A stretch of DNA of 47,800 nt from a virus. The stretch lies in UHGV virus genome UHGV-0066790; one strand, written 5' to 3'. The position numbers and the translations under genes were made by a program. How positions within the stretch are numbered: the first letter of the stretch is position 1; each line of letters begins with the position of its first letter. The notes below the pieces were generated by a model. That model had not been told where the DNA came from and did not search any database. It was given only the letters and a program-made list of their open reading frames with translations. This document shows, one piece after another, positions 1 to 47,800 of this stretch.

Positions 1-432
1 CTGAAAGATGAAGAAGGCGGTGAAAAGGCCGACCTGCGGGGTGCCAACCTGCGGGATGCCAACCTGTGGGGTGCCGACCTGCGGGGTGCCGACCTGCGGG
101 GGGCCAACCTGCGGGATGCCAACCTGCGGGGTGCCAACCTGCGGGATGCCAACCTGTGGGGTGCCGACCTGTGGGGGGCCAACCTGCGGGGTGCCGACGG
201 TAAAGTCCTCTCTTTCGGACCTATCGGTTCCCGACAGGGAATCACATATGTGACCAAGACCGACCAAATTATCCATATTCGATGTGGTTGTTTCTATGGT
301 ACGCTGGAAGAATTTACCGCGAAAGTTGAAGAAGAACATGGCGATTCTCAGCATGGGAAATCATACAAGGCGGCAATCGAGTTCATCAAGGCCCATGATG
401 CCGCTTGTTGGCAAGATGATGCTGAAAAATAG
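1..432 (+). CDS. Pentapeptide-repeat protein (5' end truncated by window)
   Basis: Frame 1 is open from nt 1. It translates as [20 protein letters not shown], about 12 tandem A(D/N)LXX pentapeptides encoded by 15-bp DNA repeats, then a non-repeat C-terminal domain. The track ORF 250..432 is only the tail of this frame. Confidence 0.7.
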
Positions 433-439
433 CAATGAA

Positions 440-461
440 GGCCCCGACAAGGGGCTTTTTT
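440..461 (+). terminator. Rho-independent terminator
   Basis: Hairpin GGCCCCGACAAGGGGC followed by TTTTTT immediately after the pentapeptide gene stop. Confidence 0.6.
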
Positions 462-494
462 AGTTCCCGCCGATGGGCGGTGAAAGGATAAAAT

Positions 495-1178
495 ATGGAA
501 GCGAAGATTTACAGCGCGATCATCGCGGTCATGCGGGATTGCGGCTCCATCGGCAAGGACAGGCAGACCAGCGGGTTCGCCTCCTTCAAGTTCCGGGGGA
601 TCGACGATGTGTACAACGCCCTGCATCCGGTCATGTCCCAACATGGCGTGTTCTGTGTGCCGGAGGTGCTGGAAACGACACGCGAGGAACGGGCGAACGC
701 CAAGGGCACGGTCATGGCCTATGTGACCGCGAAGGTGCGCTTCACGTTCTACGCCGAGGACGGTTCCAGCGTTCATTGTGTGACCGTGGGCGAAGCGATG
801 GACAGCGGGGACAAGGCATTGCCCAAGGCGCAGTCCATTGCCATGAAGTACGCCATGTTCCAGACGTTCTGCATCCCTACGGAGGAGATGCCCGACCCGG
901 ACGCCGAAACGGACCATCTCGCCCCCAGAAACGGGGCCGCACAGCAACGGGCAAAGGCGAAGGCGGAAAACGCCAGCCCGATGACGCAGGAGCAGTCAAA
1001 GGCGCTCATGGCCTATCTGACAAAACGGCATGGTGACAGCCGCGAGGCGTATCTTTCCGAACTTTCACAATTCTTTGGGCGGCCTCTTTCAAGTTCCCGT
1101 GAACTGACGAAGGCCGATGTTTCCGAATTTCTGAACGCCATCAACGGAGGACACAATGGCCAGCCTCAATCGTGTTGA
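495..1178 (+). CDS. ERF-family single-strand annealing protein (recombinase)
   Basis: Motifs FKFRGIDDV, GEAMDSGDKALPKAQSIAMKYAMFQTFCIPTEE are typical of the ERF superfamily. It sits directly upstream of ssb, the usual phage recombination module. Confidence 0.65.
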   Translation: MEAKIYSAIIAVMRDCGSIGKDRQTSGFASFKFRGIDDVYNALHPVMSQHGVFCVPEVLETTREERANAKGTVMAYVTAKVRFTFYAEDGSSVHCVTVGEAMDSGDKALPKAQSIAMKYAMFQTFCIPTEEMPDPDAETDHLAPRNGAAQQRAKAKAENASPMTQEQSKALMAYLTKRHGDSREAYLSELSQFFGRPLSSSRELTKADVSEFLNAINGGHNGQPQSC

Positions 1179-1551
1179 AATCATCGGACGCCTCGGGCGC
1201 GAACCCGAACTCAAATATTCCCAGAGCGGCGCGGCGATCTGCCGCCTCAATGTCGCTACCGACGAAAGCTACACGGATAGGGAGGGGAACCGGGTTCAAA
1301 AGGCCGAATGGCACAGCGTCGTTGTGTTCCAGAAGGCCGCCGAACATTGCGGCCAGTACCTGAGCAAGGGGAGCCTTATATTCGTGGAGGGCTCGTTGTC
1401 CACGCGGGAATGGCAGGATCAGCAGGGACAGAAGCGCTACACTACGGAAATCAAAGCGCAGCGCATCCAATTCCTCGACAAAAAGGATGGAGGAAAATCC
1501 GGTTCATCCTTCCCCTCTGAATCTTCCGGCATGGACACTATGCCCTTCTAG
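1156..1551 (+). CDS. ssb: Single-stranded DNA-binding protein
   Basis: OB-fold N-terminus MASLNRVEIIGRLGREPELKY, Gly/Ser-rich tail and the acidic C-terminal tip MDTMPF (DxxPF-like). Confidence 0.85.
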   Translation: MASLNRVEIIGRLGREPELKYSQSGAAICRLNVATDESYTDREGNRVQKAEWHSVVVFQKAAEHCGQYLSKGSLIFVEGSLSTREWQDQQGQKRYTTEIKAQRIQFLDKKDGGKSGSSFPSESSGMDTMPF

Positions 1552-1561
1552 TAGGTGAAAC

Positions 1562-2059
1562 ATGCCGACTTTCAACGAAATTCAGCAAGAACTCGCCGGG
1601 ATGCTTTCTATTCCCGATGAAGAACTTACCCCGGAACAGCGCGAGGCGATGGACGCCTACATGGATGAACTCGCTAAACTCGAAGCCGACAAGGTGGATG
1701 GGTTCGGGCAGTTCTTGAAAATTCAGTCTGCACTTGCCGAAGCTTGCAAGGAAGAGGCTAGACGCCTTGCAGCCAAGGCGAGGGCAGCGGAATCACGCCT
1801 TGCATGGCTCAAGGAACACTACACTATCGTTCTCAGGGAAAACGGCCTCAAGAAAGTATCAGGCAACGCCTACACAATCAGCGTCCGGGAATCTGAGGCG
1901 ATAGCAGTAACGGCGCAAACGGAAGAGCTTCCAGAGTTGTACCGCAGAACGAAAACAACGATGGAACCGGACAAGGCCACGATCAAAGAAGCCCTCAAGG
2001 GAGGTTTGCACATCCCCGGATGTGCTCTGGTGAAAACCTACAGCTTACAAGTACGATAA
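1562..2059 (+). CDS. Siphovirus Gp157-family protein
   Basis: 165 aa. N-terminal coiled coil (EQREAMDAYMDELAKLEADK) and C-terminal ...KATIKEALKGG..PGCALV match the Gp157 pattern. Conserved position after ssb. Confidence 0.55.
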   Translation: MPTFNEIQQELAGMLSIPDEELTPEQREAMDAYMDELAKLEADKVDGFGQFLKIQSALAEACKEEARRLAAKARAAESRLAWLKEHYTIVLRENGLKKVSGNAYTISVRESEAIAVTAQTEELPELYRRTKTTMEPDKATIKEALKGGLHIPGCALVKTYSLQVR

Positions 2060-2113
2060 CCACCCCGGCCCGGCTCACCACCGGGCCTTTCTTTTACCTA
2101 AAGGAGAACCTTT

Positions 2114-2558
2114 ATGATCAAGCTCACTGTTGAAAGTCTGTATGGCGGCGGAGCCGTGGAGCGGTTCCACGGAGAACTCGAAAAAGCCATTGCTAACATC
2201 GTTGACCCGAACACCCCTGCCAAGAAGCCTCGCAAGGTCAATCAAGTACGCCTCGAACGTGACCACCACCGTTGAAGCCAACACCGAAGATGACGGCGTT
2301 ACGCAGGCCGTCACCGTCAAGAAGGGCATTGCCGGGAAGGGAGTCGATATCCTTCCCAACCCCGTCAGACTGCGCCCCTATCGTACCTTTACCGAAGTCG
2401 AACAGCCTGAAAGCTCTTTCGTGTTCCGTTGCAAAGACAATGACGGCGTGAAGTTTGCCCTTGTTGAGGCTGACGGCGGCGCATGGAAGGGCGAGGCCAT
2501 GAAGAACATCAAGGCGTTCATGGAAGAGCACGTCCCCGGCTTGAACGTCATCGCGTAG
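2114..2558 (+). pseudogene. Hypothetical phage protein with an apparent +1 frameshift near 2265
   Basis: Strong RBS AAGGAGAACCTTT then ATG at 2114. That frame (MIKLTVESLYGGGAVERFHGELEKAIANIVDPNTPAKKPRKVNQVRLER) stops at about 2273. The +1 frame continues protein-like (TTTVEANTEDDGVTQAVTVKKGIAGKG...) to 2558, and the start of the second frame looks like an antisense artefact. Confidence 0.4.
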
Positions 2559-2568
2559 CACCCCACGC

Positions 2569-2596
2569 CCCGCCCTCCCCCGGCGGGGCTTTTCAT
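2569..2596 (+). terminator. Rho-independent terminator
   Basis: GC hairpin CCCCGCCCTCCCCCGGCGGGG followed by CTTTTC. Confidence 0.5.
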
Positions 2597-2638
2597 ACCC
2601 CAAACCGTGGGCCGCGCATACGAATCACGCGGGATGAT

Positions 2639-2872
2639 ATGCAACAAGTCACAAAAGAAAGCGTAAACTGGCATGAGTACGCACCAGCAAGAAATTGTGA
2701 GAATTGCCAGTATGGTAGACGTATTGATGTATATCAGTGCGTCTACCGCTGTGAGCTTAACGATTGGAATACCGGAGCACTGTCAATCTGCGATAAATGG
2801 ACGAAAAAGGCGGAATGGCCAAATGGGAAAGGCGGCTCACGTGGGTGTGGGTCGCCTTCTTTCTTTGGATAG
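2639..2872 (+). CDS. Small Cys-rich hypothetical protein
   Basis: ATG at 2639 (MQQVTKESVNWHEY...). CxxC..C pattern (CENCQYG...CVYRC). Confidence 0.45.
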   Translation: MQQVTKESVNWHEYAPARNCENCQYGRRIDVYQCVYRCELNDWNTGALSICDKWTKKAEWPNGKGGSRGCGSPSFFG

Positions 2873-2923
2873 TATGGATGGTGTGCAGGGGCGCGGCTGC
2901 ATGAACAACGCGCGGGGTAACAT

Positions 2924-3226
2924 ATGCTGACGGAACAGGAAAGGAAGTGGCTGGAGTTTCGGAAGTACAGAAAGGCACCATGCGGAGATGAAACGCATCA
3001 TTGCGTAGGATGCTTGGTAAGGTGTGGGTGCTCTCTCACTCCGGATTGGATAGACGCCGCCGAGTTCGAAGCACGTGTATCACGGTGTATCGCTGGGAAT
3101 GCATCAGAACTAGATATGATATCTAACAACTTGCAGTTCCTTGATGGTTTCAAAGCCAAAAGCCTAGCGTGGTACATCCTGCGGGAAGCGCGCATTGCCG
3201 TTGAAGAGGAGATGGACAATGAGTGA
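2924..3226 (+). CDS. Cys-rich hypothetical protein
   Basis: 100-aa ORF with CGDETHHCVGCLVRCGC cluster. Confidence 0.45.
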   Translation: MLTEQERKWLEFRKYRKAPCGDETHHCVGCLVRCGCSLTPDWIDAAEFEARVSRCIAGNASELDMISNNLQFLDGFKAKSLAWYILREARIAVEEEMDNE

Positions 3227-3428
3227 AACCTCCCTTGAATCCATTATGCAGTGCTCAAAAGAGGCAATCGCGCGGGCGTATATGTGCCGGGAAACGTTTG
3301 AGACACAACAAGAATGTCCTGAAAGATGTCCCAACGGATCGTGTGTGATAGGAAGAGGTCTTTGTTGGGCCGTAACCCCACAGGACTGGGAAAAGGTGCT
3401 GAACAGCGTGCAGGAGGAGAGAGGATGA
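3219..3428 (+). CDS. Small Cys-rich hypothetical protein
   Basis: Internal ATG with GAGGAG RBS. MSETSLESIMQCSKEAIARAYMCRETFETQQECPERCPNGSC. Overlaps the previous stop. Confidence 0.35.
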   Translation: MSETSLESIMQCSKEAIARAYMCRETFETQQECPERCPNGSCVIGRGLCWAVTPQDWEKVLNSVQEERG

Positions 3429-3772
3429 CCGCACAGGAATGGATTGACGAACTGGAAAGGCTGAGGGAGGCGGCGATCATGCCGCCCTATTATCTCAGGA
3501 AGAAACTCTTTTTTGGAGAGGATGAAGAAGAATACTACATCACCGATAAAGAAGAGCGCATCATCTGCCGGATGAAATACATGTCCACAGAACCGGACAA
3601 CGCCGCATACATCGTAGCCGCGTGTAACGCCGTGCCGAGGCTGGTGGAGATGCTCAGGATTGCTGTGAGTCTTATTGAAGCTCAGAATGCACAGAGAGCA
3701 CGCAAAGGAGAAAGAATACCAGATATCGACGTGATGCAGTTGCTTTTTACCATGACGGAGCCGAAAGAATGA
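3425..3772 (+). CDS. Hypothetical protein
   Basis: ATG at 3425 after GGAGGAGAGAGG. Translationally coupled to the neighbouring genes. Confidence 0.45.
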   Translation: MTAQEWIDELERLREAAIMPPYYLRKKLFFGEDEEEYYITDKEERIICRMKYMSTEPDNAAYIVAACNAVPRLVEMLRIAVSLIEAQNAQRARKGERIPDIDVMQLLFTMTEPKE

Positions 3773-4329
3773 TCACCACCGCAGAACTCGCCCGCATCCG
3801 GGCCGCCGCCATTGGCGACATGCTAGGAGACTCCAAGGAGCTCGACAAACTTGGTCCGGCGGCTACGGTTTTCAGGCTGTGCCGGGAATTGGAACTAGCT
3901 AGGAAACACGCCGTCACCATGTCAGAAGTGGCAGCCGCAGCGTGGGGCGGGGAAATCCCGTCACCGTTGCCCGGTCATGTTTCCAGTGAAGAAAAAATGG
4001 AGGAAATGTTTGACCGCCTGAATTGCCCTTTCTGCGGAGGGTCTGGTCACGTTGACGACTGCGACGAGATACAGATCAAACTCCTGCGAGAGCTCAAAAT
4101 AGTTCAACTCTATTCTGTACTGAATCGTCTTGTTTCTTTCGCGGACAATCAAATTTGCAGACATGAGGAAACGCATCGAGGAGGACTTATCTGGGAGATA
4201 TGCGATTTCTGCGGGACAAAGTGGGCCGATGATGAAGGTGGAAAGCCTGAGTTTGTGGAACCAAAAGAGATAAGTGATGCTTACTGTGCTCTTGTGGAAA
4301 TAGAAAAAATCATCGGAGAAAGAAAATGA
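3769..4329 (+). CDS. Hypothetical zinc-ribbon protein
   Basis: 186 aa with CPFCGG...C and CDFCG motifs. ATGA overlap with the upstream gene. The 3' half is AT-rich. Confidence 0.5.
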   Translation: MITTAELARIRAAAIGDMLGDSKELDKLGPAATVFRLCRELELARKHAVTMSEVAAAAWGGEIPSPLPGHVSSEEKMEEMFDRLNCPFCGGSGHVDDCDEIQIKLLRELKIVQLYSVLNRLVSFADNQICRHEETHRGGLIWEICDFCGTKWADDEGGKPEFVEPKEISDAYCALVEIEKIIGERK

Positions 4330-4676
4330 ACCTAACAAAAGAAGAGCGCGACCAGTGGCGCGAAAGACTGTTATCCTCATACACATGTTTCGATGCAGAA
4401 CACGCGACTTTCACCATCCGGCTACTTAATGCGCTGAACCAAGCCGAGGAAGAAATAGCACGGCTGGAGCAAGAAGTATTTTTCTGGCGTGAAGAGACTA
4501 AAGACGTGCGAGAAGTCTTCACCAGACAGCTAGGCTATAAAGACGCAGAGATAGCACGGTTTGAGAGAGAGTTGCACTGGCTGGCGACTATAGCGTTTGA
4601 CGGGACGGCGGGGATTTATGACAGTCCAGAAAGGCTCATGGAAGCCGCACGCGAGGCCGTGGAGAAAGGCAGATGA
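4326..4676 (+). CDS. Hypothetical protein
   Basis: 116-aa ORF with ATGA coupling to both neighbours. Confidence 0.5.
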   Translation: MNLTKEERDQWRERLLSSYTCFDAEHATFTIRLLNALNQAEEEIARLEQEVFFWREETKDVREVFTRQLGYKDAEIARFERELHWLATIAFDGTAGIYDSPERLMEAAREAVEKGR

Positions 4677-4990
4677 ACACCACAGTACAAAAAGCCATTC
4701 AAGATGGGATGAAAGCAACTGGGATAACACAAACTGAACTAGCCATTGTTTTACGCAGCAGAGCGCGTGCTTCCGAGATTATTAATGGGAAAAGGGATCT
4801 AAGGAGGACTGAACTGCTTGTACTTTCATATCTGCTCCATATCCCGCTTGAAACGCTGATGCCTCCTCTTAGTGAAGAGGATAAGCTGCATATCGACTCG
4901 CTTATTGCTTGGGAGAGAAAACTTCAAGAGACAAGATATATAAAAAAAAGAGCTTCTAAACGGAGTAAGAAATCATGTCCGAAGAACTGA
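4673..4990 (+). CDS. XRE-type helix-turn-helix DNA-binding protein
   Basis: HTH signature GITQTELAIVLRSRARASEIINGKRDL. Confidence 0.55.
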   Translation: MNTTVQKAIQDGMKATGITQTELAIVLRSRARASEIINGKRDLRRTELLVLSYLLHIPLETLMPPLSEEDKLHIDSLIAWERKLQETRYIKKRASKRSKKSCPKN

Positions 4991-5343
4991 CGTTGCTACC
5001 GTTACCGTGCCCGGCGTGTGGGCACCCTGCCGGAATTGCTAGAGCGAACGGTACAGGCTGTGCGTTCGTCATGTGCCAACATGTGAAATGCGCATTTAGT
5101 GGACCCATCAAAACAACGAGTGAAGCCGCCGTTGCCGCATGGAACAACCTGCCCCGAGCGCTGGAGTGGACGCGCGATCCACAATTGGGAGCATGGAATT
5201 GGTGGAGGGATGAATATAGCCGCATCCCTCGGTACGTCTATCAAGATGGAACCGTCGATATCGCTATGCAGATTGACCGTGTATCCTATCAAGATCTTGG
5301 TGGACAATGGTGCCCCATACCCGAACCCCGCGAGAGGATATGA
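4975..5343 (+). CDS. Lar-family restriction alleviation protein
   Basis: N-terminal LPCPACGH...C...C then AAVAAWNNLPRA, resembling the Lar family signature. Confidence 0.55.
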   Translation: MSEELTLLPLPCPACGHPAGIARANGTGCAFVMCQHVKCAFSGPIKTTSEAAVAAWNNLPRALEWTRDPQLGAWNWWRDEYSRIPRYVYQDGTVDIAMQIDRVSYQDLGGQWCPIPEPRERI

Positions 5344-5810
5344 TGGATAGCTGGATGTTGTGGAGCGAACAGCGCCCTACGGATGCCAAGATAGTATACC
5401 GCTGGCGTATCCCCGCACAGGAGATTCTGGGGCTGGTTATGCAGCCGGAATGGTCGGATAAAATCTTTTCCCCCCTATGCCAACCTGATATTTATTGTCC
5501 GAGTTGTGCGAAATGGGACGGGTGGAAATGGCATATACCCAAAGGACTAGAATGGCGCGTTGCGTCGCCGGATGAGCCGGAAGGGGAAAAGGGAGTCGTA
5601 TGGGGCGACCTTGGCTTGCTTCCATGCCCCTTCACCGGGAAACTTCCGACTGTAATCTACCATGGTCGATATATCGGGGCTCCACCATACCATGCAGAAT
5701 GGCTGGGCATAGCATCGCATATTGTCAGATCTATCGGATGGCATAGCGCCAAAGATATGCGCGACGCATGGAATATGAGGTATATACCCGAACCCCGCGA
5801 ACCGAAGTAG
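5340..5810 (+). CDS. Trp/Cys-rich hypothetical protein
   Basis: MMDSW... with RBS GAGAGGA. Shares the C-terminal peptide (Y)IPEPRE with the preceding Lar-like gene. Confidence 0.45.
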   Translation: MMDSWMLWSEQRPTDAKIVYRWRIPAQEILGLVMQPEWSDKIFSPLCQPDIYCPSCAKWDGWKWHIPKGLEWRVASPDEPEGEKGVVWGDLGLLPCPFTGKLPTVIYHGRYIGAPPYHAEWLGIASHIVRSIGWHSAKDMRDAWNMRYIPEPREPK

Positions 5811-5832
5811 CCCCGAAAGGGGCTTTCCTTTT
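5810..5832 (+). terminator. Rho-independent terminator
   Basis: GCCCCGAAAGGGGC hairpin followed by TTTCCTTTT. Confidence 0.5.
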
Positions 5833-5848
5833 AAAGAGGAGAAACGAC

Positions 5849-6343
5849 ATGCGAAGACCCATCAACCCCGTAATCCCGTACCCGCACGAGGCCATCCAGC
5901 ACACTCGCTGTGTTCTGGCCCTGTCCATGATCACCGTGGCGATTTCTTTCCTCAAGCCGGAAATGCTGGCGCAGCTTGGCGACCTTGGAAAGCAGGTCGA
6001 GAAGGTCAACCGCTGGATCGACCGATGTGCGGACGACACGCAGAAGCGCAGACTCTCCGCAGGCGCGAAGCGAGATCTGGATGCCCGGTTCCATATCCTT
6101 GCCGGGCATGTCGGGGACATTCAGGCCGCTGCCGGGGACGCTTCCCGTTGGACGCAATGGGGCGCCGGGATGTGGGCCGGGCTGACCTTTCTTGAGGACT
6201 GCCGGAACACTTGCCCCGCCTACTTCCAAGGCCTTCACTGGCACAACATGCTCAAGACGCTGACCACGCTGTGCAATGCGCTCGAAAAGGTCGACCCGCA
6301 GATAGCAGAGATTGGGACGCGGGTGTACGAGCGGGCCGCGTAG
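5849..6343 (+). CDS. Hypothetical protein
   Basis: ATG at 5849 preceded by AAGAGGAGAAACGAC. 164 aa with a hydrophobic N-terminal segment. Confidence 0.5.
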   Translation: MRRPINPVIPYPHEAIQHTRCVLALSMITVAISFLKPEMLAQLGDLGKQVEKVNRWIDRCADDTQKRRLSAGAKRDLDARFHILAGHVGDIQAAAGDASRWTQWGAGMWAGLTFLEDCRNTCPAYFQGLHWHNMLKTLTTLCNALEKVDPQIAEIGTRVYERAA

Positions 6344-6359
6344 GATGAAAGGAGAAAGG

Positions 6360-6572
6360 ATGGAAACGACAATCTCGGAAATCCGCTCAATCGTACAGCG
6401 GCGTCGGGAGTTAGAGATTGAAGACCAACGTCTCTACCAACGGTTTCTCGAACTGCTCGAACTCAATCAGGGGGCTAGAAAATCTTCACGCGATACGCTA
6501 TCCCTCAAAGCAGGGAAGGCGTTTTTTGCTGACGTGAAAAGGAAATCCCATGAGCGTAGCAAAGCGCGGTGA
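6360..6572 (+). CDS. Small coiled-coil protein (possibly excisionase or regulator)
   Basis: ATG at 6360 after AAAGGAGAAAGG. Immediately upstream of int and overlapping it. Confidence 0.35.
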   Translation: METTISEIRSIVQRRRELEIEDQRLYQRFLELLELNQGARKSSRDTLSLKAGKAFFADVKRKSHERSKAR

Positions 6573-7608
6573 CGGCAGATGGGCCGTCAAGTTCAAGGAT
6601 GAGGAGGGGCGCTGGAGACAGCGCTCTTTCCGTACTGAGGAAGATGCCCGGCAGTTCGATGCGGATTGCCAGTATGATGCGGTGGAAAACACACGCTTGA
6701 CGCTGTTAGAGGCGGTGCTGGTGTACTTAAAAAACACCGAACACGCCGAGAAGACCGTAGGGATTTATGAGTTCATTGTGTGCGGGCATGATCGAAAGAA
6801 TGGGGAACACAGAGAGGGGCCAGCGGAGTTCCTTGCAAACAGATTCGTGGATACATTGACTCGTCGTGACCTCGAAACTGTACGTGAGCGGTGCAGGAAT
6901 GACGGCCTCTCAACAGCAAGTATCAATATCTATGTCGGAAAGATCAAGGCTGCACTCAGTTGGTGCGTTGAACAAGACTTACTCCATGAAAACCCTTGGG
7001 AAAAATATCGACAACTCCCCGGCGTAAGAAACAAGCCACGGACAGGAACATTGGAAGACTTCCACAAACTCTTTCCTGTGCTCCCACCGTGGCTTCAATG
7101 GGCAGCAAAAACAGCCATTGCCCTATGCTTACGTCCCGGCGTGTCCGAACTTTTCCGATTGGAATGGTCGGCATTCGACTGGAAGGCTAGAACCGTGAGC
7201 GTTTACATGCCCAAAGTAGATAGCACCAAAATGGTATTTCCACCAGAGGAATATCTTCAGGAGGCCTGGGTACGCTACCAAGATGATGCGATAAACGGAC
7301 AAAGTTTGGTTTGTAGAAATAGAAAGGGAGGACGTGTGAATAAAGGGCTTTATGAGATTGCATGGAGGCGGGCTTGCCGAAAGGCCGAAGTGTCTATGCC
7401 TATGTATGCCCTGCGACATATCGCCGCGTCCGAGATGCTTTCAAGAGGCGTGGACATCGCCGCAATAGCTGCGCAGCTTGGGCACAAAGATATTACCACC
7501 ACAGGAATTTTCTACACACACGCTCTTGCCTCTTCCCAACGTCGAGCTGCGGCCGCACTCTCTTCTTGCACCAATTTGGTGCAGATTGGTGCGGCAAATA
7601 GCATCTAA
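6550..7608 (+). CDS. int: Tyrosine site-specific integrase
   Basis: C-terminal catalytic region ALRHIAASEMLSRGVDIAAIAAQLGHKDITTTGIFYTH (R...HxxR...Y) plus an N-terminal SAM-like domain. Confidence 0.85.
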   Translation: MSVAKRGDGRWAVKFKDEEGRWRQRSFRTEEDARQFDADCQYDAVENTRLTLLEAVLVYLKNTEHAEKTVGIYEFIVCGHDRKNGEHREGPAEFLANRFVDTLTRRDLETVRERCRNDGLSTASINIYVGKIKAALSWCVEQDLLHENPWEKYRQLPGVRNKPRTGTLEDFHKLFPVLPPWLQWAAKTAIALCLRPGVSELFRLEWSAFDWKARTVSVYMPKVDSTKMVFPPEEYLQEAWVRYQDDAINGQSLVCRNRKGGRVNKGLYEIAWRRACRKAEVSMPMYALRHIAASEMLSRGVDIAAIAAQLGHKDITTTGIFYTHALASSQRRAAAALSSCTNLVQIGAANSI

Positions 7609-7720
7609 AATAAATATTATCAATAAGTTATGTAAAAACTTTGCTTTTTCCGCGAAAAAGCACATACATAATTTATTCCAATAAGTAACGAACATCCTGC
7701 ACCAAACAGCTTGGTGCAGA
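7570..7720. promoter_or_regulatory. Candidate attP / integrase-binding region
   Basis: TTGGTGCAG(A) occurs at about 7576, 7587 and 7711, with an inverted copy TGCACCAA at 7698. These flank an AT-rich 90-bp stretch directly downstream of the int stop. Confidence 0.35.
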
Positions 7721-7781
7721 CGGCAAAAAGCGTCTTCCCAACGCCTCAAAAAAGCGAGCATCGGTATGCTGTGTGAATGCG

Positions 7782-7822
7782 AAAAACCCCCTCTCGGTTC
7801 GCGCCGGGAGGGGGTTTTTTTT
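7782..7822. terminator. Bidirectional rho-independent terminator
   Basis: Hairpin CCCCCTCTCGGTTCGCGCCGGGAGGGGG with AAAAA before and TTTTTTTT after. It separates the convergent int (+) and tail operon (-). Confidence 0.65.
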
Positions 7823-7828
7823 GTATCT

Positions 7829-8059
7829 TCAATCCGACTTCTTCGCCACGAATCGGATCTCATCCCGGTGTTCTGGCAACCATCTGCACTTGTGCAGGCA
7901 CCACCACGGAGTGATGATGAACCGACCATCAGCTTTCGCTTTCCTGTCGGGATGAGCACCCGACACGGCACAGTCCAGAGAACATAACATCAGGGCTTGG
8001 ACGCGCTCACCGTGTGGGCAACGTAAGTTTTCCTCTTCTTCGGGCATGGGTAGTGGCAT
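7829..8059 (-). CDS. Small Cys/His-rich protein at the end of the tail operon
   Basis: Excellent RBS AAAAAAGGAGGAAGGCC then ATG. 76 aa with a C..H...C..C...H...C..C pattern. Confidence 0.45.
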   Translation of the reverse strand: MPLPMPEEEENLRCPHGERVQALMLCSLDCAVSGAHPDRKAKADGRFIITPWWCLHKCRWLPEHRDEIRFVAKKSD

Positions 8060-8111
8060 GGCCTTCCTCCTTTTTTCTAAAGAGTCTAGCCATGCCTACG
8101 ATTTTTGCAAA

Positions 8112-8510
8112 TCACGGCTCTACAGGCCACGGACACGCCGGATCATCCGGCCCATTCCACGGAAAGCCCAGTTGTTCGGGCAGATCACGCAACGCTTGGC
8201 GGTACACCTTGATCTCTTCAAGCTTTTCTTGTGAGAGCGGATAATCCGACATGACAAGGTAATCAGTCTCAGCAATACGTTTATTACGCTCGGCGCGTAC
8301 GCGAGCCGCGAGATCTTCCTGCGTCGGTACGGGAGGGACATAAGGCTGTTCCTCGGTCACGCATTCGGGGTGCGCCTCGGCGTAAGCATCCACTTCATCC
8401 CACTCCTGTGCATATTCGGCGGAACAGGGGTAAACATGATAGGGCATTCCGTTTTTCGTGATGACGTATGAATCGTCAAAAATCCGATGAATAATGTGAG
8501 AATAATCCAT
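8112..8510 (-). CDS. Tail fiber assembly protein (Tfa/gpU/gpG-like chaperone)
   Basis: C-terminal ...ETDYLVMSDYP...YRQALRDLPEQLGFPWNGPDDPACPWPVEP matches the conserved Tfa C-terminus. Immediately downstream of the tail fiber gene. Confidence 0.7.
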   Translation of the reverse strand: MDYSHIIHRIFDDSYVITKNGMPYHVYPCSAEYAQEWDEVDAYAEAHPECVTEEQPYVPPVPTQEDLAARVRAERNKRIAETDYLVMSDYPLSQEKLEEIKVYRQALRDLPEQLGFPWNGPDDPACPWPVEP

Positions 8511-8519
8511 TTTTTACTC

Positions 8520-9656
8520 CTACTTTGCGATCTTGATGCAGTTTGCTAGGAACTGCACTTCGCTTGTCACCGTAGCCCCCCCAGCGTATACACCTACAAA
8601 ACCTCCAGAAACGCCTGCGTTTGTCGCGATAACTAGCCATGATCCCCCGGCGGGAAGCGTAAAAGAGGTTACGGAAGAGAAGGTTTGGGTCGCGTATACG
8701 CGCATATCGGCAATGCCAGCACTAACGGCATATGCTGCTTCGCACTCAACAGACGCCCTTGTCCCTGCCTGTGTTAAAAAAGAAAAAACGCCATTACTTT
8801 GTAATGCTAAGATGCCGGAATTTCGATTGAGCCAATGGAATCCGATCGCGGGCGCATATGCTATGTCCGATTGCGCGATACCGACCGCGTCGTTTTCTCG
8901 TATTTCAAGAGCACTCGTACTATATCGGGAGGAAGGACTAGGATTATATGTTCCACGAAGGCCGCTGATGCGGCCGGTCATAGCTCCTCCAGACAGAGGC
9001 AGCCTCGCGTTTGCCACAGTCAAAGCGTTGTCCGCCGCGGCTTGTGCCGTTTCCGCCGCAGTGATCCCGGTGCTTCCCCGATCATAAGCCAGTTTGACCG
9101 CTGCAGCCGATGCAGCCGTCGTCGAATCTGTCGAGCTCACGCTGTCGGTCAGCTTCGCCGCGAGAGTCACGTCAGCGGAGAGCGGCCCGCCGCCAGTGAG
9201 CCCCGTTCCGGCGATGACCCTCCGCGAATCTGGAACAAAGTCGCCGGAGACAAAAGATGCAAGCGAAACCCAGTACGCGCGGTTTGCTTGCTGTGCAGGG
9301 TCTTTTGCTCCCACGCCGGACACATCTGGCCCGGAAGGTTGCAACGCGATGTACTCGACATCATCACTACCTTTGACATGAGAGCCCGTGATATAGTTCA
9401 GCGTATCTTGCCACGGGTAGACGCATCCGGATTGTTGGAAAAAGGCGTGTTGACCAAGCAGGTTGAAAAGCGCGTTCATCCATGAACGTTCAACCATGAC
9501 GCCGCCCGCGTCCGGGTCGACCTGCGTGATGAACGGAAAGAGATCTCGGAAAGAGGGAATACCTTGACCCGTGGGGGTCGTTTCAGGGATCTGCACGGTA
9601 TCCGCTGCATATCCCAAGACGTTGGGCATGATGCTAGGCGTTGAGGGAATAGGCAT
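8520..9656 (-). CDS. Tail fiber protein
   Basis: 378 aa with the collar motif VIAGTGLTGGGPLSADVTLA and LPLSGGAMTGRISGL. Ser/Thr/Ala-rich shaft. Confidence 0.75.
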   Translation of the reverse strand: MPIPSTPSIMPNVLGYAADTVQIPETTPTGQGIPSFRDLFPFITQVDPDAGGVMVERSWMNALFNLLGQHAFFQQSGCVYPWQDTLNYITGSHVKGSDDVEYIALQPSGPDVSGVGAKDPAQQANRAYWVSLASFVSGDFVPDSRRVIAGTGLTGGGPLSADVTLAAKLTDSVSSTDSTTAASAAAVKLAYDRGSTGITAAETAQAAADNALTVANARLPLSGGAMTGRISGLRGTYNPSPSSRYSTSALEIRENDAVGIAQSDIAYAPAIGFHWLNRNSGILALQSNGVFSFLTQAGTRASVECEAAYAVSAGIADMRVYATQTFSSVTSFTLPAGGSWLVIATNAGVSGGFVGVYAGGATVTSEVQFLANCIKIAK

Positions 9657-10317
9657 CTACAGGGCCTCCATACGGCTGAAAAACGCCGTTGTTGAAATTC
9701 TGACCGCCGGATCCGGCGAAACCGAAGGTATGTTTCGGGATGACTTGATAGACGTCATAGCCGACGCCCGCAGGCTTTGGGGGAACATCATCGCGCAGGA
9801 GAAGCGCACGCTCGTATGGCTGGAGTTTGAAGCCGATGACGTAGCGTATTTTCATTGTTCCGACATGCACGACGGCAATATGACCGCGATCCGAGAAAAG
9901 CCAATGAACGATCTTGTTCAAATCTAGGAGGCTGCCGTCGGTGATGTTCGAAGCTGCTTTCATCCAGATCAAAAGATGGTATGCGTTATCTTGAAGTATG
10001 AACGTGTTCGATTTGCTCTCATATACAAAAGGGCCGTGCCCAAAGTTGCTGAGGTTTGAACCGGAGAAACCGAACGGCTTGATATCCGTCGCCTCTACTT
10101 CAAGCGTACGCGGGATGGCTACGATGCGCCCCCACACATCAAGCCCCCATCCGAACGCCGTTTCGGGGTCAAAGACGGACTCATAGAACGCCGCAATATC
10201 CGCTGTGGGCTCAATGGCGGCATTCATCGATTCGATGAGCGCCAGCAGCCGCTCCGAGTTATCGTATTGCGAAAGGAGCGTTTCGCGCCAGTTATCCACG
10301 GCCCGACCTCGCTTCAA
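9634..10317 (-). CDS. Baseplate/tail protein (P2 gpI / DUF2313 XkdU-like)
   Basis: Position between the baseplate J gene and the fiber. Motif FDPETAFGWGLDVWGRI resembles gpI/XkdU. Start codon is TTG in the track. Confidence 0.45.
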   Translation of the reverse strand: MKRGRAVDNWRETLLSQYDNSERLLALIESMNAAIEPTADIAAFYESVFDPETAFGWGLDVWGRIVAIPRTLEVEATDIKPFGFSGSNLSNFGHGPFVYESKSNTFILQDNAYHLLIWMKAASNITDGSLLDLNKIVHWLFSDRGHIAVVHVGTMKIRYVIGFKLQPYERALLLRDDVPPKPAGVGYDVYQVIPKHTFGFAGSGGQNFNNGVFQPYGGPVDAYSLNA

Positions 10318-11545
10318 TGATGGTTACAGTGACGTTATCGGAGACGAGCGTGGGGACTTCATCTATATTAATGGTGATGTAGTCGCCCCACGTTGGCGAA
10401 CCTTCACCGACGGGCGCCGCGATTTCGACGCTCACCAAGTCGGTAACGCCCGTTCCGAGCACTGCGGAATAAAAGCGGCTGGCATACACCGTATCCCCGA
10501 TATGAACGCGCTGGCCCGTATTCCCGCAGGCGTCGGCGGTTTCTCCGTAGAACTCGGCGACAACGGCGGACTTGATGAGCTCTTCGACGTTGCTCGGCAT
10601 TGAGGCATTTTTGCGGATAGTCACCTGAATGCCCACCGGGAGCGATTCCGGGCGCTCAAAGAGCACTGTTTCGACCGCTCCGGTTACAGGATCAGTCACA
10701 GTGACTCTGGTGTTGCCGTTGTAATCACATCCGGCGGAACAACGGGCGTAAATGGCCTCAGCGATATCATTATCCGTCGCGCTGCCGACGACCGCCACAT
10801 AGATTGAGTGCGGCTTGAGCGTGACGCCCTGCACTTCAAGCGGCGCGCTGGTTTTGTTCTCGCGCACACAGACATCAAGCACGCCATCCAGATCGCCGAC
10901 GTTGGCATAGACGGCGGCGGCAATGCTCCGGGCGTTCTTCGCGACGCTAGCGTAGCGCCGGGACTCGAACGCGGCCCGGCTCTCGACGTTTTGCCCAGTA
11001 ATCCCGGCTTCATTGGTGATCGTGTCCCATCCGGGGATAGTACGCACGATCGTGGTCACGGTTCCCTGCCGGATTTCAATAGGCCCCGGAACCTGACAGG
11101 CAAAATCAAGGATGATCCTGCCGGATTGGGGGATCGTCCCCCCCGTCTGACAGACCAAAATGTTCCCGTCCGCATCTTTTGCAAGCGCCGGGGCTTCGCT
11201 GCCGATGCCGGGGATGACGGTGCCGGGAAGCCCCGTACAAGTACAGGGTACGACCGTGGAACGGGCGGGCTGTCGGGTCAGAAAGTAAATTTTGGCGAGC
11301 GCGTCTTGATAGATGCCTTCCGCAGTCTCGGGGTTAAACATGTTCGAGAGGAACAAAAGCTGGCTGTTCTTGTCCTGCACGATGGACGTTTCGGACGTGA
11401 TGAGCTGTCCCTGCGGCGTTGCCGGGTCCGGGTTCAGCCGATTGTCAAAGGCCGCCTGCCAGTCCTGTTCCACAGCATCCCGGACGATCGCGGTATCGGG
11501 TACGATCGGGCCGTTTTCGGTAAAATCGATGCTAGACTGTGACAT
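10292..11545 (-). CDS. Baseplate J-like protein
   Basis: 417 aa with a gpJ/gp47-like central region, in the conserved order V-W-J-I-fiber. Confidence 0.55.
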   Translation of the reverse strand: MSQSSIDFTENGPIVPDTAIVRDAVEQDWQAAFDNRLNPDPATPQGQLITSETSIVQDKNSQLLFLSNMFNPETAEGIYQDALAKIYFLTRQPARSTVVPCTCTGLPGTVIPGIGSEAPALAKDADGNILVCQTGGTIPQSGRIILDFACQVPGPIEIRQGTVTTIVRTIPGWDTITNEAGITGQNVESRAAFESRRYASVAKNARSIAAAVYANVGDLDGVLDVCVRENKTSAPLEVQGVTLKPHSIYVAVVGSATDNDIAEAIYARCSAGCDYNGNTRVTVTDPVTGAVETVLFERPESLPVGIQVTIRKNASMPSNVEELIKSAVVAEFYGETADACGNTGQRVHIGDTVYASRFYSAVLGTGVTDLVSVEIAAPVGEGSPTWGDYITINIDEVPTLVSDNVTVTIIEARSGRG

Positions 11546-11966
11546 CTGCGGTTTCCCCCGTTTCCGTGGTGATGCGGATTGTTCCGGTCAAAACGCGGCG
11601 GTCAAGCCGGGAAAGCTGCGTATTCGCCTGCGCTACGCCGGGGACCTCAAGCGCGCGGGCATTCGAGCGCGCCCGCACGAGCTCGGCGGGAGGGAGGGCC
11701 CCAATCTCACGCATGAAATATGGAATGCCATCTTGCTGCGCGTAGTACGGTTCCCCCTGAAATGTCCGCACGTACGATGCGACGTCTTGCACGATGCGTA
11801 CAGTTCCCCCTGCCGAAGCAAGGTTACCCCCTGCGGAGAGCGTCAAATCCCACTGTTCATCAAGACGTAAGGATAGGAGCCCCGGATCTACCACTTCTGC
11901 AGATGATTGCACTTCATCACGAATATTGGATAACGCGCGTACGTTCAAAACCGTTCGGAAATTCAT
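11532..11966 (-). CDS. Baseplate wedge protein (gpW/gp25-like)
   Basis: 144 aa with a GEPYYAQQDGIPYF motif resembling the gp25/W GExxxxPxFG signature. Immediately upstream of J. Confidence 0.4.
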   Translation of the reverse strand: MNFRTVLNVRALSNIRDEVQSSAEVVDPGLLSLRLDEQWDLTLSAGGNLASAGGTVRIVQDVASYVRTFQGEPYYAQQDGIPYFMREIGALPPAELVRARSNARALEVPGVAQANTQLSRLDRRVLTGTIRITTETGETADVTV

Positions 11967-12727
11967 GATATTTTCTCATCTGCAAGCCGGGCCTGTGCAG
12001 CGGCGACAAGCGTCGCTATGTCCCGCCATTCTCCATCGCCACAGAGCACGTAGGTGGCTTGCCCGGCGGCTGCTGGCGGAACAAGGCCGCTGGTTCCGGC
12101 GGTCGATACCGTCGCGCCTTCGTACTCGGGAACGGAGATGATCCCGTTGTTGACGGTGAGGCCGTCGCCGACCTGGGAAGATGTGATGAACTGCGTCCAG
12201 ACAGACCAAGATGAACTCGCCATTCTATACTGGCGGATAAAAACCAAGTCGGCTACAGACGAATAATTGTAAGCAATCTGAAACAGATTTTTGGTGATTG
12301 CTCCTTTAACACTTCGAACCACCTGCAAAAAGAAAGCCTGATTTTTCCGAGGGGCGTTCACGCTCCCTGTGGCATTTATCAGATAAAGACCTGCTTCAGT
12401 GACGGTATTAAAATCCACGTTGTTTCCAAGTTCTCTTGCGGGCCCAATCTGCCCCCGCGCGCTCGCCAGATCCCCGAGATTCCCACCAATCGCCACATCT
12501 TTCACGGTGATCACGCCGCCCGCGTCGGCCCGCGTGGTCTTCCCGTCGACAAGGTTTGATGCTTGAGCACGCTCAAGTGCCTCATTTGCCGTGGTTTGTG
12601 CCGCACTTGCCGCCGTCGACGCTGCACCAGCCGCAGCCGATACTTGCTGAAAGAACTGTGTGGTTTGTCTCTCGAATTCGCTTCCGGAAAGCGGCCCTGT
12701 CGGGGGCTGGTACTGAAAATCAGGCAT
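11963..12727 (-). CDS. Tail/baseplate protein of unknown function
   Basis: Strong RBS GGGGAGGTG. 254 aa inserted between spike and W, Ala/Gly/Thr-rich with a C-terminal GDGEWRD motif. Confidence 0.45.
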   Translation of the reverse strand: MPDFQYQPPTGPLSGSEFERQTTQFFQQVSAAAGAASTAASAAQTTANEALERAQASNLVDGKTTRADAGGVITVKDVAIGGNLGDLASARGQIGPARELGNNVDFNTVTEAGLYLINATGSVNAPRKNQAFFLQVVRSVKGAITKNLFQIAYNYSSVADLVFIRQYRMASSSWSVWTQFITSSQVGDGLTVNNGIISVPEYEGATVSTAGTSGLVPPAAAGQATYVLCGDGEWRDIATLVAAAQARLADEKIS

Positions 12728-12739
12728 AACACCTCCCCG

Positions 12740-13462
12740 TTACTGTGGTTGTCCGGATATGCCGGAACCGGGCTCAACCCCGGTATGAACATGGGTTTCC
12801 AAGACCTTACCGTTGCTCTCAACCGTCCCTCCCGCGTTCGTGAGGCCGCCGGAGAACCGGGCCGGACCGCCGTCGCCCTGTGCCGTGCCCGTCCATGTTA
12901 GAGAGCCGTTGATGCGCACGTCGGCGTTGATGGTGAGTCCATTTTCCGCCGTCAGGACGGAAGTTTCCCCGTGCATCGTCAGTTTGGCCACTCCTTCGAT
13001 GGTGACGCCCTCGTCGTCGACCAGCACATAGCGTTCAGGCGCGGCGTTCAAGAAGCCTCCGAGATAGAAACCGTCGCCTTTGCTCATGGCGCGGGCTGAC
13101 CCCGGATTGACGTTTCCATCCTTCCCCCGGCTTTCCTTGAGCGATTCCGTGTCGCGCATGGCGTAGACGGCGAGGCCGATGTCACCCGGCTGCGGGTCGA
13201 TGACGAGGGCGTTTTTTCCGCCTTGAATGCGTAGGTACGGGAGCTTGAAGAGCACGCTCTGCTCCTGCGCCTTCTGTTCGCCCGTCACCAAGTTGATGAG
13301 GGGTTGCACGTCGACGAAGCCTACCGGAGAGACGCCCGAGCCGGAGACGGCGACAACGCGCACGGGTTCCGCCGTGGCGATGCGCCCGAGCATCTGGCTG
13401 ATCATGAAGTCCTGCGCGTTGTACTCGCTGGAATTTGTCGAGAGGCCGCGTTGTCCCTGCAT
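12740..13462 (-). CDS. Baseplate spike/assembly protein V
   Basis: N-terminal OB domain AEPVRVVAV...LPYLRIQGGKNALVIDPQPGDIGLAVY and C-terminal ETHVHTGVEPGSGISGQP, typical of gpV/gp45. Confidence 0.6.
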   Translation of the reverse strand: MQGQRGLSTNSSEYNAQDFMISQMLGRIATAEPVRVVAVSGSGVSPVGFVDVQPLINLVTGEQKAQEQSVLFKLPYLRIQGGKNALVIDPQPGDIGLAVYAMRDTESLKESRGKDGNVNPGSARAMSKGDGFYLGGFLNAAPERYVLVDDEGVTIEGVAKLTMHGETSVLTAENGLTINADVRINGSLTWTGTAQGDGGPARFSGGLTNAGGTVESNGKVLETHVHTGVEPGSGISGQPQ

Positions 13463-14364
13463 TATTTCTTGTCCTTCTTCGGCTTCGCGCCGGGATAGCT
13501 TGCCTTGACCTGACTCACCCACTGCGTTGCGCCGGGATAGCCTGCCTGCAATTTGTGGCTCAGGCTCACGACCTGCCAGAGGCCTGATGCGCGAGGGACG
13601 ATGCTCTCGATGCGCACCGGGCCGCCAAGCTGGAGCTTCGGCTCGTAGATGCCTTTCACCGTCACGCCCTCGTTATCGAAGCTCGGATAGCCAATCATGC
13701 CGCTTTTCGCGGACCAGACGGGCGTCGAGCCGCCGTCATCGCTGCGAAGCGTCGCAAGTGGGGAGATGACCATCTCGCCATCGTCCACGATGAGGTCAAT
13801 ACGGGCATCGTGGGCAAGCTGCTGCGCCTGTTCCATCGGGCCCCCGACGATAGCGACATTGCGAAGGGAAACGGACACGCCTCTGTTGACGAAAGCGAGC
13901 CCCATTTGCTTCGCAAGCCCCTGCATGAGCGTGGCAATGTCCTGCGAGCCCTGCGCCGTCAACGGCGGCACGGGCGTAATGCTGGCGACGTATCCCGTGA
14001 TGCACTCAATATCGAAAGAGGGATCAGGGGCGGAATTGAAGTTCGGGACGGCGCTCACGATATCGCCGGAGAATGCTAGCGACATCCCGTGCTCTTCATC
14101 GCCCGCGTACACGGCAATGCGGTTTTTCGACGCCTGCAACGGCTTGAACGCCAGCGTCGTCAGCGTCTCCATATCAGCCAATGGCATGTTGAAAATTTTG
14201 ACCTTGGCCTTGTTCTTCTCTTTCCCGCCGGGCTTCTGGATGTCCACATCCATGCCGAGCCGGATGATCTTTGTGTTCGCACCTTGCCCGGTAGCCGTGT
14301 TGAAGCCGCCCTTGGCGAGCGTAATGTGCGCTTCAAGCAGCTTTTTGGTGAAGCTCGTGTTCAC
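13462..14364 (-). CDS. Baseplate hub-like tail protein
   Basis: 300 aa. Position between the tape-measure-distal genes and the spike. Confidence 0.4.
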   Translation of the reverse strand: MNTSFTKKLLEAHITLAKGGFNTATGQGANTKIIRLGMDVDIQKPGGKEKNKAKVKIFNMPLADMETLTTLAFKPLQASKNRIAVYAGDEEHGMSLAFSGDIVSAVPNFNSAPDPSFDIECITGYVASITPVPPLTAQGSQDIATLMQGLAKQMGLAFVNRGVSVSLRNVAIVGGPMEQAQQLAHDARIDLIVDDGEMVISPLATLRSDDGGSTPVWSAKSGMIGYPSFDNEGVTVKGIYEPKLQLGGPVRIESIVPRASGLWQVVSLSHKLQAGYPGATQWVSQVKASYPGAKPKKDKK

Positions 14365-14663
14365 AGCGTTTCCCCTTCTTCGACATAAACGAGCTGGAAT
14401 CGGTTGCCGAGGCCCGACCAGTGCGGATCCTCTTCGCCTTGCATATCGACAAAGTAGAGCTGCCCCCGGAAGGCGAGATAGTCGTACAGCTTCAAGCCGA
14501 CGAGGTTGCGGCAGATGAACCCAGACCAGATGACCGTCTGGTCAATGGCAAGGTCGCAGTACAGGTTCACGCCTCGGGAGATAAACCGGAGGGTGCAGTT
14601 CTGTTCCCCAAGCACGATCTGGAGGCTCTGGTTCGGCTCCTGTCGGAGCGGTACGGTCATCAT
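14361..14663 (-). CDS. Small tail protein (XkdR-like position)
   Basis: 100-aa ORF coupled on both sides within the tail operon. Confidence 0.4.
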   Translation of the reverse strand: MMTVPLRQEPNQSLQIVLGEQNCTLRFISRGVNLYCDLAIDQTVIWSGFICRNLVGLKLYDYLAFRGQLYFVDMQGEEDPHWSGLGNRFQLVYVEEGETL

Positions 14664-15217
14664 CCGAAAATCCCCTCGCCTAGCTTTTTCAGTGTGCTTT
14701 TTTGCGTCGTCTGCCCCTGTTGTTTCCCGGCATCCGTGGTGCTTGCGTCGGTCGGATTCTTTGCCTGCGCTTTACTGATTGGCTTTATCGTTTCGTTGCT
14801 GTACTGCGGATCGACCTGCCGGATCTCTTGCAGCATGATCCCCACAAGCAGCCTGTCCACACCGTTTTCGGCCTTACGGTCGTAGTCGTAGGAGACGAGG
14901 TTGTAGTCGAGAAACGTCTTTTCCGGGGTGACGATGCTCACGAGGTCGGTGCTGTCCGCCAGCTTGTCCAGCGCCGTCAGAAACGCCGCAAGCTCGTCGC
15001 TCTTCCCCGTGCGGCCCAGCACGACCGACACCGCCGTGGGAGAAGCGACCTTGTTGTAATCCGCGAAACTCCCTTTCTCGACGGGGTTGGAGCTGATTTT
15101 GTTCTCGGCCTTGATCGAGCAGGAAAAGAACGTGTCGAAGTCGAGGGCCTTGGCGTCGTCTTTATCGAAAATCGACCAGTTGCCGGGCTGTCCCGGCGGG
15201 AGCGCGCCGAATGCCAT
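14660..15217 (-). CDS. Tail protein downstream of the tape measure
   Basis: ATG (MAFGALPPG...) 1 nt after the tape-measure TGA. 185 aa. Confidence 0.45.
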   Translation of the reverse strand: MAFGALPPGQPGNWSIFDKDDAKALDFDTFFSCSIKAENKISSNPVEKGSFADYNKVASPTAVSVVLGRTGKSDELAAFLTALDKLADSTDLVSIVTPEKTFLDYNLVSYDYDRKAENGVDRLLVGIMLQEIRQVDPQYSNETIKPISKAQAKNPTDASTTDAGKQQGQTTQKSTLKKLGEGIFG

Positions 15218-15218
15218 G

Positions 15219-17027
15219 TCAGTACCCGAATGCGCTGTCTGCTTGCGCAGTTTGATTACGAAGTGCCGGAACCACTCCTTGGGCCATCCCTTCCGCATCC
15301 GTAGCCTGTGTGTAGACCTTGACCTCACCCACATGGGTGGTTGACGTCATCTGACGCGAATTGTTGACGTTGCTCACGCTTCCCGGACGCGCATCCCCGG
15401 CGCGCACCTGCGGCGGCAGAATAGACGGGCGGACATCATCAACCCGCATCGAATCGGCGACGCCGCCGGGCTTGGACTCGGCCTTCGTTTCTTCCGGTCG
15501 CGAAGACTCATCGCCGCCGAGCCAGTCCTTGATCCAGTCGGGAAGCAAATTGTAGAGCTTCTGGGCTACCCAGTTCAGCATTTCGACAAGCACATCATTG
15601 ATTTTGGAGATGCCTCCCCAGATCGTTTTGAGGGCTTCGATAACGCCTTTTCCGTCCAGCGTAAGAACGGAGTTGAAGAGCTTGGCGACCCCCGAAAGGG
15701 CATCCCAGACGCCCCCGAGGATACTTTTGATGCCTTCCCAAATAGCCTTGAAACGAGCCCCGATTTCATCGCCAGTTCCGAACATCGACCAGAGCCCGGA
15801 AAGTGCAGATTCTCCGCCGTTGATGTAGGTAATGAGATCGTCGACAACCAGCGCGATCGCGCCGATGCCCGCAATCAACGGCGTAAACGGGGCAATCGCA
15901 GCCCATGCCGCCGTCGCCATCGCGGTCAGGGCCGGGAGCATGAGCGTCGTAATGACCCCGGCTAACGCCGTAAAGAAGACGATCACGAACTGCTTGTTTT
16001 CTTTCACCCACCCGAGGAGATCGCCGAGCAGGTTCGTCAAAAACGTGATCGCAGGGGAGACGGTGCTGGCGAAAAGGGCTGAGATGGCCTCCCATGCGTC
16101 ATTGAGCCGCTGCTGCGCCTCCCGTTGCTTCTTCGCGTTTTCGATGTCCTGCTTGCTGTAGATGGCTTGAGCCTTCTGGACTTTCAGAAGATCCTCAATC
16201 CCTTTGCGGCCCTTGAGGATGAGCGGGATGGTTTTTTCGTCGAAGCCGATCTGCGTGAGGATCGAGGTCGCCTTCTGGCGGCCGATTTTTGACGTGGCGT
16301 CGGAGAGACGAAGGAGTCCTTCTTCAAAGGAAACGGCCTTCCCTTTCGCATCCGTGAAGCTCACCCCTAGGTCTTTGGTCGCGTCCTTAAGCGGCCCGGA
16401 GTCGTGCAAAATGAGATCCTGCATCCAGTCGCCCAAATCCATGAACCGTGTCGAAAGCTCTTCGGCGTCAACCCCAGCGGCGGCTGCCGTCCGTTGCCAT
16501 GCCTGCCAATCTTCAATGCTCATGCCGAGCGCATCCGAAGTCTTCTCAATAGCCTGAGCCTGCTCGTAATACTGCGCTATGGAGCTTTTCAGGATTGAGA
16601 CACCGCCGATGACTGCGAGGGCCTGCGCTGCCACGCTCTTGAGCCGTTCAAAGCCAAACGCGCCTTTGTCCGCCGCGTCTTCCAGCGAAACGCCCAATCT
16701 TTTCGCGGCGGCATCAAGGGCCTCAAGACGTTCTTTTGCCGCTCCGGTGCGGATAAGCTCCTCGCGCATCCGCTGATACTCTTTCGTAACCTCACTGATT
16801 TCGCGGCCTTTTTGCACGGCTTCCTCGAAGGCGGCTTGCAACGAAGAGGCGGCATCGGCAGACTGGCCAAGACCTTGGGCCCCCTTGACGCCTGCGTCAT
16901 ATGTCGCGCGCCCCGCGTCAACGGCTGCGGCCTGCACGCCGTCCAGTCCTTTTTGGGCGTTCTGCACTTGAGCTTTGAAAGCCCCTGCGGAGAGGATGAG
17001 GGAAACGACGAGTTCACCTGCGTTCAT
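15219..17027 (-). CDS. Tail tape measure protein
   Basis: 602 aa, Ala/Gln-rich coiled coil with a central hydrophobic segment (FVIVFFTALAGVITTLMLPALTAMATAAWAAIAPFTPLIAGIGAIALVV). Located after the chaperone. Confidence 0.8.
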   Translation of the reverse strand: MNAGELVVSLILSAGAFKAQVQNAQKGLDGVQAAAVDAGRATYDAGVKGAQGLGQSADAASSLQAAFEEAVQKGREISEVTKEYQRMREELIRTGAAKERLEALDAAAKRLGVSLEDAADKGAFGFERLKSVAAQALAVIGGVSILKSSIAQYYEQAQAIEKTSDALGMSIEDWQAWQRTAAAAGVDAEELSTRFMDLGDWMQDLILHDSGPLKDATKDLGVSFTDAKGKAVSFEEGLLRLSDATSKIGRQKATSILTQIGFDEKTIPLILKGRKGIEDLLKVQKAQAIYSKQDIENAKKQREAQQRLNDAWEAISALFASTVSPAITFLTNLLGDLLGWVKENKQFVIVFFTALAGVITTLMLPALTAMATAAWAAIAPFTPLIAGIGAIALVVDDLITYINGGESALSGLWSMFGTGDEIGARFKAIWEGIKSILGGVWDALSGVAKLFNSVLTLDGKGVIEALKTIWGGISKINDVLVEMLNWVAQKLYNLLPDWIKDWLGGDESSRPEETKAESKPGGVADSMRVDDVRPSILPPQVRAGDARPGSVSNVNNSRQMTSTTHVGEVKVYTQATDAEGMAQGVVPALRNQTAQADSAFGY

Positions 17028-17277
17028 GGAATTTGCTCCAGAGGCGTTGGTTGTGGCCGTCCACGGCGATGATTTCTAGCATCTCGTAAGCATCGGACAG
17101 GCCGTATACTGTCTGCATCTCGTGCAGCGTCGCGAGGTTCCGGCTTACCGGGATGCCGACGCATCCGGGGAGGTTTGCGTAGTCCCGGAGCCCGAGGGGT
17201 TGAGAATCTGCAACAGGCGGGAGGTCAAGTCCTCGCCGCCCTGCAAAAAATCCAGACAGACGGCGATGGCCTCCCAA
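17014..17277 (-). CDS. Tail assembly chaperone frameshift extension (GT-like)
   Basis: The -1 frame relative to G overlaps 17145..17277 and terminates inside the tape-measure start codon region (stop TGA within ATGAACGCAGGTGA). Confidence 0.5.
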   Translation of the reverse strand: MGGHRRLSGFFAGRRGLDLPPVADSQPLGLRDYANLPGCVGIPVSRNLATLHEMQTVYGLSDAYEMLEIIAVDGHNQRLWSKFHERR

Positions 17278-17654
17278 CGCAGGCGGTAGATCGTGCCCAC
17301 GTCCTCGACATGGGCGTCGAGGTTTTGCGGAGTGAGACGGATAGCATCATCGGGCTTTCCGGGGTTCGGGACGCGGTAGATTTGCCCGAGAAGCTCGTCA
17401 TAGAGCGGTTCGGCCTGTTCCCACCGGAGCCCCGAGAGTCCCCGGAGCCCGGCGGAAAGCAGCGCGGCGGTGTTCGATGACGCTGAAAGCGTTCGGATGT
17501 CGGCGGGCATCTCGGAACCGAAGACGGCGAGCAGCGCACGGGCGGCCCATTTTTCCAGCTTGGTGACGGGCATTTCCTTGACCTTGAAGGTCTTCCCGGC
17601 GTCGCGGCCCTTGTCAATGGAAATGATCTTTTCGTTGAGCATGACGGCCTCCAC
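17145..17654 (-). CDS. Tail assembly chaperone (G-like)
   Basis: Between the tube and tape measure genes. Contains the slippery sequence T TTT TTG. Confidence 0.6.
   Translation of the reverse strand: MEAVMLNEKIISIDKGRDAGKTFKVKEMPVTKLEKWAARALLAVFGSEMPADIRTLSASSNTAALLSAGLRGLSGLRWEQAEPLYDELLGQIYRVPNPGKPDDAIRLTPQNLDAHVEDVGTIYRLRWEAIAVCLDFLQGGEDLTSRLLQILNPSGSGTTQTSPDASASR
17244..17250 (-). promoter_or_regulatory. Programmed -1 ribosomal frameshift slippery heptamer
   Basis: Minus-strand GAT TTT TTG (T TTT TTG) lies in the G frame where the -1 ORF begins to overlap. Confidence 0.45.
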
Positions 17655-17657
17655 GGT

Positions 17658-18107
17658 TTAAAGCGGGCTCGCGGTCCACTGGTCGAAGGTGATGACGAAG
17701 GCGCTCGCTTGCAAGGTCTGAGCGGCGTTGGGGCTGGACTGCACGGAGGTGAGGCCGCCCCGCTTCCCGGTGATCTTCCGGTTGATGCTCGGCATGGCGA
17801 ACTCGGCATTGCAGAGCATCACTTCCCGGGCGGTTTCCTGATACGTCGCCCAATCTTCCATTATCTGACGGCTCGGGCTGTCCGCCGCGAGGGTGATTGT
17901 CACTTCTTTGTTGGTCGGGACCCAACCAAAAGAGGTATGCCCGTCAACGCCCTTTTCCGCGACGACTGGGGTATTCGTGGCGACGCTGACCATCGCGTCG
18001 GTGCTGAACCCCTCGATCTGCACGGGGCTGTCGTAGAGCCCGGGGACCGTCAGGAAAAGCGTGCAATTCGCCGCTGTAATCGTCATGTTGCCGAAGTTGT
18101 CAGCCAT
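17658..18107 (-). CDS. Tail tube protein
   Basis: 149 aa, immediately downstream of the sheath gene. Confidence 0.6.
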   Translation of the reverse strand: MADNFGNMTITAANCTLFLTVPGLYDSPVQIEGFSTDAMVSVATNTPVVAEKGVDGHTSFGWVPTNKEVTITLAADSPSRQIMEDWATYQETAREVMLCNAEFAMPSINRKITGKRGGLTSVQSSPNAAQTLQASAFVITFDQWTASPL

Positions 18108-18118
18108 GTTTTACCTCA

Positions 18119-19624
18119 TCACTGAATGGCCGTGGCGGGCATGACGATTTGCTGCACGCTGCCGCCGTCCATGTAGTAGAATTTGCATTCGGGGGACTGG
18201 CGCTGTCCGCGCACGGTCGCGCCGGGGTTCTTGACCTGCATATACCAGCCCTGCGTTTCGAGCGTCTGGGAAACGTCCAGCCCGATTTCCGCGAGGAGCT
18301 GCACCTTTTGGGTATTCGAAAGGGTCACTCCCGTGCGGATGGCCCCGAAGTCGAGAAACCGCGTGATGGTGTCGAGACAGGCGGTGCGGATCATGCCGTA
18401 GCCGCTCTCGTTATACGGGATGCAATTTACGGCCTTGAACAGATCAAGGAGGTTAAGCTGGAGACCGTCTTTGATGGCGATGGCGTCAAGGTAGGTGTCG
18501 AGCCAGCCCCATTTGCCGGAAACCTGCCCGTTCTGGAAAAACTTGAACTGACTTGAGGCCGTGGCGAAGTCCGCATAGCAGTTGTAGCCATTGGCGATCA
18601 GCGCATCATAGTTCTCGTCGTTGTCGCAGGTTACGGTAAGCCCTTCGCCTTGCTTGAAGGCGAAGGTGAGCCGTCCGTTCGTCTCTTCAAAGTTGATAGA
18701 GGCCGCCGTGCCCATGACCCACGCGGCGAGCTCAGGCGTGTTGAACACGGGAACCGTACCGTCGAGTTCGAGCACCTTGGCGATCTGATACCCCGCCGAG
18801 GCCGTGGAACCCGCGACCTGCGCGGCGTTGTCGGTATCCCACATCACATAGGCGAAACGGGTGTCATATCCGGCGCACCACTGGGCGAGCGCGATCTTGT
18901 CGTCAAGCTCTGGCTCCCATACCGTGGAGAACGTCACCCAATCGCGGGCGTACAGGAGCACGTTGGTCATGCAGTCGGGGAGCGTCTGGCCAGCCATGCC
19001 TACGGACTGGACGGCACCGGACTGTTCGGTGAGCAGAAGCAGTGCGCCGAGGTCGGTCCCGGCTTCCGGCGGCGTCGGAAAGGCCACGGCGGAACTTGCC
19101 CCGGTCGTCGGGCTGTCGATCTGGAACGCCCCGGTCTGGCTGGAGTACGTCACCTTCGCTCCGGTAGCGCCCGCAGTCGTGAGCGCTGTCTGGATCGCCT
19201 CCGCAACCTGCGAGAAGCTGGTCGCAGCGGACAAATCCACGGAGGAAAGCGTGTGCGGCGTGTTGTCGATGGAAATGACCATCGCGCCGTTGGTGACGGC
19301 CTGCAACACGGCGATATTGCCCGTATACTTCGCGCCGCGCAGCCATGCGCCCACGGCCTCGCCGTTGTACCGGGCAAAGAAAATCTTGTCCGGGAGGCTC
19401 GTCGTGTTCACGTAGCCGGAAAAGTACATGGAAGCCATGCCCGCCTCTTCCGAGAGCGAGCCGAAATAATTGGCCACGGCCTGCGCGCTGGCGAACTGAA
19501 CGACTCTACCTGCGGGCAAAAGCTCGGACTGCGAAAGCAGGAGCCCGGCGAAGGTCAGGCCCGGCGTGCCGCCTTCAATGATGCGGGGGATGATTTGAAC
19601 TAGTTTGTCGGCATTGACGCTCAT
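18119..19624 (-). CDS. Tail sheath protein
   Basis: 501 aa, sized and positioned like Mu gpL / DUF3383-type sheath proteins. Confidence 0.7.
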   Translation of the reverse strand: MSVNADKLVQIIPRIIEGGTPGLTFAGLLLSQSELLPAGRVVQFASAQAVANYFGSLSEEAGMASMYFSGYVNTTSLPDKIFFARYNGEAVGAWLRGAKYTGNIAVLQAVTNGAMVISIDNTPHTLSSVDLSAATSFSQVAEAIQTALTTAGATGAKVTYSSQTGAFQIDSPTTGASSAVAFPTPPEAGTDLGALLLLTEQSGAVQSVGMAGQTLPDCMTNVLLYARDWVTFSTVWEPELDDKIALAQWCAGYDTRFAYVMWDTDNAAQVAGSTASAGYQIAKVLELDGTVPVFNTPELAAWVMGTAASINFEETNGRLTFAFKQGEGLTVTCDNDENYDALIANGYNCYADFATASSQFKFFQNGQVSGKWGWLDTYLDAIAIKDGLQLNLLDLFKAVNCIPYNESGYGMIRTACLDTITRFLDFGAIRTGVTLSNTQKVQLLAEIGLDVSQTLETQGWYMQVKNPGATVRGQRQSPECKFYYMDGGSVQQIVMPATAIQ

Positions 19625-19639
19625 TGCGCCCTCCTTTTG

Positions 19640-20125
19640 CTATGCCAGCGGATGTACGGAAAGTTCCGCATCGGTAAAAGTATCCATCTCAACGTGTTCA
19701 ACGCGGTTTGCCTGAACCAGCACGTTGAGCATGAAGCGGGGGTTGTACTGCTCGTCACCTTCCGCCTGCGTCATGTCCTGCGGGTCTTCGACGTACAGGG
19801 GGGCAATCCCGTACGTTTGCAGGAAGCGGCACCCGACGCCGTCGCGCAGGAGCGTTGCGAGCGTCTGGGCACGGTCGGCGGCGGTCGGGCCGTAGACGTC
19901 AAGCTGGACACGGCGGCGCTGCGGCTGCACGATGGCCTCCCCGCCGCACTCGGTCTGGTGCAGGTTCGTCGAGAGGCGCGTCATGGTCATCGGGGTGACG
20001 AGCACGTAGCTTTTCGTCTTCGGCTTGCTCACGCGGTTGACGTAGCCGCGTACAACAACGGCGGAATCGCCGAGGTAACGCTTACAAAAATCGCCGAGGG
20101 CCTGCACGAGGATGCCGTCACTCAT
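19640..20125 (-). CDS. Tail completion/neck protein
   Basis: 161-aa ORF directly upstream of the sheath gene. Confidence 0.4.
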   Translation of the reverse strand: MSDGILVQALGDFCKRYLGDSAVVVRGYVNRVSKPKTKSYVLVTPMTMTRLSTNLHQTECGGEAIVQPQRRRVQLDVYGPTAADRAQTLATLLRDGVGCRFLQTYGIAPLYVEDPQDMTQAEGDEQYNPRFMLNVLVQANRVEHVEMDTFTDAELSVHPLA

Positions 20126-20549
20126 CGTCTCCCCCTTTGGGCGGTTCCGTGGCCCCGACTTCCGGCGGCGCGGTTTCCCTGAGCTTCACGCACCGGATTT
20201 TCGTCCAGCCCGCCGTGGGATTCCAGCGCTCCAGAACTTGATCTACCTGCCACTCGGCGCCATCCCAGTAGAGAAGATCGCCGCCCTGCTCCGCCGGACG
20301 ATCAAGGGCCGACCAGTCCCCTGAAAGATAAAAGTCGTGCCAGATCGTGTTCTGGCGCTGCTGCACGAGGAATTGCAGCGTCTTGTCGGCGACAGGCTGC
20401 GGCTGGGCCATGACTTCCACGGCAGGGGCCCATGCCGGGACCTGCTCATACTGCGTGTTTACGGTGAAGCCTGTGGAGACGAGAATCACGACCGACTGGA
20501 AAGGGTTCACGATGCTGATAAGCGGACGCACAAGTTCATGGAGATTCAT
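20118..20549 (-). CDS. Head-tail connector/neck protein
   Basis: 143-aa ORF in the head-tail joining block. Confidence 0.4.
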   Translation of the reverse strand: MNLHELVRPLISIVNPFQSVVILVSTGFTVNTQYEQVPAWAPAVEVMAQPQPVADKTLQFLVQQRQNTIWHDFYLSGDWSALDRPAEQGGDLLYWDGAEWQVDQVLERWNPTAGWTKIRCVKLRETAPPEVGATEPPKGGDDE

Positions 20550-21109
20550 CTTTTGACTACCTCGTAATCGATGGACTTGAGCAGGCTTCCGGAATCGATG
20601 AGCGTCCCCTTTCCCGCGCCCTTGGCGTTCTTGCGGCGCTTGGTGGATTCGGCGTTGTCCGGGGGCATATTGCTCTTAATCGTCGCCTGAATGTCGTCTG
20701 CCATGCGGCGTCCCACAAGCCGCATCGCCTCTTTCGGCGTCCGTCCGGCTTCCAACGCTTCCGCGAGGTTATCGCACCATGCATCCGCCTTGGCATCGAG
20801 CGTTGAGCGCAGGAAAGGCCGGGAGGGGATGGTGACGGTGTGGGCTTTGACCGTCGCATCCTGCGCAAAATCGCTTTTGCCCTTCTTCACGAACCGATTC
20901 CCGACGCTGCCGTCACGCTTCCGCTTGAAGTACAAGGTTTGCGTCCGCTCAGGGATTTCGATTGTTGCGCCGTATTCGTTGTACGCCGCATACTCCGCGA
21001 CTGGGGTACCGCCTTCTGCCCGTTTCGCGTTCTCAAGGACCCCGGCCTTCACTATGATATCGGGAGTGATATACCGCTTAAGCAGCTTTTCGAGTTCTCC
21101 GGACACCAT
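20546..21109 (-). CDS. HK97 gp10-like head-tail joining protein
   Basis: ATG overlaps the upstream stop (TAATG). Motifs AEYAAYNEYGATIEIP, IPSRPFLRSTL and C-terminal GTLIDSGSLLKSIDYEV. Confidence 0.5.
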   Translation of the reverse strand: MVSGELEKLLKRYITPDIIVKAGVLENAKRAEGGTPVAEYAAYNEYGATIEIPERTQTLYFKRKRDGSVGNRFVKKGKSDFAQDATVKAHTVTIPSRPFLRSTLDAKADAWCDNLAEALEAGRTPKEAMRLVGRRMADDIQATIKSNMPPDNAESTKRRKNAKGAGKGTLIDSGSLLKSIDYEVVKR

Positions 21110-21540
21110 TACCCCCACGGATGCCAATACCGGGCGGCATAGTAGCGCCCGCCTACGGCATAGGGCTGGATGGACTGCCAAAAGGTCTGTCCGCACGGCG
21201 TCTGCGCGTAAAAGGCTTTCCCGGTGTTCTGGGGCACGGAGAAGCTGATGCTGACAGTTCCTTCCGTCGCCGAGGCCACTGGCCCGGCCTGCCCCATCGG
21301 CCACAAGGCCAGCGTTGCCAGATGGCAGACGAGGAGGTACAGGAGCGTCTTGCGGATCATGATGCCGTGGGCCGGATCATAAGGAACCGGGGATGAGTTT
21401 GTGTTGTCCAAGAGCAGACAGGAGACGTCGAACGCCTGCCGAAGCTGTGCATCGGTCAGGAGGGGCTGCCCGGTCTTCGGATCGACGAAGCGCGGATAGG
21501 CCTCCCGGAACTCCTGCGGGTCAAAGACAACAACAGCCAT
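21109..21540 (-). CDS. DUF4054-family phage protein
   Basis: N-terminus MAVVVFDPQEFREAYPRFVDP is characteristic of DUF4054. Confidence 0.5.
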   Translation of the reverse strand: MAVVVFDPQEFREAYPRFVDPKTGQPLLTDAQLRQAFDVSCLLLDNTNSSPVPYDPAHGIMIRKTLLYLLVCHLATLALWPMGQAGPVASATEGTVSISFSVPQNTGKAFYAQTPCGQTFWQSIQPYAVGGRYYAARYWHPWG

Positions 21541-21543
21541 GGA

Positions 21544-21957
21544 TTAGAACCCCGCATTGCTCTGGAGCGGTTCGGTCTGCGCCTTGGGGTCGTTCTCCAC
21601 ATCCACGGGCTCCAGTCCGTTGCGCAGTTCCGCCCTTTCGTCGGCCTCGTCCACGGCGTCGGCCTTGCGCGCCTGCGCGAAGATGAGCCCTGACTTGAAG
21701 ATTTCCATGTGCGGACCATAGGTCTTTTCAATGTATGCCCAATCGTCGGCGTTCACCCGCGTCAGCCCAAACGCGCCCACGGGCAGCACGCCCTTTTCCT
21801 TTCCGCGCAGGCTGGCGGCGTTGCCTTCGATGAGCACCTTACGTCCGTCGGGCATGGGGAACGTGATCCCGGTCGTCCGGTTCAAGGCGACCATCACGGT
21901 ATCCGTCTTCGTCGCCTGCGTTGTTTCCGGGGCGGTATTCTTTTTGGGTCTGGCCAT
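21544..21957 (-). CDS. Hypothetical virion protein (first gene of a late operon)
   Basis: Internal ATG (MARPKKNT...) with GGAGGG RBS. About 55 nt downstream of 17-bp motif copy C. Confidence 0.4.
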   Translation of the reverse strand: MARPKKNTAPETTQATKTDTVMVALNRTTGITFPMPDGRKVLIEGNAASLRGKEKGVLPVGAFGLTRVNADDWAYIEKTYGPHMEIFKSGLIFAQARKADAVDEADERAELRNGLEPVDVENDPKAQTEPLQSNAGF

Positions 21958-22012
21958 ATCTCTGTATCCCTCCGTTGTTTTGGTCATCATGGCAAAAGAG
22001 CCGGGACGAAAT

Positions 22013-22029
22013 CACCGTGAACAAAGTTC
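22013..22029 (-). promoter_or_regulatory. 17-bp late-operator motif, copy C (CACCGTGAACAAAGTTC)
   Basis: One of three near-identical copies, all upstream of minus-strand late operons. Dyad GAAC-N3-GTTC. Confidence 0.5.
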
Positions 22030-22031
22030 GG

Positions 22032-22346
22032 CTATGCAGCACGGCGAAGGCGGTACTTGCCCAGCATGTTCAGGTCGTTTTTCAGGGCCAGCCGGAAGGC
22101 TTCGATCACGTCGACGTGGTACGCCTTCACGCTCCCGAAACGGCTGTCCTCGATTTCCCGGATTTCGTAATCCATACGGCGGGACATATCGGAAAGCTTG
22201 CGTCCCGCGACGGAGTACGCGGCTGGCGTATCTGCGAAGACGTCAAGGAACCACGGGATGCCCTTCACGGACTTGTAGTCCCTGCCCCGCCCAAGTTCGT
22301 TCTCAAGAGCCGCAGCCTTGCGCACGGCGGCGGAGGCGGTTGCCAT
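22032..22346 (-). CDS. Hypothetical protein
   Basis: 104-aa ORF with ATG start. Protein-like composition. Confidence 0.4.
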   Translation of the reverse strand: MATASAAVRKAAALENELGRGRDYKSVKGIPWFLDVFADTPAAYSVAGRKLSDMSRRMDYEIREIEDSRFGSVKAYHVDVIEAFRLALKNDLNMLGKYRLRRAA

Positions 22347-22410
22347 CGCGGTAGCCTCGCGGCGTGAACCGATTTCAGCCTTGGTGCGGATAGCCTCGTC
22401 GCGCTCGGCT

Positions 22411-22731
22411 TCGATGCTTCCCGTCGCATCGTCACTATACCGCGACCGCGTGAGGGAGCTTGAACGGCTCGAACAGGATTGGATGGAACTTGCAGTCCTG
22501 ATCCGCGACCGCGCTTATGGACTGGAACGAGACTTCCGCCGAGTGACGCAAGGAACGTATCCCGAACTGCTCCGGCATGTATCGCCATCCGGGAAGACGC
22601 CCGTTGCCGCGCTTATCCAGCTCATGACAGCCCCAACCTACACCGCCCGGCAAAACCTCGAATCCGCGCTTGATGATATGCGTCTTGCCATCCGTGCCGC
22701 GAAGACGGCAAACAGGTTGATGCTAGGGTAA
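22411..22731 (+). CDS. Hypothetical helical protein
   Basis: ATG at 22411 in the track ORF 22318..22731. Fills an otherwise 400-bp gap. Divergent from the 22032..22346 gene. Confidence 0.3.
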   Translation, partial: SMLPVASSLYRDRVRELERLEQDWMELAVLIRDRAYGLERDFRRVTQGTYPELLRHVSPSGKTPVAALIQLMTAPTYTARQNLESALDDMRLAIRAAKTANRLMLG

Positions 22732-22786
22732 TCCTTGGCAAGCCTGCATGAATCATATAAGACTTTACCAACGGAGGGATTCCCCC

Positions 22787-23098
22787 ATGCTGCTGTTCGA
22801 TGATGGGAAAAAGCTTGAAAAGGCCGTCGGCGAGGAAGCCGCAAAAGCCATCGTGGAAGTACTGGAACGCTTTGACGAGAGTCAAAGGAACGCCAGTGCC
22901 ACCAAGGGAGATCTGCGCGAAACGGAACTGCGGTTGCAAAAAGAAATTCGGGAATTGGACCTGAAAATGCAAGCGGAGGTCGAAAAAATTCGTGCTGAAG
23001 TGTTGAAGGTCAAGTATGATCTTTTGAAATGGCAAATCGCCATAGGGTTTGCCCTTGTCGCAGTTATGGCCAAGGGCTTCGGCTGGCTCGGATTCTAA
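22787..23098 (+). CDS. Coiled-coil membrane-anchored protein (DUF1640/XhlA-like)
   Basis: RBS GGAGGG. Coiled coil TKGDLRETELRLQKEIRELDLKMQAEVEKIRAEV then a C-terminal TM helix WQIAIGFALVAVMAKGFGWLGF. Confidence 0.45.
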   Translation: MLLFDDGKKLEKAVGEEAAKAIVEVLERFDESQRNASATKGDLRETELRLQKEIRELDLKMQAEVEKIRAEVLKVKYDLLKWQIAIGFALVAVMAKGFGWLGF

Positions 23099-23114
23099 TA
23101 AAGAAAGAATATCG

Positions 23115-23156
23115 TAGAAAAGGGGTGGCTTTAAGAGCCGCCCCTTTTTGTTTTTC
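23115..23156. terminator. Bidirectional rho-independent terminator
   Basis: GGGGTGGCTTTAAGAGCCGCCCC hairpin with GAAAA before and TTTTTGTTTTT after. Confidence 0.6.
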
Positions 23157-23214
23157 TGCCTCTCCCTTCTGTTACTGACGAGTTAAAAAAGATAAAACTT
23201 TTTTTTGAAAAAAT

Positions 23215-23278
23215 TGTTTATTTTTTCAAAAAATGGTGCTATTGTATTTTCAACGAAAGGGACAAAAGGAGAGTTCTC
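23215..23278 (+). promoter_or_regulatory. Promoter/leader P1 with conserved -10/leader motif
   Basis: AT-rich with inverted repeats TTTTTTTTGAAAAAA/TTTTTTCAAAAAA. TATTGT then TTTTCAACGAAAGGGACAAAAGGAGA is shared with P2 at 45273-45322. Confidence 0.4.
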
Positions 23279-23635
23279 ATGATAACCATCACCACAGCCA
23301 ACAACGAAACAACTCTTGAAAACGACAAGGCTTTCTGTGCATATCGTATCGAAACAGAAATCGATTTTGATGAAGATGGTTATGAAGTGGACGGAGAGCA
23401 ATATGTGCTCATCGAAAAGCTTTTTGTTCCCTCAGAGAATCGCGGAAACGGCATTGCCCGCCGCCTTCTTCGTGAAGCCGTCTCTCACGCTCGCGCTACT
23501 TACCCCGGAATGGCGATTCGGTTGGTAGCTGAACCTCTGGATGCCGATACAGATATGGATCGGCTGGTGGCCTTTTATGAAAGCGAAGGTTTTGATGTGA
23601 TCGAAGCTGGCGAAATCGTAGTAATGGAACACTAA
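23279..23635 (+). CDS. Small GNAT-fold acetyltransferase-like protein
   Basis: 118 aa with an acetyl-CoA motif-A-like segment ENRGNGIARRLLREAV. Low GC relative to the flanks. Confidence 0.5.
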   Translation: MITITTANNETTLENDKAFCAYRIETEIDFDEDGYEVDGEQYVLIEKLFVPSENRGNGIARRLLREAVSHARATYPGMAIRLVAEPLDADTDMDRLVAFYESEGFDVIEAGEIVVMEH

Positions 23636-23655
23636 ACAGAACAAAGGAGTAAGAC

Positions 23656-23826
23656 ATGACCCGCTATTCTATCCTGCTCACGACTGGCACAACGGGAACC
23701 ATCGATACCGAACAGCATCTTGAAGAGGGCATGGAAGTAGTCATCACCTTGCACGATGAAAACGGAAACAGAACGCAGGAAACCGGACTCATCGCTGAAA
23801 TTCTTGACGAAGAATTTTTAGGGTAA
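23656..23826 (+). CDS. Small hypothetical protein (56 aa)
   Basis: RBS AAAGGAGTAAGAC then ATG. MTRYSILLTTGTTGTIDTEQHLEEGMEVVITLHDENGNRTQETGLIAEILDEEFLG. Below the track's 60-aa cutoff. Confidence 0.4.
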   Translation: MTRYSILLTTGTTGTIDTEQHLEEGMEVVITLHDENGNRTQETGLIAEILDEEFLG

Positions 23827-23848
23827 TCGAATTAAAAGGAAAAACACC

Positions 23849-24349
23849 ATGAAGCTGTACCACGGAAGCTTGATTGAACATCTGGCTATCTCTAACTCAG
23901 GAACAGGGTTAGGGTATAACTTCGGTGCGGTGTTCTTTGCCCGTACTTACGGACATGCAAAGGAATACGGAAATTACGTCTACCAGTGCGAAATAGACAT
24001 CGAGGACATCTTCTTGAACGAGGATCTCCCGTATCTTGAAGATGGCGCTGCTGGAACGGCTCTACGTGAAGTTATGGCAGAGCGCGGTATAGACGAAAAG
24101 TATTTTGATCTCTGCTGGTATGCCGTGGTTGAAGAGAAAATTGGTTATCAAGATGAAGACTGGGTAAACCTCCTCAACATGGATGACGATGACGCAAGTT
24201 GGGAGGCTCAGGCCATGCGGATCGCCTTTGCCCGTAAGCTCGGCTTCAAGGCTGTTGAAATGGATGACGAATGCGGCAGCATTGCGGTTCTTCCCGAGTT
24301 CATAAAGCTGGAAGCGGCAACGGAGGAATACGATGAAGAGGAAGACTAA
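23849..24349 (+). CDS. LYHGS-motif protein (DUF3990-like putative ART-fold) with acidic tail
   Basis: N-terminus MKLYHGS...GYNFGAVFFARTYGHAKEYG resembles the DUF3990 signature. The C-terminus is Asp/Glu-rich (MDDDDASWE...EEYDEEED). Confidence 0.45.
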   Translation: MKLYHGSLIEHLAISNSGTGLGYNFGAVFFARTYGHAKEYGNYVYQCEIDIEDIFLNEDLPYLEDGAAGTALREVMAERGIDEKYFDLCWYAVVEEKIGYQDEDWVNLLNMDDDDASWEAQAMRIAFARKLGFKAVEMDDECGSIAVLPEFIKLEAATEEYDEEED

Positions 24350-25724
24350 GATAGACATCGACGATCTTATCGATTTCAGTTCAAAGCTGGTGAACTCGAA
24401 TTCCAGCGTCGGTATTCGCTTGTCGTCGGGTGCCGCGCTCGCCCTTCCGTACCTGTCCACGAGGACATGTCTTGCGGCAGGGATTTCTATGCCGCTGGAT
24501 ACGGCAAACGGGGCCAAGGATGTGGGAAAGGTAAGTGCTCTATACAAAAAACTCGAAGAAGGGGAGGAAGGAGAGAAAGCAGATACAGAGGCGGCATTGA
24601 AGAAAATCCGTAAAACAGGATTTGCCAGAAAAACAGAGTCTGTCGACAGACGGATTCGTCAACTGCTCATCCCTAAAGACGTACCCTCTGGGTATGTCTC
24701 TTTGTCTCCCCTCCCCTCCATTGGACTTTCCGTTTTGCTGTTAGGAGCCGTTACAAGGCATAATCAAGATGTCTTTTCAAAAAAGAAGGAAGGTATCAAA
24801 ATTCGACGGGCACATCTCGCTTTGGGCGGGGCAAACCCTCAGAATCTAGGATACGCTGCGTCCAAAAAGGCGATACAATATCCTGTTTTTCTTTCTACAC
24901 CCAAATCCGTGCGCGGAAATGCCAGCCGTCAGGCGTCAGGAAAGGGAACTTACCTGATCCTTTCCAATCTCTTTGTGCAAACGGCAAACATCTTGACGAA
25001 TTATACTATGCTCAACGGCGCGCCCCTCTTTGCAGCATGGGGGATGGGACATGCACTGGAGCGCGAGATGCATGGTCCCAAAGTTACCGGAGTATGCCTT
25101 GTTGTGCATAGCATCGAACCCCTTGGGGAGCATGAAACCGCTATTTTCGAGCCTAGCCAAAGAGTAGGAGCGGCTTTTACTTTTGAAAAATCCCGTAACG
25201 GGAGCGACTACGCAAAAGGCTCCACACATCTCTCTTTGCAGCCCGGTGCAACGGGGCATATACGGGTGAGCCTTATCTTTGAACTGTCGGAAGCCCTGCA
25301 TTCCGTACCGAACGCCGTGGATCTTTTCTTGAACTTCGGAAAGTTCTCCGGTGGGCTGATCACTTCATACGACGCCCCGGCTTTGCATGATGACCGCTCT
25401 ACGCTTCTAGAGTGCATTCCCGCCGGGAAAGTTGTTTTGGATCGGCGCGACGTTATGAGCCCTGGAAACCCCATTGAACAGCTTGTAACCGCGATAGGAA
25501 CGTACAGCGGAAAATGGCTGTCCGCAACGAATATCGGTTTTTCAGCAATCACAGACTTTCAAGTTCGCGGAGGGGCACGGAACGGGTGCCTCCATGCTTT
25601 TGCGGAGCCGCTGATCGGCATTACAGAATACGTCTCTACTGAAAAGAGGATACACGGGTATTTCTGGCGCAGCCAGTGGGAAGAAGATAGCTTTTTGATG
25701 AGGGGAGATTCAACAAATGAATGA
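24333..25724 (+). CDS. Large protein of unknown function (463 aa)
   Basis: Overlaps the upstream stop by 17 nt and the downstream start by 8 nt (ATGAATGA). No recognisable catalytic motif. Confidence 0.55.
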   Translation: MKRKTKIDIDDLIDFSSKLVNSNSSVGIRLSSGAALALPYLSTRTCLAAGISMPLDTANGAKDVGKVSALYKKLEEGEEGEKADTEAALKKIRKTGFARKTESVDRRIRQLLIPKDVPSGYVSLSPLPSIGLSVLLLGAVTRHNQDVFSKKKEGIKIRRAHLALGGANPQNLGYAASKKAIQYPVFLSTPKSVRGNASRQASGKGTYLILSNLFVQTANILTNYTMLNGAPLFAAWGMGHALEREMHGPKVTGVCLVVHSIEPLGEHETAIFEPSQRVGAAFTFEKSRNGSDYAKGSTHLSLQPGATGHIRVSLIFELSEALHSVPNAVDLFLNFGKFSGGLITSYDAPALHDDRSTLLECIPAGKVVLDRRDVMSPGNPIEQLVTAIGTYSGKWLSATNIGFSAITDFQVRGGARNGCLHAFAEPLIGITEYVSTEKRIHGYFWRSQWEEDSFLMRGDSTNE

Positions 25725-25938
25725 TGCACAAGAAAAAAAGCAGGGGGGACGCCGTAAAGGATCTGGACGTAAAAAAAAGGTTGAAAATCGTGCAACAGTA
25801 AAGACTGTATCTATGCCGGATCATGTCTGGGAACGGCTGAACGATGTATGTACAGATAGGGGTATCCTACGCTCACAGGTAGTACGGGAAGCAGTCGAGA
25901 TGTGGCTGGACGCAAATATACAGCAGCTTGGAAAATGA
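25717..25938 (+). CDS. Ribbon-helix-helix (CopG/ParD-like) DNA-binding protein
   Basis: Basic N-terminal arm (KKQGGRRKGSGRKKK), then beta-strand and helix TVKTVSMPDHVWERLNDVCTDRGILRSQVVREAVEMWL. Confidence 0.55.
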   Translation: MNDAQEKKQGGRRKGSGRKKKVENRATVKTVSMPDHVWERLNDVCTDRGILRSQVVREAVEMWLDANIQQLGK

Positions 25939-25951
25939 CGCCTGACTACGT

Positions 25952-25992
25952 AAAGAAAGCCCCAACCGCCTGTTTAACGGTTGGGGCTTTCG
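25952..25992. terminator. Bidirectional terminator between the island and the capsid gene
   Basis: AAAGAAA, then GCCCCAACCGCCTGTTTAACGGTTGGGGC hairpin, then TTTCG. Confidence 0.55.
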
Positions 25993-26011
25993 CATGGAGG
26001 GAAGGATGGGA

Positions 26012-27025
26012 CTAGGCTCCAGTCATTTGCGCAAAGGCAAAGGGCATGAGCACGATACCGCCGTAGGTGGTGCCGACGAACTTCTGACGGAAGCTGGACA
26101 GGTCGGGCACGACGCGTCCAGCACGCATCTTTTCTCCGAAGGCCAGCGTGCCGGATCGCTGCCCGTTCACTTCGGGGGCGATGAGGAACATGGTTTCCCC
26201 GGCGGTCATGCTGTGCAGCTCGGGGACGGTCACGATGTCAATGCGGGTGAAGTACCGCTTCAACATATCCAGCACGGACACGTTGAAATCGGTAGCCGCG
26301 CCGAGGCGAACGGCCAGTTCGGGGGAGAGGCAGAGCTTGAGGGGCGTGTCTTTGTCAATAAGGCCGCTGGACTGCTCGGAAAGCTGTGCGAACAGGGCGA
26401 GGACGTCGTTGTAGATTTGCACCGTGGTCTTGTCGGCCCATTTCGTGGAGCCGCCCGTGCCCGTGGCCCCTGCGGTGATCGCAGCAGGGAGGTTCGGATC
26501 GTTGAGGATGCCGTAGATTTCCTTCCCGGCGACGCCGAGCAGGTAGAAACGGTTCTGGTCGATGTCGATGACGTTGGCGGCCGCACGCTGCTTGGAGGCA
26601 GCGAGGTTGACTTTCGCCGTGCTCGACATGTCCACTTCAAAGTCTCCGTAGGTGATGGACGTCTGGAAGACGTACTGCACGCGGGTTTGCCATTCGGAGT
26701 TCACGCCCGAAGTCGTGCCGTTGGCATAGTCGGAATACGGCTCGGTCTTTCCGGTCATTTCGTCCACGCGCCACTTCATGTACGGGGTCGTCCAATCGCC
26801 CTTCTTCTCTTCACCGAAGATTTCACGGGCGCGCCGGGGCGCGGTCAGGATTTCGATGACCATCGGGTCGATATACGCCAGAAGCTCGGCGGGGACGGTC
26901 GTGTTCGGAGTAGTGATGAGCGCGGCGTCCTGCGCAATGCGGGCGCGGTTCTCCGGAGTTGCCCACATGCGGGCGCCCGGGAAGATAAAGCCGTAGCGCT
27001 TGGCCTGTTCAAAAGTCGGATTCAT
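26012..27025 (-). CDS. Major capsid protein
   Basis: 337 aa, last gene of the portal-scaffold-capsid operon. Confidence 0.65.
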   Translation of the reverse strand: MNPTFEQAKRYGFIFPGARMWATPENRARIAQDAALITTPNTTVPAELLAYIDPMVIEILTAPRRAREIFGEEKKGDWTTPYMKWRVDEMTGKTEPYSDYANGTTSGVNSEWQTRVQYVFQTSITYGDFEVDMSSTAKVNLAASKQRAAANVIDIDQNRFYLLGVAGKEIYGILNDPNLPAAITAGATGTGGSTKWADKTTVQIYNDVLALFAQLSEQSSGLIDKDTPLKLCLSPELAVRLGAATDFNVSVLDMLKRYFTRIDIVTVPELHSMTAGETMFLIAPEVNGQRSGTLAFGEKMRAGRVVPDLSSFRQKFVGTTYGGIVLMPFAFAQMTGA

Positions 27026-27035
27026 GTAGTACCTC

Positions 27036-27674
27036 CTACGCTCCGGCGGCGGCTGCGCCGAGGTTGGTGCGGGCCTGTTCCGCAGTGGTTGCGCCAGTTC
27101 CGCCGTTGGCCACGCCGAGCGCTCCGGTGGCGTTGCTGAAATCTTTCTGCATCAGGTTCGAGGTGTCGCCGCCGGATCCCGACGCTGCGGCCTGTCCCCA
27201 ATTGCTGATGATGATCGGTTCCCCGATTTCGCCGGGCGTCTTGACGACCCACCCCGTATCGAGGTGCGTGGCGTCGGGGGTCCCGGTGCTGATTGAACCG
27301 TCAGCGGTGGAGGCAAGGACAGCCTGCCCCACCGTGGCCTTGGTCGTGGAAACGGCCCAATAGTCGCCCTTTACGGCCACGGTGAGGTTCGAGCCTGCCG
27401 GGACGGTCAAAGTGCCGTCAGAAAGCAGTTCGTAGTTCACGTAGTTGATGACGCGCTCCACGAAGCCGAGCACGGCTGTGGCGGTGCCAGCAACGTTGGT
27501 GGCCTGCGTGTTGTCGATCACGCCGGAATCCACGACGGGGAAGACGAAGCGCCCCACAGGGAGGGCCACCGCCGCCAGAGGGTTGAGCGGGGTGTAGATG
27601 CTCTGGTCGGGCGTCGCTTTATCGCCAGCAACGCCGGGAGCGACGGAGAGATTGACTTGGGACTGCAAAGGCAT
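27036..27674 (-). CDS. Head decoration/fiber-like protein
   Basis: RBS AGGAGGCACACC then ATG (MPLQSQV...). C-terminal fiber-collar-like motif ANGGTGATTAEQARTNLG. Confidence 0.45.
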   Translation of the reverse strand: MPLQSQVNLSVAPGVAGDKATPDQSIYTPLNPLAAVALPVGRFVFPVVDSGVIDNTQATNVAGTATAVLGFVERVINYVNYELLSDGTLTVPAGSNLTVAVKGDYWAVSTTKATVGQAVLASTADGSISTGTPDATHLDTGWVVKTPGEIGEPIIISNWGQAAASGSGGDTSNLMQKDFSNATGALGVANGGTGATTAEQARTNLGAAAAGA

Positions 27675-27684
27675 GGTGTGCCTC

Positions 27685-29400
<1,716 letters not shown>

Positions 29401-30183
29401 CTAGTCTCCAAATTCAGGAATAACGGCCCGGTACGTGCATTGGCACCCCGGAAGCTCACCGCAAAGCACTTTGCGCTTCACGTCAGAGTCGTAAAGACCT
29501 TCCGTGATGACGAACTTTTTCCCATTCATGAGCTGGTGGGTATGGCGGCTCGTTTTCTTTCCCGGCACATGTACCCAGATGCCTTCGGTGATGCCGAGTT
29601 CCTTGTCCTGCACCCGCTTAAGGGCCTCGGTCGCCTTATTGGACTGGTCGCGGGCAATGAATTCTGCCCGGCGCCGGGTGATCTCGTACCGCTTGTGCAG
29701 TTCGTCGGCGAGGAACTCCACGTCCCGGCCCATGCTGGCGGAACGCTGTACTAGCCCCGTTACTTCCGTGAAATAGTGCTGCGGAATGGATTTGATGAGA
29801 TTGACATTTTCCTCGAAGAGGGCCCGCGCCACGTCGCTCATGGCCCTGCTTCCCTCCATCCTCACCGTGAAGCCCGCATCTTTGAGGGCCTGCCTCATGC
29901 TGGCTTCCGTGCGCCGCCTCGTACTGCCCACGAACTCCCGTGCAAAACTCTCCGCGCTTTCCCTCCACCGCTTCGTCCAGTACCGGAACAGGCTCTTGAG
30001 GCGGTCTTGTAGGTCACTCGCCGGGGACGCATCCTGTGCTATGCGGGTTTCCTGCTTCCTGTACTCGGCGCGCAGCCACCACACGACGGAACGCTGCATC
30101 TCGTCGAGAAGCGACACCAGCCGCTTCCGGTATTTCGCCCGGATGCCCGCGTTGGGCTTGATGGCGCGGATGACCTTAGCCAT
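29401..30183 (-). CDS. Head morphogenesis protein (Mu gpF / SPP1 gp7 family)
   Basis: RRAEFIARDQSNKATEALKRVQDKELGITEGIWVHVPGKKTSRHTHQLMNGKKF matches the Phage_Mu_F pattern. Confidence 0.7.
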   Translation of the reverse strand: MAKVIRAIKPNAGIRAKYRKRLVSLLDEMQRSVVWWLRAEYRKQETRIAQDASPASDLQDRLKSLFRYWTKRWRESAESFAREFVGSTRRRTEASMRQALKDAGFTVRMEGSRAMSDVARALFEENVNLIKSIPQHYFTEVTGLVQRSASMGRDVEFLADELHKRYEITRRRAEFIARDQSNKATEALKRVQDKELGITEGIWVHVPGKKTSRHTHQLMNGKKFVITEGLYDSDVKRKVLCGELPGCQCTYRAVIPEFGD

Positions 30184-31720
30184 AGACGGCCCCTGCCTTG
30201 TCCACGTCGTCGATGTCGGGCATCAAGCCCCCTTCCCCGGCTTCCGGCAGGGCGTCGGGCATTCCGTTGCCCTGCGGCACTTCCGCCGGGTCTATGTCGG
30301 AGAAGCCGCTGTCCGGGTCACTGGCAAGGGACTGCCGGGCCTCTTCCTGAGAGATGATGTCCCGATCCATGTAGACGGCGATGGTGTCGGCCTTGGTCTT
30401 CTGGAGCGTCGCAAGGGCTGCCCTGTCCTCTTCGCCGAGGGGCGCGAAGTCGAAAGTCACGGAAGGGTCGATGGTTCCGCGCAGGTAGAGCTGAATACAG
30501 TCGAGCGCCTTCTTGATGCCGTCGCGCAGGACTTTCTCCTGCTGGCTCCTGACATGGTCGTAGTAGTTGCGGATGTCCGATTCGCCCGTGGCATTGAACC
30601 CTGACGGGCTGATGCCAAGCAGCTTGACCGCCGGAGTGCGGTTCAGGGCTGCGAGAATTTCAAGGGACTGGCGCACGATGTCGGTCACGCCGGAAAGCGG
30701 GGTTTCCAGCTTGACCACGTCTTCTGATTCTTTGTCGACGGCAAGCACGCCGTCATTGGTCATGGACTGGATCATGTACCGGATGCGTGCATCGATCTGT
30801 GCCGTGCCCCCCGACGCGTACAGGATGTCTTCCATCTTCGTCTTGAAGACGGTCAGCGAAAACTTGGTCAGCAGCCGGGCTTCGGCGGCGCGGCATTCCT
30901 GAAAATGCAGGACGTAATCCCAGAGGATCTGAGCTTGTGGGATGCCCAAAAAATTGTAGGCTGGACGGAGCAGCACCGGGCATTCGTTCGCAACCAATCG
31001 GATGAGGCGCGAGGCGTGCACCCGCTGCCCGAGCACCCACCACCAGCGCGGGCGGAAGTAGTCCGGCTCAAGCGGCGAAAGGCTGTTGTAGTCTCCGGGG
31101 AAGACGTTCACGGGGTCGATGACGACGAAGCGCAGCACGCCGCCGGGCCTGAGTTCGGCGGAATACGGGCTGACGTTCAGCGGGCGTTCCAGCTCTTCCC
31201 CGACTGCTCCGGTGTCGATGAAAAGGAAGGCCCCGCCCTCGTACCCCACAAGCTCGGTCGCCTCATGGAAAAGGCGTTGCAGTGCGAACCTCTTGCACGC
31301 CTGCGCAAGGTCGGTGAGCAATGACTCGTCGCCGCCCTCCCCTTCGCGCTTGAACTCAATCCATGCTCGGGTCATGTCGTCGGATACCGTCTCGACGCAG
31401 GCACGGATCAATCCATTCTGGGCAAGGTTCTGGAGGACGCCGTAGCCCATGAATTGCGGCGCAATCCCGACCCCAAGCTCAAGCGAGTGCTGGAGCAGGG
31501 AATAGACGCCGGAATCCGCAAGCCGCGCATCCATCGCAAGCTGCACCTCTTCGGGCGCGCCGAGCGTCTTCGCAGGACCGTACAACCGGCTGATGTCGTC
31601 GGGCGTAGGTGGCAAAGACTGAGCAAGGCCGCCGCGCACGTCCGGGGAGAGATTCAGACGGCGCGACGGTTGCACTTGAGGTATGGAGGTGGCGTGTCGA
31701 TAAGTGCGCTTCTTGCTCAT
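30176..31720 (-). CDS. Portal protein
   Basis: 514 aa, directly upstream of the Mu-F-like gene. Confidence 0.6.
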   Translation of the reverse strand: MSKKRTYRHATSIPQVQPSRRLNLSPDVRGGLAQSLPPTPDDISRLYGPAKTLGAPEEVQLAMDARLADSGVYSLLQHSLELGVGIAPQFMGYGVLQNLAQNGLIRACVETVSDDMTRAWIEFKREGEGGDESLLTDLAQACKRFALQRLFHEATELVGYEGGAFLFIDTGAVGEELERPLNVSPYSAELRPGGVLRFVVIDPVNVFPGDYNSLSPLEPDYFRPRWWWVLGQRVHASRLIRLVANECPVLLRPAYNFLGIPQAQILWDYVLHFQECRAAEARLLTKFSLTVFKTKMEDILYASGGTAQIDARIRYMIQSMTNDGVLAVDKESEDVVKLETPLSGVTDIVRQSLEILAALNRTPAVKLLGISPSGFNATGESDIRNYYDHVRSQQEKVLRDGIKKALDCIQLYLRGTIDPSVTFDFAPLGEEDRAALATLQKTKADTIAVYMDRDIISQEEARQSLASDPDSGFSDIDPAEVPQGNGMPDALPEAGEGGLMPDIDDVDKAGAVYG

Positions 31721-31753
31721 GTGCCCATAATGCTACGAGCCAAAAAGAAAACA

Positions 31754-31770
31754 CACCGTGAACAAGGTTC
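31754..31770 (-). promoter_or_regulatory. 17-bp late-operator motif, copy A (CACCGTGAACAAGGTTC)
   Basis: About 34 nt upstream of the portal start codon. Confidence 0.5.
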
Positions 31771-31856
31771 GGGGGGCTTGGCTGTGGGACACCTTTCATA
31801 TTGTATCAATATAGATTAATCTATATATACATGGATACCTTTAGGGAGGTATCCGC

Positions 31857-32603
31857 ATGTACAAAAGCATCATGGTGTTTCTGCTGGCCGCGCTGGTTAT
31901 GACGTCCGAGGCGCAGGCCGCGGGCAACGAATGGAACGATTCGTTCAGCAAGGCCAAGAAGACGCTGGAACGGCAGGTCTATTATGACCATCGGATCACG
32001 CTCTACTGCGGGGCGGCGTTCGACGAGAAGAAGAACGTCACCCTGCCGGAGGGTTTTACTGCCGCGAAGCACGAGAAGCGGGCCGGGAAGGTGGAATGGG
32101 AACACGTGGTCCCCGCCGAGAACTTCGGGCAGGCTTTTCCGGAGTGGCGCGAGGGGGACGCACAGTGCGTGGACGCGAAGGGGAAGGCATTCAAGGGCCG
32201 CAAGTGCGCGGAAAAGGTGAACCGGGAATACCGCCTCATGCAAAGCGACATGTACAACCTCTATCCGGCCATCGGTGCGGTCAACGCCCTGCGCCAGAAT
32301 TACAACTTCCAGATGCTGCCCGGCGAGGAGCCGGATTTCGGAAGCTGCGGGATGAAGATCGCCGACCGCAGGGCCGAGCCGCCCGTCCGGGCGCGGGGAC
32401 AAATTGCCCGGACCTACAAGTATATGGCCGACGCCTACGCCCCGCGCTACCGCATGAGCCGCCAGCAGACGCAGCTCATGGACGCATGGGACAAGATGTA
32501 TCCGGTTGATGCGTGGGAATGCACGCGGGCCAGACGTATTGAAAGACTACAAGGTAACGAGAACCCTTTTGTGAAGGAAAGATGTCAAGAAGCAGAACTC
32601 TAA
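31857..32603 (+). CDS. endA: Secreted endonuclease I (EndA family)
   Basis: Signal peptide MYKSIMVFLLAALVMTSEAQA. Blocks VEWEHVVPA, SDMYNLYPA, EPPVRARGQIARTYKYM and SRQQTQLMDAWDKMYPVDAWECTRARRIERLQGNENPFVKERCQ closely match E. coli EndA. RBS AGGGAGGT. Confidence 0.85.
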   Translation: MYKSIMVFLLAALVMTSEAQAAGNEWNDSFSKAKKTLERQVYYDHRITLYCGAAFDEKKNVTLPEGFTAAKHEKRAGKVEWEHVVPAENFGQAFPEWREGDAQCVDAKGKAFKGRKCAEKVNREYRLMQSDMYNLYPAIGAVNALRQNYNFQMLPGEEPDFGSCGMKIADRRAEPPVRARGQIARTYKYMADAYAPRYRMSRQQTQLMDAWDKMYPVDAWECTRARRIERLQGNENPFVKERCQEAEL

Positions 32604-32617
32604 CTCTTTACATTCAT

Positions 32618-35600
32618 TTATATTCTCCTTCCCATACGTGGCTGATTGAGGATGGCGGGGTTGATGCACATGGGCCGCTTGGTATCGAAATCACGCAGCG
32701 CCTGTGTTGTGGCGTCCACTTGGTCGTCGTGGGGCGCACCGGGGAACTGTGTCAGTTCCGCGACGTACTCCCGCGCCCACGGGCAATGCTCAGGGTGCGG
32801 GAGCAGGACGTTCCCGGCCTCGAAGAACGTGGTCACGGCATGGGCCCGGGCCGTCTTGCTGCCGTCCGGCTCCACGGGGATGATACCGGGCACAGCATGT
32901 TTCAGCGCGTCGATAACCGCCGGGCCGTTGGCCTTATCCTCCACCAGCTTACGGGCTGCGCCGGGCCATTTAGCGGCGAGCGCCCGGAACGCGGCGACCG
33001 TATCCGTAAATCCCATGCGCCGCCGGACCTGATCGAGGAGGTAGCGGTCGGCCCCCTTGCGGCCCCACACCTGCCCCACAACAAAGTCGGTATCGTCGCC
33101 GTCTTTGAACGTCATATCCCACGAGATAAGGAGCTGGTCGAACTGCTCCGGAAGGTCTTTGGGGAGCCAGAACCGCAGCCACTCGGATTTGAATATGGCG
33201 CCGCCGTCTGGCGTAGGCCGCTGCTGGTACAGGGCTTCCCAGTCGCGTGTGCCGAGGGCTTTCTTAATGGCAAGAAGCTGCTCCAACGGGTAGCGTTCAG
33301 GGTGTAAGGCTTCACCTGCCCTACGGTGCAGCTCGTCTTCCGTTGCGATGGCGGGGAAGTTCACTACGCGCCAGTGGTCGCCCTCCCCCCGTGCGGCGGC
33401 CTCAAGCAGCCGCCCTGAGAGGTCAGCCATGTGCCAGCGAGTGTTGATGATGAGCACCCCTCCACCGGGCGCGAGGCGCGTGTACAGCGTGGACGTGTAC
33501 CAGTCCCAGACGTTCTGGCGGATGGTCGGGGAATCGGCGGACGCCCGGTCCTTGAACGGGTCGTCGATGATAGCGCAGTTGTGGACAAGGACACCGCCGG
33601 CAAAGAAGTTCTGATTACGTGCTACTTGGATATCAACAAAACGGCGTGCTGTTCCGTATATTCGCGCAATGTTGGCAATATGTCCCGCTTGTACTGTTCT
33701 TCTTTCATGCCGTGCAAGATCCTGTGGCACTTGCTGCACAGCGTAATCAAGTTTGTCGCAACATTGTTGATCGGAATAAGATCCATGTGATGAACCTCCA
33801 ACCGTGTTTCCTCCTTGCCACATAGAACACAACGATGCTGATCCCTGTCTAAAATCAAAGGCCGAAACTGTCGGAATGCCCGCGCAGAGTGCACCTGTTC
33901 CCGCAAGGGAGTCATGCCGTGACGGTATCGGGGATTCCCCTTGCCAGACATCAGAATAGAGTGTGCAATTTCGCTGCACCGCTTGCTGCAATACTTGGCA
34001 AAAATACCGCGTCCCCTGTGGGCAGACATAAAGAGCTTGTTGCAGATAGGGCAAATTTTTTCTCTGGGCTGATGCTCGACAGGGACCTGGCTCGGCTTCT
34101 TGAATTTTGCGGCACATTCCGGGCAGGTCTTTGCCCCTTTGGTTCTCCCTGTGTGTTTGATGATCCGTCCACAACCGGGGCACGTCTTGCTGTTCTTGAC
34201 TGCATGATGGGCACAAGAATGTTCCTTGCAGCAGTAGAAATCTTTCATCCCCTTCCTGATATTTTTGGCCACCACATAAGCCGGCCTCACAAACTCCAGG
34301 CCACACCAGGCACAAGATAGGATCACCCGTGGCAATTGATGATGCAGGGGTATATTCCCCCCGTGAAAAGATCGGATGGTTTCCTGTAACTTCAAGAACT
34401 CTGCCAAGGGCATCGCGTAATCGGTAGCTTTCTTCTGCATATCGATCCTTTACCGCTATCACTATATCAGTTTCAATTTCCCCCGTTTGATGATTGTATG
34501 ATAGCACGTTATCCCCGACTTGTAGGGTCTCGATAGCGCGATCTCCGTCAGGAGTCGCAATTTGTGTTCCAATGACAACGCATTCCGCACCCATGCCCGT
34601 GATGCCGCCGCCCACGCCAGCGGAACGGTAGCAGCCAGCGTGCCCCACCACCTCGAATATGTCCGAATTGCGGAGGTAGGAGCCGTTCCCGACTGTGCGG
34701 ATGTTCTTGCCGTACAGCGCCGTGCCGGGAAAAAGTTCCCGATATTCCGGGCTGTCGATGACGCGCTGCACGTCGCGGTTCATGCGCGAGGACAGGTCGG
34801 CGGCGTAGCTTGTGGAGATAATGGAGAGATCGGGGTAACGGCCCAAGGCGTAGGCCGGGAAACGGCGGGAGGCCAGCTCGCTATTGTGGGTTATCGTAAG
34901 GTGTTTGCCAACTAAATATAAGCCATCTGGACTATCCACCTGAATACAATTCCCCATTTTAGGCGACTCTAGCGCTCGTACACATTTGATGGATACGCGC
35001 CGACGCAGAGAAGAAAACGTTTTATTAACTTTTTTCCGTTCAAGTCTGCACGGGACAACTACACCGGAAAAGAAAAATGACACCACATAAACCTGTGACT
35101 TATTTTTAATCGTTCTTTCCCGATTATCTAGTGCTGGGATATTTGTATGCGCTACAAACCCGCATAGCATGGCCAATTCTTCTACATCATGCGCTAACAG
35201 CTCATTGGATGTTGTAAAACGATATCTGTTTGTCTTTCTATCAAAATGACCATCCGTATCAATAAGTCCAGCAAGCAAGTCAAGCCTGTTTTCTAGGCTA
35301 TCATGCTTGTACTCATTAGGAATATGTTTATTTTTTAGCAGATCAGCATCTTTTAGAGCCTGCGAAAATATATTTCTTCTATTTTTCACGCCGCTGGCAA
35401 ATGAAAAAGTTTCAACTCCAGTATCTCTATGCACCCATGTTCCAGTTATTGGCACACCTAGTCGTTCAAACTCCATTTTGACGACACAAGCGTCATCAGG
35501 AGCCATGTTTATTCTGGGCGCGATTGACGTTCCATCACCTAACCACACGCCCAAAACGTATGGCGGGATAACGTGTTCTACGGCAGGCCATTGGGGAGCA

Positions 35601-36151
35601 TCAGCTGTGTCCACCTGATACAAATACCTGTGCCCTCTGGTGTCTGGGATACCGCTATCCAGCTTCCTAAGCGCCTTAGTTTTTTTGCTTGGCTCCACAA
35701 AGTATCGTGTCTCAACTGTTCTATATCCGGGTTTAGTCCTGTCATACACCCGCCACTCATGATCAAGGTGCACATCTATTATGTCGCCATTGGTAAAAAC
35801 AACAGAATGAGTGGCAAAATTTTTCTCGCCCACAGCAACAACCCTCACAGGTTTGCCACTTGGGTGAAATACATAATCACCAACCTTAAGCGCACCATGA
35901 GTTTTCCACCCATCAACCGTCAAAACAGGAGTATCATCAGCGCACAGTTTCCCATGTCGCGGCGGCATGGTCAGCATGAGGCGCGGGGAACGTCCGGCCA
36001 CGACATCGGCAAGGAAGGCGTCCAGCTCGGAACAGATTTCCTCATGCACCCATCCCATCTTGTAGCCGGGCATGGTGTAGCGCACGAAGGCCGCGAGGCA
36101 ACTCCGGGCCAGCGCCTTCCTGATGTCGGCAAGGATGGATGGGCTACTCAT
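32618..36151 (-). CDS. terL: Terminase large subunit interrupted by two inteins
   Basis: Exteins: residues 1-69 (…MPPRHGKL, P-loop), 424-523 (…GHAGCYRSAGVGGGITGMGAE), 859-1177 (CAIIDDP... nuclease domain with HDDQVDATTQAL). Confidence 0.8.
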   Translation of the reverse strand: MSSPSILADIRKALARSCLAAFVRYTMPGYKMGWVHEEICSELDAFLADVVAGRSPRLMLTMPPRHGKLCADDTPVLTVDGWKTHGALKVGDYVFHPSGKPVRVVAVGEKNFATHSVVFTNGDIIDVHLDHEWRVYDRTKPGYRTVETRYFVEPSKKTKALRKLDSGIPDTRGHRYLYQVDTADAPQWPAVEHVIPPYVLGVWLGDGTSIAPRINMAPDDACVVKMEFERLGVPITGTWVHRDTGVETFSFASGVKNRRNIFSQALKDADLLKNKHIPNEYKHDSLENRLDLLAGLIDTDGHFDRKTNRYRFTTSNELLAHDVEELAMLCGFVAHTNIPALDNRERTIKNKSQVYVVSFFFSGVVVPCRLERKKVNKTFSSLRRRVSIKCVRALESPKMGNCIQVDSPDGLYLVGKHLTITHNSELASRRFPAYALGRYPDLSIISTSYAADLSSRMNRDVQRVIDSPEYRELFPGTALYGKNIRTVGNGSYLRNSDIFEVVGHAGCYRSAGVGGGITGMGAECVVIGTQIATPDGDRAIETLQVGDNVLSYNHQTGEIETDIVIAVKDRYAEESYRLRDALGRVLEVTGNHPIFSRGEYTPASSIATGDPILCLVWPGVCEAGLCGGQKYQEGDERFLLLQGTFLCPSCSQEQQDVPRLWTDHQTHRENQRGKDLPGMCRKIQEAEPGPCRASAQRKNLPYLQQALYVCPQGTRYFCQVLQQAVQRNCTLYSDVWQGESPIPSRHDSLAGTGALCAGIPTVSAFDFRQGSASLCSMWQGGNTVGGSSHGSYSDQQCCDKLDYAVQQVPQDLARHERRTVQAGHIANIARIYGTARRFVDIQVARNQNFFAGGVLVHNCAIIDDPFKDRASADSPTIRQNVWDWYTSTLYTRLAPGGGVLIINTRWHMADLSGRLLEAAARGEGDHWRVVNFPAIATEDELHRRAGEALHPERYPLEQLLAIKKALGTRDWEALYQQRPTPDGGAIFKSEWLRFWLPKDLPEQFDQLLISWDMTFKDGDDTDFVVGQVWGRKGADRYLLDQVRRRMGFTDTVAAFRALAAKWPGAARKLVEDKANGPAVIDALKHAVPGIIPVEPDGSKTARAHAVTTFFEAGNVLLPHPEHCPWAREYVAELTQFPGAPHDDQVDATTQALRDFDTKRPMCINPAILNQPRMGRRI
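33578..34582 (-). mobile_element. Intein 2 (Hint domain) in the terL Walker B site
   Basis: Begins CVVIGTQIATPDG, block B TGNHPIF, ends FVDIQVARNQNFFAGGVLVHN before Cys. The central region in the terL frame is low-complexity. Confidence 0.6.
33622..34440 (-). CDS. HNH endonuclease with Zn-ribbon repeats, encoded in a different frame inside intein 2
   Basis: Multiple CxxC pairs. C-terminal HNH motif CVLCGKEETRLEVHHMDLIPINNVATNLITLCSKCHRILHG. Frame is +1 relative to terL. Confidence 0.65.
   Translation of the reverse strand: MQKKATDYAMPLAEFLKLQETIRSFHGGNIPLHHQLPRVILSCAWCGLEFVRPAYVVAKNIRKGMKDFYCCKEHSCAHHAVKNSKTCPGCGRIIKHTGRTKGAKTCPECAAKFKKPSQVPVEHQPREKICPICNKLFMSAHRGRGIFAKYCSKRCSEIAHSILMSGKGNPRYRHGMTPLREQVHSARAFRQFRPLILDRDQHRCVLCGKEETRLEVHHMDLIPINNVATNLITLCSKCHRILHGMKEEQYKRDILPTLREYTEQHAVLLISK
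34883..35944 (-). mobile_element. Intein 1 (Hint + double LAGLIDADG homing endonuclease) in the terL Walker A site
   Basis: Begins CADDTPVLTVDGW, contains LGVWLGDGTS and LLAGLIDTDGHF, ends ...VGKHLTITHN before Ser. Confidence 0.7.
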
Positions 36152-36680
36152 GATCCGGCGTTTTGAAGGCTTCCTTCGTCAGGCGAAGCAGCTCGTCCGG
36201 GGAGAGGCGTGAGAGATCCACCGGACGCTGAGAGAGGGAACCGTCGGATGAAGTGTGATCCAAGGCGGTTTTGTCCACGATGCCCCACGCCTTGCGCTCT
36301 CCCTCCTGCCGGATCTTAATCGTCTCGGCGGTAATCTTGGCGAGCTTGGCCTTGTCGAAGCTGCCTTCGGACAACGCCTCATCCATAATGGCCTGATGCC
36401 GATCCCACTCCCGCTGATGGCGGGTGATGACGGCGGCCTTGGCTTCGGCGGCGCGGTCCAAGGCTTCGGCCTTTTTTTGAGGGTTGCAGCCTGCAACCAC
36501 GCCCGCAACCTTGGCCTCTGCCATGCGGTTCACGGTGCCGGAAATATCCTGCACCCAGCCTTCGGCCCGGATGCGCTTTTGGATGGCCGTCCGGCTCACA
36601 CCGTACCGCTTGGACAGATCGGACTGGCTCGCCCCCACTTCGTATTCGGCCCGGATGGATTCCCAATCAAATCGTGCCAT
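36144..36680 (-). CDS. terS: Terminase small subunit
   Basis: N-terminal HTH SQSDLSKRYGVSRTAIQKRIRAEGW. Overlaps the terL start by 8 nt. Confidence 0.6.
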   Translation of the reverse strand: MARFDWESIRAEYEVGASQSDLSKRYGVSRTAIQKRIRAEGWVQDISGTVNRMAEAKVAGVVAGCNPQKKAEALDRAAEAKAAVITRHQREWDRHQAIMDEALSEGSFDKAKLAKITAETIKIRQEGERKAWGIVDKTALDHTSSDGSLSQRPVDLSRLSPDELLRLTKEAFKTPDHE

Positions 36681-36901
36681 ACACTACACCCAATACAGGC
36701 ACCCCGAAAAGAAACTCACCTTTCGCCATGAAATATCAGCCCTGCCATGCTCTACCGAGAGTCTTCCCCGCTAAGGGCGGCCCGCTACTCTCGCCTAGAC
36801 GCGGACCTCTTCAAAAGAAAGGCGGCTGTTTATCCGTTACTCCCGGATGGTCCGGGACGATCGGCGGCCGGGGTGAAATGCCGCCATGACGATTGTGCAA
36901 A

Positions 36902-37372
36902 CTATACCTTGTGTGACAAATCGACGCATTCATCACCGCGGAACGGGCACAGCTTCGCGTGCTTTCTGCGCGTCTCCGGGTCCATGGTCTTGCGTATGTC
37001 GTTGATGTCGTCCGGGTTCATGAGATCAACCACGGACAGGCCGAGGCGCTTCAAAATCCACTGCTTAACCGTCTCCCCTCCGAGTCCTGCCAGCACCACG
37101 GCCCCGGCAATCTGCATTTCCGGCGTCACGTCGGGAACCACAAGCGGCAGAAGAAGCACACACCCCACGGCAAGGGACGTGGTCAAAACGGCGTTCAGAA
37201 GTACCGTCACGACCTTCTGCGCCCGCGTGCGCTGTTTGTACCCACGCTTGAGCTGATGCAGCGCAGAAGCCAGTGCGATAGCCCCGGCGAGGGATATAAG
37301 CGGCCACGTCCCGCGCACGGCTTCGATGTATTCGGCGGCATGGTCAGCGCCTTCCTTCCCTACCTGATTCAT
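36902..37372 (-). CDS. Holin (three TM segments)
   Basis: ATG (MNQVGKEG...). Hydrophobic helices LISLAGAIALASAL, VVTVLLNAVLTTSLAVGCVLLLPLVV, IAGAVVLAGLG. Last gene of the lysis cassette. Confidence 0.5.
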   Translation of the reverse strand: MNQVGKEGADHAAEYIEAVRGTWPLISLAGAIALASALHQLKRGYKQRTRAQKVVTVLLNAVLTTSLAVGCVLLLPLVVPDVTPEMQIAGAVVLAGLGGETVKQWILKRLGLSVVDLMNPDDINDIRKTMDPETRRKHAKLCPFRGDECVDLSHKV

Positions 37373-37653
37373 CGGCCTGCCTCCCCCGTCACATCGTATA
37401 TCCACTGCGCAAGGCGTCCGGCGTCACTGCTGTCCATCCACACGCCCGGCGTCCCGTTCAGTTCCAGACGTTGCAGGCTTGTCAGGACTGGAAGCGCCGG
37501 CACTTCCTGGGTTGAGCTGAGATATGAGCACCCCGGCACCATCAGAAGCAACACTACGGCGGAACTCAGCAGCGCGGGCCGCGTCCGCCTTTTCCAGCAG
37601 GCGCAGGCCCAGCTGCAAGAGAGCCGAGAGAAAAGCCGCCCACGCGTCCACAT
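37369..37653 (-). CDS. Putative lipoprotein (o-spanin-like)
   Basis: Basic n-region then LLSSAVVLLLMVPGC lipobox-like motif. Start overlaps the upstream stop. Confidence 0.35.
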   Translation of the reverse strand: MWTRGRLFSRLSCSWACACWKRRTRPALLSSAVVLLLMVPGCSYLSSTQEVPALPVLTSLQRLELNGTPGVWMDSSDAGRLAQWIYDVTGEAGR

Positions 37654-37943
37654 CACTTCCCCATGACCTGCTTCACGGCCTGCTGAACTTCCGGGGCCTT
37701 GCCGTCCGCCACGGCGCCCTTGTTCTGCCCGAAATGTGCGGCAAGGGCGTGCGTCCAGCGGTAGAAGACGGCATAGGCCCCGGACGTTTCTTTGGGCACG
37801 GGAAGCCAGATGGTCGCGACGGCAGCCACACCGCACAGGGACATGAGCACGGCGACGGCGGTGACGATCCACGAGGCTTCGGGGTACTGCGCGGCAAGGC
37901 TTGCCAGTGTCGAAAAAAGGAAATCAATCACGGTCTGTTCCAT
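37653..37943 (-). CDS. Holin-like membrane protein (two TM segments)
   Basis: ATG (MEQTVIDFLFSTLASLAAQY...WIVTAVAVLMSLCGVAAVATIWL). Start overlaps the endolysin stop. Confidence 0.45.
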   Translation of the reverse strand: MEQTVIDFLFSTLASLAAQYPEASWIVTAVAVLMSLCGVAAVATIWLPVPKETSGAYAVFYRWTHALAAHFGQNKGAVADGKAPEVQQAVKQVMGK

Positions 37944-38329
37944 CAGTATTTGCCTCCCTGCTGGTAGAACGCCACGTCGCGCGGCTTGTCCGGGTCGTTG
38001 TCCACATGAATCCATGTCGGGGCCAGCTCAATGCGCCGGAATCCGGCCTCAAGCAGGGCTTGCAGCATGGTGAAACGGGAATGGGAATCCACACAGCGGA
38101 TGTCCACGGCGTAACCTCTCGTATGGGCGGAGGTGGGCACGCCGCCGACCGCCTTGTTGTGCTTCGGACAGCGGTAGGCGGAAGAAAGGGGGAACGGGAT
38201 GCCCGCCAGATCGCGGGCCTCGTCGAGCATCTGGAGCAGGTCGGCGTCCATCTTCTCCATGCCCGCACCGCACCCGCACTTGCAGCGGAATTCGACCGGG
38301 GAGAAGTGGCGCAAGGGAAGAACAGCCAT
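37943..38329 (-). CDS. Endolysin, peptidase M15 (L-Ala-D-Glu/D-Ala-D-Ala peptidase) family
   Basis: RBS AGGAGGA. Motifs SAYRCPKHNKAVGG, SAHTRGYAVDI, H..D metal ligands. Confidence 0.65.
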   Translation of the reverse strand: MAVLPLRHFSPVEFRCKCGCGAGMEKMDADLLQMLDEARDLAGIPFPLSSAYRCPKHNKAVGGVPTSAHTRGYAVDIRCVDSHSRFTMLQALLEAGFRRIELAPTWIHVDNDPDKPRDVAFYQQGGKY

Positions 38330-38377
38330 AAAAAATATCCTCCTGCGTCCACTCTCGCACAAGAGAATAGGGGGAGG

Positions 38378-38394
38378 ACACCGTGAACAAGGTT
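38378..38394 (-). promoter_or_regulatory. 17-bp late-operator motif, copy B (CACCGTGAACAAGGTTC)
   Basis: Lies between the C-like activator stop and the endolysin start, about 50 nt upstream of the endolysin ATG. Coordinates are approximate (+/-1). Confidence 0.5.
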
Positions 38395-38787
38395 CTACAA
38401 CAGCCGATATTGCTGCTGTGGTTCCGGGGTCCCGCAAAGCTGCTTTTTGAGCCGACGGACGTACCTGGTGGTCACGCCAAGGGCTTCGGCGATGGCGTCC
38501 GGCTTCTCCCCTGCTTCCAGACGGGACAGGATACGTCCTTTGAACGGTTCACCACGGCGCAGGTTGGGCACGACGATCTGCATCCCCCCAAATTTTGTAC
38601 AGAGGGCCGCCATACGCTGCCGACCAAGCAACTTCAGAAGAAAACCTGTGGGCTTCCGGGGGATAAAGCATGAACGTCCACCGCACTGTGCGCAGAGGAT
38701 GACCGCCCCCACGTCACCGATGGCCTCTGACAGTTCGAACTGGCTCACCCACACGTCACTCATGAGCACCAACCTCGTGTTCCCCAA
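38395..38787 (-). CDS. Mor/C-family transcriptional activator (late activator C-like)
   Basis: C-terminal HTH AIAEALGVTTRYVRRL. Central FGGMQIVVPNLRRGEPFKGRILSRLEAGEKPD. Track start is TTG; an internal ATG is also possible. Confidence 0.6.
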   Translation of the reverse strand: MGNTRLVLMSDVWVSQFELSEAIGDVGAVILCAQCGGRSCFIPRKPTGFLLKLLGRQRMAALCTKFGGMQIVVPNLRRGEPFKGRILSRLEAGEKPDAIAEALGVTTRYVRRLKKQLCGTPEPQQQYRLL

Positions 38788-39058
38788 GCCAGAGCCGCAG
38801 TGCGGTCACAGCTACATCGAGGGCTTCGTCGCGGATACGCTCCGGGGTTTCGTGCTCAACGGCGTGTACAAGCTCACGGTACTCCCCCCCGATAACGCCG
38901 AGCGCATGGTATTTGCCCTCCGCGAAAACAGGGTGCTTCCCGCGTGCTTCCGACAGCCGCTGCATGAGTGCCGCAAGAGCCTGTTCACCAAGTATCGTGA
39001 TGTCGATGTTATGCACTGGTAGCCTCCTTGTGGGCGTCAAGCTCGTCGGTATAGGCAC
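38756..39058 (-). CDS. MazG-like nucleotide pyrophosphohydrolase-fold protein (putative)
   Basis: GKHPVFAEGKYHALGVIGGEYRELVHAVEHE...RIRDEALDVAVTALRL resembles the MazG/NTP-PPase helical core. Confidence 0.35.
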   Translation of the reverse strand: MPIPTSLTPTRRLPVHNIDITILGEQALAALMQRLSEARGKHPVFAEGKYHALGVIGGEYRELVHAVEHETPERIRDEALDVAVTALRLWLGEHEVGAHE

Positions 39059-39190
39059 AGACGCCGTACCCGTGATGAGTTGCCCTGTCGCAGTCGTGGA
39101 CGGGGTAGGCGTAGCGGATCATGAGGAGGCGGCTAACTCCGGTGTAGGCTGTGATGGCCTTCCAGCCGAGCAGCAATTTCCGTTCATTCA

Positions 39191-39619
39191 TTACGCTTCC
39201 TCCTGTGTGTACACGGCTACCTCCCAATGCGGGACGGCGGCGTAGCGTTTTGAACAGCGTAGGGCCACCACCTGCTTATCATCCCTCCAGAACCCCGCGC
39301 GCGTCATGGCGTCTTTGAGCTGCTTCGCCATGTTGTCGAGGTCCGGCTTCTTCGTATGGGCGATTTCGCCGCGTAACATGGCCTCTCGTTGTTTTTTCGA
39401 GGTCGATGCAGGTATGGGCATCCCCGCGATGAATTCGAGTACGAGCGGCCCATCTAAAGGCTTTTCCGGGGCGCGCTTCGAAAGAAGATCATCAAGCACG
39501 GCTTCCGCGCTCTTCTGCCCGGCAGACTTGTAAGCCACGCTGTGCCCACAACGGACGGTGTGCCGGACTCGGGCCTGTGCCGTGGGCGTGCAGGACAAGG
39601 TGAAGCGTAAGACCGTCAT
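39191..39619 (-). CDS. rusA: RusA-family Holliday junction resolvase
   Basis: ATG (MTVLRFTLSCTPTAQARV...). Motifs HTKKPDLDNMAKQLKDAMTRAGFWRDDKQVVAL match RusA. Confidence 0.7.
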   Translation of the reverse strand: MTVLRFTLSCTPTAQARVRHTVRCGHSVAYKSAGQKSAEAVLDDLLSKRAPEKPLDGPLVLEFIAGMPIPASTSKKQREAMLRGEIAHTKKPDLDNMAKQLKDAMTRAGFWRDDKQVVALRCSKRYAAVPHWEVAVYTQEEA

Positions 39620-40170
39620 AACGCCGCCTTCCTGTTGTCCGAGGTTCTCGGCTGTTTTAAAATGCGCCACACCTGCCGTTCGGAAAGCCCGTGCAGCGTG
39701 GCGAGCCTGGCGACAAGCGCTCTTTCACTCAGCCCCTTACGAGCCAACTCGTCCCGCTCGGCGTTGATGTCCATGTCCCGTGCGCGGATCTTCGCCCGGC
39801 GCAAAGTGGGGATATAGATTCTCGTACCGCCATAGGTGTGCAGAAAGTCGGAAAGGGCATCCTGCCCCAAGAAGGCGCACAATTCCCGAGTTAGCTGCGT
39901 CTTCCGGCTTTTGGCGGGAATAATAAGAGTTATACCCGCGAAGCGTTCAATCATGTGCCGGACAAAGGGCTTTCCGAAACGGTCGGACATGTCTTGCAGT
40001 GTTTCCGGCAACGATTCTTCCCTGTACGTGCTCATCACACACTCCTTTTCATCAAATGCCCCAACACACGCACCGGGGCCGAAAATTTCACAATACCTTG
40101 GGCACTCAAACATGAACCAACCCAAGAACAGACAAAAGCCAATGCGCGGTTTTTGGCCCGATAGCCCCAT
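39616..40170 (-). CDS. Mor/C-family transcriptional activator (Mor-like paralog)
   Basis: GGTRIYIPT...RDMDINAERDELARKGLSERALVARLATLHGLSERQVWRIL matches the Mor family. Real start probably an internal ATG (MSTYREESLPE...). Confidence 0.6.
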   Translation of the reverse strand: MGLSGQKPRIGFCLFLGWFMFECPRYCEIFGPGACVGAFDEKECVMSTYREESLPETLQDMSDRFGKPFVRHMIERFAGITLIIPAKSRKTQLTRELCAFLGQDALSDFLHTYGGTRIYIPTLRRAKIRARDMDINAERDELARKGLSERALVARLATLHGLSERQVWRILKQPRTSDNRKAAL

Positions 40171-40221
40171 GACATGCGGCGGATACGATGCAGCCCTTCA
40201 AAAACCAGCGGATACTGAGCA

Positions 40222-40509
40222 TCAATTCCCTCCCCAAAACTCTTGACCGTTATGCTCACATATCAATGCTGCAATCCGTTTAGCCATTGGCTGTGTGACC
40301 CATGTTTTTTCCTGCATATGGAAAATCCAACTGAGTGCGCCGCAGATTGTCTCGCAATCCTTGAGGGGAATTTCATATTTCCATTCATTCGGCCTATCGA
40401 TGACGATGAGATCGCCAACGATATTGATCGTCCTATTTACCTCTATTCTTTCTTCACAAAGGTCAAAAACAGCATCCATAAGCTCTTTGAACGTTTTTGC
40501 TTCACACAT
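40222..40509 (-). CDS. Hypothetical protein (low-GC segment)
   Basis: 95-aa ORF within the AT-rich block 40200-41300. Confidence 0.4.
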   Translation of the reverse strand: MCEAKTFKELMDAVFDLCEERIEVNRTINIVGDLIVIDRPNEWKYEIPLKDCETICGALSWIFHMQEKTWVTQPMAKRIAALICEHNGQEFWGGN

Positions 40510-40510
40510 A

Positions 40511-42301
40511 TCATTCTCCGTAAAAATCTATTATTTCTTGCGTCTTTTGAATCTCTGCAATCTGCTTGCAGTAATCGCCGATTGAATCAATGAGGCGTTT
40601 CCTGTCTTTTTCAGCCCAAAAAACCAAATGTGGGTTGTAATCCGGTATCTCCTGAATAGGTGAGGAGTCATAAAAATAACCATCAAGCAGCCTAAAGAAC
40701 TGTTCTCTTCCTTCAGGATTGAATCCTGATCTATAGTTCTTGCATTTGGTCACCTTCATGCTTCCAACTATGCCGTTTGGGAGATGCCCGTGCGTGAAAA
40801 GAGAAATGCCGAGTCTTGCTTTTTCGAGAGTGAATTCCCCACCTCTTCCGAACATCTCCCCTTTCTTCTTCTGAATCGTAATGATTGCGATTCCATTTTG
40901 AAGACGATCAAAAATCTTTTTGATGTCTCCCCCTATTTTCGAAAAATCTTCATAAACTTCCAAGAAATCAACAATATTGATGCCATTTGGGTCTATGGCA
41001 TCATGAAAATGATTGGAACGCTGAATAAACGTTGTAAATTTCGACCATTCTTCAACCGCAAGCCCAAAACGTTCTATGCGTCCCCTGATTTCATTCGGCG
41101 TCATTTCAGAAGAGAGATAGCGGATCTTGTGCTTGTGCCTGTTCATGTAGCAAAAATTGAAAAGCAGGCCCGTCTTCCCCGAGTTTGTTTCGCCAGCGAT
41201 CACGATGATATTCCGGGGCTGGACAAAGCACATTCTGTGAAGTCCAAAGGGGAGCCACAAATCCAACGGTGGGGTTTCCTCTTGTACAAGGTCTATGACT
41301 TCCAATCCGCTTTCACGCTTGCGATACCATCCGGAGCGTTTCCCGCAGGGCTCGATTTCCCCACGAGAAAGAAGCTCCCGAAGTTCCTGCTGGCACAGTT
41401 CCCTGTCTTCGGCTTTCAGGATGCCAAGATCGCGGTAAATATCTGCAATGCAAAACTCGCCCGAAGACATGGCAACCCAGCGGGATACCCCCCCTGCGTT
41501 GAGCTTCTGTGGGTTTCTGTTCCTGTGTGTCGAAGCCATGCTCCGCACAATCGTGTTCACTTCCGTGTCCGGCAACGGTGGTTTGCAGTGCGCACGGTTC
41601 CATGCCTGCGCATACAGCAAAACCTCTTCCCCCCGCAGCCCCCTGGCGTACATCCTCCCGCAAAGACTGGTAATCGCCTGATTTCTACCGCCCTTTTGAA
41701 CGTCAGCATCATGATCCGTCGCCGAACCATCCTGGACTTCTTTGACCTCGTATTTATCTTCACCCACTCGAACCAGCTGGATATCCGGCAGGGGGACAAG
41801 GGAATCTATGCCGGAAAAGCCATCAAGCTGATGCGCCCGATACTCCGCCCCGGAAGGGTGTATCGACGGAGCAAACACGACATAGGAGCCATCCCCGCGC
41901 ACGTCGATTTCATCGTTCACCAGCGAGACGGACGGAGGAATACGCCTTCCCCCGCCGGGATGCTGATAGAACGCGTGGAACTTGTCCTTTGCCGAAGTCA
42001 TTTGGTACCAGTTGGGGCGCGGCATATGAGACTTGAACCACGCTTGACCCTTCGGCCCGTCGACATCGATCGCCACCACGCCCGAAACTTCGCCGCATAC
42101 CAGTGCGATATTTGCGTTGGGCTCGATTTCAAACCAGCCGCGGATTTCTTCAGGCGTGGGTATCCTATGCTGAAATTCTTCCCATTTTCCGCCGGGAAGA
42201 GCCTTTGCCAATGGGCGCTTTGACTGCGGAACGAGCGGAATGACGCTGCATCCCATCGCCTGCAACCTGAGCGCGGATTCAAGACAACGGGCGGCCATCA
42301 C
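40511..42301 (-). CDS. Bifunctional primase-polymerase (PrimPol + PriCT-1) fused to a RecA-like/DnaB-like helicase ATPase
   Basis: N-terminus SVIPLVPQSKRPL...NIALVCGEVSGVVAIDVD (Prim-Pol). Middle NQAITSLCGRMYARGLRGEEVLLYAQAWN (PriCT). C-terminus IIVIAGETNSGKTGLL Walker A. Confidence 0.75.
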   Translation of the reverse strand: MMAARCLESALRLQAMGCSVIPLVPQSKRPLAKALPGGKWEEFQHRIPTPEEIRGWFEIEPNANIALVCGEVSGVVAIDVDGPKGQAWFKSHMPRPNWYQMTSAKDKFHAFYQHPGGGRRIPPSVSLVNDEIDVRGDGSYVVFAPSIHPSGAEYRAHQLDGFSGIDSLVPLPDIQLVRVGEDKYEVKEVQDGSATDHDADVQKGGRNQAITSLCGRMYARGLRGEEVLLYAQAWNRAHCKPPLPDTEVNTIVRSMASTHRNRNPQKLNAGGVSRWVAMSSGEFCIADIYRDLGILKAEDRELCQQELRELLSRGEIEPCGKRSGWYRKRESGLEVIDLVQEETPPLDLWLPFGLHRMCFVQPRNIIVIAGETNSGKTGLLFNFCYMNRHKHKIRYLSSEMTPNEIRGRIERFGLAVEEWSKFTTFIQRSNHFHDAIDPNGINIVDFLEVYEDFSKIGGDIKKIFDRLQNGIAIITIQKKKGEMFGRGGEFTLEKARLGISLFTHGHLPNGIVGSMKVTKCKNYRSGFNPEGREQFFRLLDGYFYDSSPIQEIPDYNPHLVFWAEKDRKRLIDSIGDYCKQIAEIQKTQEIIDFYGE

Positions 42302-43452
42302 AGCAACCCCTCGGCCTCAAGCTCGGCATACATGCGGTCGCAGTTCTCCTCCACCTGCTCGACAGTCAGGCCCGGTTTCCACATCCCGCCGTTGTACTTC
42401 GCATAAATCGCGGAAGCCCTTTCATTCCTCGCCCGCTGTTCCGGCGTCGTATCGCTGAAACAGCCCGCATCTTCCCAGCCACGATTGTGCAGCCATGTCG
42501 AGAAATAGGGCACGTATTTCCCGTTTTCTCGCTCCCAATCGGGCTCGAACTTGCGATACGTTATGCGCTCGATGAGGTCGTCCGTTTCCGGCAATGCGCC
42601 AGCTTTCAAAAGCTCCATGTAGGCCTTGTAAGCCTTTCCCTTGGCATCCTTGCGCGGGTATTTGGCCCAAATTCGCTCGAACTGCTCGGTGTACGGTGGA
42701 AGATCCGCCCCTTTCGGCATACGCGGTGTCTTCGCTTTTCGGCCCTTCGCCTCACATGGCCTGGTGTCCATGCTGTTGGCGCGGCTACCGGTGTCCGACG
42801 TGTTCGTAACATCGCCATTCGGGGGGCAGCACGGCCTAGGTTCCATGCCGCCCGCCTGAAGGCTGCTCTGAGCCTTGATTTCATCTGCGGCCAAACTGGC
42901 CTCACATGGCCTGGTATCCATGCTGTTGGCACTGGTTCCGCAACTGAGTTCGTACTCGTCCGCACACACTTTCCCCCCCGTGGGGGGTAAGGGGGGTGTA
43001 TTTATTCTTTCTTTCTTACCTTCTTTGATAGTGTCCACTGGTCGACCATCGGTTGACCAGTGGTTGACCATCGGTTGACCACAGTTGTTTTCTACAGACT
43101 GATAACTATGCCAATTTGTTATAGTTACAAGCGTATATCGGTTGTTCATGTTTGAGCGCGTCAGGAAGCCGTCAAGTTCAAGATTCCGCAACATGCGAAC
43201 AACCGAAGTTCTGGGTATGTCGAGTTCATCCGCAAGGCACTCACCGCTGAACGCCAGCTGACCCGGCAGGATTTTTTGCCCGTGAAAGTACCCTTGCTTC
43301 CAGTTCGCCTTCTGGAGAAGGGTAATCATCAGCCCACGATACAGTGCGCCCCGACTCCACGCCTTCGAGTCCTCTATTTTTCGATAGATTTTGAAAAAAC
43401 CGCGTTCCATATTACACCTTTCCCTTGACGGAACGCCTAGCATCTGGCACAC
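42298..43452 (-). CDS. Replication initiator (lambda O-like / replisome organiser) with iterons embedded in the coding sequence
   Basis: N-terminal winged-helix region MERGFFKIYRKIEDSKAWSRGALYRGLMITLL...LADELDIPRTSVVRMLRNLELDGFL. Low-complexity linker encoded by direct repeats. Conserved C-terminal domain. Confidence 0.55.
   Translation of the reverse strand: MCQMLGVPSRERCNMERGFFKIYRKIEDSKAWSRGALYRGLMITLLQKANWKQGYFHGQKILPGQLAFSGECLADELDIPRTSVVRMLRNLELDGFLTRSNMNNRYTLVTITNWHSYQSVENNCGQPMVNHWSTDGRPVDTIKEGKKERINTPPLPPTGGKVCADEYELSCGTSANSMDTRPCEASLAADEIKAQSSLQAGGMEPRPCCPPNGDVTNTSDTGSRANSMDTRPCEAKGRKAKTPRMPKGADLPPYTEQFERIWAKYPRKDAKGKAYKAYMELLKAGALPETDDLIERITYRKFEPDWERENGKYVPYFSTWLHNRGWEDAGCFSDTTPEQRARNERASAIYAKYNGGMWKPGLTVEQVEENCDRMYAELEAEGLL
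42750..43130. repeat. Candidate origin of replication (iterons, direct repeats, inverted repeat)
   Basis: 4 x 11-bp tandem GGT(C/T)GACCA(T/G)N at 43040-43083. 30-bp direct repeat CCTCACATGGCCTGGT(G/A)TCCATGCTGTTGGC at 42750 and 42900 with a degenerate copy at about 42832. C7-GT-G6 hairpin at about 42975. AT-rich IR TAACTAT..ATAGTTA at about 43103-43127. Confidence 0.5.
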
Positions 43453-43530
43453 TCATTCCATCATTCTGATGAATTCGCATGTTTCATCTTCCCTTGGCCC
43501 GATGTTCCCGCATCGGGCCTTTTCTTTTGC

Positions 43531-43740
43531 CTATGCCTTGAAACCTTCAAGTTCTACTTCAATAATGTCCGGCCTCTTCTCGCAGTACAGGCGGCAGAAG
43601 TTCACGTCTTTGACGTAGCCGTTTCTCGTAAACCACGCCGGGACTCCGTACTCTTTCGACCAGTCCGCGAAGCACAGGACGCGCCGCCCATCACGGTGAA
43701 GCCGACCGTGAAGGCAGGGGCCCGGCCCTACCAGTCCCAT
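43531..43740 (-). CDS. Small hypothetical protein
   Basis: 69-aa ORF between the zinc-ribbon gene and the initiator. Start uncertain. Confidence 0.3.
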   Translation of the reverse strand: MGLVGPGPCLHGRLHRDGRRVLCFADWSKEYGVPAWFTRNGYVKDVNFCRLYCEKRPDIIEVELEGFKA

Positions 43741-44162
43741 TCCATCCCCCCGGATCTTCTTCCGTGAAATTCGTATGAGGGAAGCCCCTCAGCGTCGGAT
43801 CCTTTACGCAGCTTTTCCCAGCATTGAGGGCATCTGTAGTCAGTGATCCACCGCCCACAGCTCTTGCCGGCAACCCCCGCGCACAGATGCTTTCCCTTGC
43901 GGGGGTCTGCCTTGGCTGCGCTTTTTTTTGCGAGATACGCTTCCCGGCTCAAGCCGCTTTGCGCTGCGCTGGCACAGATGCGGGAGCAAAAACGCGGGTT
44001 CTTGCGGTTGAGGGGATTGAACTCCTTTCCGCAGCATTCGCACTTGGCCTCTTTTTTCTGGGTGGCGGCAATCTGGCACTCCTTCGAGCAGTACCTTGCC
44101 GAATGCTCGCGGCTGGGAGTCACCTCAAACATCCGGCCGTGTTGGCAAATTAGGATCGGCAT
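43728..44162 (-). CDS. Cys-rich zinc-ribbon protein
   Basis: 144 aa with several CxxC pairs (CQHGR..C.KEC, CECCGKEF, CSRIC, CPQC). First gene of the leftward early operon. Confidence 0.45.
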   Translation of the reverse strand: MPILICQHGRMFEVTPSREHSARYCSKECQIAATQKKEAKCECCGKEFNPLNRKNPRFCSRICASAAQSGLSREAYLAKKSAAKADPRKGKHLCAGVAGKSCGRWITDYRCPQCWEKLRKGSDAEGLPSYEFHGRRSGGMEWDW

Positions 44163-44822
44163 TCTCCCTTCCTCCCTTAGTTGGGTAAAATGTCCTGTTT
44201 CAGCGTTTTTTCAAACTTCGCAGAATCTCAAAAAGAATTGAAAACGGATTTTGAGATTCCGTGCCCCTTTTTCATCTTTCCCGTGCTCCCCATTCCGGCA
44301 AGAGGGCGGGAACCGCCCTGACCCTAGTTCTCGGTAGGCGAAGAGTTCAGGAAATGCCGAGAACCAAAAGGCAGAAAGGCATTTGGGCTTTCCCTGAGTT
44401 CCGGGTGGTGAGTCTCAGGAGCAAAGGCAAAGTCTCGCCCTTACCCGCTATCACACGGGGGCAGGACATTGCCTCGACAGGTTCCGGTATGGAGCCGTCC
44501 CTATCGCTTCGGCAGCCACACGCAGGCATCATGCTGTGACCTTGGAGCTTTCCGGCTGATGCGCCGTCTTGCGAGATTGTCCCTTCTCCACTTTCGTCTC
44601 TGGACACCCCGACACTCGCTTCGTGGCTTCGGGGGATTTCATGAGACATCACCGCCACCGTCTGAATACCGTCCAGTGATGCCGCCCCTTGAGCGGTGGC
44701 CTACTCCCTCCTGTTCGCTTCTTCGCGGGGCGGTTGGGTGTGCCCTGTTGACTTCTTTTTAGATAAAGTGTACCTCTTTGTCAATGCAAAAAAATACGCC
44801 AAGAGCAAAAGGAGAAATGTAG

Positions 44823-45158
44823 GTGCTAAACGAAACCGGGATGGTCGCATTTGAAGAATCCATCCGAAAAGCACTTGAGGAACGCCGCACAGTCATAGGC
44901 ATGACCGAACAAGCCCTTGGCTCGCTTGCATTCCCTCACGTTGCTGATTCTCGGAGAAAGGTTCAATCAATTAGGAAGGGGCAAGGCTCTGGCGAAAACA
45001 GGAAACCCCAGCAGTTGAGAATGACCGATGTGATGAATCTTTGCGCGGCACTGGGATTGCCGTGGGCGGACGTCATCAAGCAGGCTCTGGCTGAGGCTGA
45101 CCGGGCACAAAAAGAAGAGCAAGAGAAAATCAAAGCCCTCTTAGCAACGCAAAAATAA
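44823..45158 (+). CDS. Putative DNA-binding regulator (first rightward early gene)
   Basis: GTG start after AGGAGAAATGTAG. 111 aa with a basic middle and helical C-terminus. Divergent from the leftward operon across a 660-bp gap. Confidence 0.4.
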   Translation: MLNETGMVAFEESIRKALEERRTVIGMTEQALGSLAFPHVADSRRKVQSIRKGQGSGENRKPQQLRMTDVMNLCAALGLPWADVIKQALAEADRAQKEEQEKIKALLATQK

Positions 45159-45202
45159 TGTAACAGCCTGACAAAACATCGCTTATTTGAGCCGCCGTAA
45201 CT

Positions 45203-45227
45203 GGCGGCTTTTTTGTTGCTAAGTTTT
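45203..45227 (+). terminator. Rho-independent terminator
   Basis: GCCGCCGTAACTGGCGGC hairpin followed by TTTTTTG. Confidence 0.65.
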
Positions 45228-45251
45228 AGAAGAAAATTTTGCTTTTTTCTC

Positions 45252-45322
45252 TTGACGTAAAGGCAAAATTTACCTATTCTGTTTTCAACGAGACGGGGAA
45301 CGAACCCCGCCAAAAGGAGAAC
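45252..45322 (+). promoter_or_regulatory. Sigma70-like promoter P2 plus conserved leader
   Basis: TTGACG, 17-nt spacer, TATTCT. Leader GTTTTCAACGAGACGGGGAACGAACCCCGCCAAAAGGAGA carries a hairpin and shares a motif with P1 at 23238-23272. Confidence 0.5.
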
Positions 45323-45326
45323 AGCC

Positions 45327-45545
45327 ATGACCACCACGAACGCCGCCTACATCGTAATCAGCCAGAACCCGAACAACTCGGAACTGGATTGTGTTGATGA
45401 GTTCGACAGCTTCACAGAGGCTTGCGAGTTCGCGGAAGAGTTCGGCGGGGAAGTGGTTAACGCCAGCGACTACCAGCGCAAGGGATTGCTCGACGGCTGG
45501 TTCAGCGGATGGCTCTCCGAATCAGAAGCCCGCTACGCGGGGTAA
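45327..45545 (+). CDS. Small acidic hypothetical protein (72 aa)
   Basis: RBS AAAGGAGA. Stand-alone gene with its own promoter and the upstream terminator. Confidence 0.5.
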   Translation: MTTTNAAYIVISQNPNNSELDCVDEFDSFTEACEFAEEFGGEVVNASDYQRKGLLDGWFSGWLSESEARYAG

Positions 45546-46021
45546 CGAATTTCGCGGGAAGCCCCGCACTGTTCTTTGACAATCAGCGCGACGACGGCCC
45601 CAAGCTGGACACCAGCGGCAAGCCTGAGCCCCCGGCGGATAAAGCAAGCCGGGGTAGAGAAAAGGAAAAGGGACTTTGGAACGTCAACCTCAACCAAGGA
45701 TCAAGCGTCAACTACCCCGGCCTGAAGGCCGAGGCTTGAAAGAGCCTCTAGTTGACTAGCCTCAGTCCGTCGAAAGGCGGGCTACGTTGGTTGGGAATGT
45801 ACAGGCACCGCGGGATGCAGATCCTAGTCCCGCGCTCTGCGGCCGATGGTTAAAAGCTCTGAGGGGCAGGAGCGGTGCTGTCGGCAGGAAACCCCTTCCA
45901 ACATTGGCGAAGGATTACAACCGGTCGCAAGACCGAGGAGACAAATCTTGAGAGTATTTCTTAGAAAGGAGGCGGCGCTTCCTCCCCAGCATGAATGCAG
46001 GGGTCTCCGCGCCGATATTTG

Positions 46022-46735
46022 ATGAACGAATTGCAGATTTTCGAGAAGGCGGAGTTCGGCAAGGTTCGCGTTGTCGAACACAATGGCGAACCGTGGTTTG
46101 TGGCGAAGGATGTGGCCGTAGCGTTGGGGTATGCCAGCACAAACATGACAACCGTTTTTCAGGCTGTACCGGATGAATGGAAGGGTAGCAATCGGATTGC
46201 TACCCCCGGCGGCGAACAGGAAATGCTCATCATTTCCGAGCCCGGTCTGTACTTTTTCCTTGCCAGATCGGATAAGCCCACAGCCTTGCCGTTCCAAAAG
46301 TGGCTTGCTGGTGATGTCGTACCGTCTATCCGCAAGCATGGCATCTACGCCACCGAGAATGTCGTCAATCAGATTCTGGACAACCCGGAATTCGGTATCC
46401 AACTCCTCACCGCCCTCAAGGAAGAACGCGAGGCACGCGTCAATGCTGAAAAGCGCGTCGCTATCCTCTCTCACGTCCGCAAGACGTACACCACAACAGA
46501 AATCGCTAAGGAGCTCGGATTCCGCAGTGCCGTAGCCTTCAATCGGGTCCTCTGTGAACAGCACATCCAATACAAGCAGAACGGAACCTATGTCCTGTAC
46601 GCGGAATATGCTGAACTCGGATACGTCCACATCAAGCAGGAAGTGCTTGAGAACGACAAGGTTGTCTACCACCGCAGATGGACGCAACTCGGTAGGGAAT
46701 GGCTCATCGGAAGGTTCGGAATCAAGGCCGCCTAG
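46022..46735 (+). CDS. Phage antirepressor (Bro-N + KilA-C/Ant domains)
   Basis: N-terminus MNELQIFEKAEFGKVRVVEHNGEPWFVAKDVAVALGY is the Bro-N signature. The C-terminal half resembles KilAC. Confidence 0.7.
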   Translation: MNELQIFEKAEFGKVRVVEHNGEPWFVAKDVAVALGYASTNMTTVFQAVPDEWKGSNRIATPGGEQEMLIISEPGLYFFLARSDKPTALPFQKWLAGDVVPSIRKHGIYATENVVNQILDNPEFGIQLLTALKEEREARVNAEKRVAILSHVRKTYTTTEIAKELGFRSAVAFNRVLCEQHIQYKQNGTYVLYAEYAELGYVHIKQEVLENDKVVYHRRWTQLGREWLIGRFGIKAA

Positions 46736-46814
46736 CCCCGCACTTGCCCCGGACTCCGGGGCAGGAAACGGGATTGGGATGCCAATCCAGACTTCAACAC
46801 AGGAGAGAAGGATA

Positions 46815-46991
46815 TGAATATGAGCATATCTCATGCAGACGACTTTACCCGTAGCCATCCCGTGCTCACCGGGAAGCGCAAGGGCACAACGCTCCGGGAA
46901 CGTCTTGAACGCATTCGTGACACGGCAAGAAAGGCCAGCGTGCGCGAGGCAGCGGAGCAGTGGCTGAGAAAGACGGAGGTGGCGGCATGAT
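46815..46991 (+). CDS. Small hypothetical protein (58 aa)
   Basis: RBS ACAGGAGAGAAGGAT then ATG. Below the track cutoff. Confidence 0.35.
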
Positions 46992-47145
46992 TTCCAACGT
47001 CTACATGAAGCACGCCAAGGTATCACTGGAACGGCCTAAAAAGGTTGACCGGGCTAGAGTTGCTGCGGTCATCATCTTTATGGCTGTCATGCTCGGTATC
47101 TGCATTCTTCCACAGATCTTGTACGGGATGGAGGCCATGCGATGA
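46988..47145 (+). CDS. Small membrane protein (52 aa)
   Basis: ATGA coupling on both sides. TM helix AAVIIFMAVMLGICILPQIL. Confidence 0.35.
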
Positions 47146-47726
47146 ATCAAGAGGAACTTGACCAATTCATATCGTGGCTTCTGGCTCACGGTTCGGAAGT
47201 GCTTGCCCCAACGAATCCCTATGAACTCTTGAGGTTTACCACCCAAGACGGCGTGGCAATCATCTTCAAGGACGCTGACGGGGAAATCACGAAAGACAGG
47301 AATGGGGCTTTCGAGGTTCTCCGGTGCTTTCGGAAAAAACGCAACTGGAACGGAGGCGGAAAGAGGGAACGGAAACCCCGCAGTGCTTCAAGACGCAGGT
47401 TGCTGGTCAACTCAATCGCAAAACGCGACGGGTGGAACTGCATGTACTGCGGAGCAACGCTGACGCTTGAGACAGCAACGATAGAACATATCGTTCCCCT
47501 TGCCGGAAATGGGCTTGATGACCTGCGGAACATGACTCTCGCCTGTGCGGAGTGCAACCGCGAGGCGGGGCATCTGAGTGCCCGGCAAAAGGTGGAACTG
47601 GCTATGAAAAAGAGAGGGGATGTGATGAGCCCGGAATGCGACATGTACGACGCGGAGAGGGAAGGCGTAGACCGCACGATTCCCGATGAACCAGAATACT
47701 ACGGCCCCGACAAGGGGCCTTTTTAA
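47142..47726 (+). CDS. HNH endonuclease
   Basis: CMYCGATLTLETATIEHIVPLAGNGLDDLRNMTLACAECNREAGH HNH motif. Confidence 0.7.
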   Translation: MNQEELDQFISWLLAHGSEVLAPTNPYELLRFTTQDGVAIIFKDADGEITKDRNGAFEVLRCFRKKRNWNGGGKRERKPRSASRRRLLVNSIAKRDGWNCMYCGATLTLETATIEHIVPLAGNGLDDLRNMTLACAECNREAGHLSARQKVELAMKKRGDVMSPECDMYDAEREGVDRTIPDEPEYYGPDKGPF

Positions 47727-47736
47727 TAACATATTG

Positions 47737-47800
47737 AGGTGGGACTATGCGCGAACTCACGAAAGAAGAGATAGAGGTTTTGCAGAGACATGCAAAATGG
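47737..47800 (+). CDS. Hypothetical protein (3' end truncated by window)
   Basis: RBS GAGGTGGGACT then ATG. The ORF runs off the window end. Confidence 0.3.

Follow-up and report, generated by a model that had tools for sequence, protein, structure and literature searches.

The late promoters of phage Mu that depend on the activator C (Plys, PI, PP and Pmom) carry a −10 but no −35 hexamer, and C acts through a 16-bp element centered at −43.5, within a required region spanning −52 to −34 (PMC2582627). Its sites are imperfect dyads of 5-6-5 design. Mor, a protein of the same family, acts at the promoter Pm, where a 16-bp site centered at −43.5 (PMC4390567) replaces the −35 element, and drives a separate middle operon encoding C. 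According to one report, both proteins engage DNA as tetramers composed of two dimers (bioRxiv 10.1101/2025.05.02.651988).

Here we describe a similar arrangement of several late operons in a phage of another kind. The 47.8-kb window, by which we mean the whole stretch of DNA that was analyzed, holds a temperate E217-like myovirus, a prophage of Bilophila wadsworthia. Its structural genes are E217/XM1-like, and it carries a tyrosine integrase (6550–7608), ERF, SSB, a PrimPol-helicase, a replication initiator and RusA. A preliminary description had proposed a Mu-type cascade, but by its gene content the phage is not of the Mu type: it has no transposase, and neither the MuA/MuB transposition genes nor the Mu-type head module by which a Mu-like phage is recognized. 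Unlike Mu, it is therefore a non-transposable, integrase-carrying phage, and its host belongs to the Desulfovibrionaceae. The late genes relevant to this analysis are as follows.

32618–38329, minus strand: lysis-terminase operon (M15 endolysin, small lysis ORFs, both terminase subunits)
37943–38329, minus strand: M15 endolysin, in the lysis-terminase operon
36144–36680, minus strand: small terminase subunit, in the lysis-terminase operon
32618–36151, minus strand: large terminase subunit, intein-bearing, in the lysis-terminase operon
26012–31720, minus strand: portal-capsid operon (portal, Mu F-like protein, DUF2213, cement protein, major capsid protein), followed by a terminator hairpin at about 25955–25995
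8112–21957, minus strand: head-tail/tail operon (phrog_2085 protein, DUF4054, DUF3383 sheath, tube, tape measure, baseplate hub, DUF2612 wedge, tail-fibre chaperone)

A repeated box ahead of three late operons

Each of the three operons is headed by a 17-bp box, GAACYTTGTTCACGGTG on the coding (minus) strand, of which the window contains exactly three copies. Each copy is followed at 21 or 22 nt by a −10-like hexamer.

38379–38395, minus strand: box copy 3, GAACCTTGTTCACGGTG, putative upstream element of the lysis-terminase promoter
38351–38356, minus strand: weak −10-like GAGAGT, 22 nt past box 3, preceded by TGTGc
31754–31770, minus strand: box copy 2, GAACCTTGTTCACGGTG, putative upstream element of the portal-capsid promoter
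31727–31732, minus strand: −10-like CATTAT, 21 nt past box 2
22013–22029, minus strand: box copy 1, GAACTTTGTTCACGGTG, putative upstream element of the head-tail/tail promoter
21986–21991, minus strand: −10-like CATGAT, 21 nt past box 1, preceded by TGc

An exact scan with the plus-strand form, CACCGTGAACAARGTTC, returned these three positions, while 100 dinucleotide-preserving shuffles yielded 0 matches to the 17-mer; allowing up to three mismatches added no further box in the 47.8-kb window, where 0.18 would be expected. The scan bears out the preliminary description in its main claim, namely three copies in one orientation, each ahead of a minus-strand late operon; two of the copies lie where it had placed them (22013 and 31754), while the third begins at 38379 rather than 38378. 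The boxes are co-oriented with the downstream genes and stand 33, 49 and 55 nt ahead of the first gene in each operon, close to the 35–55 nt given earlier. The copy that adjoins the stop codon of the activator gene (act122, described below) is the third and not, as had been stated, copy B: the TAG of that gene ends on the first G of the box. A truncated BRO-type antirepressor gene precedes box 1, which lies 2 nt past its stop codon.

The box had also been described as a dyad with the core GAAC-N3-GTTC. This sub-dyad, with a center-to-center distance of 7 bp, is found in all three copies, but it is not strictly kept in related phages, where GAAT variants at the lysis promoter break it. By itself it is statistically unremarkable (four matches versus 0.92 expected, a count reached by 2 of 100 shuffles). 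When the box is divided in the 5-6-5 manner of Mor/C operators (AACCT-TGTTCA-CGGTG), only three of the five half-site positions are complementary, short of a Mor/C-type dyad, and another weak dyad that can be drawn (ACCnTG..CAnGGT) pairs at 5/7 positions. What all promoter classes conserve is the complete 17-mer, which is essentially asymmetric, and not GAAC-N3-GTTC; in contrast with the imperfect dyads bound by Mu C, it is nearly invariant. The three sites have no RNA structure in common, which points to a signal at the DNA level.

No consensus σ70 promoter was called at any of the three box sites, and no TTGACA-like −35 hexamer lies 16–18 nt upstream of the −10-like hexamers. With the hexamer taken as −12 to −7, the box spans approximately −50 to −34 and is centered at about −42, compared with −43.5 in Mu. 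A −10 without a −35 and a conserved element of about 16–19 bp over roughly −52 to −34 is the layout of the Mu late promoters (PMC2582627), and the geometry of box and −10 agrees with that of the Mor/C-dependent (class II-like) promoters of Mu (PMC2582627, PMC4390567).

The distances from box to start codon differ among the three operons. The ATG at 21957, served by the Shine-Dalgarno sequence GGAGGG, lies 55 nt from copy 1, and a second ATG further upstream in the same frame, at 21990, lies 22 nt from it; from copy 3, 49 nt lead to the endolysin ATG at 38329. Transcription is predicted to start near 21979 for the head-tail/tail operon and near 38344 for the lysis-terminase operon. The portal ATG (31720), 33 nt from copy 2, lies exactly 6 nt after CATTAT and lacks a Shine-Dalgarno sequence, from which the portal mRNA is predicted to be leaderless; unlike Mu, the phage has no mom-type promoter.

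The same architecture recurs outside the window. An exact-match scan of IMG/VR returned 101 occurrences of the box at 68 loci (104 with the three window copies), and 98 of the occurrences fall in relatives of this phage. Box and hexamer are kept in dozens of related Bilophila phage contigs despite changed surroundings, and in all promoter classes the spacer between them varies in sequence but is constant in length. At the portal promoter, the box is kept behind at least five unrelated upstream flanks, and all variants read CAT(T/G)AT, 6 nt, ATG, without a Shine-Dalgarno sequence; the recurrence of this spacing in every portal variant makes a start on the A of the ATG likely. At the lysis promoter, the hexamer varies (GAGGGT, CAGAGT, GAGATT, AAAAGT), but its second base is always A and its sixth always T. 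In the window, the lysis promoter has a poor −10 (GAGAGT), which counts against an activator-box reading. Two classes of box found in relatives are absent from the window: one precedes a BRO-type antirepressor gene, past a cargo block and terminator, with CATCAT at 21 nt, and in the other, ahead of the baseplate module, the hexamer reads CATAGT or CATACT.

Two Mor-family proteins in one operon

Directly upstream of the lysis-terminase promoter lies the gene of a small protein that the preliminary description had assigned to the Mor/C family, an assignment favored on balance by profile searches, which also identified a second family member 0.85 kb further upstream.

38395–38763, minus strand: act122, 122 aa, of the Mor/C family, with an HTH at the C-terminus (GVTTRYVRRL)
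39616–40035, minus strand: Mor139, a 139-aa Mor-family paralogue, 0.85 kb upstream of act122

The open reading frame of act122 extends over 38395–38787, but translation most likely begins at the ATG at 38763, since all homologues in the alignment begin with MS(D/E)VW. act122 matches PHROG 836, "late transcriptional activator," at E 1.1e-12; its score against Pfam Mor (PF08765), 20 bits, lies under the gathering cut-off of 24.9, while all 15 of the 15 aligned members of its family match Pfam Mor (best, 1.1e-7). Mor139 scores above the cut-off (39.1 bits, E 8.3e-10, for the 184-aa ORF 39616–40170) and matches PHROG 836 at E 3.8e-22. The two proteins are 25% identical over the N-terminal part (BLASTP E 2e-5).

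Both have the size and layout of Mor/C proteins (about 100–150 aa, N-terminal dimerization region, strand linker, basic C-terminal HTH). The GGxx(I/V)x(I/V)P strand is found in each, the first 30 residues carry a net charge of −3 in act122 and −2 in Mor139, the last 50 carry +5 in both, and the HTH helices of both are invariant among relatives. The predicted secondary structure of act122 comprises H8-27, E31-34, H40-58 and E61-64 followed by three C-terminal helices (mean pLDDT of the predicted structure, 81.6). A Foldseek search with the act122 monomer model placed Mor (1RR7) at rank 37 (E 3.2), below generic HTH matches only; since Mor is an intertwined dimer, the monomer model is a poor probe for 1RR7. 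A profile search of PDB sequences reached 1RR7 only at E 0.52.

The two genes belong to a coupled string, Mor139-RusA-orf60-orf86-act122, with Mor139 first and act122 last. Its stop/start junctions, read directly, are ATGA, TAATG and 8-nt overlaps, and in one relative (L074) the string continues upstream of Mor139 without a gap, equally packed. Wherever the upstream region is available, Mor139 is co-encoded with act122. Between the two genes there is no sign of a middle promoter and no non-coding room for one, and the search turned up neither a conserved non-coding island nor another repeated motif, although a promoter may be buried in the coding sequence. The cascade suggested earlier, Mor followed by C, is unsupported in view of this coupling and of the missing middle promoter: in Mu, Mor drives a separate operon encoding C, whereas here Mor139 and act122 are coupled in one operon.

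As in Mu, a small Mor/C-family activator gene lies just upstream of the lysis gene, with the first late promoter directly after it. Uncultured phages that are truly Mu-like (loci L076–L079, Mu-type genomes with GemA, Mu gp27, Portal_Mu, Mu-like protease and gpT) carry homologues of act122 with 37–39% identity in the same position, between GemA and the lysozyme gene. There the operator is likewise repeated at the lysis and head-gene promoters, the dyads CCCGA-ACCATA-TCGGG and CCTGA-ACAATA-TCAGG preceding the genes for lysozyme and for the Mu-like protease, and at the head promoter a hexamer is again followed by 6 nt and ATG. Unlike the box, this operator forms a perfect dyad of 5-6-5 layout (CCYGA-ACMATA-TCRGG), found only in these two copies in 15 kb and lying 24 nt from the hexamer, and only one Mor-family gene was seen in the 5 kb upstream. 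The recognition helix of these homologues reads DVTQRYVEYV, compared with GVTTRYVRRL in act122; operator and helix both differ between the groups, suggesting that operator and protein change together.

Candidate readers of the box

These observations suggest a model in which the box is most likely the activator-binding element of the three late promoters and is bound by a Mor/C-type activator, act122 being the favored candidate. We infer both that a protein binds the box and which protein it is, as well as the starts and the activation of transcription. The early/replication operon would end with two Mor/C-family genes, and one of their products, most probably act122, would occupy the box (approximately −50 to −34), substitute for the missing −35 hexamer much as Mor does at Pm and C at Plys, PI, PP and Pmom, and recruit the host σ70-type RNA polymerase to a weak −10 located 21–22 nt downstream. 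The lysis-terminase, portal-capsid and head-tail/tail operons would in this way be turned on together. Counting against this reading are the Pfam score of act122 under the Mor cut-off, the weak recovery of 1RR7 in the fold and profile searches, and the asymmetry of the box, set beside the clear 5-6-5 dyads used by Mor, C and the distant relatives; Mor139, whose HTH is equally invariant, may also be the binder in place of act122. Support for act122 comes from box 3, which overlaps its stop codon and not that of Mor139. Contigs in which the act122 orthologue is only 66–78% identical and the endolysin is of another family still have the exact box after that stop codon, and no other 14-mer is common within the gene.

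That Mor139 binds the box instead, with act122 having a different target or an auxiliary role, appears unlikely. Mor139 is the stronger Mor-family match of the two (Pfam and PHROG 836 scores above), is always co-encoded with act122 where this can be seen, and keeps its HTH helix, GLSERQVWRILKQ, invariant between relatives that are 73–74% identical overall and retain the same box. However, the lineage directly adjoining the first late promoter is that of act122, in the distant Mu-like phages as well as here; in those phages, the 5 kb upstream showed no second Mor-family gene, and a different act122-type helix goes with a different operator.

A mixed oligomer of act122 and Mor139, each reading one half of the asymmetric 17-mer (GAACYTT... 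and ...CACGGTG), is more doubtful still. The box lacks the clean dyad that promoters served by a single homologue display; the two proteins are translationally coupled and thus made together, their recognition helices are each invariant but different, and the tetramers of two dimers reported for Mor and C leave room for mixed assemblies (bioRxiv 10.1101/2025.05.02.651988). Against this, the idea is drawn purely from one asymmetric and one symmetric example, the two paralogues of Mu act separately, and the asymmetry of the box is equally explicable by contacts of RNA polymerase (σ region 4 or the α C-terminal domain) with its promoter-proximal part.

Least probable is that the box is a conserved boundary between modules that promotes recombination among related phages, or is the target of a host factor or an unrecognized σ factor: homology among relatives does begin abruptly at its 5' edge, cargo genes are inserted directly upstream of box copies, and its GAAC is similar to the −35 core of ECF-type promoters, but the spacing to the −10-like hexamer and start codons is constant, the orientation is uniform, the box is absent elsewhere in the window, exact matches in metagenome and viral contigs unrelated to this phage sit inside long ORFs as expected of chance, no conserved ECF-type −10 (CGT) occurs at 16–17 nt, the ORFs scanned showed neither a σ-factor nor an anti-terminator domain, and a boundary role is in any case compatible with a promoter role.

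Proposed late control in Bilophila prophages

Recognition of the box by a Mor/C-type activator, most probably act122, would not overturn current understanding, as this type of phage switch is already known and the example, though well supported, is a fairly ordinary one; it would place Mor/C-type late control outside the transposable phages. The asymmetric box with two paralogues here and the perfect dyad with one protein in the Mu-like phages form a small natural experiment on operator recognition by Mor/C proteins. A mixed oligomer, if true, would mean that the late genes fire only when both paralogues are present, an undescribed mode in a family whose known members are homo-oligomers on dyads. 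The promoter and its activator may also offer a compact inducible pair for use in Desulfovibrionaceae. For the phage itself, the analysis provides a map of late-gene control, with three putative promoters, predicted starts and two candidate activators, that covers a prophage family common in Bilophila wadsworthia, a pathobiont of the gut for which phage genetics is almost lacking.

Genome organization and cargo

The window is the complete genome of a temperate phage that is not transposable, and its host is Bilophila wadsworthia. The sole match to the activator act122, a 122-aa protein of the Mor/C family, in GTDB representative genomes belongs to B. wadsworthia ATCC 49260 and shows 95% identity; the prophage of this strain lies on contig NZ_JNJP01000012.1. 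The order of its genes is as follows.

Left arm, plus strand: ERF, SSB, Gp157 and a tyrosine integrase (6550-7608)
21957 down to about 8112, late region: E217/XM1-type myovirus head-tail, sheath, tube, tape-measure and baseplate operon
22748-25938, plus strand: cargo block of low GC
31720 down to 26012, late region: portal, Mu F-like protein, DUF2213, cement protein and major capsid protein
Late region: M15 endolysin, small lysis ORFs, small terminase subunit and intein-bearing large terminase subunit (32618-36151)
Coupled string, minus strand: the 139-aa Mor-family paralogue Mor139 (39616-40035), RusA, orf60, orf86 and act122 (38395-38763)
Early operon, minus strand: replication initiator and PrimPol-helicase (40511-42301), then the tightly coupled string

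Two nearly identical 23-nt terminator-like hairpins (GGCCCCGACAAGGGGCYTTTTTA) are found near the two ends, on the left at 440-462, after the first ORFs, and on the right at 47703-47725, after the HNH endonuclease gene (47142-47726), as would fit a whole phage genome that is circularly permuted in the window. Ten tandem 15-nt units at 8-253 on the plus strand encode a pentapeptide-repeat protein. The large terminase subunit (32618-36151, minus strand) reaches 1177 aa owing to intein-type insertions, a LAGLIDADG/Hom_end segment at residues 277-374 and a Hint/Intein_splicing segment at about 524-858; in relatives the protein has about 490 aa or only part of the insertions.

Within the cargo block, a 463-aa ORF (24333-25724, plus strand) matches Cas8f over residues 10-193 (E 2.7e-20) and, fused to it, Cas5f over residues 208-453 (E 1.8e-21), with a further match to Pfam Cas_Csy2. 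No Cas7f, Cas6f or Cas3 was found near this ORF, which is flanked by small ORFs of unknown function and a GNAT acetyltransferase (23279-23635); the phage thus has an orphan type I-F Cas8/Cas5 fusion among its cargo. The promoter region of the block contains a 32-nt sequence (23230-23261) that resembles a tandem pair in the divergent early/immunity region (45233-45264 and 45265-45296; 66-75% identity). These copies may be repressor operators, in which case cargo expression would be tied to lysogeny.

The box and the predicted promoters it heads

The 17-nt box reads CACCGTGAACAARGTTC on the plus strand and GAACYTTGTTCACGGTG on the coding minus strand, and occurs exactly three times in the window, at 22013-22029, 31754-31770 and 38379-38395. 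The preliminary description had correctly recognized three sites, with the third displaced by one nucleotide (38378 for 38379), and had placed the second against the activator stop codon; the copy touching that stop is the third. A whole-genome scan bore out the restriction of the motif to these three positions: the box was matched in 0 of 100 dinucleotide-preserving shuffles, tolerating up to three mismatches added no site in the window, and a window-wide search with the 12-nt core and two mismatches revealed no further minus-strand site placed as a promoter element would be. The repeat is real and highly non-random.

Downstream of each copy, on the minus strand, the following elements were identified.

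Copy 1: 21 nt, CATGAT, a 28-nt leader with GGAGGG, ATG at 21957
Copy 2: 21 nt, CATTAT, GGGCAC, portal ATG at 31720, without a Shine-Dalgarno sequence
Copy 3: 22 nt, GAGAGT (preceded by TGTGc), a 21-nt stretch with AGGAGG, endolysin ATG at 38329

None of the three hexamers has a −35-like hexamer 16-18 nt upstream, and a consensus promoter scan gave no call at any of the three box sites. Setting the hexamer as −12 to −7 places the box at about −50 to −34, the same geometry as that published for the activator-dependent promoters of Mu. The Mu late promoters have a 16-bp C site centred at −43.5, a required region from −52 to −34, and −10 hexamers with no −35 (PMC2582627), and in Pm of Mu a 16-bp Mor site, also centred at −43.5, takes the place of the −35 element (PMC4390567).

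Other promoter types were rejected by eye, there being no conserved CGT-type −10 at 16-17 nt as for an ECF-type promoter and no GG-N10-GC as for a sigma-54-type promoter. An explanation through RNA structure was likewise discarded: only copy 1 folds well, using private upstream sequence, copies 2 and 3 fold no better than shuffles, and no structure is common to the three sites. The copy 1 hairpin (22013-22050, minus strand) pairs TCGCCGTG ... CACGGTGA, is stable (−22 kcal/mol, z = −3.7), lies at the end of an antirepressor remnant and is absent from the other copies.

Conservation of the box among relatives

Scanned for exact matches, IMG/VR yielded 68 loci, which with the window make 104 box occurrences in 65 distinct contexts. 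Relatives of the window phage, with structural proteins usually >90% identical, account for 98 of the 104; three occurrences resemble chance hits, falling within open frames (145-576 codons) of contigs unrelated to the phage. The matches listed in a metagenome scan comprised the same family classes and, in addition, many unrelated ones within long ORFs of environmental contigs, such as a 17-mer would be expected to give in so large a collection. No close relative was found in the INPHARED phage collection, where the sole match was 167 nt of terminase sequence shared with Pseudomonas phages. The orientation of the box relative to the downstream genes is constant within the phage family, where it falls into these classes:

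Relatives and window: before the head-tail gene
Relatives and window: before the portal gene
Relatives and window: after the activator gene
Not in window: ahead of a BRO-type antirepressor gene, full-length and immediately upstream of copy 1, CATCAT at 21 nt
GGTA variant: TATCCT at 22 nt
Other relatives: before the baseplate module, CATAGT or CATACT

Across classes and variants the upstream flanks are unrelated (the portal promoter alone has at least five versions), and the spacer differs in sequence while its length stays at 21-22 nt; within the hexamer, positions 2 (A) and 6 (T) are constant. Every variant of the portal promoter retains the arrangement of hexamer, 6 nt and ATG, lending independent support to the −10 assignment and predicting a leaderless portal mRNA.

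The box itself varies naturally at six positions (C to T at 4 and 13, C or T at 5, T to C at 6, T to G at 16, and G to A at 17), so the GAAC/GTTC sub-dyad is not inviolable. The dyad core GAAC-N3-GTTC first proposed as the heart of the motif is broken in GAAT variants and could not be upheld as stated; conservation applies to the 17-mer as a whole. More diverged contigs, with an act122 orthologue of only 66-78% identity and an endolysin of another family (Phage_lysozyme in place of M15), still have the exact box after or overlapping the activator stop codon. The window and the diverged relative L074 have no 14-mer in common within the act122 gene, but share all of the 18 nt next to it.

The surroundings of copies 1 and 2 are variable. 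ORFs just upstream of copy 1 (22032-22588, minus strand) are the 3' remnant of a BRO-type antirepressor gene of about 267 aa, which most relatives retain intact, with a separate box of its own at 861-876 bp upstream of copy 1 (compare 5364-6254 in L021), this box class coming after a cargo block and a terminator; the window has lost the promoter and the 5' part of the gene. The large terminase/portal junction (31771-32617) is a cargo hot spot, as is the equivalent position in L070, L071, L073 and L083; the antisense-oriented genes found there differ between relatives, being a phrog_6861 protein in the window (31857-32603, plus strand) and elsewhere a ParA-like ATPase, Endonuclease_1, or nothing. 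Copy 2 always directly follows this junction.

Candidate binders and proposed late control

Both Mor-family proteins match PHROG 836, ‘late transcriptional activator’ (act122, 1.1e-12; Mor139, 3.8e-22). Mor139 passes the Pfam Mor cut-off and act122 scores 20 bits, under the cut-off of 24.9; all 15 members of the wider act122 family match PF08765, and the two proteins are 25% identical over an N-terminal ‘GG..I.IP’ region. In the act122 model (pLDDT 81.6), helices at the N-terminus are followed by short strands and, at the C-terminus, by an HTH of three helices. Mor was not convincingly recovered by a Foldseek PDB search with this model or by a PDB profile search, the latter being weak.

Genomic contexts of distant act122 homologues were taken from the contigs encoding them. 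P0164 and P0173 (37-39% identity to act122) occur in true Mu-like phages, where they are encoded between GemA, which they follow directly, and the lysozyme gene, just as C is placed in Mu. Over 15 kb, their loci contain exactly two copies of another motif, one ahead of the lysozyme gene and one ahead of a Mu-like protease gene (L076, 5471-5486 and 13144-13159; L078, 5746-5761 and 13333-13348). This motif is a perfect 5-6-5 dyad, CCCGA-ACCATA-TCGGG and CCTGA-ACAATA-TCAGG (CCYGA-ACMATA-TCRGG), the two sites differing by a symmetric C/G to T/A change; a hexamer lies 24 nt downstream, and the protease-gene ATG 6 nt past the hexamer. The Mor/C operators described for Mu have this format. In these uncultured Mu-like phages the dyad is a clean predicted operator for C-like activators. 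Single-protein queries with P0015 and P0021 gave no matches in viral contigs, the siphovirus-type homologue P0044 (L080/L081) showed no motif repeated between its two intergenic regions, and P0179 (L082), located inside a tail module, was uninformative.

The recognition helix reads DVTQRYVEYV in the Mu-like group and GVTTRYVRRL in the Bilophila group. Operator and act122-type protein thus change together between groups, and they are fixed together within the Bilophila group, which is the best available, though not decisive, argument for act122 as the binder. Mor139 was weighed in the same role, its helix being as invariant within the Bilophila group as that of act122, as was a mixed oligomer of the two paralogues reading the asymmetric box. 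Two further readings, a mere recombination boundary and a site for a host factor or sigma factor, are both disfavoured: the box keeps one orientation and a constant distance to −10 hexamers and start codons, and no sigma or anti-terminator gene was present among the ORFs scanned.

The box is best read as the predicted operator of a Mor/C-type activator at late promoters, as the preliminary description had suggested, a reading well supported by promoter anatomy and comparison. The Mu-type cascade attached to it (Mor, then C, then late promoters) is not supported: the five genes from Mor139 to act122 have overlapping stop and start codons, the genes upstream in L074 are packed likewise, a window-wide repeat search found no second repeated motif for Mor139 or a middle promoter, and words shared between the window and L074 reflect only coding conservation, with no conserved non-coding island. 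In the simplest reading, both paralogues would be distal products of the early operon, and the late promoters would fire once they accumulate. Late control here would work similarly to that of Mu and through the same protein family, in a phage that is not Mu-like and whose host is a member of the gut Desulfovibrionaceae; its general interest is modest.

What the first reader, a model, noticed from the sequence alone, without database searches (positions are those of the whole stretch)
23215..25992. Low-GC plus-strand moron island inside the head-tail block
Five translationally coupled + strand genes sit between the capsid operon and head-tail operon on the opposite strand: GNAT-like, a 56-aa ORF, an LYHGS/acidic protein, a 463-aa protein and an RHH protein. 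They have their own promoter, are bracketed by bidirectional terminators, and are clearly lower in GC than the flanks. The position mirrors the morphogenesis-module hotspots where Mu-like phages keep anti-defense (acr/aca) or defense cargo. None of the five proteins has an assignable function, so this is the best candidate for an uncharacterised accessory system in the window.
Basis: partly seen in the sequence, partly recalled or inferred. Interest (0 to 1): 0.75.

Follow-up and report, generated by a model that had tools for sequence, protein, structure and literature searches.

The report
Phage anti-CRISPR operon with Cas decoy
This low-GC island in a Bilophila wadsworthia phage is an anti-CRISPR operon: it holds a known-type enzyme inhibitor (AcrIF11 family), a phage copy of two fused CRISPR subunits that has lost the part that calls in the nuclease, and a small regulator, all apparently aimed at the host's type I-F CRISPR system.

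Summary
The five + strand genes, the GC drop (48% against 60-61%) and the flanking hairpins are real. The claim that none has an assignable function is wrong.

- **g3 (166 aa)** is an AcrIF11-family anti-CRISPR ADP-ribosyltransferase: NCBIfam 106 bits against a cut-off of 50, with the catalytic D-E loop kept.
- **g4 (463 aa)** fuses the N-terminal domain of Cas8f to a complete Cas5f. [quoted passage not shown] Both halves are under purifying selection.
- **g5** is a ribbon-helix-helix protein at the operon's 3' end.
- **g1 (small GNAT) and g2 (56 aa)** form an optional module of unknown target.

The host species has a complete type I-F locus. A Bilophila spacer matches this phage at 28 of 32 bases next to a CC PAM. 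The promoter block and g5 stay constant while the cargo between them varies, and many sister phages lack the cassette.

Best reading: an acr-aca operon against type I-F, in which g4 acts as a dominant-negative Csy subunit. That mechanism is inferred, not shown.

A 59%-identical homologue is already listed, untested, in a supplementary table of orphan viral cas genes (Katz et al.). I rate this a new variant of a known kind, of moderate interest.

The parts
23117..23149 (+). Strong hairpin followed by a T-run. It terminates the upstream + strand gene (22748-23098) and marks the left edge of the operon.
   Evidence: Terminator scan: 15-bp stem. Fold: -25.4 kcal/mol, z -5.3.
23198..23237 (.). Two AT-rich palindromes, TTTTTTGAAAAAA (23201-23213) and TTTTTTCAAAAAA (23221-23233), 20 bp apart. 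Candidate operator for the g5 regulator; they overlap the -35 region.
   Evidence: The motif occurs 3 times in the window against 0.12 expected. It is invariant in sister phages whichever gene follows. Binding by g5 is inferred.
23237..23278 (+). Candidate extended -10 (TG-C-TATTGT, 23237-23245) and a conserved 5' UTR (TTTTCAACGAAAGGG...AAAGGAGAG) with the ribosome-binding site.
   Evidence: Sequence. Conservation across cassettes and across two phage backbones. The promoter call itself is weak.
23279..23635 (+). g1: minimal GNAT acetyltransferase (118 aa, pI 4.2). Optional module; target unknown.
   Evidence: Pfam Acetyltransf_7 1.2e-7, 32.5 bits against a cut-off of 27. Present in only 1 of 32 close IMG/VR relatives, and always together with g2.
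23656..23826 (+). g2: 56-aa acidic protein (pI 4.1) of unknown function. Travels with g1.
   Evidence: No significant family hit. Co-occurs with g1.
23849..24349 (+). g3: AcrIF11-family anti-CRISPR ADP-ribosyltransferase (166 aa).
   Evidence: NCBIfam NF052490 2.5e-30, 106.2 bits against a cut-off of 50, residues 1-146 on model positions 1-140 of 142. PF26151 is on record for the same-sized ORF at the same position in L006-L013, 99-100% identical to g3. PDB matches: 8DWQ (AcrIF11Pae2) 5e-6 and 6KYF (AcrIF11) 1e-3. The MDDECG loop aligns with the catalytic D146/E147 loop, and the N-terminal LYHGS motif is kept.
24333..25724 (+). g4: fusion of the Cas8f N-terminal domain (residues about 8-192) to a complete Cas5f (residues 206-463). 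The Cas8f C-terminal helical bundle is absent. Proposed decoy subunit.
   Evidence: PADLOC Cas8f 2.7e-20 (residues 10-193 on model positions 27-216 of 401) and Cas5f 1.8e-21 (residues 208-453 on 1-249 of 254). BLASTP against host Cas8f: 35% identity to residues 41-252 of 420. Against host Cas5f: 40% over its whole length. Alignment and a pLDDT 92.9 model of a full-length relative place the break at the start of the all-helical C-terminal domain. dN/dS is 0.09-0.26 in both halves for the three pairs that are 59-89% identical, and about 0.44 for the near-identical L045 pair.
25717..25938 (+). g5: basic 73-aa ribbon-helix-helix protein (pI 10). Aca-like regulator at the operon's 3' end.
   Evidence: Four weak hits agree on residues 30-66: Pfam RHH_1 0.018, PDB CopG regulator 7BY2 0.006, PHROG repressor 1e-4, NCBIfam aCcr1 4.5e-4. 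It is retained where the cargo is swapped or g4 is deleted.
25955..25991 (.). Bidirectional terminator hairpin between g5 and the convergent capsid gene.
   Evidence: -27.4 kcal/mol on + and -29.7 kcal/mol on -; z -5.9 and -6.6. Sequence.

Best explanation
The island is an anti-CRISPR operon of a Bilophila wadsworthia temperate phage, aimed at the host's type I-F CRISPR-Cas system. It is transcribed from its own AT-rich promoter and ends at a bidirectional terminator.

**g3** is an AcrIF11-type ADP-ribosyltransferase. By analogy with the studied AcrIF11 proteins, it modifies the PAM-reading asparagine of host Cas8f, so existing Csy complexes can no longer bind DNA.

**g4** is a phage-borne, covalently fused Cas8f(N-terminal domain)-Cas5f. 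Inference: it competes with the host Cas8f-Cas5f pair for the crRNA 5' handle and the Cas7f backbone during assembly. Because it lacks the C-terminal helical bundle that carries the Cas2/3 recruitment helix, the complexes it enters cannot call in the nuclease. This would be a dominant-negative subunit, as shown for the Cas5 homologue AcrIB3 in type I-B.

**g5** is a ribbon-helix-helix repressor that probably binds the two palindromes at the promoter and limits expression, as Aca proteins do.

**g1 and g2** are an optional extra module, possibly another anti-defence pair, with no known target.

Shown here: family memberships, domain architecture, selection, host system, spacer match, modularity.
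Inferred: incorporation of g4 into Csy, loss of Cas2/3 recruitment, operator binding by g5.
For: 1. g3 passes the curated AcrIF11 cut-off over its full length and keeps the catalytic D-E loop.
2. g4 is the Cas8f N-domain plus a whole Cas5f. It shares all 49 columns that are invariant across the nine-sequence Cas5f alignment A1, of which it is itself a row.
3. The missing Cas8f segment is the all-helical C-terminal domain. In the pLDDT 92.9 model of relative P0101, residues from about 217 to 382 are six helices. The model's top 11 PDB matches are all Cas8f chains of Csy complexes, and g4 ends at about P0101 residue 222. That bundle carries the Cas2/3 recruitment helix (10.1101/453720).
4. dN/dS of 0.09-0.26 in both halves of the three more diverged pairs shows the gene is functional, not decaying.
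5. B. wadsworthia ATCC 49260 has a complete I-F locus with an array. A spacer from an uncultured Bilophila array matches window 16441-16472 at 28 of 32 bases with a 5'-CC PAM.
6. g3 and g4 are adjacent in 21 of 22 loci that carry g4.
7. The promoter block and g5 are constant while the cargo varies. g4 is deleted to a remnant in L052 and L062, and a different 389-aa gene takes its place in L076.
8. The same cassette sits in two unrelated phage backbones.
9. A related prophage carries a solitary copy of the host I-F repeat next to its g4 homologue.
10. Precedents exist: AcrIB3/AcrIB4 and the ribbon-helix-helix regulator Aca14.
Against: - No experiment bears on any of these proteins.
- g4 itself could not be modelled (mean pLDDT 41.7), so contacts with Cas7f and crRNA are untested.
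- g4 is only 35-40% identical to the host subunits, so it may not fit the host complex.
- Its GC (50.6% against about 60% for host cas genes) points to an old or foreign origin.
- g4 keeps a conserved GGANPQN motif (residues 165-171). From memory I believe this is the PAM-wedge loop. If so, g4-containing complexes might still bind DNA, and g4 might itself be a substrate of g3.
- g4 is dispensable in some sister phages that keep g3 and g5.
- g5 has no detectable similarity to Aca14, and its ribbon-helix-helix hits are all below curated cut-offs.
- It is unknown whether the genome carrying this particular prophage has a I-F system.
Confidence: 0.7

Rival explanations
1. g4 is a hijacking subunit rather than a plain inhibitor. 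Together with host Cas7f, Cas6f and crRNA (or, in relatives, RNA from a phage-borne solitary repeat) it builds a nuclease-free, RNA-guided DNA-binding complex. The phage would use this to silence host or competitor genes, or to soak up Cas7f.
For: - g4 keeps the whole Cas5f part and the conserved motifs of the Cas8f N-domain, under purifying selection.
- Natural Cas8-Cas5 fusions that do not use Cas2/3 exist in type I-F3 transposon systems. These are the best PDB sequence hits of g4.
- A solitary repeat, 25 of 28 identical to the host repeat and with its hairpin kept, lies about 95 nt from the g4 homologue in L003, L004 and L005.
Against: - The window has no repeat, array, cas7f or cas6f.
- g4 is tightly linked to AcrIF11, which abolishes DNA binding by Csy.
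- Some sister phages dispense with g4.
- Solitary repeats are already explained as RNA anti-CRISPRs (PMC10651486, listed).
Confidence: 0.1
2. Only g3 is a working anti-CRISPR. g4 is a leftover of a former phage-borne type I-F system with no current anti-defence role.
For: - Phage-encoded I-F systems exist (paper titles).
- g4 is deleted in L052 and L062 without loss of g3 or g5.
- g4 is annotated simply as Csy2.
Against: - dN/dS is 0.09-0.26 across both halves in pairs that are 59-89% identical.
- The reading frame is intact in hundreds of contigs.
- It overlaps both neighbours in a translationally coupled arrangement.
- The same truncated architecture is kept in all members, and no other cas gene lies nearby in any locus.
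Confidence: 0.1
3. The island, or part of it, is a toxin-antitoxin or defence module. A GNAT toxin (g1) would be held in check by a ribbon-helix-helix antitoxin (g5), as in the TacT/TacA, AtaT/AtaR and KacT/KacA pairs. It would stabilise the prophage or exclude other phages.
For: - GNAT and ribbon-helix-helix domains are both present.
- In L011 and L013 a different 56-aa ribbon-helix-helix gene sits directly upstream of the g1 homologue.
Against: - g1 is 118 aa. From my own knowledge, GNAT toxins are about 160-175 aa.
- g1 and g5 are separated by three genes.
- g5 occurs without g1 in nearly all relatives, and g1 travels with g2, not g5.
- PADLOC finds no defence model for g1, g2 or g5.
- The neighbours are anti-CRISPR genes.
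Confidence: 0.05

Closest known systems
AcrIF11 (anti-CRISPR ADP-ribosyltransferase; PDB 6KYF and 8DWQ)
   Same: g3 passes the NCBIfam family cut-off over its full length. It keeps the N-terminal (L/F)HGS motif and the M-x-D-E-x-G catalytic loop. It is phage-borne and sits in an operon with a small regulator.
   Different: It comes from a Desulfovibrionaceae phage. From PDB entry titles and from memory, the Cas8f it would meet is very distant from the P. aeruginosa protein (16-21% identity for relative P0101). It has an acidic C-terminal tail. Activity and target residue are untested.
AcrIB3 and AcrIB4 (viral Cas5 and Cas8b-CTD homologues that inhibit type I-B; Katz et al. 2024)
   Same: A phage-encoded homologue of Cascade tail subunits, about 35-40% identical to the host proteins. 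It is missing an element needed for function and lies in an anti-defence cluster.
   Different: Type I-F, not I-B. Two subunits are fused into one chain. It keeps the N-terminal part of the large subunit, whereas AcrIB4 is the C-terminal part. It loses the nuclease-recruiting bundle rather than the Cas5 hook. Untested.
Cas8/Cas5 fusion of type I-F3 CRISPR-associated transposons (TniQ-Cascade)
   Same: A natural Cas8f-Cas5f fusion in a system that does not use Cas2/3. These give the best direct PDB sequence hits of g4 (30ga_G and 9vtq_G).
   Different: Those proteins are 640-695 aa with a complete Cas8 part. From my own knowledge they come with cas7, cas6, an array and tns/tniQ genes. None of these is in the window.
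[quoted passage not shown]
   Same: It exploits the same interface, Cas2/3 recruitment by the Cas8f helical bundle. It was the case that prompted the idea of cas genes as raw material for anti-CRISPRs (10.1101/453720).
   Different: AcrIF3 resembles the bundle and sequesters Cas2/3. g4 is the complementary piece: everything except the bundle.
Aca14 (ribbon-helix-helix anti-CRISPR-associated regulator)
   Same: A small ribbon-helix-helix protein at the 3' end of an acr operon, with AT-rich inverted repeats at the promoter.
   Different: BLASTP finds no similarity to the Aca14 sequence. The operator sequence differs. Binding is untested.
RNA anti-CRISPRs (Racr; solitary repeat units)
   Same: A solitary copy of the host I-F repeat lies beside the g4 homologue in the B. 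wadsworthia 3_1_6 prophage.
   Different: The window has none, even allowing up to 9 mismatches.
AcrVA5 (minimal GNAT anti-CRISPR)
   Same: g1 is a very small GNAT in an acr operon.
   Different: No AcrVA5 chain appears among g1's PDB sequence hits at E up to 1. Target unknown.

Membership tests
AcrIF11 family (g3) | Full-length match to the curated family model above its cut-off | tested here: met
   NF052490: 106.2 bits against a cut-off of 50, E 2.5e-30, residues 1-146 on model positions 1-140 of 142. PF26151 is on record for the 99-100% identical protein in L006-L013.
AcrIF11 family (g3) | Conserved acidic catalytic pair in the NAD-binding loop (D115/E116 in Pae1, D146/E147 in Pae2) | tested here: met
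   g3 D140/E141 in MDDECG align with MQDEQG of 8DWQ and MEDEHG of 6KYF.
AcrIF11 family (g3) | ADP-ribosylates the PAM-reading asparagine of Cas8f and blocks DNA binding | not testable with these tools
   Needs biochemistry.
Viral Cas-homologue anti-CRISPRs (AcrIB3/AcrIB4 kind) (g4) | Homologue of a Cascade subunit on a virus, with no array and no complete cas operon | tested here: met
   A homologue is listed as an orphan viral cas gene in Katz et al., Table S3.
Viral Cas-homologue anti-CRISPRs (AcrIB3/AcrIB4 kind) (g4) | Lies among known anti-CRISPR or anti-defence genes | tested here: met
   Overlaps the AcrIF11-family gene. The two are adjacent in 21 of 22 loci.
Viral Cas-homologue anti-CRISPRs (AcrIB3/AcrIB4 kind) (g4) | Lacks or alters an element the genuine subunit needs | tested here: met
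   The Cas8f C-terminal helical domain (about 160-170 aa) is absent.
Viral Cas-homologue anti-CRISPRs (AcrIB3/AcrIB4 kind) (g4) | Assembles into a defective interference complex and inhibits immunity | not testable with these tools
   Needs pull-downs and interference assays. The model of g4 was too poor to use.
Canonical type I-F CRISPR-Cas system | cas1, cas2/3, cas7f, cas6f and a repeat array next to cas8f/cas5f | tested here: not met
   The window has no array or repeat. None of the 20 ORFs scanned gave any other cas match; most window ORFs were not scanned. No called gene around the g4 homologues carries another Cas Pfam family.
Type I-F3 Cas8/Cas5 fusion (CRISPR-associated transposons) | Fusion with a complete Cas8 part (640-700 aa), next to cas7, cas6, an array and tns/tniQ | tested here: not met
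   g4 is 463 aa and lacks the Cas8 C-terminal domain. Cas8 length is; the expected gene neighbourhood is from my own knowledge. No neighbouring cas7/cas6 or array in the window or in relatives' loci; tns/tniQ were not specifically searched.
Aca14 (ribbon-helix-helix Aca) | Sequence homology to Aca14 | tested here: not met
   BLASTP finds no alignment at E up to 100.
Aca proteins in general (g5) | Small DNA-binding protein at the end of an acr operon, conserved while the acr cargo varies | tested here: met
   The ribbon-helix-helix assignment rests on four weak but concordant hits.
Aca proteins in general (g5) | Binds inverted repeats in the acr promoter and represses it | not testable with these tools
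   Candidate palindromes at 23201-23213 and 23221-23233. Binding is untested.
GNAT / ribbon-helix-helix toxin-antitoxin pairs | Antitoxin gene directly next to a GNAT toxin of about 160-175 aa (size from my own knowledge), inherited together | tested here: not met
   g1 is 118 aa, three genes away from g5. g5 occurs without g1 in most relatives.
AcrVA5 family (g1) | Sequence similarity to AcrVA5 | tested here: not met
   No AcrVA5 chain among PDB hits at E up to 1. Only generic GNAT hits appear.
RNA anti-CRISPR (solitary repeat unit) | Solitary copy of the host CRISPR repeat on the phage | tested here: not met
   None in the window with up to 9 mismatches. Present in relatives L003, L004 and L005.

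The most novel reading that the evidence does not exclude
The truncated Cas8f-Cas5f fusion is not just a poison subunit. It would re-arm the host's own Cas7f, Cas6f and crRNAs (or, in relatives, RNA from the phage's solitary repeat) into a nuclease-free RNA-guided DNA binder that the phage uses for its own ends, such as silencing host cas genes or a competing prophage. This would be a phage-side counterpart of what CRISPR-associated transposons did with the same fusion.
Probability: 0.08. Interest if true: 0.85.

Novelty: new variant of a known kind. Interest (0 to 1): 0.55.

Why it matters
- **A traceable origin.** If g4 works as proposed, it is a type I-F example of an anti-CRISPR made from cas genes whose origin can still be read. 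A single in-frame deletion from mid-cas8f to the cas5f start would produce this architecture. In the host locus the two genes overlap by 4 nt.
- **Two different strategies in one operon.** The operon pairs an enzyme that disables existing complexes with a decoy that would spoil new ones. That gives a testable model of how the two strategies cooperate.
- **A clinically relevant host.** Bilophila wadsworthia is a human gut pathobiont (from my own knowledge) with few genetic tools. These proteins could help switch its CRISPR system off.
- **A tool for I-F biology.** The fusion is a natural probe for what the Cas8f helical bundle does.
- **Limit on novelty.** The concept was already established for type I-B, and this gene family already sits in a published supplementary list. 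The gain is incremental rather than conceptual.

Tried and rejected
1. **AlphaFold2 of g4** with the 25 sequences I assumed were permitted gave mean pLDDT 41.7 and was unusable.
2. **Deeper full-length alignments** (A7, A8, A10) failed. MAFFT placed the Cas8f fragments on the Cas5f half. I therefore modelled a full-length Cas8f relative instead.
3. **Mapping to P. aeruginosa Cas8f by sequence** failed. Searches with host Cas8f, a Cas8f profile and Acinetobacter Cas8f found no Cas8f in the PDB. My equating of the GGANPQN motif with the K247-N250 PAM loop therefore rests on memory only.
4. **No CRISPR repeat or array in the window**, by Rfam, repeat finder or pattern search with up to 9 mismatches.
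5. **No similar DNA in the phage collection** beyond short Pseudomonas phage hits outside the cassette.
6. **g5 against Aca14 and against the other 56-aa ribbon-helix-helix protein:** no similarity. A homologue search for g5 returned only near-identical proteins.
7. **A second profile search for g4 relatives** added almost nothing.
8. **Rejected: structural role.** The cassette is absent from most sister phages.
9. **Rejected: decaying remnant of a phage CRISPR system.** Purifying selection argues against it.
10. **Rejected: GNAT/ribbon-helix-helix toxin-antitoxin.** The linkage pattern does not fit.
11. **Rejected: CAST-type fusion.** Wrong size and no partner genes.

Full report
**1.

Five + strand ORFs lie between the - strand major capsid gene (26012-27025) and the - strand block ending at 21544-21990:

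| Gene | Coordinates | Length |
|---|---|---|
| g1 | 23279-23635 | 118 aa |
| g2 | 23656-23826 | 56 aa |
| g3 | 23849-24349 | 166 aa |
| g4 | 24333-25724 | 463 aa |
| g5 | 25717-25938 | 73 aa |

- g3/g4 overlap by 17 nt and g4/g5 by 8 nt. The other junctions are 20-22 nt, each with a ribosome-binding site.
- The island is 48.3% GC, against 60.4% and 61.5% on the two sides.
- Strong hairpins bracket it: 23117-23149 and about 25955-25991. The second folds equally well on both strands.
- The generic promoter scan is not convincing on its own. However, a 65-nt promoter and 5' UTR block is conserved base for base in sister phages.

**2. Host and target**

- g4 is 100% identical to a protein NCBI names 'type I-F CRISPR-associated protein Csy2 [Bilophila wadsworthia]'. 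It was seen on 326 contigs, mostly human gut metagenomes.
- B. wadsworthia ATCC 49260 carries a complete type I-F locus: cas2/3, cas8f, cas5f, cas7f, cas6f and cas1. Its array has the 28-nt repeat GTTATCCGCCGTGTAGGCGGTTTAGAAG and 32-nt spacers.
- One spacer from an uncultured Bilophila I-F array matches window 16441-16472 at 28 of 32 positions, directly downstream of a 5'-CC. From my own knowledge, CC is the type I-F PAM.
- By my estimate, a 28/32 match among 181 spacers and about 96 kb of sequence is expected about 3e-6 times by chance. Phages of this kind are therefore under type I-F pressure.

**3. g3 is an AcrIF11-family protein**

- NCBIfam NF052490 scores 106 bits against a curated cut-off of 50, over the whole model.
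- A 99-100% identical protein of the same size at the same position in other contigs carries PF26151, AcrIF11_ADP_ribosyl.
- Direct PDB hits are 8DWQ (identified as AcrIF11Pae2 in PMC12421852) and 6KYF.
- The loop MDDECG (D140/E141) aligns with the catalytic D146/E147 and D115/E116 loops. The N-terminal LYHGS motif matches the (L/F)HGS motif of both structures.
- AcrIF11 ADP-ribosylates N250 of Cas8f and so blocks DNA binding.

**4. g4 is a truncated Cas8f fused to Cas5f**

*Architecture.*
- PADLOC models place residues 10-193 on positions 27-216 of a 401-position Cas8f model. Residues 208-453 lie on positions 1-249 of a 254-position Cas5f model.
- Against the host's own proteins, residues 9-192 are 35% identical to Cas8f residues 41-252 of 420. 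Residues 206-463 are 40% identical to the whole 285-aa Cas5f.
- g4 shares all 49 columns that are invariant across the nine-sequence Cas5f alignment, of which it is one row.
- In a Cas8f alignment, g4 stops right after the conserved MQRPL..AP motif and lacks the remaining 160-170 residues.

*What the missing piece is.*
- g4 itself could not be modelled. A full-length Cas8f relative, P0101, is 44% identical to the g4 N-part and gave a pLDDT 92.9 model.
- Residues from about 217 to 382 of that model form six helices. The top 11 PDB matches are all Cas8f chains of Csy complexes. g4 ends at about P0101 residue 222.
- The missing piece is therefore the C-terminal helical bundle. In P. aeruginosa this bundle rotates on R-loop formation and exposes the Cas2/3 recruitment helix (10.1101/453720).

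*Functional, and unique in this form.*
- In the three pairs that are 59-89% identical, both halves have dN/dS of 0.09-0.26, so the gene is not a relic. The near-identical L045 pair gives about 0.44 from very few substitutions.
- An exhaustive HMMER search of 1.84 billion representatives listed the best 150 of 443 hits. Among these, only this one 50%-identity cluster has the fused truncated form. Every other listed hit matches one half only.

**5. Architecture and mobility of the cassette**

- The identical five-gene cassette sits in two unrelated phage backbones. One has the Mu F head protein, portal_3 and this capsid. The other has a tape-measure protein and Phage_tube_2.
- g3 and g4 are adjacent in 21 of 22 loci that carry g4. 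g1+g2 are a separate optional module.

Among 32 IMG/VR relatives whose capsid protein is at least 97% identical:

| Content at the hotspot | Number of relatives |
|---|---|
| g3-g4-g5 | 6 |
| g3 and g5, with g4 cut down to a 22-40-aa remnant | 2 |
| g5 with other cargo or a contig end (a 389-aa unknown protein in L076) | 3 |
| None of the five genes | 21 |

- One of the 21 (L054) has no insert between the capsid gene and the next structural gene. The same holds for four more distant relatives with an 89%-identical capsid protein.
- The promoter block and g5 are the constant ends and the cargo between them varies. This is the pattern typical of acr-aca operons.
- g5 gives four weak but concordant ribbon-helix-helix hits on residues 30-66.
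- Two AT-rich palindromes 20 bp apart overlap the promoter. A ribbon-helix-helix Aca (Aca14) that binds AT-rich inverted repeats was recently shown (PMC13551039). g5 has no sequence similarity to it.

**6. Mechanism**

*Shown:* an AcrIF11-family gene and a Cas8f(N)-Cas5f fusion under selection. They share one operon with a constant regulator gene, in a dispensable and mobile cassette. The host species has type I-F, and its relatives hold a spacer against this phage.

*Inferred:*
- g3 inactivates existing Csy complexes catalytically.
- g4 is a pre-joined tail module. It competes with host Cas8f and Cas5f during assembly and yields complexes that cannot recruit Cas2/3. AcrIB3, a Cas5 homologue about 38% identical to the host protein, does the equivalent in type I-B.
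- g5 represses the operon.
- A single in-frame deletion from mid-cas8f to the cas5f start would create this architecture, since the two host genes overlap by 4 nt.

*Points that weaken the inference:*
- g4's lower GC and its 35-40% identity to the host proteins argue for an old or foreign capture.
- g4 keeps a GGANPQN motif that may be the PAM loop (my recollection only). It might therefore still bind DNA, or itself be modified by g3.
- g4 is dispensable in some relatives.

**7. Rivals**

- A hijacking role for g4 is not excluded. The solitary host-type repeat next to the homologue in the B. wadsworthia 3_1_6 prophage hints at it. That repeat is equally explained as an RNA anti-CRISPR, and the window has none.
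- A decaying remnant is contradicted by selection.
- A GNAT/ribbon-helix-helix toxin-antitoxin pair is contradicted by gene spacing and by independent inheritance.
- Membership of a CAST-type system is contradicted by size and by the absence of partner genes.

**8. Novelty**

- The kind is known: acr-aca operons, AcrIF11, and viral cas homologues acting as anti-CRISPRs.
- The 59%-identical homologue in the 3_1_6 prophage appears in Table S3 of Katz et al. as separate cas8f and cas5f hits at 16736-17317 and 17348-18115. It was not tested, and in that table it appears only as the two separate hits.
- I found no paper mentioning both Bilophila and anti-CRISPR. Two other full-text searches turned up no paper on a type I-F Cas8f-Cas5f decoy.
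- I therefore rate it a new variant of a known kind.

Noticed in passing
window 45707-45921 (+): Full-length match to HEARO RNA (RF02033, 137 bits against a gathering score of 83). From memory, this is the guide-like RNA normally found with IscB/HNH genes. The next ORF (45995-46735) is a Bro-N/ANT antirepressor-type protein, and no HNH/IscB ORF was seen.
   Followed up: partly
window 32618-36151 (-): The terminase large subunit gene encodes 1177 aa because it carries Hint/intein and LAGLIDADG homing-endonuclease segments.
   Followed up: partly
window 45233-45545 (+): A second small operon has a promoter and 5' UTR resembling the island's (TATTCTGTTTTCAACGAGACGG against TATTGTATTTTCAACGAAAGGG). 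It drives a 72-aa acidic ORF (45327-45545, pI 4.05) with no family hit. It may be co-regulated, and may be another anti-defence candidate.
   Followed up: partly
L003 9688-9715 (- strand); also L004 9689-9716 and L005 3134-3161: A solitary copy of the host type I-F CRISPR repeat (CTTATCCGCCGCGTAGGTGGTTTAGAAG), 25 of 28 identical with its hairpin kept. It lies about 95 nt upstream of, and divergent from, the 59%-identical Cas8f-Cas5f fusion gene of the B. wadsworthia 3_1_6-type prophage. Candidate RNA anti-CRISPR.
   Followed up: partly
window 16441-16472: Protospacer. A spacer from an uncultured Bilophila type I-F array (L016 11848-11879) matches at 28 of 32 positions, with a 5'-CC directly upstream. 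It lies inside the 602-aa - strand ORF 15219-17027.
   Followed up: yes
window 13-228: At least ten tandem copies of a 15-nt unit. The reading frame runs off the window start. The repeat probably encodes a pentapeptide-repeat protein, but I did not translate it.
   Followed up: no
window 440-462 and 47703-47725: Near-identical 23-nt hairpin plus T-run (GGCCCCGACAAGGGGC(T/C)TTTTTA) close to both ends of the window. Its meaning is unknown: repeated terminators, or related to the prophage ends.
   Followed up: no
window 22032-22731: The + strand ORF 22318-22731 is the C-terminal remnant of a 306-328-aa Bro-N protein that is intact in sister phages (L006, L076). The overlapping - strand ORF 22032-22346 matches only the C-terminal part of a phage regulator family. 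The left part of the hotspot has been rearranged in this phage.
   Followed up: partly
L007-L010 and L012, about 1400-3130: In sister phages the same hotspot also carries a PH_gly_zipper protein and a 356-aa protein with an HSDR_N_2 domain. L076 8551-9720 carries a 389-aa protein with no family hit in place of g1-g4.
   Followed up: no
window 35001-35500, 40001-41000, 4001-5000: Further low-GC patches (0.40-0.47) that may mark other accessory genes.
   Followed up: no
window 40511-42301 (-): The replication gene is a Prim-Pol/PriCT primase-polymerase, so the phage is not Mu-like in replication.
   Followed up: yes

Follow-up and report, generated by a model that had tools for sequence, protein, structure and literature searches.

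An AcrIF11-family ADP-ribosyltransferase homolog beside an orphan Cas8f-Cas5f fusion in a candidate anti-defence operon of a temperate Bilophila phage

In the virus genome UHGV-0066790, whose full 47,800 nt we refer to as the window, a 166-aa protein encoded at 23849-24349 on the plus strand is probably an AcrIF11-family mono-ADP-ribosyltransferase with which a temperate Bilophila phage inhibits its host's type I-F Csy complex, and we give this reading a probability of about 0.8. By analogy with Pseudomonas members of the family that have been characterised, the protein would use NAD+ to ADP-ribosylate the PAM-reading Asn of Cas8f in the assembled Csy complex; the modified complex would no longer bind target DNA, and the phage or prophage would then escape CRISPR targeting. 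The Asn modified by AcrIF11 in Cas8f of Pseudomonas aeruginosa is N250. The gene appears to be the third of a five-gene anti-defence operon with its own promoter/operator region. We infer the Cas8f target and its modified residue, the anti-CRISPR phenotype, the regulation by a ribbon-helix-helix (RHH) protein and the role of an acidic tail on the enzyme.

Homology places the 166-aa protein, as a new and divergent member, in the AcrIF11 family, which is already known. Correctly annotated, the locus holds an AcrIF11-type anti-CRISPR enzyme together with an orphan Cas8f-Cas5f fusion in a prophage of a human gut pathobiont, which would extend enzymatic anti-CRISPRs to the phages of Desulfovibrionaceae. 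The wider locus matters more, as it provides candidate cas-derived inhibitors of both type I-F and type I-E systems. The fusion, a pair formed by a GNAT gene and a 56-aa gene, and sister cassettes with orphan Cas8e or Cas7f are more novel than the AcrIF11 homolog itself.

Family and predicted active site of the 166-aa protein

Both adjacent open reading frames of a preliminary description of this region were found where it had placed them: a 56-aa frame at 23656-23826 and the 166-aa frame at 23849-24349, on the same strand (+), separated by 22 nt and each preceded by a purine-rich ribosome-binding site. The MKLYHGS, NFGAVFFART and HAKEYG strings that it had pointed out are present in the 166-aa protein, as is the C-terminus ending in EEYDEEED. 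Named "hypothetical protein [Bilophila wadsworthia]" at NCBI, the protein has 32 close homologs and a match to a curated family, by which the 166-aa frame is a real gene.

That family is described by the NCBIfam equivalog NF052490 ("AcrIF11 family anti-CRISPR ADP-ribosyltransferase"), for which the cutoff is 50 bits. Residues 1-146 of the protein match profile positions 1-140 of 142 with 106.2 bits (E 2.5e-30), about twice that cutoff. PF26151 (AcrIF11_ADP_ribosyl) is the precomputed annotation of the protein and of 28 of the 32 close homologs, and phmmer searches of the PDB aligned residues 1-146 with full-length 8DWQ (AcrIF11Pae2; E 5.4e-6) and the protein with 6KYF (AcrIF11Pae1; E 1.2e-3). 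The earlier guess of an ADP-ribosyltransferase (ART), made from the LYHGS-type N-terminus, was therefore right, the family being that of AcrIF11, whereas the more specific assignment to DUF3990 was wrong. DUF3990 proteins carry a YHGS-like motif at their N-terminus, and an ART fold has been proposed for them. A Pfam-A hmmscan of the 166-aa protein at E<=1 returned no DUF3990 match and gave a single sub-threshold one, to ART-PolyVal (PF18760; 16.9 bits on residues 1-82, below the Pfam threshold of 31.2), a domain of polyvalent phage and conjugative-element proteins. The weak profile likeness to ART-PolyVal is accompanied by the occurrence of homologs of the 166-aa protein in giant multidomain proteins, but the protein itself is a standalone, single-domain one, and its scores are far higher with the AcrIF11 models. 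The lone PADLOC match, to a "CorA-like" model at 18.6 bits, was treated as noise.

When 1.84 billion representative proteins were searched exhaustively, 140 relatives of the 166-aa protein were recovered, and AcrIF11-homologous domains are also embedded in giant polyvalent proteins of 2454-4312 aa. The AlphaFold (AF2) model of the protein was poor (pLDDT 64.7, with residues 1-44 below 50) because its alignment held close homologs alone. Searched against the PDB with Foldseek, this model gave 6KYF as the best match (E 0.08, probability 0.90, TM 0.36/0.42); the model is weakly consistent with the AcrIF11 assignment and lends it no independent support.

The protein shares with the AcrIF11 proteins of Pseudomonas phages and plasmids (Pae1, 6KYF; Pae2, 8DWQ) not only the curated HMM family but also an [LF][YF]HGS start with the NAD-site His, a conserved Phe and a D-E catalytic loop, and its predicted catalytic residues are His5, Phe29, Tyr40 and Asp140-Glu141. 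In the phmmer alignments, D140/E141 align with D146/E147 of AcrIF11Pae2 and D115/E116 of AcrIF11Pae1, H5 with the NAD-site His7, and F29 with Phe26 of characterised AcrIF11. The roles of these residues in the NAD site and catalytic loop of AcrIF11 have been described (PMC12421852, PMC8120803), and the D115A substitution in AcrIF11Pae1 abolishes ADP-ribosylation (PMC8120803; PMC12421852). H5, F29 and D140/E141 are invariant within the clade of the 166-aa protein. Among 69 standalone-sized family members, D140, E141, Q121 and G132 are present in every one, F29 in 68, W118 in 67 and H5 in 66.

The protein also differs from the solved AcrIF11 proteins, to which its similarity is low (phmmer E 5e-6 and 1e-3). 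Its clade has Tyr40 at the position of His37, where the family has His in 53 of the 69 standalone-sized members and Tyr in 6, and it carries an extra conserved acidic tail of approximately 10-20 residues. With Tyr40 and the tail, the specificity of the clade could differ from that of other AcrIF11 members, and such a natural variant could reveal how divergent Csy complexes are recognised.

The clade-specific tail (residues 157-166, ATEEYDEEED; 24317-24346, +) lies beyond the NF052490 match, which ends at residue 146. The preliminary description had read both DDDDASWE and EEYDEEED as parts of an acidic C-terminus; the latter does form the tail, but the former occupies residues 112-119, within the internal conserved core, and aligns with the SWE.Q helix of AcrIF11Pae2. 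An acidic tail is indeed uncommon for the family, as had been proposed: in most standalone members, only 0-2 of the last 12 residues are acidic. The tail is kept in 21 of 21 clade members, down to 52% identity, and its last codons overlap the start of the downstream 463-aa gene by 17 nt. Since it is present also at loci with a different downstream gene or none (L007, L023), we consider the tail a feature of the protein rather than a by-product of this overlap. It is predicted to be disordered, with pLDDT below 50 for residues 160-166 in the AF2 model. Because the recognition of substrate by characterised AcrIF11 requires the Cas7f lysines K58 and K60 (PMC8120803), our speculation is that the tail is an electrostatic dock for the basic surfaces with which the Csy complex binds DNA.

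Host type I-F system and the proposed target

Like that of AcrIF11, the host lineage of the 166-aa protein has a type I-F system. A genome scan with the Cas5f domain of the neighbouring fusion as query led to L018, a locus of "uncultured Bilophila sp. MGYG-HGUT-01277" that encodes a standalone Csy2 relative; Cas2/3, Csy1, Csy2, Csy3, Csy4 and Cas1 are present there along with two arrays of 28-nt repeats and 32-nt spacers. In the window, a protospacer at 16441-16472 matches one spacer of this Bilophila type I-F system at 28 of 32 positions and has the canonical type I-F 5' CC PAM (16439-16472 with the PAM, +). It lies inside a 602-aa tail gene, its four mismatches include three at the third position of a codon, and the chance expectation for the match is about 2e-7. 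A second spacer of this genome matches two more phages that carry the cassette, at 29/32 positions in L005 and at 28/32 in L025, and both sites have a 5' CC PAM. As Bilophila type I-F spacers match these phages, the AcrIF11 homolog has a target, and the matches show that a type I-F arms race is under way in the gut. The type I-F system and the prophage are linked at the level of the host genus. Our literature search found no link between Bilophila and anti-CRISPRs.

The host of the 166-aa protein, a member of the Desulfovibrionaceae, differs from that of AcrIF11 in having a Cas8f too divergent to align to P. aeruginosa Cas8f: a Bilophila-type Csy1 profile, an Acinetobacter Csy1 and a Bilophila Csy1 were used as queries, and none reached P. 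aeruginosa Cas8f in the PDB. A GG[AS]NPQN motif is invariant in the Bilophila-type Csy1 proteins, and by its matching spacing it may correspond to K247...N250 of P. aeruginosa Cas8f and hold the equivalent of N250, a tentative lead.

The main rival to Cas8f modification is that the protein is an ART with the AcrIF11 fold acting on a different target, for example another host defence protein or a housekeeping protein. The homologous domains within the 2454-4312 aa proteins, whose targets need not be Cas8f, fit such a reading, as do the weak ART-PolyVal match, the clade's own Tyr40 and acidic tail, and the low identity to characterised AcrIF11 proteins. We nevertheless consider it unlikely, given an equivalog score at twice the cutoff, a Cas8f/Cas5f-derived gene directly adjoining, and a type I-F system in the host genus with spacers against these very phages.

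The operon and its Cas8f-Cas5f fusion

The putative operon (23279-25938) comprises five genes, encoding a GNAT acetyltransferase, the 56-aa protein, the AcrIF11 homolog, a fusion of a Cas8f N-terminal part with Cas5f, and an RHH protein. A terminator-like hairpin of 15 pairs followed by a T-run (23117-23149, +) closes the preceding gene and marks the operon start. Downstream of it, a promoter-like site at 23205-23234 (23200-23234 for the whole element, +) overlaps paired AT-rich palindromes, TTTTTTTGAAAAA / TTTTTTCAAAAAA, which form a candidate operator and are common to the window, L011 and L023; all six of the loci that were compared share a conserved leader and ribosome-binding site before the GNAT gene. 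The product of the last gene (25717-25938, +) is 73 aa long, combines a basic arm with a ribbon-helix-helix and is a candidate Aca-type regulator. It matches RHH_1 and RHH_3 below the Pfam thresholds and the transcriptional repressor family phrog_876 at E 1e-4, and PADLOC returned nothing for it.

The context resembles that of AcrIF11 in that a mobile element carries the 166-aa gene and its operon is of the anti-CRISPR type, including a candidate small DNA-binding regulator; the candidate here is an RHH protein, while the AcrIF11 regulator is an HTH Aca. RHH-type Aca proteins include Aca14, which binds AT-rich inverted repeats at its promoter (PMC13551039), and by analogy with acr-aca operons the present one is probably autoregulated by its RHH protein. 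At L007, a distant AcrIF11 homolog is followed by a 62-aa gene that, judged from sequence, encodes a basic-arm RHH-type protein, and the two apparently form an acr-aca-like two-gene pair.

The cassette, in the order GNAT, 56 aa, AcrIF11, 463 aa and in some cases RHH, occurs in an E217-like myovirus backbone as well as in the unrelated backbone of L005, and its presence in two unrelated phage backbones indicates that it is mobile. The phage context is evident from structural genes on both flanks and from an integrase encoded within the window; further copies, on a Bilophila contig of 1.0 Mb, point to a prophage. Comparison of the cassette DNA with deposited phages gave no match. Sister cassettes carry orphan genes for Cas8e (Cse1) or Cas7f (Csy3).

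The gene that follows the AcrIF11 homolog (24333-25724, +) is named "type I-F CRISPR-associated protein Csy2" at NCBI, and its 463-aa product joins an N-terminal part of Cas8f (Csy1) to a full Cas5f (Csy2). The PADLOC Cas8f model covers fusion residues 10-193 (about 8-193 overall) with profile positions 27-216 of 401, and the Cas5f model covers residues 208-453 (about 206-463 overall) with positions 1-249 of 254. In BLASTP, the fusion matched Csy1 P0045 at 1e-36 and Csy2 P0041 at 1e-57 with 41% identity. Its identity to the Bilophila proteins is 33% for Cas8f, over Cas8f residues 74-307 of 475, and 42% for Cas5f; the last ~170 residues of Cas8f, its C-terminal part, are missing from the fusion. 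Standalone relatives of the fusion are located in complete type I-F loci. Neither the window nor its annotated flanks showed an array, a type I-F repeat or a further cas gene. The fusion is an orphan Cascade-subunit homolog on a virus, outside a CRISPR-Cas locus and beside an AcrIF11 homolog. We also considered a phage-borne CRISPR array and an RNA anti-CRISPR in the form of a solitary repeat, and rejected both: the window contains no CRISPR-like tandem repeat, and the Bilophila type I-F repeat has no match in it at up to 7 mismatches.

In P. aeruginosa Cas8f, the N-terminal domain reads the PAM (N111, K247, N250), and Cas2/3 is recruited by the helical bundle at the C-terminus (bioRxiv 10.1101/453720). 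Because the Cas2/3-recruiting C-terminal part of Cas8f is missing, we infer that the fusion could poison Csy complexes, in the manner of the cas-derived AcrIB3 and AcrIB4, which poison type I-B complexes (bioRxiv 10.1101/2023.06.24.545427). Like these two proteins of Listeria phages, the fusion is a phage-borne orphan homolog of Cascade subunits (Cas5 and part of Cas8), with approximately 33-42% identity to host-type proteins and a known acr gene next to it. It differs in deriving from type I-F rather than type I-B, and in being a single polypeptide of the Cas8f N-terminal part and all of Cas5f, whereas AcrIB4 consists of the Cas8b C-terminus alone. A phage-borne type I-F Cas8f-Cas5f fusion was not found described in our literature search.

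A more ambitious interpretation, which we hold only tentatively and rate at less than even odds, is that the operon as a whole is a multi-pronged weapon against type I-F systems, combining AcrIF11, the fusion, the GNAT/56-aa pair, the acidic tail and the orphan cas genes swapped between cassettes. The AcrIF11 enzyme would chemically blind Cas8f, while the co-translated fusion, which keeps the PAM-reading part and is without the Cas2/3-recruiting C-terminal part, would replace the native Cas8f-Cas5f and yield a Csy complex unable to recruit the nuclease. The GNAT and 56-aa proteins would constitute a new two-component enzymatic anti-defence module, and the acidic tail would dock on, or mimic DNA at, the basic DNA-binding surfaces of Csy. 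If this is true, the fusion would be the first type I-F cas-derived anti-CRISPR with an ancestry traceable in its sequence, and the hotspot, through sister cassettes that carry an orphan Cas8e or Cas7f instead, would be a natural library of cas-derived inhibitors.

The 56-aa protein and its association with the GNAT gene

The 56-aa gene (23656-23826, +) starts with ATG, has GGAG upstream and is linked to the GNAT gene. Its dN/dS of 0.12-0.30 across five sequence variants, similar to that of the adjoining GNAT gene, marks it as a real gene under purifying selection. The product is acidic (pI 4.07) and all-beta, modelled by AF2 as a four-stranded beta structure with a pLDDT of 88. A Foldseek search of the PDB with this model gave nothing significant (best E 0.4, TM below 0.5), and family searches (Pfam-A at E<=1, NCBIfam, PADLOC) gave no significant match; the sub-threshold hints at E<=1 in Pfam were limited to EFP (OB domain) and DUF2196. 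DUF3791, the partner family that the preliminary description had suggested checking for, was absent from the same Pfam hmmscan.

The gene neighbourhoods contradict the pairing of the ART with the 56-aa protein as toxin and antitoxin, each gene being found without the other. L007-L010 have an AcrIF11 homolog (56% identical) and no 56-aa gene, with only a 62-aa gene after it. Conversely, AcrIF11 is missing from L024, with the order GNAT, 56 aa, Cse1, and from L025 and L026, with the order RHH, GNAT, 56 aa, 62 aa; an orphan Csy3 lies nearby in L025. At L023, the order is AcrIF11, GNAT, 56 aa and orphan Cse1, so that the GNAT gene separates the ART from the 56-aa gene. With or without AcrIF11, the GNAT gene is the sole constant neighbour of the 56-aa gene. 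By this distribution, the 56-aa protein is neither antitoxin nor partner of the ART but stands apart from it, as a small acidic protein whose gene goes with that of the GNAT.

The 56-aa protein might instead be a specificity or regulatory subunit of the operon enzymes, for example an adaptor that takes the GNAT, the ART or both to the Csy complex, in which case the two adjacent genes would function jointly, though not as toxin and antitoxin. Its small size, acidity and confidently predicted fold would suit such a role, as would purifying selection on a gene that is always found within these anti-defence cassettes. We think this highly unlikely, however, as L024-L026 have the 56-aa gene but no AcrIF11 and L007-L010 have AcrIF11 but no 56-aa gene, the GNAT gene is the only invariant neighbour of the latter, and the structure and family searches gave no clue to a binding partner. 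Least credible of all is the original proposal of a two-gene module in which a DUF3990-like ART toxin is neutralised by the upstream 56-aa antitoxin: the two genes are adjacent on one strand, 22 nt apart, the 166-aa protein is an ART-type enzyme, and ART toxins with small antitoxins such as DarT/DarG and ParT/ParS are known (PMC8120803), but characterised AcrIF11 modifies predominantly Csy1 with no in vivo toxicity described (PMC12421852), PADLOC assigned none of the GNAT, 56-aa and 166-aa proteins to a model of a toxin-antitoxin or other defence system, and the unconserved pairing (ART alone in L007-L010, 56-aa gene alone in L024-L026, both split by GNAT in L023) already largely refutes it. 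A DUF3990/DUF3791 pair was accordingly rejected, as neither family was matched at E<=1 in Pfam and no small partner is conserved here.

The GNAT acetyltransferase encoded by the first operon gene (118 aa; 23279-23635, +) matches Acetyltransf_7 with 32.5 bits against a cutoff of 27. A relationship to AcrVA5 was considered and rejected, as the PDB search gave generic GNAT matches alone, at E >= 0.05. The gene has a dN/dS of 0.11-0.28. It encodes a candidate enzymatic anti-defence protein, and together with the 56-aa gene it forms a candidate GNAT-based anti-defence pair.

Orphan cas genes beside the AcrIF11 gene

Immediately after the candidate anti-CRISPR ADP-ribosyltransferase gene AcrIF11, and overlapping its end by 17 nt, lies a gene (24333-25724, + strand) encoding a 463-aa protein in which an N-terminal part of Cas8f is joined to a full-length Cas5f, the C-terminal part of Cas8f being missing. 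This orphan fusion, named "Csy2" by NCBI, is a candidate cas-derived anti-CRISPR against type I-F systems. In the Bilophila locus with a complete type I-F system (L018), Cas8f (8571-9995) carries a long Lys/Asp/Glu-rich low-complexity insertion at residues ~225-275; this insertion of the host-type protein directly precedes the GGSNPQN motif and is absent from the phage fusion. The hotspot of the window cassette holds different orphan cas genes in sister cassettes: in L023 and L024 the 56-aa gene is directly followed by one for a type I-E Cse1/Cas8e homolog of 484 aa (5184-6638 in both), and L025 carries a 350-aa Csy3/Cas7f homolog (6527-7579).

Bilophila type I-F spacers match these phages at 28-29 of 32 positions, each with a 5′ CC PAM. 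The protospacers lie in the window (16439-16472 including the PAM, + strand) and in two other cassette-bearing loci (L005, 14004; L025, 9501), and the matching spacers are in the type I-F array of L018 (13842-13873 and 13782-13813). These matches tie phage to host and show that type I-F targeting of these phages is active.

The GNAT/56-aa pair and putative operon control

The GNAT gene (118 aa) and its neighbour, which encodes the acidic 56-aa beta protein (together 23279-23826, + strand), also occur as a pair in L023 (4630-5171), L025 (4623-5171) and L026 (495-1043), and they adjoin in all cassette variants seen, whether AcrIF11 is present or not. They may represent a new two-component anti-defence module, and the pair resembles neither AcrVA5 nor GNAT toxin-antitoxin systems. 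The upstream region (23117-23260) contains a terminator-like hairpin and, after it, a promoter-like site where two AT-rich palindromes (TTTTTTTGAAAAA / TTTTTTCAAAAAA) form a pair; the operon ends with a gene for a 73-aa basic-arm RHH protein (25717-25938). This layout is similar to that of operons under the control of Aca14, an RHH-type protein.

Other features of the phage genome

A tyrosine integrase (6550-7608, + strand) marks the phage as temperate. The large terminase ORF (32618-36151, − strand) encodes 1177 aa, compared with 487 aa in related phages, and contains a LAGLIDADG domain (residues 290-338) and a Hint/Intein_splicing domain (residues ~524-858); given the extra length and these domains, it probably harbors one or two inteins. 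Between the portal and terminase genes, on the opposite strand, lies an Endonuclease_1 gene (31857-32603, +), which has a shorter, 156-aa counterpart in the related phage locus L002 and none in L004. A Prim-Pol/PriCT primase is encoded at 40511-42301 (− strand).

The HEARO family provides the guide-RNA scaffold for IscB-type nucleases. A full-length HEARO RNA (Rfam RF02033, 137 bits; 45707-45921, + strand) is followed 3′ by a Bro-N/ANT antirepressor gene (45995-46735, +) and then by a short HNH endonuclease ORF of 194 aa (47142-47726, +), an order that would be unusual for this family. At the window edge (28-195), the 15-nt unit GCCAACCTGCGGGGT is repeated in tandem, giving 11 copies with 87% matches.

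What the first reader, a model, noticed from the sequence alone, without database searches (positions are those of the whole stretch)
24333..25938. 463-aa unknown protein translationally coupled to a C-terminal RHH regulator
The large protein overlaps both neighbours (17-nt and 8-nt overlaps, ATGAATGA) and is followed by a CopG/ParD-like ribbon-helix-helix protein with a basic arm. That is the arrangement of autoregulated cargo cassettes such as antitoxin/aca-like regulators. I could identify no catalytic motif.
Basis: inference. Interest (0 to 1): 0.6.

Follow-up and report, generated by a model that had tools for sequence, protein, structure and literature searches.

The report
Phage Cas8f–Cas5f fusion, likely anti-CRISPR
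The "unknown" 463-aa protein is a phage-borne fusion of two subunits of the host's type I-F CRISPR complex, missing the domain that recruits the DNA-cutting nuclease; it sits in an anti-CRISPR operon of a Bilophila wadsworthia prophage and most likely sabotages the host's CRISPR complex from within.

Summary
The ORFs and overlaps are as described: 24333-25724 (463 aa), 25717-25938 (73 aa), with 17-nt and 8-nt (ATGAATGA) overlaps.

The 463-aa protein is identifiable:
- aa 8-190 match the N-terminal domain of Cas8f/Csy1, including the GGxxPQN PAM/wedge motif.
- aa 206-462 match a complete Cas5f/Csy2.
- By alignment, the roughly 150-170-aa C-terminal helical bundle of Cas8f, which recruits Cas2/3, is deleted.

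No other cas gene or CRISPR array is in the window. The gene lies in a low-GC operon: GNAT, 56-aa ORF, AcrIF11-family ADP-ribosyltransferase, fusion, RHH. The operon is flanked by a palindrome-bearing promoter and a hairpin, inside a Mu-like Bilophila wadsworthia prophage.

B. wadsworthia has a native I-F system. Nine metagenomic spacers with its repeat match the window perfectly, and 18 of 22 protospacers carry the CC PAM.

Both halves of the fusion are under purifying selection (dN/dS 0.1-0.2).

Best reading: a Cas-derived anti-CRISPR "poison subunit" (like AcrIB3/AcrIB4) with an Aca-like RHH regulator. Activity is untested.

Orphan cas8f and cas5f hits that are very likely this gene already appear in Katz et al.'s supplementary table. 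It is therefore a new variant of a known kind, not a new category.

The parts
23117..23149 (+). Intrinsic-terminator-like hairpin ending the upstream gene (116-aa coiled-coil/TM protein). It marks the 5' boundary of the cassette.
   Evidence: 15-bp stem followed by a T-run, inverted repeat I5.
23198..23260 (+). AT-rich promoter/operator region. It holds palindromes TTTTTTGAAAAAA (23201-23213) and TTTTTTCAAAAAA (23221-23233) 20 nt apart, a third partial copy at 23247-23258, and a sigma-70-like TTGAAA-18-AAAAAT. Candidate operator for the RHH protein.
   Evidence: up to one mismatch: 3 matches against 0.12 expected; both exact matches lie here. The region is identical in the reduced cassette L104, where it drives AcrIF11 directly.
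23279..23635 (+). GNAT acetyltransferase (118 aa), first gene of the operon. Possible additional anti-defence enzyme; untested.
   Evidence: Pfam Acetyltransf_7 E=1.2e-7, above the gathering score. Absent from cassette variants L099 and L104.
23656..23826 (+). 56-aa ORF with no significant family match.
   Evidence: Called as a gene in all related loci.
23849..24349 (+). AcrIF11-family anti-CRISPR ADP-ribosyltransferase (166 aa).
   Evidence: NCBIfam NF052490 E=2.5e-30, 106.2 bits (cutoff 50). PDB 8dwq E=5e-6 and 6kyf AcrF11 E=1e-3. Precomputed Pfam PF26151.
24333..24902 (+). Fusion protein aa 1-190: Cas8f (Csy1) N-terminal domain. It includes GGANPQN (aa 165-171, nt 24825-24845), which aligns with P. 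aeruginosa Cas8f GGTKPQN 244-250 (K247 wedge, N250 PAM contact and AcrIF11 target).
   Evidence: PADLOC Cas8f PDLC01425 E=2.7e-20, aa 10-193 against profile 27-216 of 401. BLASTP to Cas8f P0013 aa 16-210 of 382, 38% identity, E=1e-36. BLASTP to native B. wadsworthia Cas8f aa 41-252 of 420, 35% identity, E=5e-29. Motif alignment.
24903..24947 (+). Fusion protein aa 191-205: linker (KSVRGNASRQASGKG). This is the junction where the Cas8f helical bundle is missing.
   Evidence: Alignments. dN/dS about 0.7-1.0 here, against 0.1-0.2 in the flanking domains (few sites).
24948..25724 (+). Fusion protein aa 206-463: complete Cas5f (Csy2) domain.
   Evidence: Pfam Cas_Csy2 41.1 bits (gathering score 25). 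PADLOC Cas5f E=1.8e-21, profile 1-249 of 254. 41% identity to Cas5f P0009 aa 2-273 of 278, E=1e-57. 40% identity to native B. wadsworthia Cas5f aa 2-281 of 285. Profile hits to solved I-F Cas5 chains, 8w1p_H E=8e-13 and 9vtp_G E=8e-15.
25717..25938 (+). 73-aa ribbon-helix-helix protein with a basic N-terminal arm. Candidate Aca (anti-CRISPR-associated repressor).
   Evidence: It is the last gene of the operon in every cassette variant, including L104, where the fusion gene is deleted. Only close homologs (at least 83% identity) were found.
25955..25991 (+). 14-bp-stem hairpin between the convergent RHH gene and the major-capsid gene (26012-27025, minus strand). Likely terminator and 3' boundary of the cassette.
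   Evidence: minimum free energy -28.3 kcal/mol, z = -4.3, 0 of 200 shuffles fold as well.
23301..23332 (+). Protospacer inside the cassette (GNAT gene), matched 32/32 by a metagenomic Bilophila-type I-F spacer. Its flank is CA, not the CC PAM.

Best explanation
[quoted passage not shown] It consists of the Cas8f N-terminal domain, a roughly 15-aa linker and a full Cas5f. [quoted passage not shown] The gene is the fourth in a five-gene anti-type-I-F operon of a Mu-like Bilophila wadsworthia prophage: GNAT, p56, AcrIF11 homolog, fusion, RHH.

Proposed mechanism (inferred, not shown):
1. The Cas5f moiety binds the crRNA 5' handle and the last Cas7f subunit, as native Cas5f does.
2. The tethered Cas8f N-terminal domain occupies the Cas8f docking site, so native full-length Cas8f is excluded.
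3. Host Cascade (Csy) complexes therefore assemble around a 'poison' large-subunit module that cannot lock the R-loop or recruit and activate Cas2/3.
4. This protects the phage or prophage from interference. It would complement AcrIF11, which enzymatically inactivates complexes that are already assembled.

The 73-aa RHH protein is most likely the operon's Aca-type autorepressor. It would act on the paired T6-S-A6 palindromes that overlap the promoter.
For: SHOWN - identity of the protein:
- Cas8f N-terminal domain plus Cas5f.
- The Cas8f homology stops at about P190, which aligns with about P270 of P. aeruginosa Cas8f. The following linker (aa 191-205) aligns loosely with the hinge just before the bundle. 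The helical bundle, which runs from about R282 and holds the Cas2/3-recruiting residues R390, N393 and L395, has no counterpart.
- In native loci cas8f and cas5f are adjacent and overlap by 4 nt. A single in-frame deletion would therefore produce this fusion.

SHOWN - orphan status:
- tblastn with native B. wadsworthia Cas2/3, Cas7f, Cas6f and Cas1 finds nothing in the window.
- There is no array and no I-F repeat.

SHOWN - anti-CRISPR context:
- The upstream, overlapping gene is an AcrIF11-family enzyme.
- The cassette is a low-GC insert (0.48 against 0.56-0.66) between virion genes.
- It occurs in at least two different phage backbones, and its gene order is shuffled in the 59%-identical homolog.

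SHOWN - the host system exists and targets this phage:
- B. wadsworthia ATCC 49260 has cas2/3-cas8f-cas5f-cas7f-cas6f-cas1 plus an array.
- Of 954 metagenomic spacers flanked by that repeat, 9 match the window 100% and 22 match at 28/32 or better.
- 18 of those 22 protospacers have the I-F 5'-CC PAM (binomial P about 4e-17).

SHOWN - a functional, maintained gene:
- The ORF is intact on more than 300 contigs.
- dN/dS is 0.19-0.22 (86%-identity pairs) and 0.10-0.14 (59%-identity pair) in both domains.
- The viral Cas5f domain is only 36-43% identical to native Cas5f proteins, which are 47-90% identical to one another. That is a long, neofunctionalised branch.

PRECEDENT:
- AcrIB3 (a Cas5 homolog, 38% identity) and AcrIB4 (Cas8b C-terminal domain) assemble into defective Cascade.
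- Orphan viral cas genes cluster in anti-defence loci. Katz et al. Table S3 lists adjacent cas8f and cas5f hits in a B. wadsworthia 3_1_6 provirus.

RHH as Aca:
- The promoter and RHH gene are constant while the cargo varies.
- The palindromes are over-represented.
- Aca14 provides an RHH Aca precedent.
Against: No activity data exist for this protein.

Loss of the helical bundle is not by itself proof of inactivity. The phage ICP1 compact I-F system has a Cas8f without that bundle and still cleaves DNA with Cas2/3. P. aeruginosa Cas2/3 can even act on ICP1 Csy-bound targets (PMC10161043).

All strongly conserved Cas8f N-terminal-domain motifs, including GGANPQN (PAM/wedge loop), are retained under purifying selection. 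A pure 'dead plug' would not obviously need them. They may be structural, or DNA/PAM contact may matter for the function.

Both AlphaFold2 models were of low confidence (pLDDT 31 and 39). The domain boundary therefore rests on sequence alignment to P. aeruginosa Cas8f, which is distant.

The RHH domain call is below Pfam thresholds, and the operator is low-complexity AT-rich sequence.
Confidence: 0.6

Rival explanations
1. The protein is an anti-CRISPR but acts by sequestration, not by completing a defective complex. The fusion would titrate crRNA (through Cas5f binding of the 5' handle), or Cas7f/Cas6f, into dead-end subcomplexes, so that fewer functional Cascades form.
For: - The Cas5f domain is complete and conserved.
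- RNA anti-CRISPRs of type I-F work by forming aberrant subcomplexes (PMC10651486, abstract).
- The 59%-identical homolog has a solitary I-F repeat about 97 nt upstream of its start. That repeat could feed such a subcomplex.
Against: - Sequestration needs stoichiometric excess over crRNA and Cas7f.
- There is no solitary repeat in the window itself.
- It does not explain why the Cas8f N-terminal domain is retained and conserved.
Confidence: 0.15
2. The protein is a functional, streamlined large-subunit module, not an inhibitor. As with the helical-bundle-less Cas8f of phage ICP1, the fusion would assemble with host Cas7f, Cas6f and crRNA into an active or DNA-binding complex that benefits the prophage. 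Examples would be a nuclease-independent CRISPRi-like block of competitors, or tolerance of self-targeting spacers while keeping surveillance.
For: - The ICP1 precedent.
- The PAM/wedge motif and other N-terminal-domain motifs are retained under purifying selection.
- Katz et al. discuss that viral cas genes might at first stimulate immunity for lysogens.
Against: - The gene is co-transcribed with, and overlaps, an AcrIF11 homolog. AcrIF11's known action is to ADP-ribosylate the Cas8f asparagine equivalent to N171 of the fusion and so abolish DNA binding.
- The phage encodes no array, Cas7f, Cas6f or Cas2/3.
- The phage itself is heavily targeted by the native system, so inhibition is the obvious selective need.
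Confidence: 0.12
3. One reading: a toxin-antitoxin-like or generic 'cargo plus RHH antitoxin' module of unknown function, unrelated to CRISPR.
For: - An RHH protein is translationally coupled downstream of a larger ORF.
- Related loci carry a HicB-like gene nearby.
Against: - The large protein is unambiguously Cas8f plus Cas5f.
- The neighbour is AcrIF11.
- The RHH persists when the large gene is deleted (L104). That is not expected for an antitoxin whose toxin is gone, but it is expected for an operon regulator.
Confidence: 0.03
4. A decaying remnant of a captured cas locus with no current function.
For: - Deletion variants exist (L102-L104).
- It fails the NCBIfam Csy2 equivalog cutoff (38.6 against 154.1 bits).
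Against: - The ORF is intact in hundreds of contigs and in seven lineages down to 59% identity.
- dN/dS is 0.1-0.2 in both domains.
- The start codon and the operon position are conserved.
Confidence: 0.03

Closest known systems
AcrIB3 and AcrIB4 (Listeria; Katz et al. [quoted passage not shown]
   Same: - Phage or prophage-encoded homologs of Cascade subunits (Cas5; Cas8b C-terminal domain), about 38% identical to the host protein.
- Encoded outside cas operons, in acr loci.
- They act as faulty subunits of the interference complex.
- The present protein shows the same degree of divergence (35-43%), the same orphan status and the same kind of context.
   Different: - Different subtype (I-F, not I-B).
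- Two subunits are fused into one polypeptide.
- The defect is a clean excision of the Cas8f helical bundle, not loss of a Cas5 hook (AcrIB3) or retention of only the Cas8 C-terminus (AcrIB4).
- Activity has not been tested.
- Adjacent cas8f and cas5f hits from a B. wadsworthia 3_1_6 provirus appear as two rows in their Table S3. In the main text of the preprint I found no mention of Bilophila, and only one type I-F passage, which concerns AcrIF3.
AcrIF3 (P. aeruginosa phage anti-CRISPR)
   Same: It targets the same step of type I-F immunity, which is Cas2/3 recruitment through the Cas8f helical bundle.
   Different: AcrIF3 is a small structural mimic of the helical bundle. It sequesters Cas2/3 and has no detectable sequence homology to Cas8f. 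The present protein is the converse: everything in the Cas8f-Cas5f module except the helical bundle, with clear sequence homology.
Natural Cas8/Cas5 fusions of type I-F3 CRISPR-associated transposons (e.g. V. cholerae Tn6677, PDB 6pif/6vbw; V. parahaemolyticus 9vtp)
   Same: Same domain order, with Cas8 N-terminal and Cas5 C-terminal in one chain. The C-terminal region matches by profile (E=8e-15; PADLOC Cas85f).
   Different: - I-F3 fusions are 640-695 aa and keep a helical bundle (text).
- They are encoded with cas7, cas6, tniQ and tnsABC.
- The viral protein is 463 aa and has no such neighbours.
- It is much closer to canonical Desulfovibrionaceae I-F proteins (about 40% identity) than to I-F3. 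It is therefore an independent fusion.
Compact Cas8f of the phage ICP1 type I-F system
   Same: [quoted passage not shown]
   Different: ICP1 encodes a complete system (Cas7f, Cas6f, Cas1, Cas2/3 and arrays), and its Cas8f and Cas5f are separate proteins. That system is an active nuclease system, not an inhibitor.
Aca14 (RHH-type anti-CRISPR-associated regulator; NAR 2026, PMC13551039)
   Same: - A small RHH protein in the aca position of acr operons.
- It recognises an AT-rich inverted repeat overlapping the promoter.
- One Aca14-controlled operon encodes AcrIF6 plus a Cas5f homolog.
   Different: The present RHH has only very close homologs and an unusual basic N-terminal arm. Binding is untested.
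AcrIF11 (neighbouring gene)
   Same: The 166-aa upstream ORF passes the NCBIfam equivalog cutoff for AcrIF11.
   Different: It is 166 aa, a little longer than the 142-position NCBIfam profile. It is encoded in a Desulfovibrionaceae phage, not in a Pseudomonas element.

Membership tests
Cas5f / Csy2 | Sequence match to the family model over its whole length | tested here: met
   Pfam PF09614 scores 41.1 bits (gathering score 25). PADLOC Cas5f PDLC01349 covers profile 1-249 of 254, E=1.8e-21. 41% identity over aa 2-273 of a 278-aa Cas5f.
Cas5f / Csy2 | Equivalog-level score (same function as bona fide Csy2) | tested here: not met
   NCBIfam TIGR02565 scores 38.6 bits against a cutoff of 154.1. 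The viral domain is 36-43% identical to native Cas5f proteins, which are 47-90% identical to each other.
[quoted passage not shown] | Encoded in an operon with cas7f, cas6f, cas2/3 and cas1, next to a CRISPR array | tested here: not met
   tblastn with native B. wadsworthia Cas2/3, Cas7f, Cas6f and Cas1 finds no hit in the window. No array or I-F repeat is present. The neighbours are acr and virion genes.
Cas8f / Csy1 | N-terminal domain with the conserved GGxxPQN (wedge/PAM) motif and the R.RQ..P...Y motif | tested here: met
   Invariant columns shared with 8 Cas8f proteins. The motif GG[SA][NK]PQN is found in all 52 Cas8f ORFs extracted from the 77 related genome loci, noting that the ORFs were picked by requiring GG..PQN. 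It aligns to P. aeruginosa GGTKPQN 244-250.
Cas8f / Csy1 | C-terminal helical bundle (Cas11-like; R-loop lock and Cas2/3 recruitment helix) | tested here: not met
   Homology ends at viral aa ~190, which corresponds to Cas8f P0013 aa 210 of 382, B. wadsworthia aa 252 of 420, and about 270 of 434 in P. aeruginosa. Cas5f starts at aa 206. This rests on alignment only, because the structure models were too poor to confirm it.
Type I-F3 (CAST) Cas8/Cas5 fusion | Single chain with Cas8 at the N-terminus and Cas5 at the C-terminus | tested here: met
Type I-F3 (CAST) Cas8/Cas5 fusion | Length of about 640 aa with the helical bundle retained; encoded with tniQ/tnsABC and cas7/cas6 | tested here: not met
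   The protein is 463 aa. No such genes lie within 6 kb on either side in 8 loci, and no cas7/cas6 homolog is anywhere in the window.
Cas-derived anti-CRISPR ('viral cas', AcrIB3/AcrIB4 type) | Homolog of a Cascade subunit on a mobile element, outside any cas operon or array | tested here: met
   Katz Table S3 lists adjacent cas8f and cas5f hits in a B. wadsworthia 3_1_6 provirus.
Cas-derived anti-CRISPR ('viral cas', AcrIB3/AcrIB4 type) | Located beside known acr or aca genes | tested here: met
   It overlaps an AcrIF11-family gene and is followed by an RHH regulator.
Cas-derived anti-CRISPR ('viral cas', AcrIB3/AcrIB4 type) | Inhibits the cognate CRISPR-Cas system; incorporated into a defective complex | not testable with these tools
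   This needs interference assays and pull-downs. Only indirect support exists: the phage is targeted by the native I-F system.
Aca (anti-CRISPR-associated transcriptional regulator) | Small DNA-binding protein encoded in the same operon as a known acr gene, usually as the last gene | tested here: met
   It is the last gene of the operon that contains AcrIF11, and it is retained in all cassette variants. The RHH call itself is weak (Pfam E=0.018, below the gathering score; PHROG repressor E=1e-4).
Aca (anti-CRISPR-associated transcriptional regulator) | Inverted repeats overlapping the operon promoter | tested here: met
   Two 13-bp palindromes lie 20 nt apart and overlap the sigma-70-like hexamers. 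With up to one mismatch there are 3 matches against 0.12 expected, and the two exact ones lie here.
Aca (anti-CRISPR-associated transcriptional regulator) | Binds those repeats and represses the acr promoter | not testable with these tools
   An EMSA or a reporter assay is required.
Aca14 (RHH Aca family) | Sequence homology to WP_005725436.1 | not tested
   The sequence is not held in any tool available here, and the paper's supplements are not held.
AcrIF11 (for the upstream neighbour 23849-24349) | Score above the curated equivalog cutoff | tested here: met
   NF052490 scores 106.2 bits against a cutoff of 50. PDB 8dwq and 6kyf also match.
Type II toxin-antitoxin module | A toxin-family protein paired with an RHH antitoxin, the two lost or kept together | tested here: not met
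   The large protein has no toxin-domain match. The RHH persists without it in L104.

The most novel reading that the evidence does not exclude
The fusion may be more than an off-switch. Its PAM/wedge motif and whole Cas8f N-terminal domain are kept under purifying selection, while only the nuclease-recruiting bundle is removed. It could therefore convert the host's Cascade into a nuclease-free, PAM- and crRNA-guided DNA-binding complex. On this reading the prophage domesticates the host's spacer repertoire. Self-targeting spacers would become harmless, yet competing phages could still be bound or silenced in a CRISPRi-like way. That would be a new mode of virus-host CRISPR conflict: re-wiring, not inhibition.
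Probability: 0.1. Interest if true: 0.85.

Novelty: new variant of a known kind. Interest (0 to 1): 0.66.

Why it matters
If confirmed, this would be, as far as I can find in the library searched, the first Cas-derived anti-CRISPR against a type I-F system. It would also be the first built as a two-subunit fusion.

The fusion carries its own truncated large subunit, so the host cannot complement it. That gives a very direct picture of how an acr gene evolves from cas genes: a single in-frame deletion across the cas8f-cas5f junction removes exactly the nuclease-recruitment domain.

It would provide a genetically encoded way to turn I-F Cascades into nuclease-dead complexes.

It is also common. 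The protein was seen on hundreds of human-gut contigs, in prophages of Bilophila wadsworthia, a bile-tolerant pathobiont, and I found no match among about 50,700 deposited phage genomes. The locus further offers an AcrIF11 homolog outside the Proteobacteria, a candidate GNAT anti-defence enzyme, and a candidate RHH-type Aca with a simple operator.

Tried and rejected
1. Structure prediction. Both AlphaFold2 jobs gave unusable models: single sequence pLDDT 31 and a 48-sequence alignment pLDDT 39. Foldseek on the poor model still returned only I-F Cas5f and Cas8/5 chains as its top 25 hits, but TM-scores were 0.14-0.25. I use this only as weak corroboration.

2. Mapping the Cas8f part onto solved structures by sequence. 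phmmer and a Cas8f profile found no Cas8f chain in the PDB. I instead aligned the PA14 Cas8f sequence, which I recalled from memory. I verified it against 26 residue identities quoted in Rollins et al., then aligned it with 52 Cas8f ORFs. The equivalent of N111 is not confidently placed.

3. A CRISPR array or solitary repeat in the window. None was found.

4. Spacer matches from the first 830 spacers in the genome loci. None matched the window. Matches appeared only after the metagenome scan for the exact Bilophila repeat.

5. Isolated repeats in those metagenome loci as possible phage solitary repeats. None of the loci checked carries a cassette gene, so most are probably host CRISPR loci. 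I dropped this line.

6. Deposited phage genomes. There is no tblastn match among 50,697 records.

7. Widening the family with a profile search. This gave few new sequences. The exhaustive representative search shows only one cluster with both halves.

8. RHH homologs. Only copies at 83% identity or more were found, so comparative operator analysis beyond these cassettes was not possible. The Aca14 sequence was unobtainable.

9. The published Nature version of Katz et al. (PMC11991930) is not held. I cannot exclude that it or its figures depict this locus.

10. The toxin-antitoxin and pseudogene readings were rejected (see rivals).


Full report
**1.

The window has an ATG ORF at 24333-25724 (463 aa) and one at 25717-25938 (73 aa).
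- The 463-aa ORF overlaps the upstream ORF 23849-24349 by 17 nt.
- It overlaps the 73-aa ORF by 8 nt, and the sequence there reads ATGAATGA.
- Both starts are preceded by purine-rich Shine-Dalgarno-like runs.

The 73-aa protein has a lysine/arginine-rich arm followed by a ribbon-helix-helix-like segment. The domain call is weak:
- Pfam RHH_1 E=0.018 and RHH_3 E=0.035, both under the gathering scores.
- PHROG 876 'transcriptional repressor' E=1e-4.

- TTTTTTGAAAAAA (23201-23213) and its reverse complement TTTTTTCAAAAAA (23221-23233) lie 20 nt apart.
- They overlap a sigma-70-like TTGAAA-18-AAAAAT.
- They are the only exact matches in the window. With up to one mismatch there are 3 matches, against 0.12 expected.

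**2. The large protein is not unknown**

Family searches identify both halves.
- Pfam gives Cas_Csy2 above its gathering score.
- PADLOC gives Cas8f for aa 10-193 (E=2.7e-20, profile positions 27-216 of 401).
- PADLOC gives Cas5f for aa 208-453 (E=1.8e-21, profile 1-249 of 254).

Pairwise comparisons agree.
- aa 8-190 align with aa 16-210 of a 382-aa Cas8f (38% identity, E=1e-36).
- aa 206-462 align with aa 2-273 of a 278-aa Cas5f (41% identity, E=1e-57).

Both reference proteins come from canonical type I-F loci with the order cas2/3-cas8f-cas5f-cas7f-cas6f-cas1, where cas8f and cas5f are adjacent and overlap by 4 nt. A profile of the C-terminal half hits solved I-F Cas5 chains (8w1p_H E=8e-13; 9vtp_G E=8e-15).

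The protein is therefore Cas8f N-terminal domain, then a roughly 15-residue linker, then a complete Cas5f.

**3. What is missing**

P. aeruginosa Cas8f is the structural reference.

In a MAFFT alignment of that sequence, 52 Cas8f ORFs from related loci and the viral N-terminus:
- The conserved motif GG[SA][NK]PQN is present in all 52 extracted Cas8f ORFs. These ORFs were selected by requiring GG..PQN, so this count is partly built in.
- The viral motif is GGANPQN, aa 165-171. It aligns with P. aeruginosa GGTKPQN 244-250.
- That P. aeruginosa motif contains the K247 strand-splitting wedge and N250. N250 contacts the PAM and is the residue ADP-ribosylated by AcrIF11.
- Viral Cas8f homology ends about 20 residues later, at P190, which aligns with about P270 in P. 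aeruginosa.
- The linker aligns loosely with the hinge, and Cas5f begins after it.

The C-terminal helical bundle has no counterpart in the viral protein.
- In P. aeruginosa it runs from about R282 to residue 434.
- It stabilises the R-loop and carries the Cas2/3-recruitment helix (R390, N393, L395).
- Against the native B. wadsworthia proteins, the viral protein covers Cas8f aa 41-252 of 420 and Cas5f aa 2-281 of 285.

One in-frame deletion across the cas8f-cas5f junction would generate this architecture.

Structure prediction could not confirm the boundary. pLDDT was 31 and 39. Foldseek on the poor model returned only I-F Cas5f or Cas8/5 chains among its top 25 hits, with low TM-scores.

**4. 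It is an orphan inside an anti-CRISPR operon**

Native B. wadsworthia Cas2/3, Cas7f, Cas6f and Cas1 have no tblastn match in the window. There is no array and no I-F repeat.

The gene lies in a 2.8-kb plus-strand insert.
- The insert has 48% GC, against 56% for the window and about 60% for native cas genes.
- It sits between minus-strand virion genes: major capsid PF09950, cement, Mu F and portal.

The insert reads, in order:
- Terminator (23117-23149).
- Palindrome-bearing promoter.
- GNAT acetyltransferase.
- 56-aa ORF.
- A 166-aa protein that passes the NCBIfam equivalog cutoff for AcrIF11 (106 bits against 50) and matches PDB 8dwq and 6kyf.
- The fusion.
- The RHH gene.
- A strong hairpin (25955-25991, z = -4.3).

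The same cassette is found elsewhere.
- It occurs in a second, unrelated phage backbone, between Bro-N/pRha and Bro/ANT genes (L006 and L008).
- In a 59%-identical lineage the gene order is shuffled: HicB-like, fusion, a different 56-aa RHH, then AcrIF11 or GNAT.

Within the window's own phage type there are three cargo states behind an identical promoter and in front of the same RHH gene:
- GNAT-p56-AcrIF11-fusion-RHH (the window).
- AcrIF11-fusion-RHH (L099 and L100).
- AcrIF11-RHH, with only a 136-nt remnant of the fusion (L104).

A constant regulator with variable cargo is the hallmark of acr-aca loci. An RHH Aca family (Aca14), binding AT-rich inverted repeats over the promoter, was described in 2026.

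**5. The target system exists and attacks this phage**

The identical protein is annotated at NCBI as 'type I-F CRISPR-associated protein Csy2 [Bilophila wadsworthia]' and was seen on 326 contigs.

B. wadsworthia ATCC 49260 carries a complete I-F locus. Its array has the repeat GTTATCCGCCGTGTAGGCGGTTTAGAAG.

A metagenome scan for that exact repeat returned 110 stretches, mostly from human gut. I extracted 954 unique spacers from the 80 fetched loci plus the Desulfovibrionaceae-type genome loci L016-L031.
- Nine are 100% identical to the window.
- Twenty-two match at 28/32 or better.
- Eighteen of the 22 protospacers have the type I-F 5'-CC PAM. The background CC frequency is 7.6%, giving P about 4e-17.

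The phage is thus under real type I-F pressure. That gives the cassette an obvious selective rationale.

**6. The gene is functional and has diverged from bona fide Cas proteins**

- Seven full-length lineages (100-59% identity) all keep the ORF intact.
- dN/dS against 86%-identical copies is 0.19-0.20 for the Cas8f part and 0.20-0.22 for the Cas5f part.
- dN/dS against the 59% copy is 0.14 and 0.10.
- The linker is near neutral, though it has few sites.
- The viral Cas5f domain is 36-43% identical to Desulfovibrionaceae and Oxalobacter Cas5f proteins, which share 47-90% identity with each other.
- It fails the Csy2 equivalog cutoff (38.6 against 154.1 bits).
- An exhaustive HMMER search of 1.84 billion representatives found 443 relatives. 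Only one cluster, this one, covers both halves. All other hits are Cas5f-only or Cas8f-only.

**7. Mechanism**

Shown:
- The domain composition.
- Loss of the bundle, by alignment only.
- Orphan status.
- The acr context.
- Targeting of the phage by the native system.
- Purifying selection on both domains.

Inferred: the fusion acts as a dominant-negative 'poison' module.
- Cas5f anchors it on the crRNA 5' handle and the Cas7f backbone.
- The tethered Cas8f N-terminal domain blocks docking of native Cas8f, so the host cannot complement the defect.
- The resulting Cascade lacks the R-loop lock and the Cas2/3 docking helix.

This parallels AcrIB3 and AcrIB4, which are Cas5 and Cas8b-C-terminal-domain homologs that assemble into defective I-B Cascade. 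It is the mirror image of AcrIF3, which mimics only the helical bundle.

AcrIF11 would disable pre-existing complexes catalytically. The fusion would spoil newly assembled ones. That is a plausible division of labour for a temperate phage, but it is inference.

**8. Caveats**

- The ICP1 phage I-F system shows that a bundle-less Cas8f can still support Cas2/3-dependent cleavage. Loss of the bundle therefore does not prove inactivity.
- The PAM/wedge motif is retained under selection. The domain may still contact DNA, or the motif may be structural.
- These two points leave room for sequestration or 're-wiring' models (see rivals and the novel case).
- Binding of the RHH protein to the palindromes is untested, and the palindromes are low-complexity sequence.

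**9. Novelty**

The concept is known. Katz et al. predicted 358 orphan viral cas genes in anti-defence loci.
- Their Table S3 lists adjacent cas8f (16736-17317) and cas5f (17348-18115) hits in a B. wadsworthia 3_1_6 provirus.
- These are very likely this gene, recorded as two separate hits.
- The main text of the preprint does not mention Bilophila, and its only type I-F passage concerns AcrIF3.

An April 2026 review lists only AcrIB3, AcrIB4 and AcrVIA2 as Cas-homolog Acrs. I found no paper on this protein. The published Nature version is not held.

I therefore rate it a new variant of a known kind. It is a candidate first I-F Cas-derived Acr with a distinctive fused, bundle-less architecture. 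It is well supported by context but unproven.

Noticed in passing
L009 7877-7904, L010 7877-7904, L011 3134-3161, L012 30-57 (minus strand relative to the fusion gene): Loci carrying the 59%-identical fusion (P0007) have a solitary type I-F CRISPR repeat, CTTATCCGCCGCGTAGGTGGTTTAGAAG. It matches the B. wadsworthia array repeat at 25 of 28 positions and keeps the hairpin through a G-U pair. It lies about 97 nt upstream of the fusion's start codon. This is a candidate RNA anti-CRISPR (Racr-like) or a relic of gene capture. It is absent from the window and from L001-L008.
   Followed up: partly
window 23301-23332 (GNAT gene of the cassette): A metagenomic I-F spacer (locus L163) matches the anti-CRISPR cassette itself 32/32. 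The protospacer flank is CA, not the CC PAM, unlike 18 of the other 21 protospacers. This may be a PAM-escape variant.
   Followed up: no
window 18263-18808: Five of the 22 protospacers cluster within about 550 bp, and two pairs overlap (18263-18294 with 18279-18310; 18747-18778 with 18777-18808). All lie inside the 501-aa minus-strand ORF 18119-19624. A second overlapping pair lies at 39000-39059. These may be priming hotspots.
   Followed up: no
window 28-195: A tandem array of about 11 copies of a 15-nt unit (GCCAACCTGCGGGGT) lies at the window's start. One metagenomic I-F spacer (locus L166) matches this array in several registers, 30/32 at best.
   Followed up: no
window 23279-23635 and 23656-23826: A 118-aa GNAT acetyltransferase and a 56-aa ORF with no family match are the first two genes of the acr operon. 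They are missing from cassette variants L099, L100 and L104. The GNAT recalls the acetyltransferase anti-CRISPR AcrVA5. Both are candidate additional anti-defence genes.
   Followed up: partly
L006 4674-4844, L008 4674-4844, L009 9480-9650, L011 4737-4907: A second, unrelated 56-aa RHH protein (MPxEKKKTVGRPPRADKTQRVTIYLPQ...) also has a basic N-terminal arm. It sits in front of the acr genes in the other phage backbones, next to a canonical TTGACA promoter. The roughly 45-nt leader (GTTTTCAACGAAAGGG.ACAAAAGGAGA) just before the first acr gene is shared with the window.
   Followed up: partly
L102, L103, L104 (IMG/VR contigs): Related phages retain only N- or C-terminal stubs of the fusion gene. 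In L104 a 136-nt remnant lies between AcrIF11 and the RHH gene. The fusion is therefore gained and lost as a module.
   Followed up: partly
window 22748-23098: A 116-aa coiled-coil protein with a C-terminal hydrophobic segment (weak CCDC90-like match) lies on the plus strand just upstream of the cassette and is followed by its own terminator. Together with Bro-N genes it is part of a larger plus-strand accessory region in related phages.
   Followed up: no

Follow-up and report, generated by a model that had tools for sequence, protein, structure and literature searches.

The stretch of DNA analysed here (the window, 47,800 nucleotides, ~47.8 kb) is the complete genome of a temperate phage, including an integrase gene at positions 6550..7608, and its layout is lambdoid, siphovirus- or myovirus-like and not Mu-like. 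The original prediction spoke of a prophage; the integrase-bearing, temperate character of the phage is borne out, while integration is not demonstrable in the window itself. An integrated phage is carried by the type strain of Bilophila wadsworthia, ATCC 49260, with a portal protein 98% and a DNase 97% identical to those of the window, the latter encoded at the same site. The interval under study (31721..32617) is the exact gap between the start of the portal protein gene (30176..31720, minus strand; Phage_portal_3, E 1.5e-80) and the stop of the large terminase gene (32618..36151, minus strand), whose product measures 1177 aa against 487 aa in relatives because it contains two inteins. The sole ORF of this interval (31857..32603, plus strand) encodes the 248-aa precursor of an Endonuclease I of the EndA/Vvn/Dns family, and since both flanking genes lie on the minus strand it has the antisense position between portal and terminase that had been described for it.

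The assignment to the EndA-type endonucleases, made originally from the letters and their translation, is upheld by profile, sequence and fold comparisons. In the profile search Pfam Endonuclease_1 (PF04231) was matched by the ORF with a score of 103.9 bits, the cut-off being 25 (E 1.5e-29), and phrog_6861 was matched with an E value of 3.7e-63. With phmmer, five solved family members (Vvn, VcEndA, VsEndA) were found at 41-45% identity, with E values from 4.5e-50 for Vvn 1OUO, the best solved-structure match, to 4.3e-46. These matches to the Endonuclease I family are far beyond chance. The NCBIfam model NF011716 (deoxyribonuclease I, the E. coli EndA equivalog) gave 198.4 bits and its cut-off of 372 was not reached, so that the protein is a member of the family but not the equivalog of E. 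coli EndA. In the AlphaFold2 model (pLDDT 85.6, pTM 0.81) the same relationship is apparent: the top seven Foldseek matches are all Vvn, VcEndA or VsEndA (E about 1e-18, the next match having an E value of 1.9), with target-normalised TM scores of 0.88-0.91 and rmsd values of 1.7-2.2 Å.

A closer look at the catalytic site, which in this family is of the beta-beta-alpha-metal type, located all the expected residues. The codons of Glu82 and His83 (32100..32105, plus strand), within the motif EWEHVVPA, align with Glu79 and His80 of Vvn and are the same in 10 of 10 Bilophila copies and in Vvn, the Asn143 codon (32283..32285, plus strand) aligns with Asn127, and Arg115 with Arg99. None of the four residues varies among the ten Bilophila copies or across an alignment of 43 sequences. 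In Vvn, His80 is the general base, Glu79 a metal ligand, Asn127 a ligand of Mg2+ and Arg99 a further member of the catalytic set. The role of His83 as the catalytic histidine is consistent with the DNA-bound Vvn chain 1OUP, which reads EWEAVVPA and therefore has an alanine at the matching position, where 1OUO reads EWEHVVPA. The protein has six cysteines, against eight (four disulfides) in Vvn and the Vibrio enzymes; two of the Vvn cysteine columns are missing as a pair, and one cysteine has moved to a 13-residue insertion that spans about residues 101-113. This variant stays within the family, since the eight cysteines are a property of the Vibrio enzymes and not part of the Pfam definition. 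Judged by these features, the product is most likely a Mg2+-dependent, sequence-non-specific DNase.

The N-terminus of the protein, MYKSIMVFLLAALVMTSEAQA followed by AG, combines a basic n-region, a 13-residue hydrophobic core whose Kyte-Doolittle mean over 11 residues reaches 3.1, and the residues A-Q-A before residue 22. It fits a cleaved Sec signal peptide, predicted by a hydropathy heuristic to comprise residues 1-21 (31857..31919, plus strand) with cleavage after A-Q-A, in line with the signal peptide of the original prediction. Homology to the mature chain of Vvn starts at residue 28-29, and the AlphaFold confidence falls below 50 at residues 1-3 and 11-20. The N-termini of the Mu-like and chromosomal copies described below differ from it in sequence in the alignment and are equally signal-like.

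The gene is preceded by a leader with several distinctive elements, two of which, the ribosome-binding site and the AT-rich upstream region, had been pointed out before and are present. The former, AGGGAGG (31843..31849, plus strand), was read from the sequence 7 nt before the ATG; the latter (31795..31835) has 19.5% G+C, against 56% for the window, and this AT-richness is confined to the ~40-nt leader. Within it lies an 18-bp perfect palindrome (ATATAGATT followed by AATCTATAT, 31809..31826), which could serve as the operator of a dimeric regulator. The palindrome occurs in a single copy in the window, even when 3 mismatches are allowed, with 0 copies expected by chance. Its 16-bp core is found in 32 of the fetched phage loci of the lineage, all of them carrying the DNase gene where the junction is readable (it is unreadable in L075), and a version that differs by one central change lies upstream of a chromosomal homologue in another Bilophila species (L015). 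We considered whether it might be the operator of the phage's own repressor, which is disfavoured by the single copy. For the same reason a host regulator is more likely, and its being shared with the chromosomal gene suggests regulation of a host type. Downstream of the palindrome, a predicted RNA hairpin (31828..31860, plus strand; -15.1 kcal/mol, z -3.1) would tie up both the Shine-Dalgarno sequence and the start codon by pairing them with the upstream leader. None of 200 shuffles was as stable, and the equivalent hairpin of L015 is predicted at -17.6 kcal/mol (z -2.8). By hiding the ribosome-binding site and the AUG, such a structure could keep the DNase gene translationally silent in many conditions. 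A consensus scan of both strands of 31500..32900 found neither a sigma-70-type promoter nor an intrinsic terminator, so that the promoter of the gene is an assumed one; by eye, a possible TTGTAT-17-TATATA arrangement can be seen in the AT-rich leader.

The original prediction regarded the gene as a moron, and comparison with close relatives confirms that it is optional phage cargo. In five phages (L064, L066, L072, L073 and L076) whose portal and terminase are 95-98% and 96-98% identical to those of the window, respectively, the site is empty: the terminase-portal gap measures 62 bp, against ~900 bp in the window, and includes the 52 nt that precede the portal start codon. These 52 nt are the leader of the portal gene (31721..31772, minus strand), common to phages with and without the insert. 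The empty-site relatives thereby delimit a cargo cassette at 31773..32635, in which leader and DNase gene are accompanied by about 30 nt. This short piece replaces the last ~5 codons of the terminase and brings a new stop, so that the terminase, common up to ...QPR(I/M)G, ends in MGRRI* in the window and in IGYRFR* in the empty-site phages. Among close relatives the cassette is present in 17 loci, reduced to a remnant in one (L063) and missing from 12, and among more distant relatives it was found in 1 of 75. Other relatives carry different cargo at the terminase-portal junction, namely antirepressor-like genes, a Panacea-domain (SocA) pair, a lipoprotein or an IS200/IS605 element. One detail of the earlier description has to be corrected. 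It placed the gene between two minus-strand late operons, whereas the 62-bp gap of the empty relatives points to one contiguous late gene block that is split by the cassette. The base composition of the DNase gene (G+C 0.60, GC3 0.787) does not set it apart from the portal gene (0.62 and 0.783), which fits a donor of the same genus.

Homologues were found in two further Bilophila contexts. DNA homology to L015 spans window positions 31799..32577 and thus includes about 58 nt of the 5' leader, with the palindrome and the hairpin that hides the ribosome-binding site. The neighbours of L015 (RecQ, MFS transporters, an amidohydrolase) are non-phage genes, and its RecQ shares 80% identity with the B. 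wadsworthia protein. Homologues from Desulfovibrio were rejected as plain chromosomal references because they adjoin antirepressor, Bro-N and integrase-fragment genes, which leaves L015 as the only clean host reference. The second context is an unrelated, Mu-like Bilophila prophage, in which the homologue starts 12 nt after an HTH_3 repressor-like gene on the same strand and is divergent from the genes of the left flank (AAA_22, a weak rve match, GemA, DUF3164). In the metagenome collection the exact protein of the window occupies 58 index blocks and the Mu-like versions 521 and 190. No conserved partner ORF of the inhibitor or immunity type was found beside the DNase gene in five contexts, whose neighbours are unrelated save for the Mu-like repressor-like gene. 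The annotated phage collection contains no close relative, only Helicobacter prophage genes at ~30% identity and two host-derived Salmonella records. In phages of B. wadsworthia the DNase gene occupies two sites, the terminase-portal junction and the position behind the repressor-like gene of the Mu-like phage, a situation that parallels the Mu-like prophages of the Campylobacterota.

Taken together, the locus is probably best explained as a moron cassette expressed by the lysogen, whose product, a Sec-exported DNase of the EndA/Vvn/Dns family, is predicted to cut free DNA at the cell envelope. The gene probably came into the phage out of a Bilophila-type genome, and its regulatory leader (the AT-rich region, the palindrome and the hairpin) came with it. 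Transcription would start from this leader, opposite to the late genes, and mainly in the quiescent prophage; expression in lysogens is suggested by the orientation antisense to the late genes and by the location of the Mu-like homologue behind a repressor-like gene. The DNase would then be exported to the periplasm, fold there with three disulfides and perhaps be released further, and it would cleave free double-stranded DNA that reaches the envelope or the surroundings of the cell. Most likely, lysogens express the DNase, which is predicted to break down periplasmic or extracellular DNA. As for its homologues, the outcome could be a lower uptake of exogenous DNA (transforming, electroporated or otherwise incoming) and a turnover of extracellular DNA in the biofilm matrix, in neutrophil traps or for nucleotide scavenging. 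The effects suggested at the outset, on transformation, on eDNA and biofilm and on incoming DNA, would be among these, and they draw on the behaviour of homologues in Vibrio and Campylobacter. To our knowledge natural competence is not known in Bilophila, and a transformation phenotype may for this reason not apply. In the lytic cycle, late transcription running on across the cassette would yield an antisense RNA that probably damps expression of the DNase.

A more specific role, in which the prophage keeps the DNase as a dedicated barrier that destroys superinfecting phage DNA, plasmids or transforming DNA able to remove the prophage by recombination, appears unlikely. It draws on the presence of the DNase in two unrelated Bilophila prophage lineages, on the other conflict-type cargo of the junction (the SocA/Panacea-domain gene with its partner ORF and the antirepressor-like genes) and on the Campylobacter prophage DNases, which block transformation according to PMC4372405. 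Set against this, the PADLOC defence models gave no match for the DNase, nor for the Panacea-domain pair or the lipoprotein, and Bilophila is not established as naturally competent. Injected phage DNA is, moreover, normally shielded by the tail or a channel on its way across the periplasm, and we know of no role of the periplasmic EndA of E. coli in phage defence.

It is likewise improbable that the DNase is a helper of the lytic cycle, produced for the most part once the phage is induced and set free by lysis, where it would digest host chromosomal and extracellular DNA and so reduce viscosity for the dispersal of virions, or else recycle nucleotides. Secreted DNases of Streptococcus pyogenes prophages have been proposed to act in this way, and the gene sits in the middle of the late region, where in the absence of a terminator late transcription could influence it. 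Being antisense to the late genes, however, it would receive the wrong strand from that transcription; its leader is common to a non-phage chromosomal gene and is not repeated elsewhere in the phage, and the Mu-like homologue lies behind a repressor-like gene and not with lysis or late genes.

That the gene is a functionless passenger undergoing decay is very unlikely, even though all that is left in L063 is a truncated remnant and the gene is missing from 12 close relatives. The dN/dS of the DNase, calculated from forward-strand pairs only, is 0.06-0.10 overall: phage alleles compared with one another gave 0.08, comparison with the chromosomal copy 0.10 and that with the Mu-like copies 0.07-0.08. 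The gene is under strong purifying selection. All catalytic residues and all six cysteines are kept in ten copies from three contexts, and the ORF is intact in all full-length copies looked at. Finally, although close homologues occupy a chromosomal setting in another Bilophila species, the chance that a host gene was interrupted by the prophage, a possibility raised at the outset, or that the assembly is chimeric is negligible, given phage sequence on both sides, clean bounds from the empty-site relatives and the identical protein between the same portal and terminase genes on dozens of independent contigs, from no fewer than 6 independent samples (58 index blocks), as well as in an isolate genome; the DNase gene is phage cargo.

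A lysogen-expressed, exported DNase would have consequences for the biology of the host. B. wadsworthia is a bile-associated, sulfide-producing pathobiont of the gut, and few genetic tools for it are known to us. DNases of the EndA/Vvn/Dns family are encoded in two common prophage lineages of this species. If active, the enzymes would be a concrete and removable obstacle to bringing DNA into B. wadsworthia, and the turnover of biofilm matrix, survival in neutrophil traps and nucleotide scavenging would vary between strains with their prophage content. We advance only tentatively, as a rather doubtful generalization, that two unrelated temperate phages of B. wadsworthia recruited the DNase independently and that destruction of DNA at the envelope is a general means of prophage self-preservation; if so, curing by transformation and the entry of rival DNA would be prevented, and the prophages, which occur very frequently in human gut samples, could be the chief source of DNase activity in the species and could add to its poor genetic tractability as well as to its resistance against neutrophil DNA traps. 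Whether the DNases are active can be tested directly, because the type strain ATCC 49260 carries this prophage with the 97% identical gene. A full-text literature search returned no paper joining B. wadsworthia and endonuclease I, and a Nature 2023 paper that names both Bilophila and prophages held nothing relevant to the DNase.

A secreted DNase borne by a prophage is a familiar type of cargo, already known from Campylobacter and Helicobacter. The closest parallel is offered by the prophage DNases of these genera, especially dns (CJE0256) of the Mu-like CJIE1 of C. jejuni, which are likewise DNases with signal peptides found as variable cargo of temperate phages; CJE0256 is placed here in the PF04231 family through Helicobacter and CAM-P21 proxies and not by its own sequence. 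The Helicobacter apodemus DNase (PF04231, E 6e-27) is 32% identical to the window protein (E 1e-24), lies in Mu-like surroundings (DUF935, Gam, DUF1018) and matches the "endonuclease I precursor" of Campylobacter phage CAM-P21 (88% over a partial match). As in Campylobacter and Helicobacter, a Mu-like prophage with a homologue exists in Bilophila. In contrast, the window protein is only about 30% identical to these DNases and belongs to another bacterial phylum, and, unlike the CJIE1 type, the window phage bears an integrase and carries its DNase antisense inside the packaging and head gene block. According to PMC4372405 and PMC3995785, the prophage DNases of C. jejuni, dns of CJIE1 among them, have signal peptides and prevent natural competence, and that encoded by cje1441 degrades biofilm. 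In V. cholerae, two extracellular nucleases enable the evasion of neutrophil traps, according to PMC3764145.

With Vvn of Vibrio vulnificus, Dns/VcEndA of V. cholerae, VsEndA and EndA of E. coli, the window protein shares a signal peptide, the catalytic His, Glu, Asn and Arg and the predicted fold, but the genes of these enzymes are chromosomal, of housekeeping or accessory character, whereas that of the window is phage cargo. The site itself resembles the hotspots of P2-like phages and P4-like satellites (PMC9122126), where a fixed junction of conserved genes likewise receives alternative, unrelated cargo; here the junction is that of terminase and portal, and the cargo consists of the DNase, antirepressor-like genes, the Panacea-domain pair, the lipoprotein or the IS element, which makes it a well-bounded hotspot that could be mined for further accessory genes.

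The gap between the start of the portal gene (30176..31720, minus strand; Phage_portal_3, E 1.5e-80) and the stop of the large-terminase gene (32618..36151, minus strand; Terminase_6N/6C plus intein domains) spans exactly 31721..32617, and its sole plus-strand ORF, at 31857..32603, encodes the 248-residue DNase. An AGGGAGG sequence lies 7 nt 5' of the ATG, and the ~40 nt upstream of the gene have a G+C content of 19.5%, compared with 56% window-wide. Gene calls and sequence reading thus agree with the original prediction of a plus-strand gene in this gap with its own ribosome-binding site and an AT-rich upstream region. The integrase at 6550..7608, the usual lambdoid module order and a length close to that of two contigs of ~47.8 kb, which come from separate samples and share the same architecture, are most simply read as a complete temperate-phage genome. 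At its right end, a free-standing HNH endonuclease gene (47142..47726, plus strand; PF01844, E 1.8e-10) would head the plus-strand early-gene block if the map were circular. Contigs of many human-gut metagenomes encode the identical DNase protein, invariably with the gene order portal (-), DNase (+), terminase (-), and a 94% variant occupies the same setting. When one genome per species was scanned, Bilophila wadsworthia ATCC 49260 carried the portal (98%) and the DNase (97%) at the same site, and another Bilophila genome contained a related phage.

The DNase scores 103.9 bits against Pfam Endonuclease_1 (cut-off 25) and matches the solved periplasmic/extracellular Vibrio nucleases Vvn, VcEndA (Dns) and VsEndA with E-values of 4.5e-50 to 4e-46 at 41-45% identity. 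Its AlphaFold2 model (pLDDT 85.6) superposes on these structures with target-normalised TM-scores of 0.88-0.91 and an rmsd of ~2 Å; a PDB search with the model returned no close structure besides these three. In the alignment, the catalytic residues His80, Glu79, Asn127 and Arg99 of Vvn correspond to His83, Glu82, Asn143 and Arg115, all invariant across the Bilophila copies. With respect to the Vibrio enzymes, the Bilophila phage DNase contains a 13-residue insertion and six cysteines instead of eight. Since its score lies below the NCBI equivalog threshold for E. coli EndA, it is, by this sequence measure, a family member but not strictly an EndA orthologue. Its first residues, MYK followed by a hydrophobic core and AQA/A, resemble a Sec signal peptide, and homology to the mature enzymes begins at residue 28-29. 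Such proteins form the PHROGs family phrog_6861, annotated as 'unknown function' (E 3.7e-63 to the DNase).

The distribution of the gene was surveyed in 108 loci retrieved by portal alone. Among loci with a portal identity of at least 92% the DNase was present in 17, a truncated remnant in one, absent in 12 and not assignable in three, and one of 75 more distant relatives carried it; these counts derive from metagenome-derived viral contigs and are not a population frequency. In five phages whose portals and terminases are 95-98% and 96-98% identical, respectively, the DNase is missing and the terminase-portal gap measures only 62 bp, and a distance of 27-150 bp separates the two genes in most of the more distant relatives where both were found. 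Alignment of empty and filled sites places the insert at ~31773..32635: both kinds of site have the same 52 nt ahead of the portal ATG, and the insert substitutes for the last ~five codons of the terminase. Elsewhere the same junction holds a SocA/Panacea-domain gene accompanied by a small ORF as partner (137 aa), antirepressor-like genes of the ORF6N or P22_AR_N type (found both alongside the DNase and without it, and with a common C-terminal half), an antisense lipoprotein gene with a lipobox, or an IS200/IS605 element with tnpA and tnpB (L052, 4818..7053; L056, L068 and L070, ~6080..7053; L020, 7103..7729; L077, ~5920..7560, in the coordinates of each locus). The empty sites in near-identical phages and the other cargo at this junction uphold the proposal of a moron, and the former, together with the phage context, rule out a host gene split by the prophage. 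The 'two late operons' proposed to flank the gene are, in the empty-site phages, one contiguous late gene block. The DNase alleles of the window and of one relative (L007) differ by a dS of 0.35 in phages otherwise 98-99% identical, and two alternative 3' ends occur (...ERCQEA(E/G)L and ...GPCRDDGLW), which suggests that recombination exchanges the cassette at a higher rate than the flanks diverge.

The neighbouring terminase has 1177 residues, compared with 487 in most relatives, owing to two inteins (34883..35947 and 33575..34588), of which one has a LAGLIDADG domain and the other is of Hint type. The second holds a 272-aa HNH endonuclease ORF (33622..34440, minus strand; phrog_1271, E 1e-26), which is read in the +1 frame with respect to that of the terminase and intein. 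As both frames are open, the homing endonuclease is apparently an overlapping gene of its own and not an in-frame intein domain. A third intein site near the terminase C-terminus (...DDQ/C...VLVHN/CDATTQ), present in L074, L082 and L096 (~5990..7950) and in the distant L030, L111 and L120, likewise contains a nested out-of-frame HNH ORF of 213-223 aa; this arrangement is conserved from Bilophila phages to Sutterella/Parasutterella-type relatives at a much greater distance, and its repeated occurrence points to genuine dual coding. Upstream of the major capsid gene there is a second antisense cargo island (23279..25724, plus strand), which encodes an acetyltransferase (23279..23635), an AcrIF11-like ADP-ribosyltransferase (23849..24349) and a 463-aa protein (24333..25724) resembling a fusion of the N-terminal part of Cas8f with full Cas5f (PADLOC, E 2.7e-20 and 1.8e-21; Pfam Cas_Csy2, E 1.7e-10). 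No other cas genes lie near the latter, which may be a Cascade-subunit mimic working with the anti-CRISPR enzyme. In relatives, Bro-N or HSDR_N genes take the place of this island.

At L015, a chromosomal homologue (84-87% identical) is surrounded by genes for RecQ, MFS transporters and an amidohydrolase, and phage genes are absent up to a distance of 8 kb. The RecQ of this locus shares 80% identity with the B. wadsworthia protein, which assigns the organism to another Bilophila species. DNA homology with the window spans 31799 to 32577, so that ~58 nt of leader are common to the phage and chromosomal genes. This leader holds an 18-bp perfect palindrome, ATATAGATTAATCTATAT (31809..31826), and the ribosome-binding region. 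The palindrome is single-copy in the phage genome; its core is present in 32 fetched phage loci of the lineage, is missing from L075 and recurs upstream of the L015 gene with one central change. The codon-position composition of the DNase matches the phage. In the simplest reading, a Bilophila-type gene was captured along with the regulatory leader that belongs to it, the transfer presumably running from a Bilophila-type genome to the phage. The most abundant homologues, 'endonuclease [Bilophila wadsworthia]' at NCBI, sit in an unrelated Mu-like prophage (GemA, Mor, Mu Gp27, Portal_Mu) that is very common in gut metagenomes, with DNase variants indexed in 521 and 190 collection blocks. These copies (L016-L018 and L127-L132; 7001..7744 or 8001..8744) are 81-83% identical to the DNase of the window and start 12 nt after an HTH_3 repressor-like gene on the same strand. 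Desulfovibrio homologues adjoin antirepressor, Bro-N and integrase-fragment genes; together with the Mu-like copies they indicate that the family is habitually phage-associated in the Bilophila/Desulfovibrio group. At L134 (Desulfovibrio falkowii chromosome) and L136, homologues ~70% identical lie by P22_AR_N/Bro-N antirepressor-like genes, HSDR_N, HicB and an integrase fragment, in what look like prophage-remnant accessory regions.

A consensus scan found no promoter or terminator on either strand of 31500..32900. A predicted RNA hairpin in the leader (31828..31860, plus strand; -15.1 kcal/mol, z -3.1) holds the Shine-Dalgarno sequence and AUG in base pairs, and the equivalent fold at L015 (7975..8003, -17.6 kcal/mol) likewise pairs Shine-Dalgarno and start codon, which hints at translational gating. 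Transcription would start inside the AT-rich leader, a host dimeric regulator possibly binding the palindrome, and the hairpin would gate translation. With nothing to stop it, and with the portal requiring expression, late-gene transcription would cross the cassette on the opposite strand. Such antisense read-through, a leader start and gating would favour DNase expression in the prophage state and probably damp it in lytic growth; the repressor-adjacent place of the Mu-like homologue points the same way.

By homology, the exported enzyme would cleave DNA without sequence specificity in the periplasm, and perhaps also outside the cell. Deletion of V. cholerae Dns, of the same superfamily, raises transformation efficiency and alters biofilms (PMC3212620), and two extracellular nucleases are described as letting this bacterium evade neutrophil traps (PMC3764145). 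C. jejuni prophage DNases, including dns of the Mu-like CJIE1, are described as having signal peptides and preventing natural competence, and one of them, cje1441, as removing biofilm (PMC4372405, PMC3995785). Family homology and these effects argue for a probable envelope DNase, expressed by the lysogen, that destroys exogenous DNA; our confidence in the identity and cargo status of the DNase is much higher than in this whole chain. A dedicated barrier to rival mobile DNA, which overlaps the envelope-DNase reading, is unlikely, as no defence model matched. A dispersal aid in the lytic cycle is improbable given the orientation of the gene and its host-type leader. Pairwise dN/dS values of 0.06-0.10 between copies indicate that the gene is maintained by selection, and this purifying selection makes a decaying passenger very doubtful. 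An interrupted host gene or chimera, refuted by the genomic context, has practically no likelihood.

The nearest known systems to this DNase are Campylobacterota prophage DNases. That of a Helicobacter apodemus Mu-like prophage (PF04231) is homologous to the DNase of the window (32%) and also to the 'endonuclease I precursor' of Campylobacter phage CAM-P21. With respect to these prophage DNases, the host, the phage type and the insertion site are new, as are the evidence that the leader was captured along with the gene and the parallel acquisition of such DNases by two phage lineages of Bilophila.
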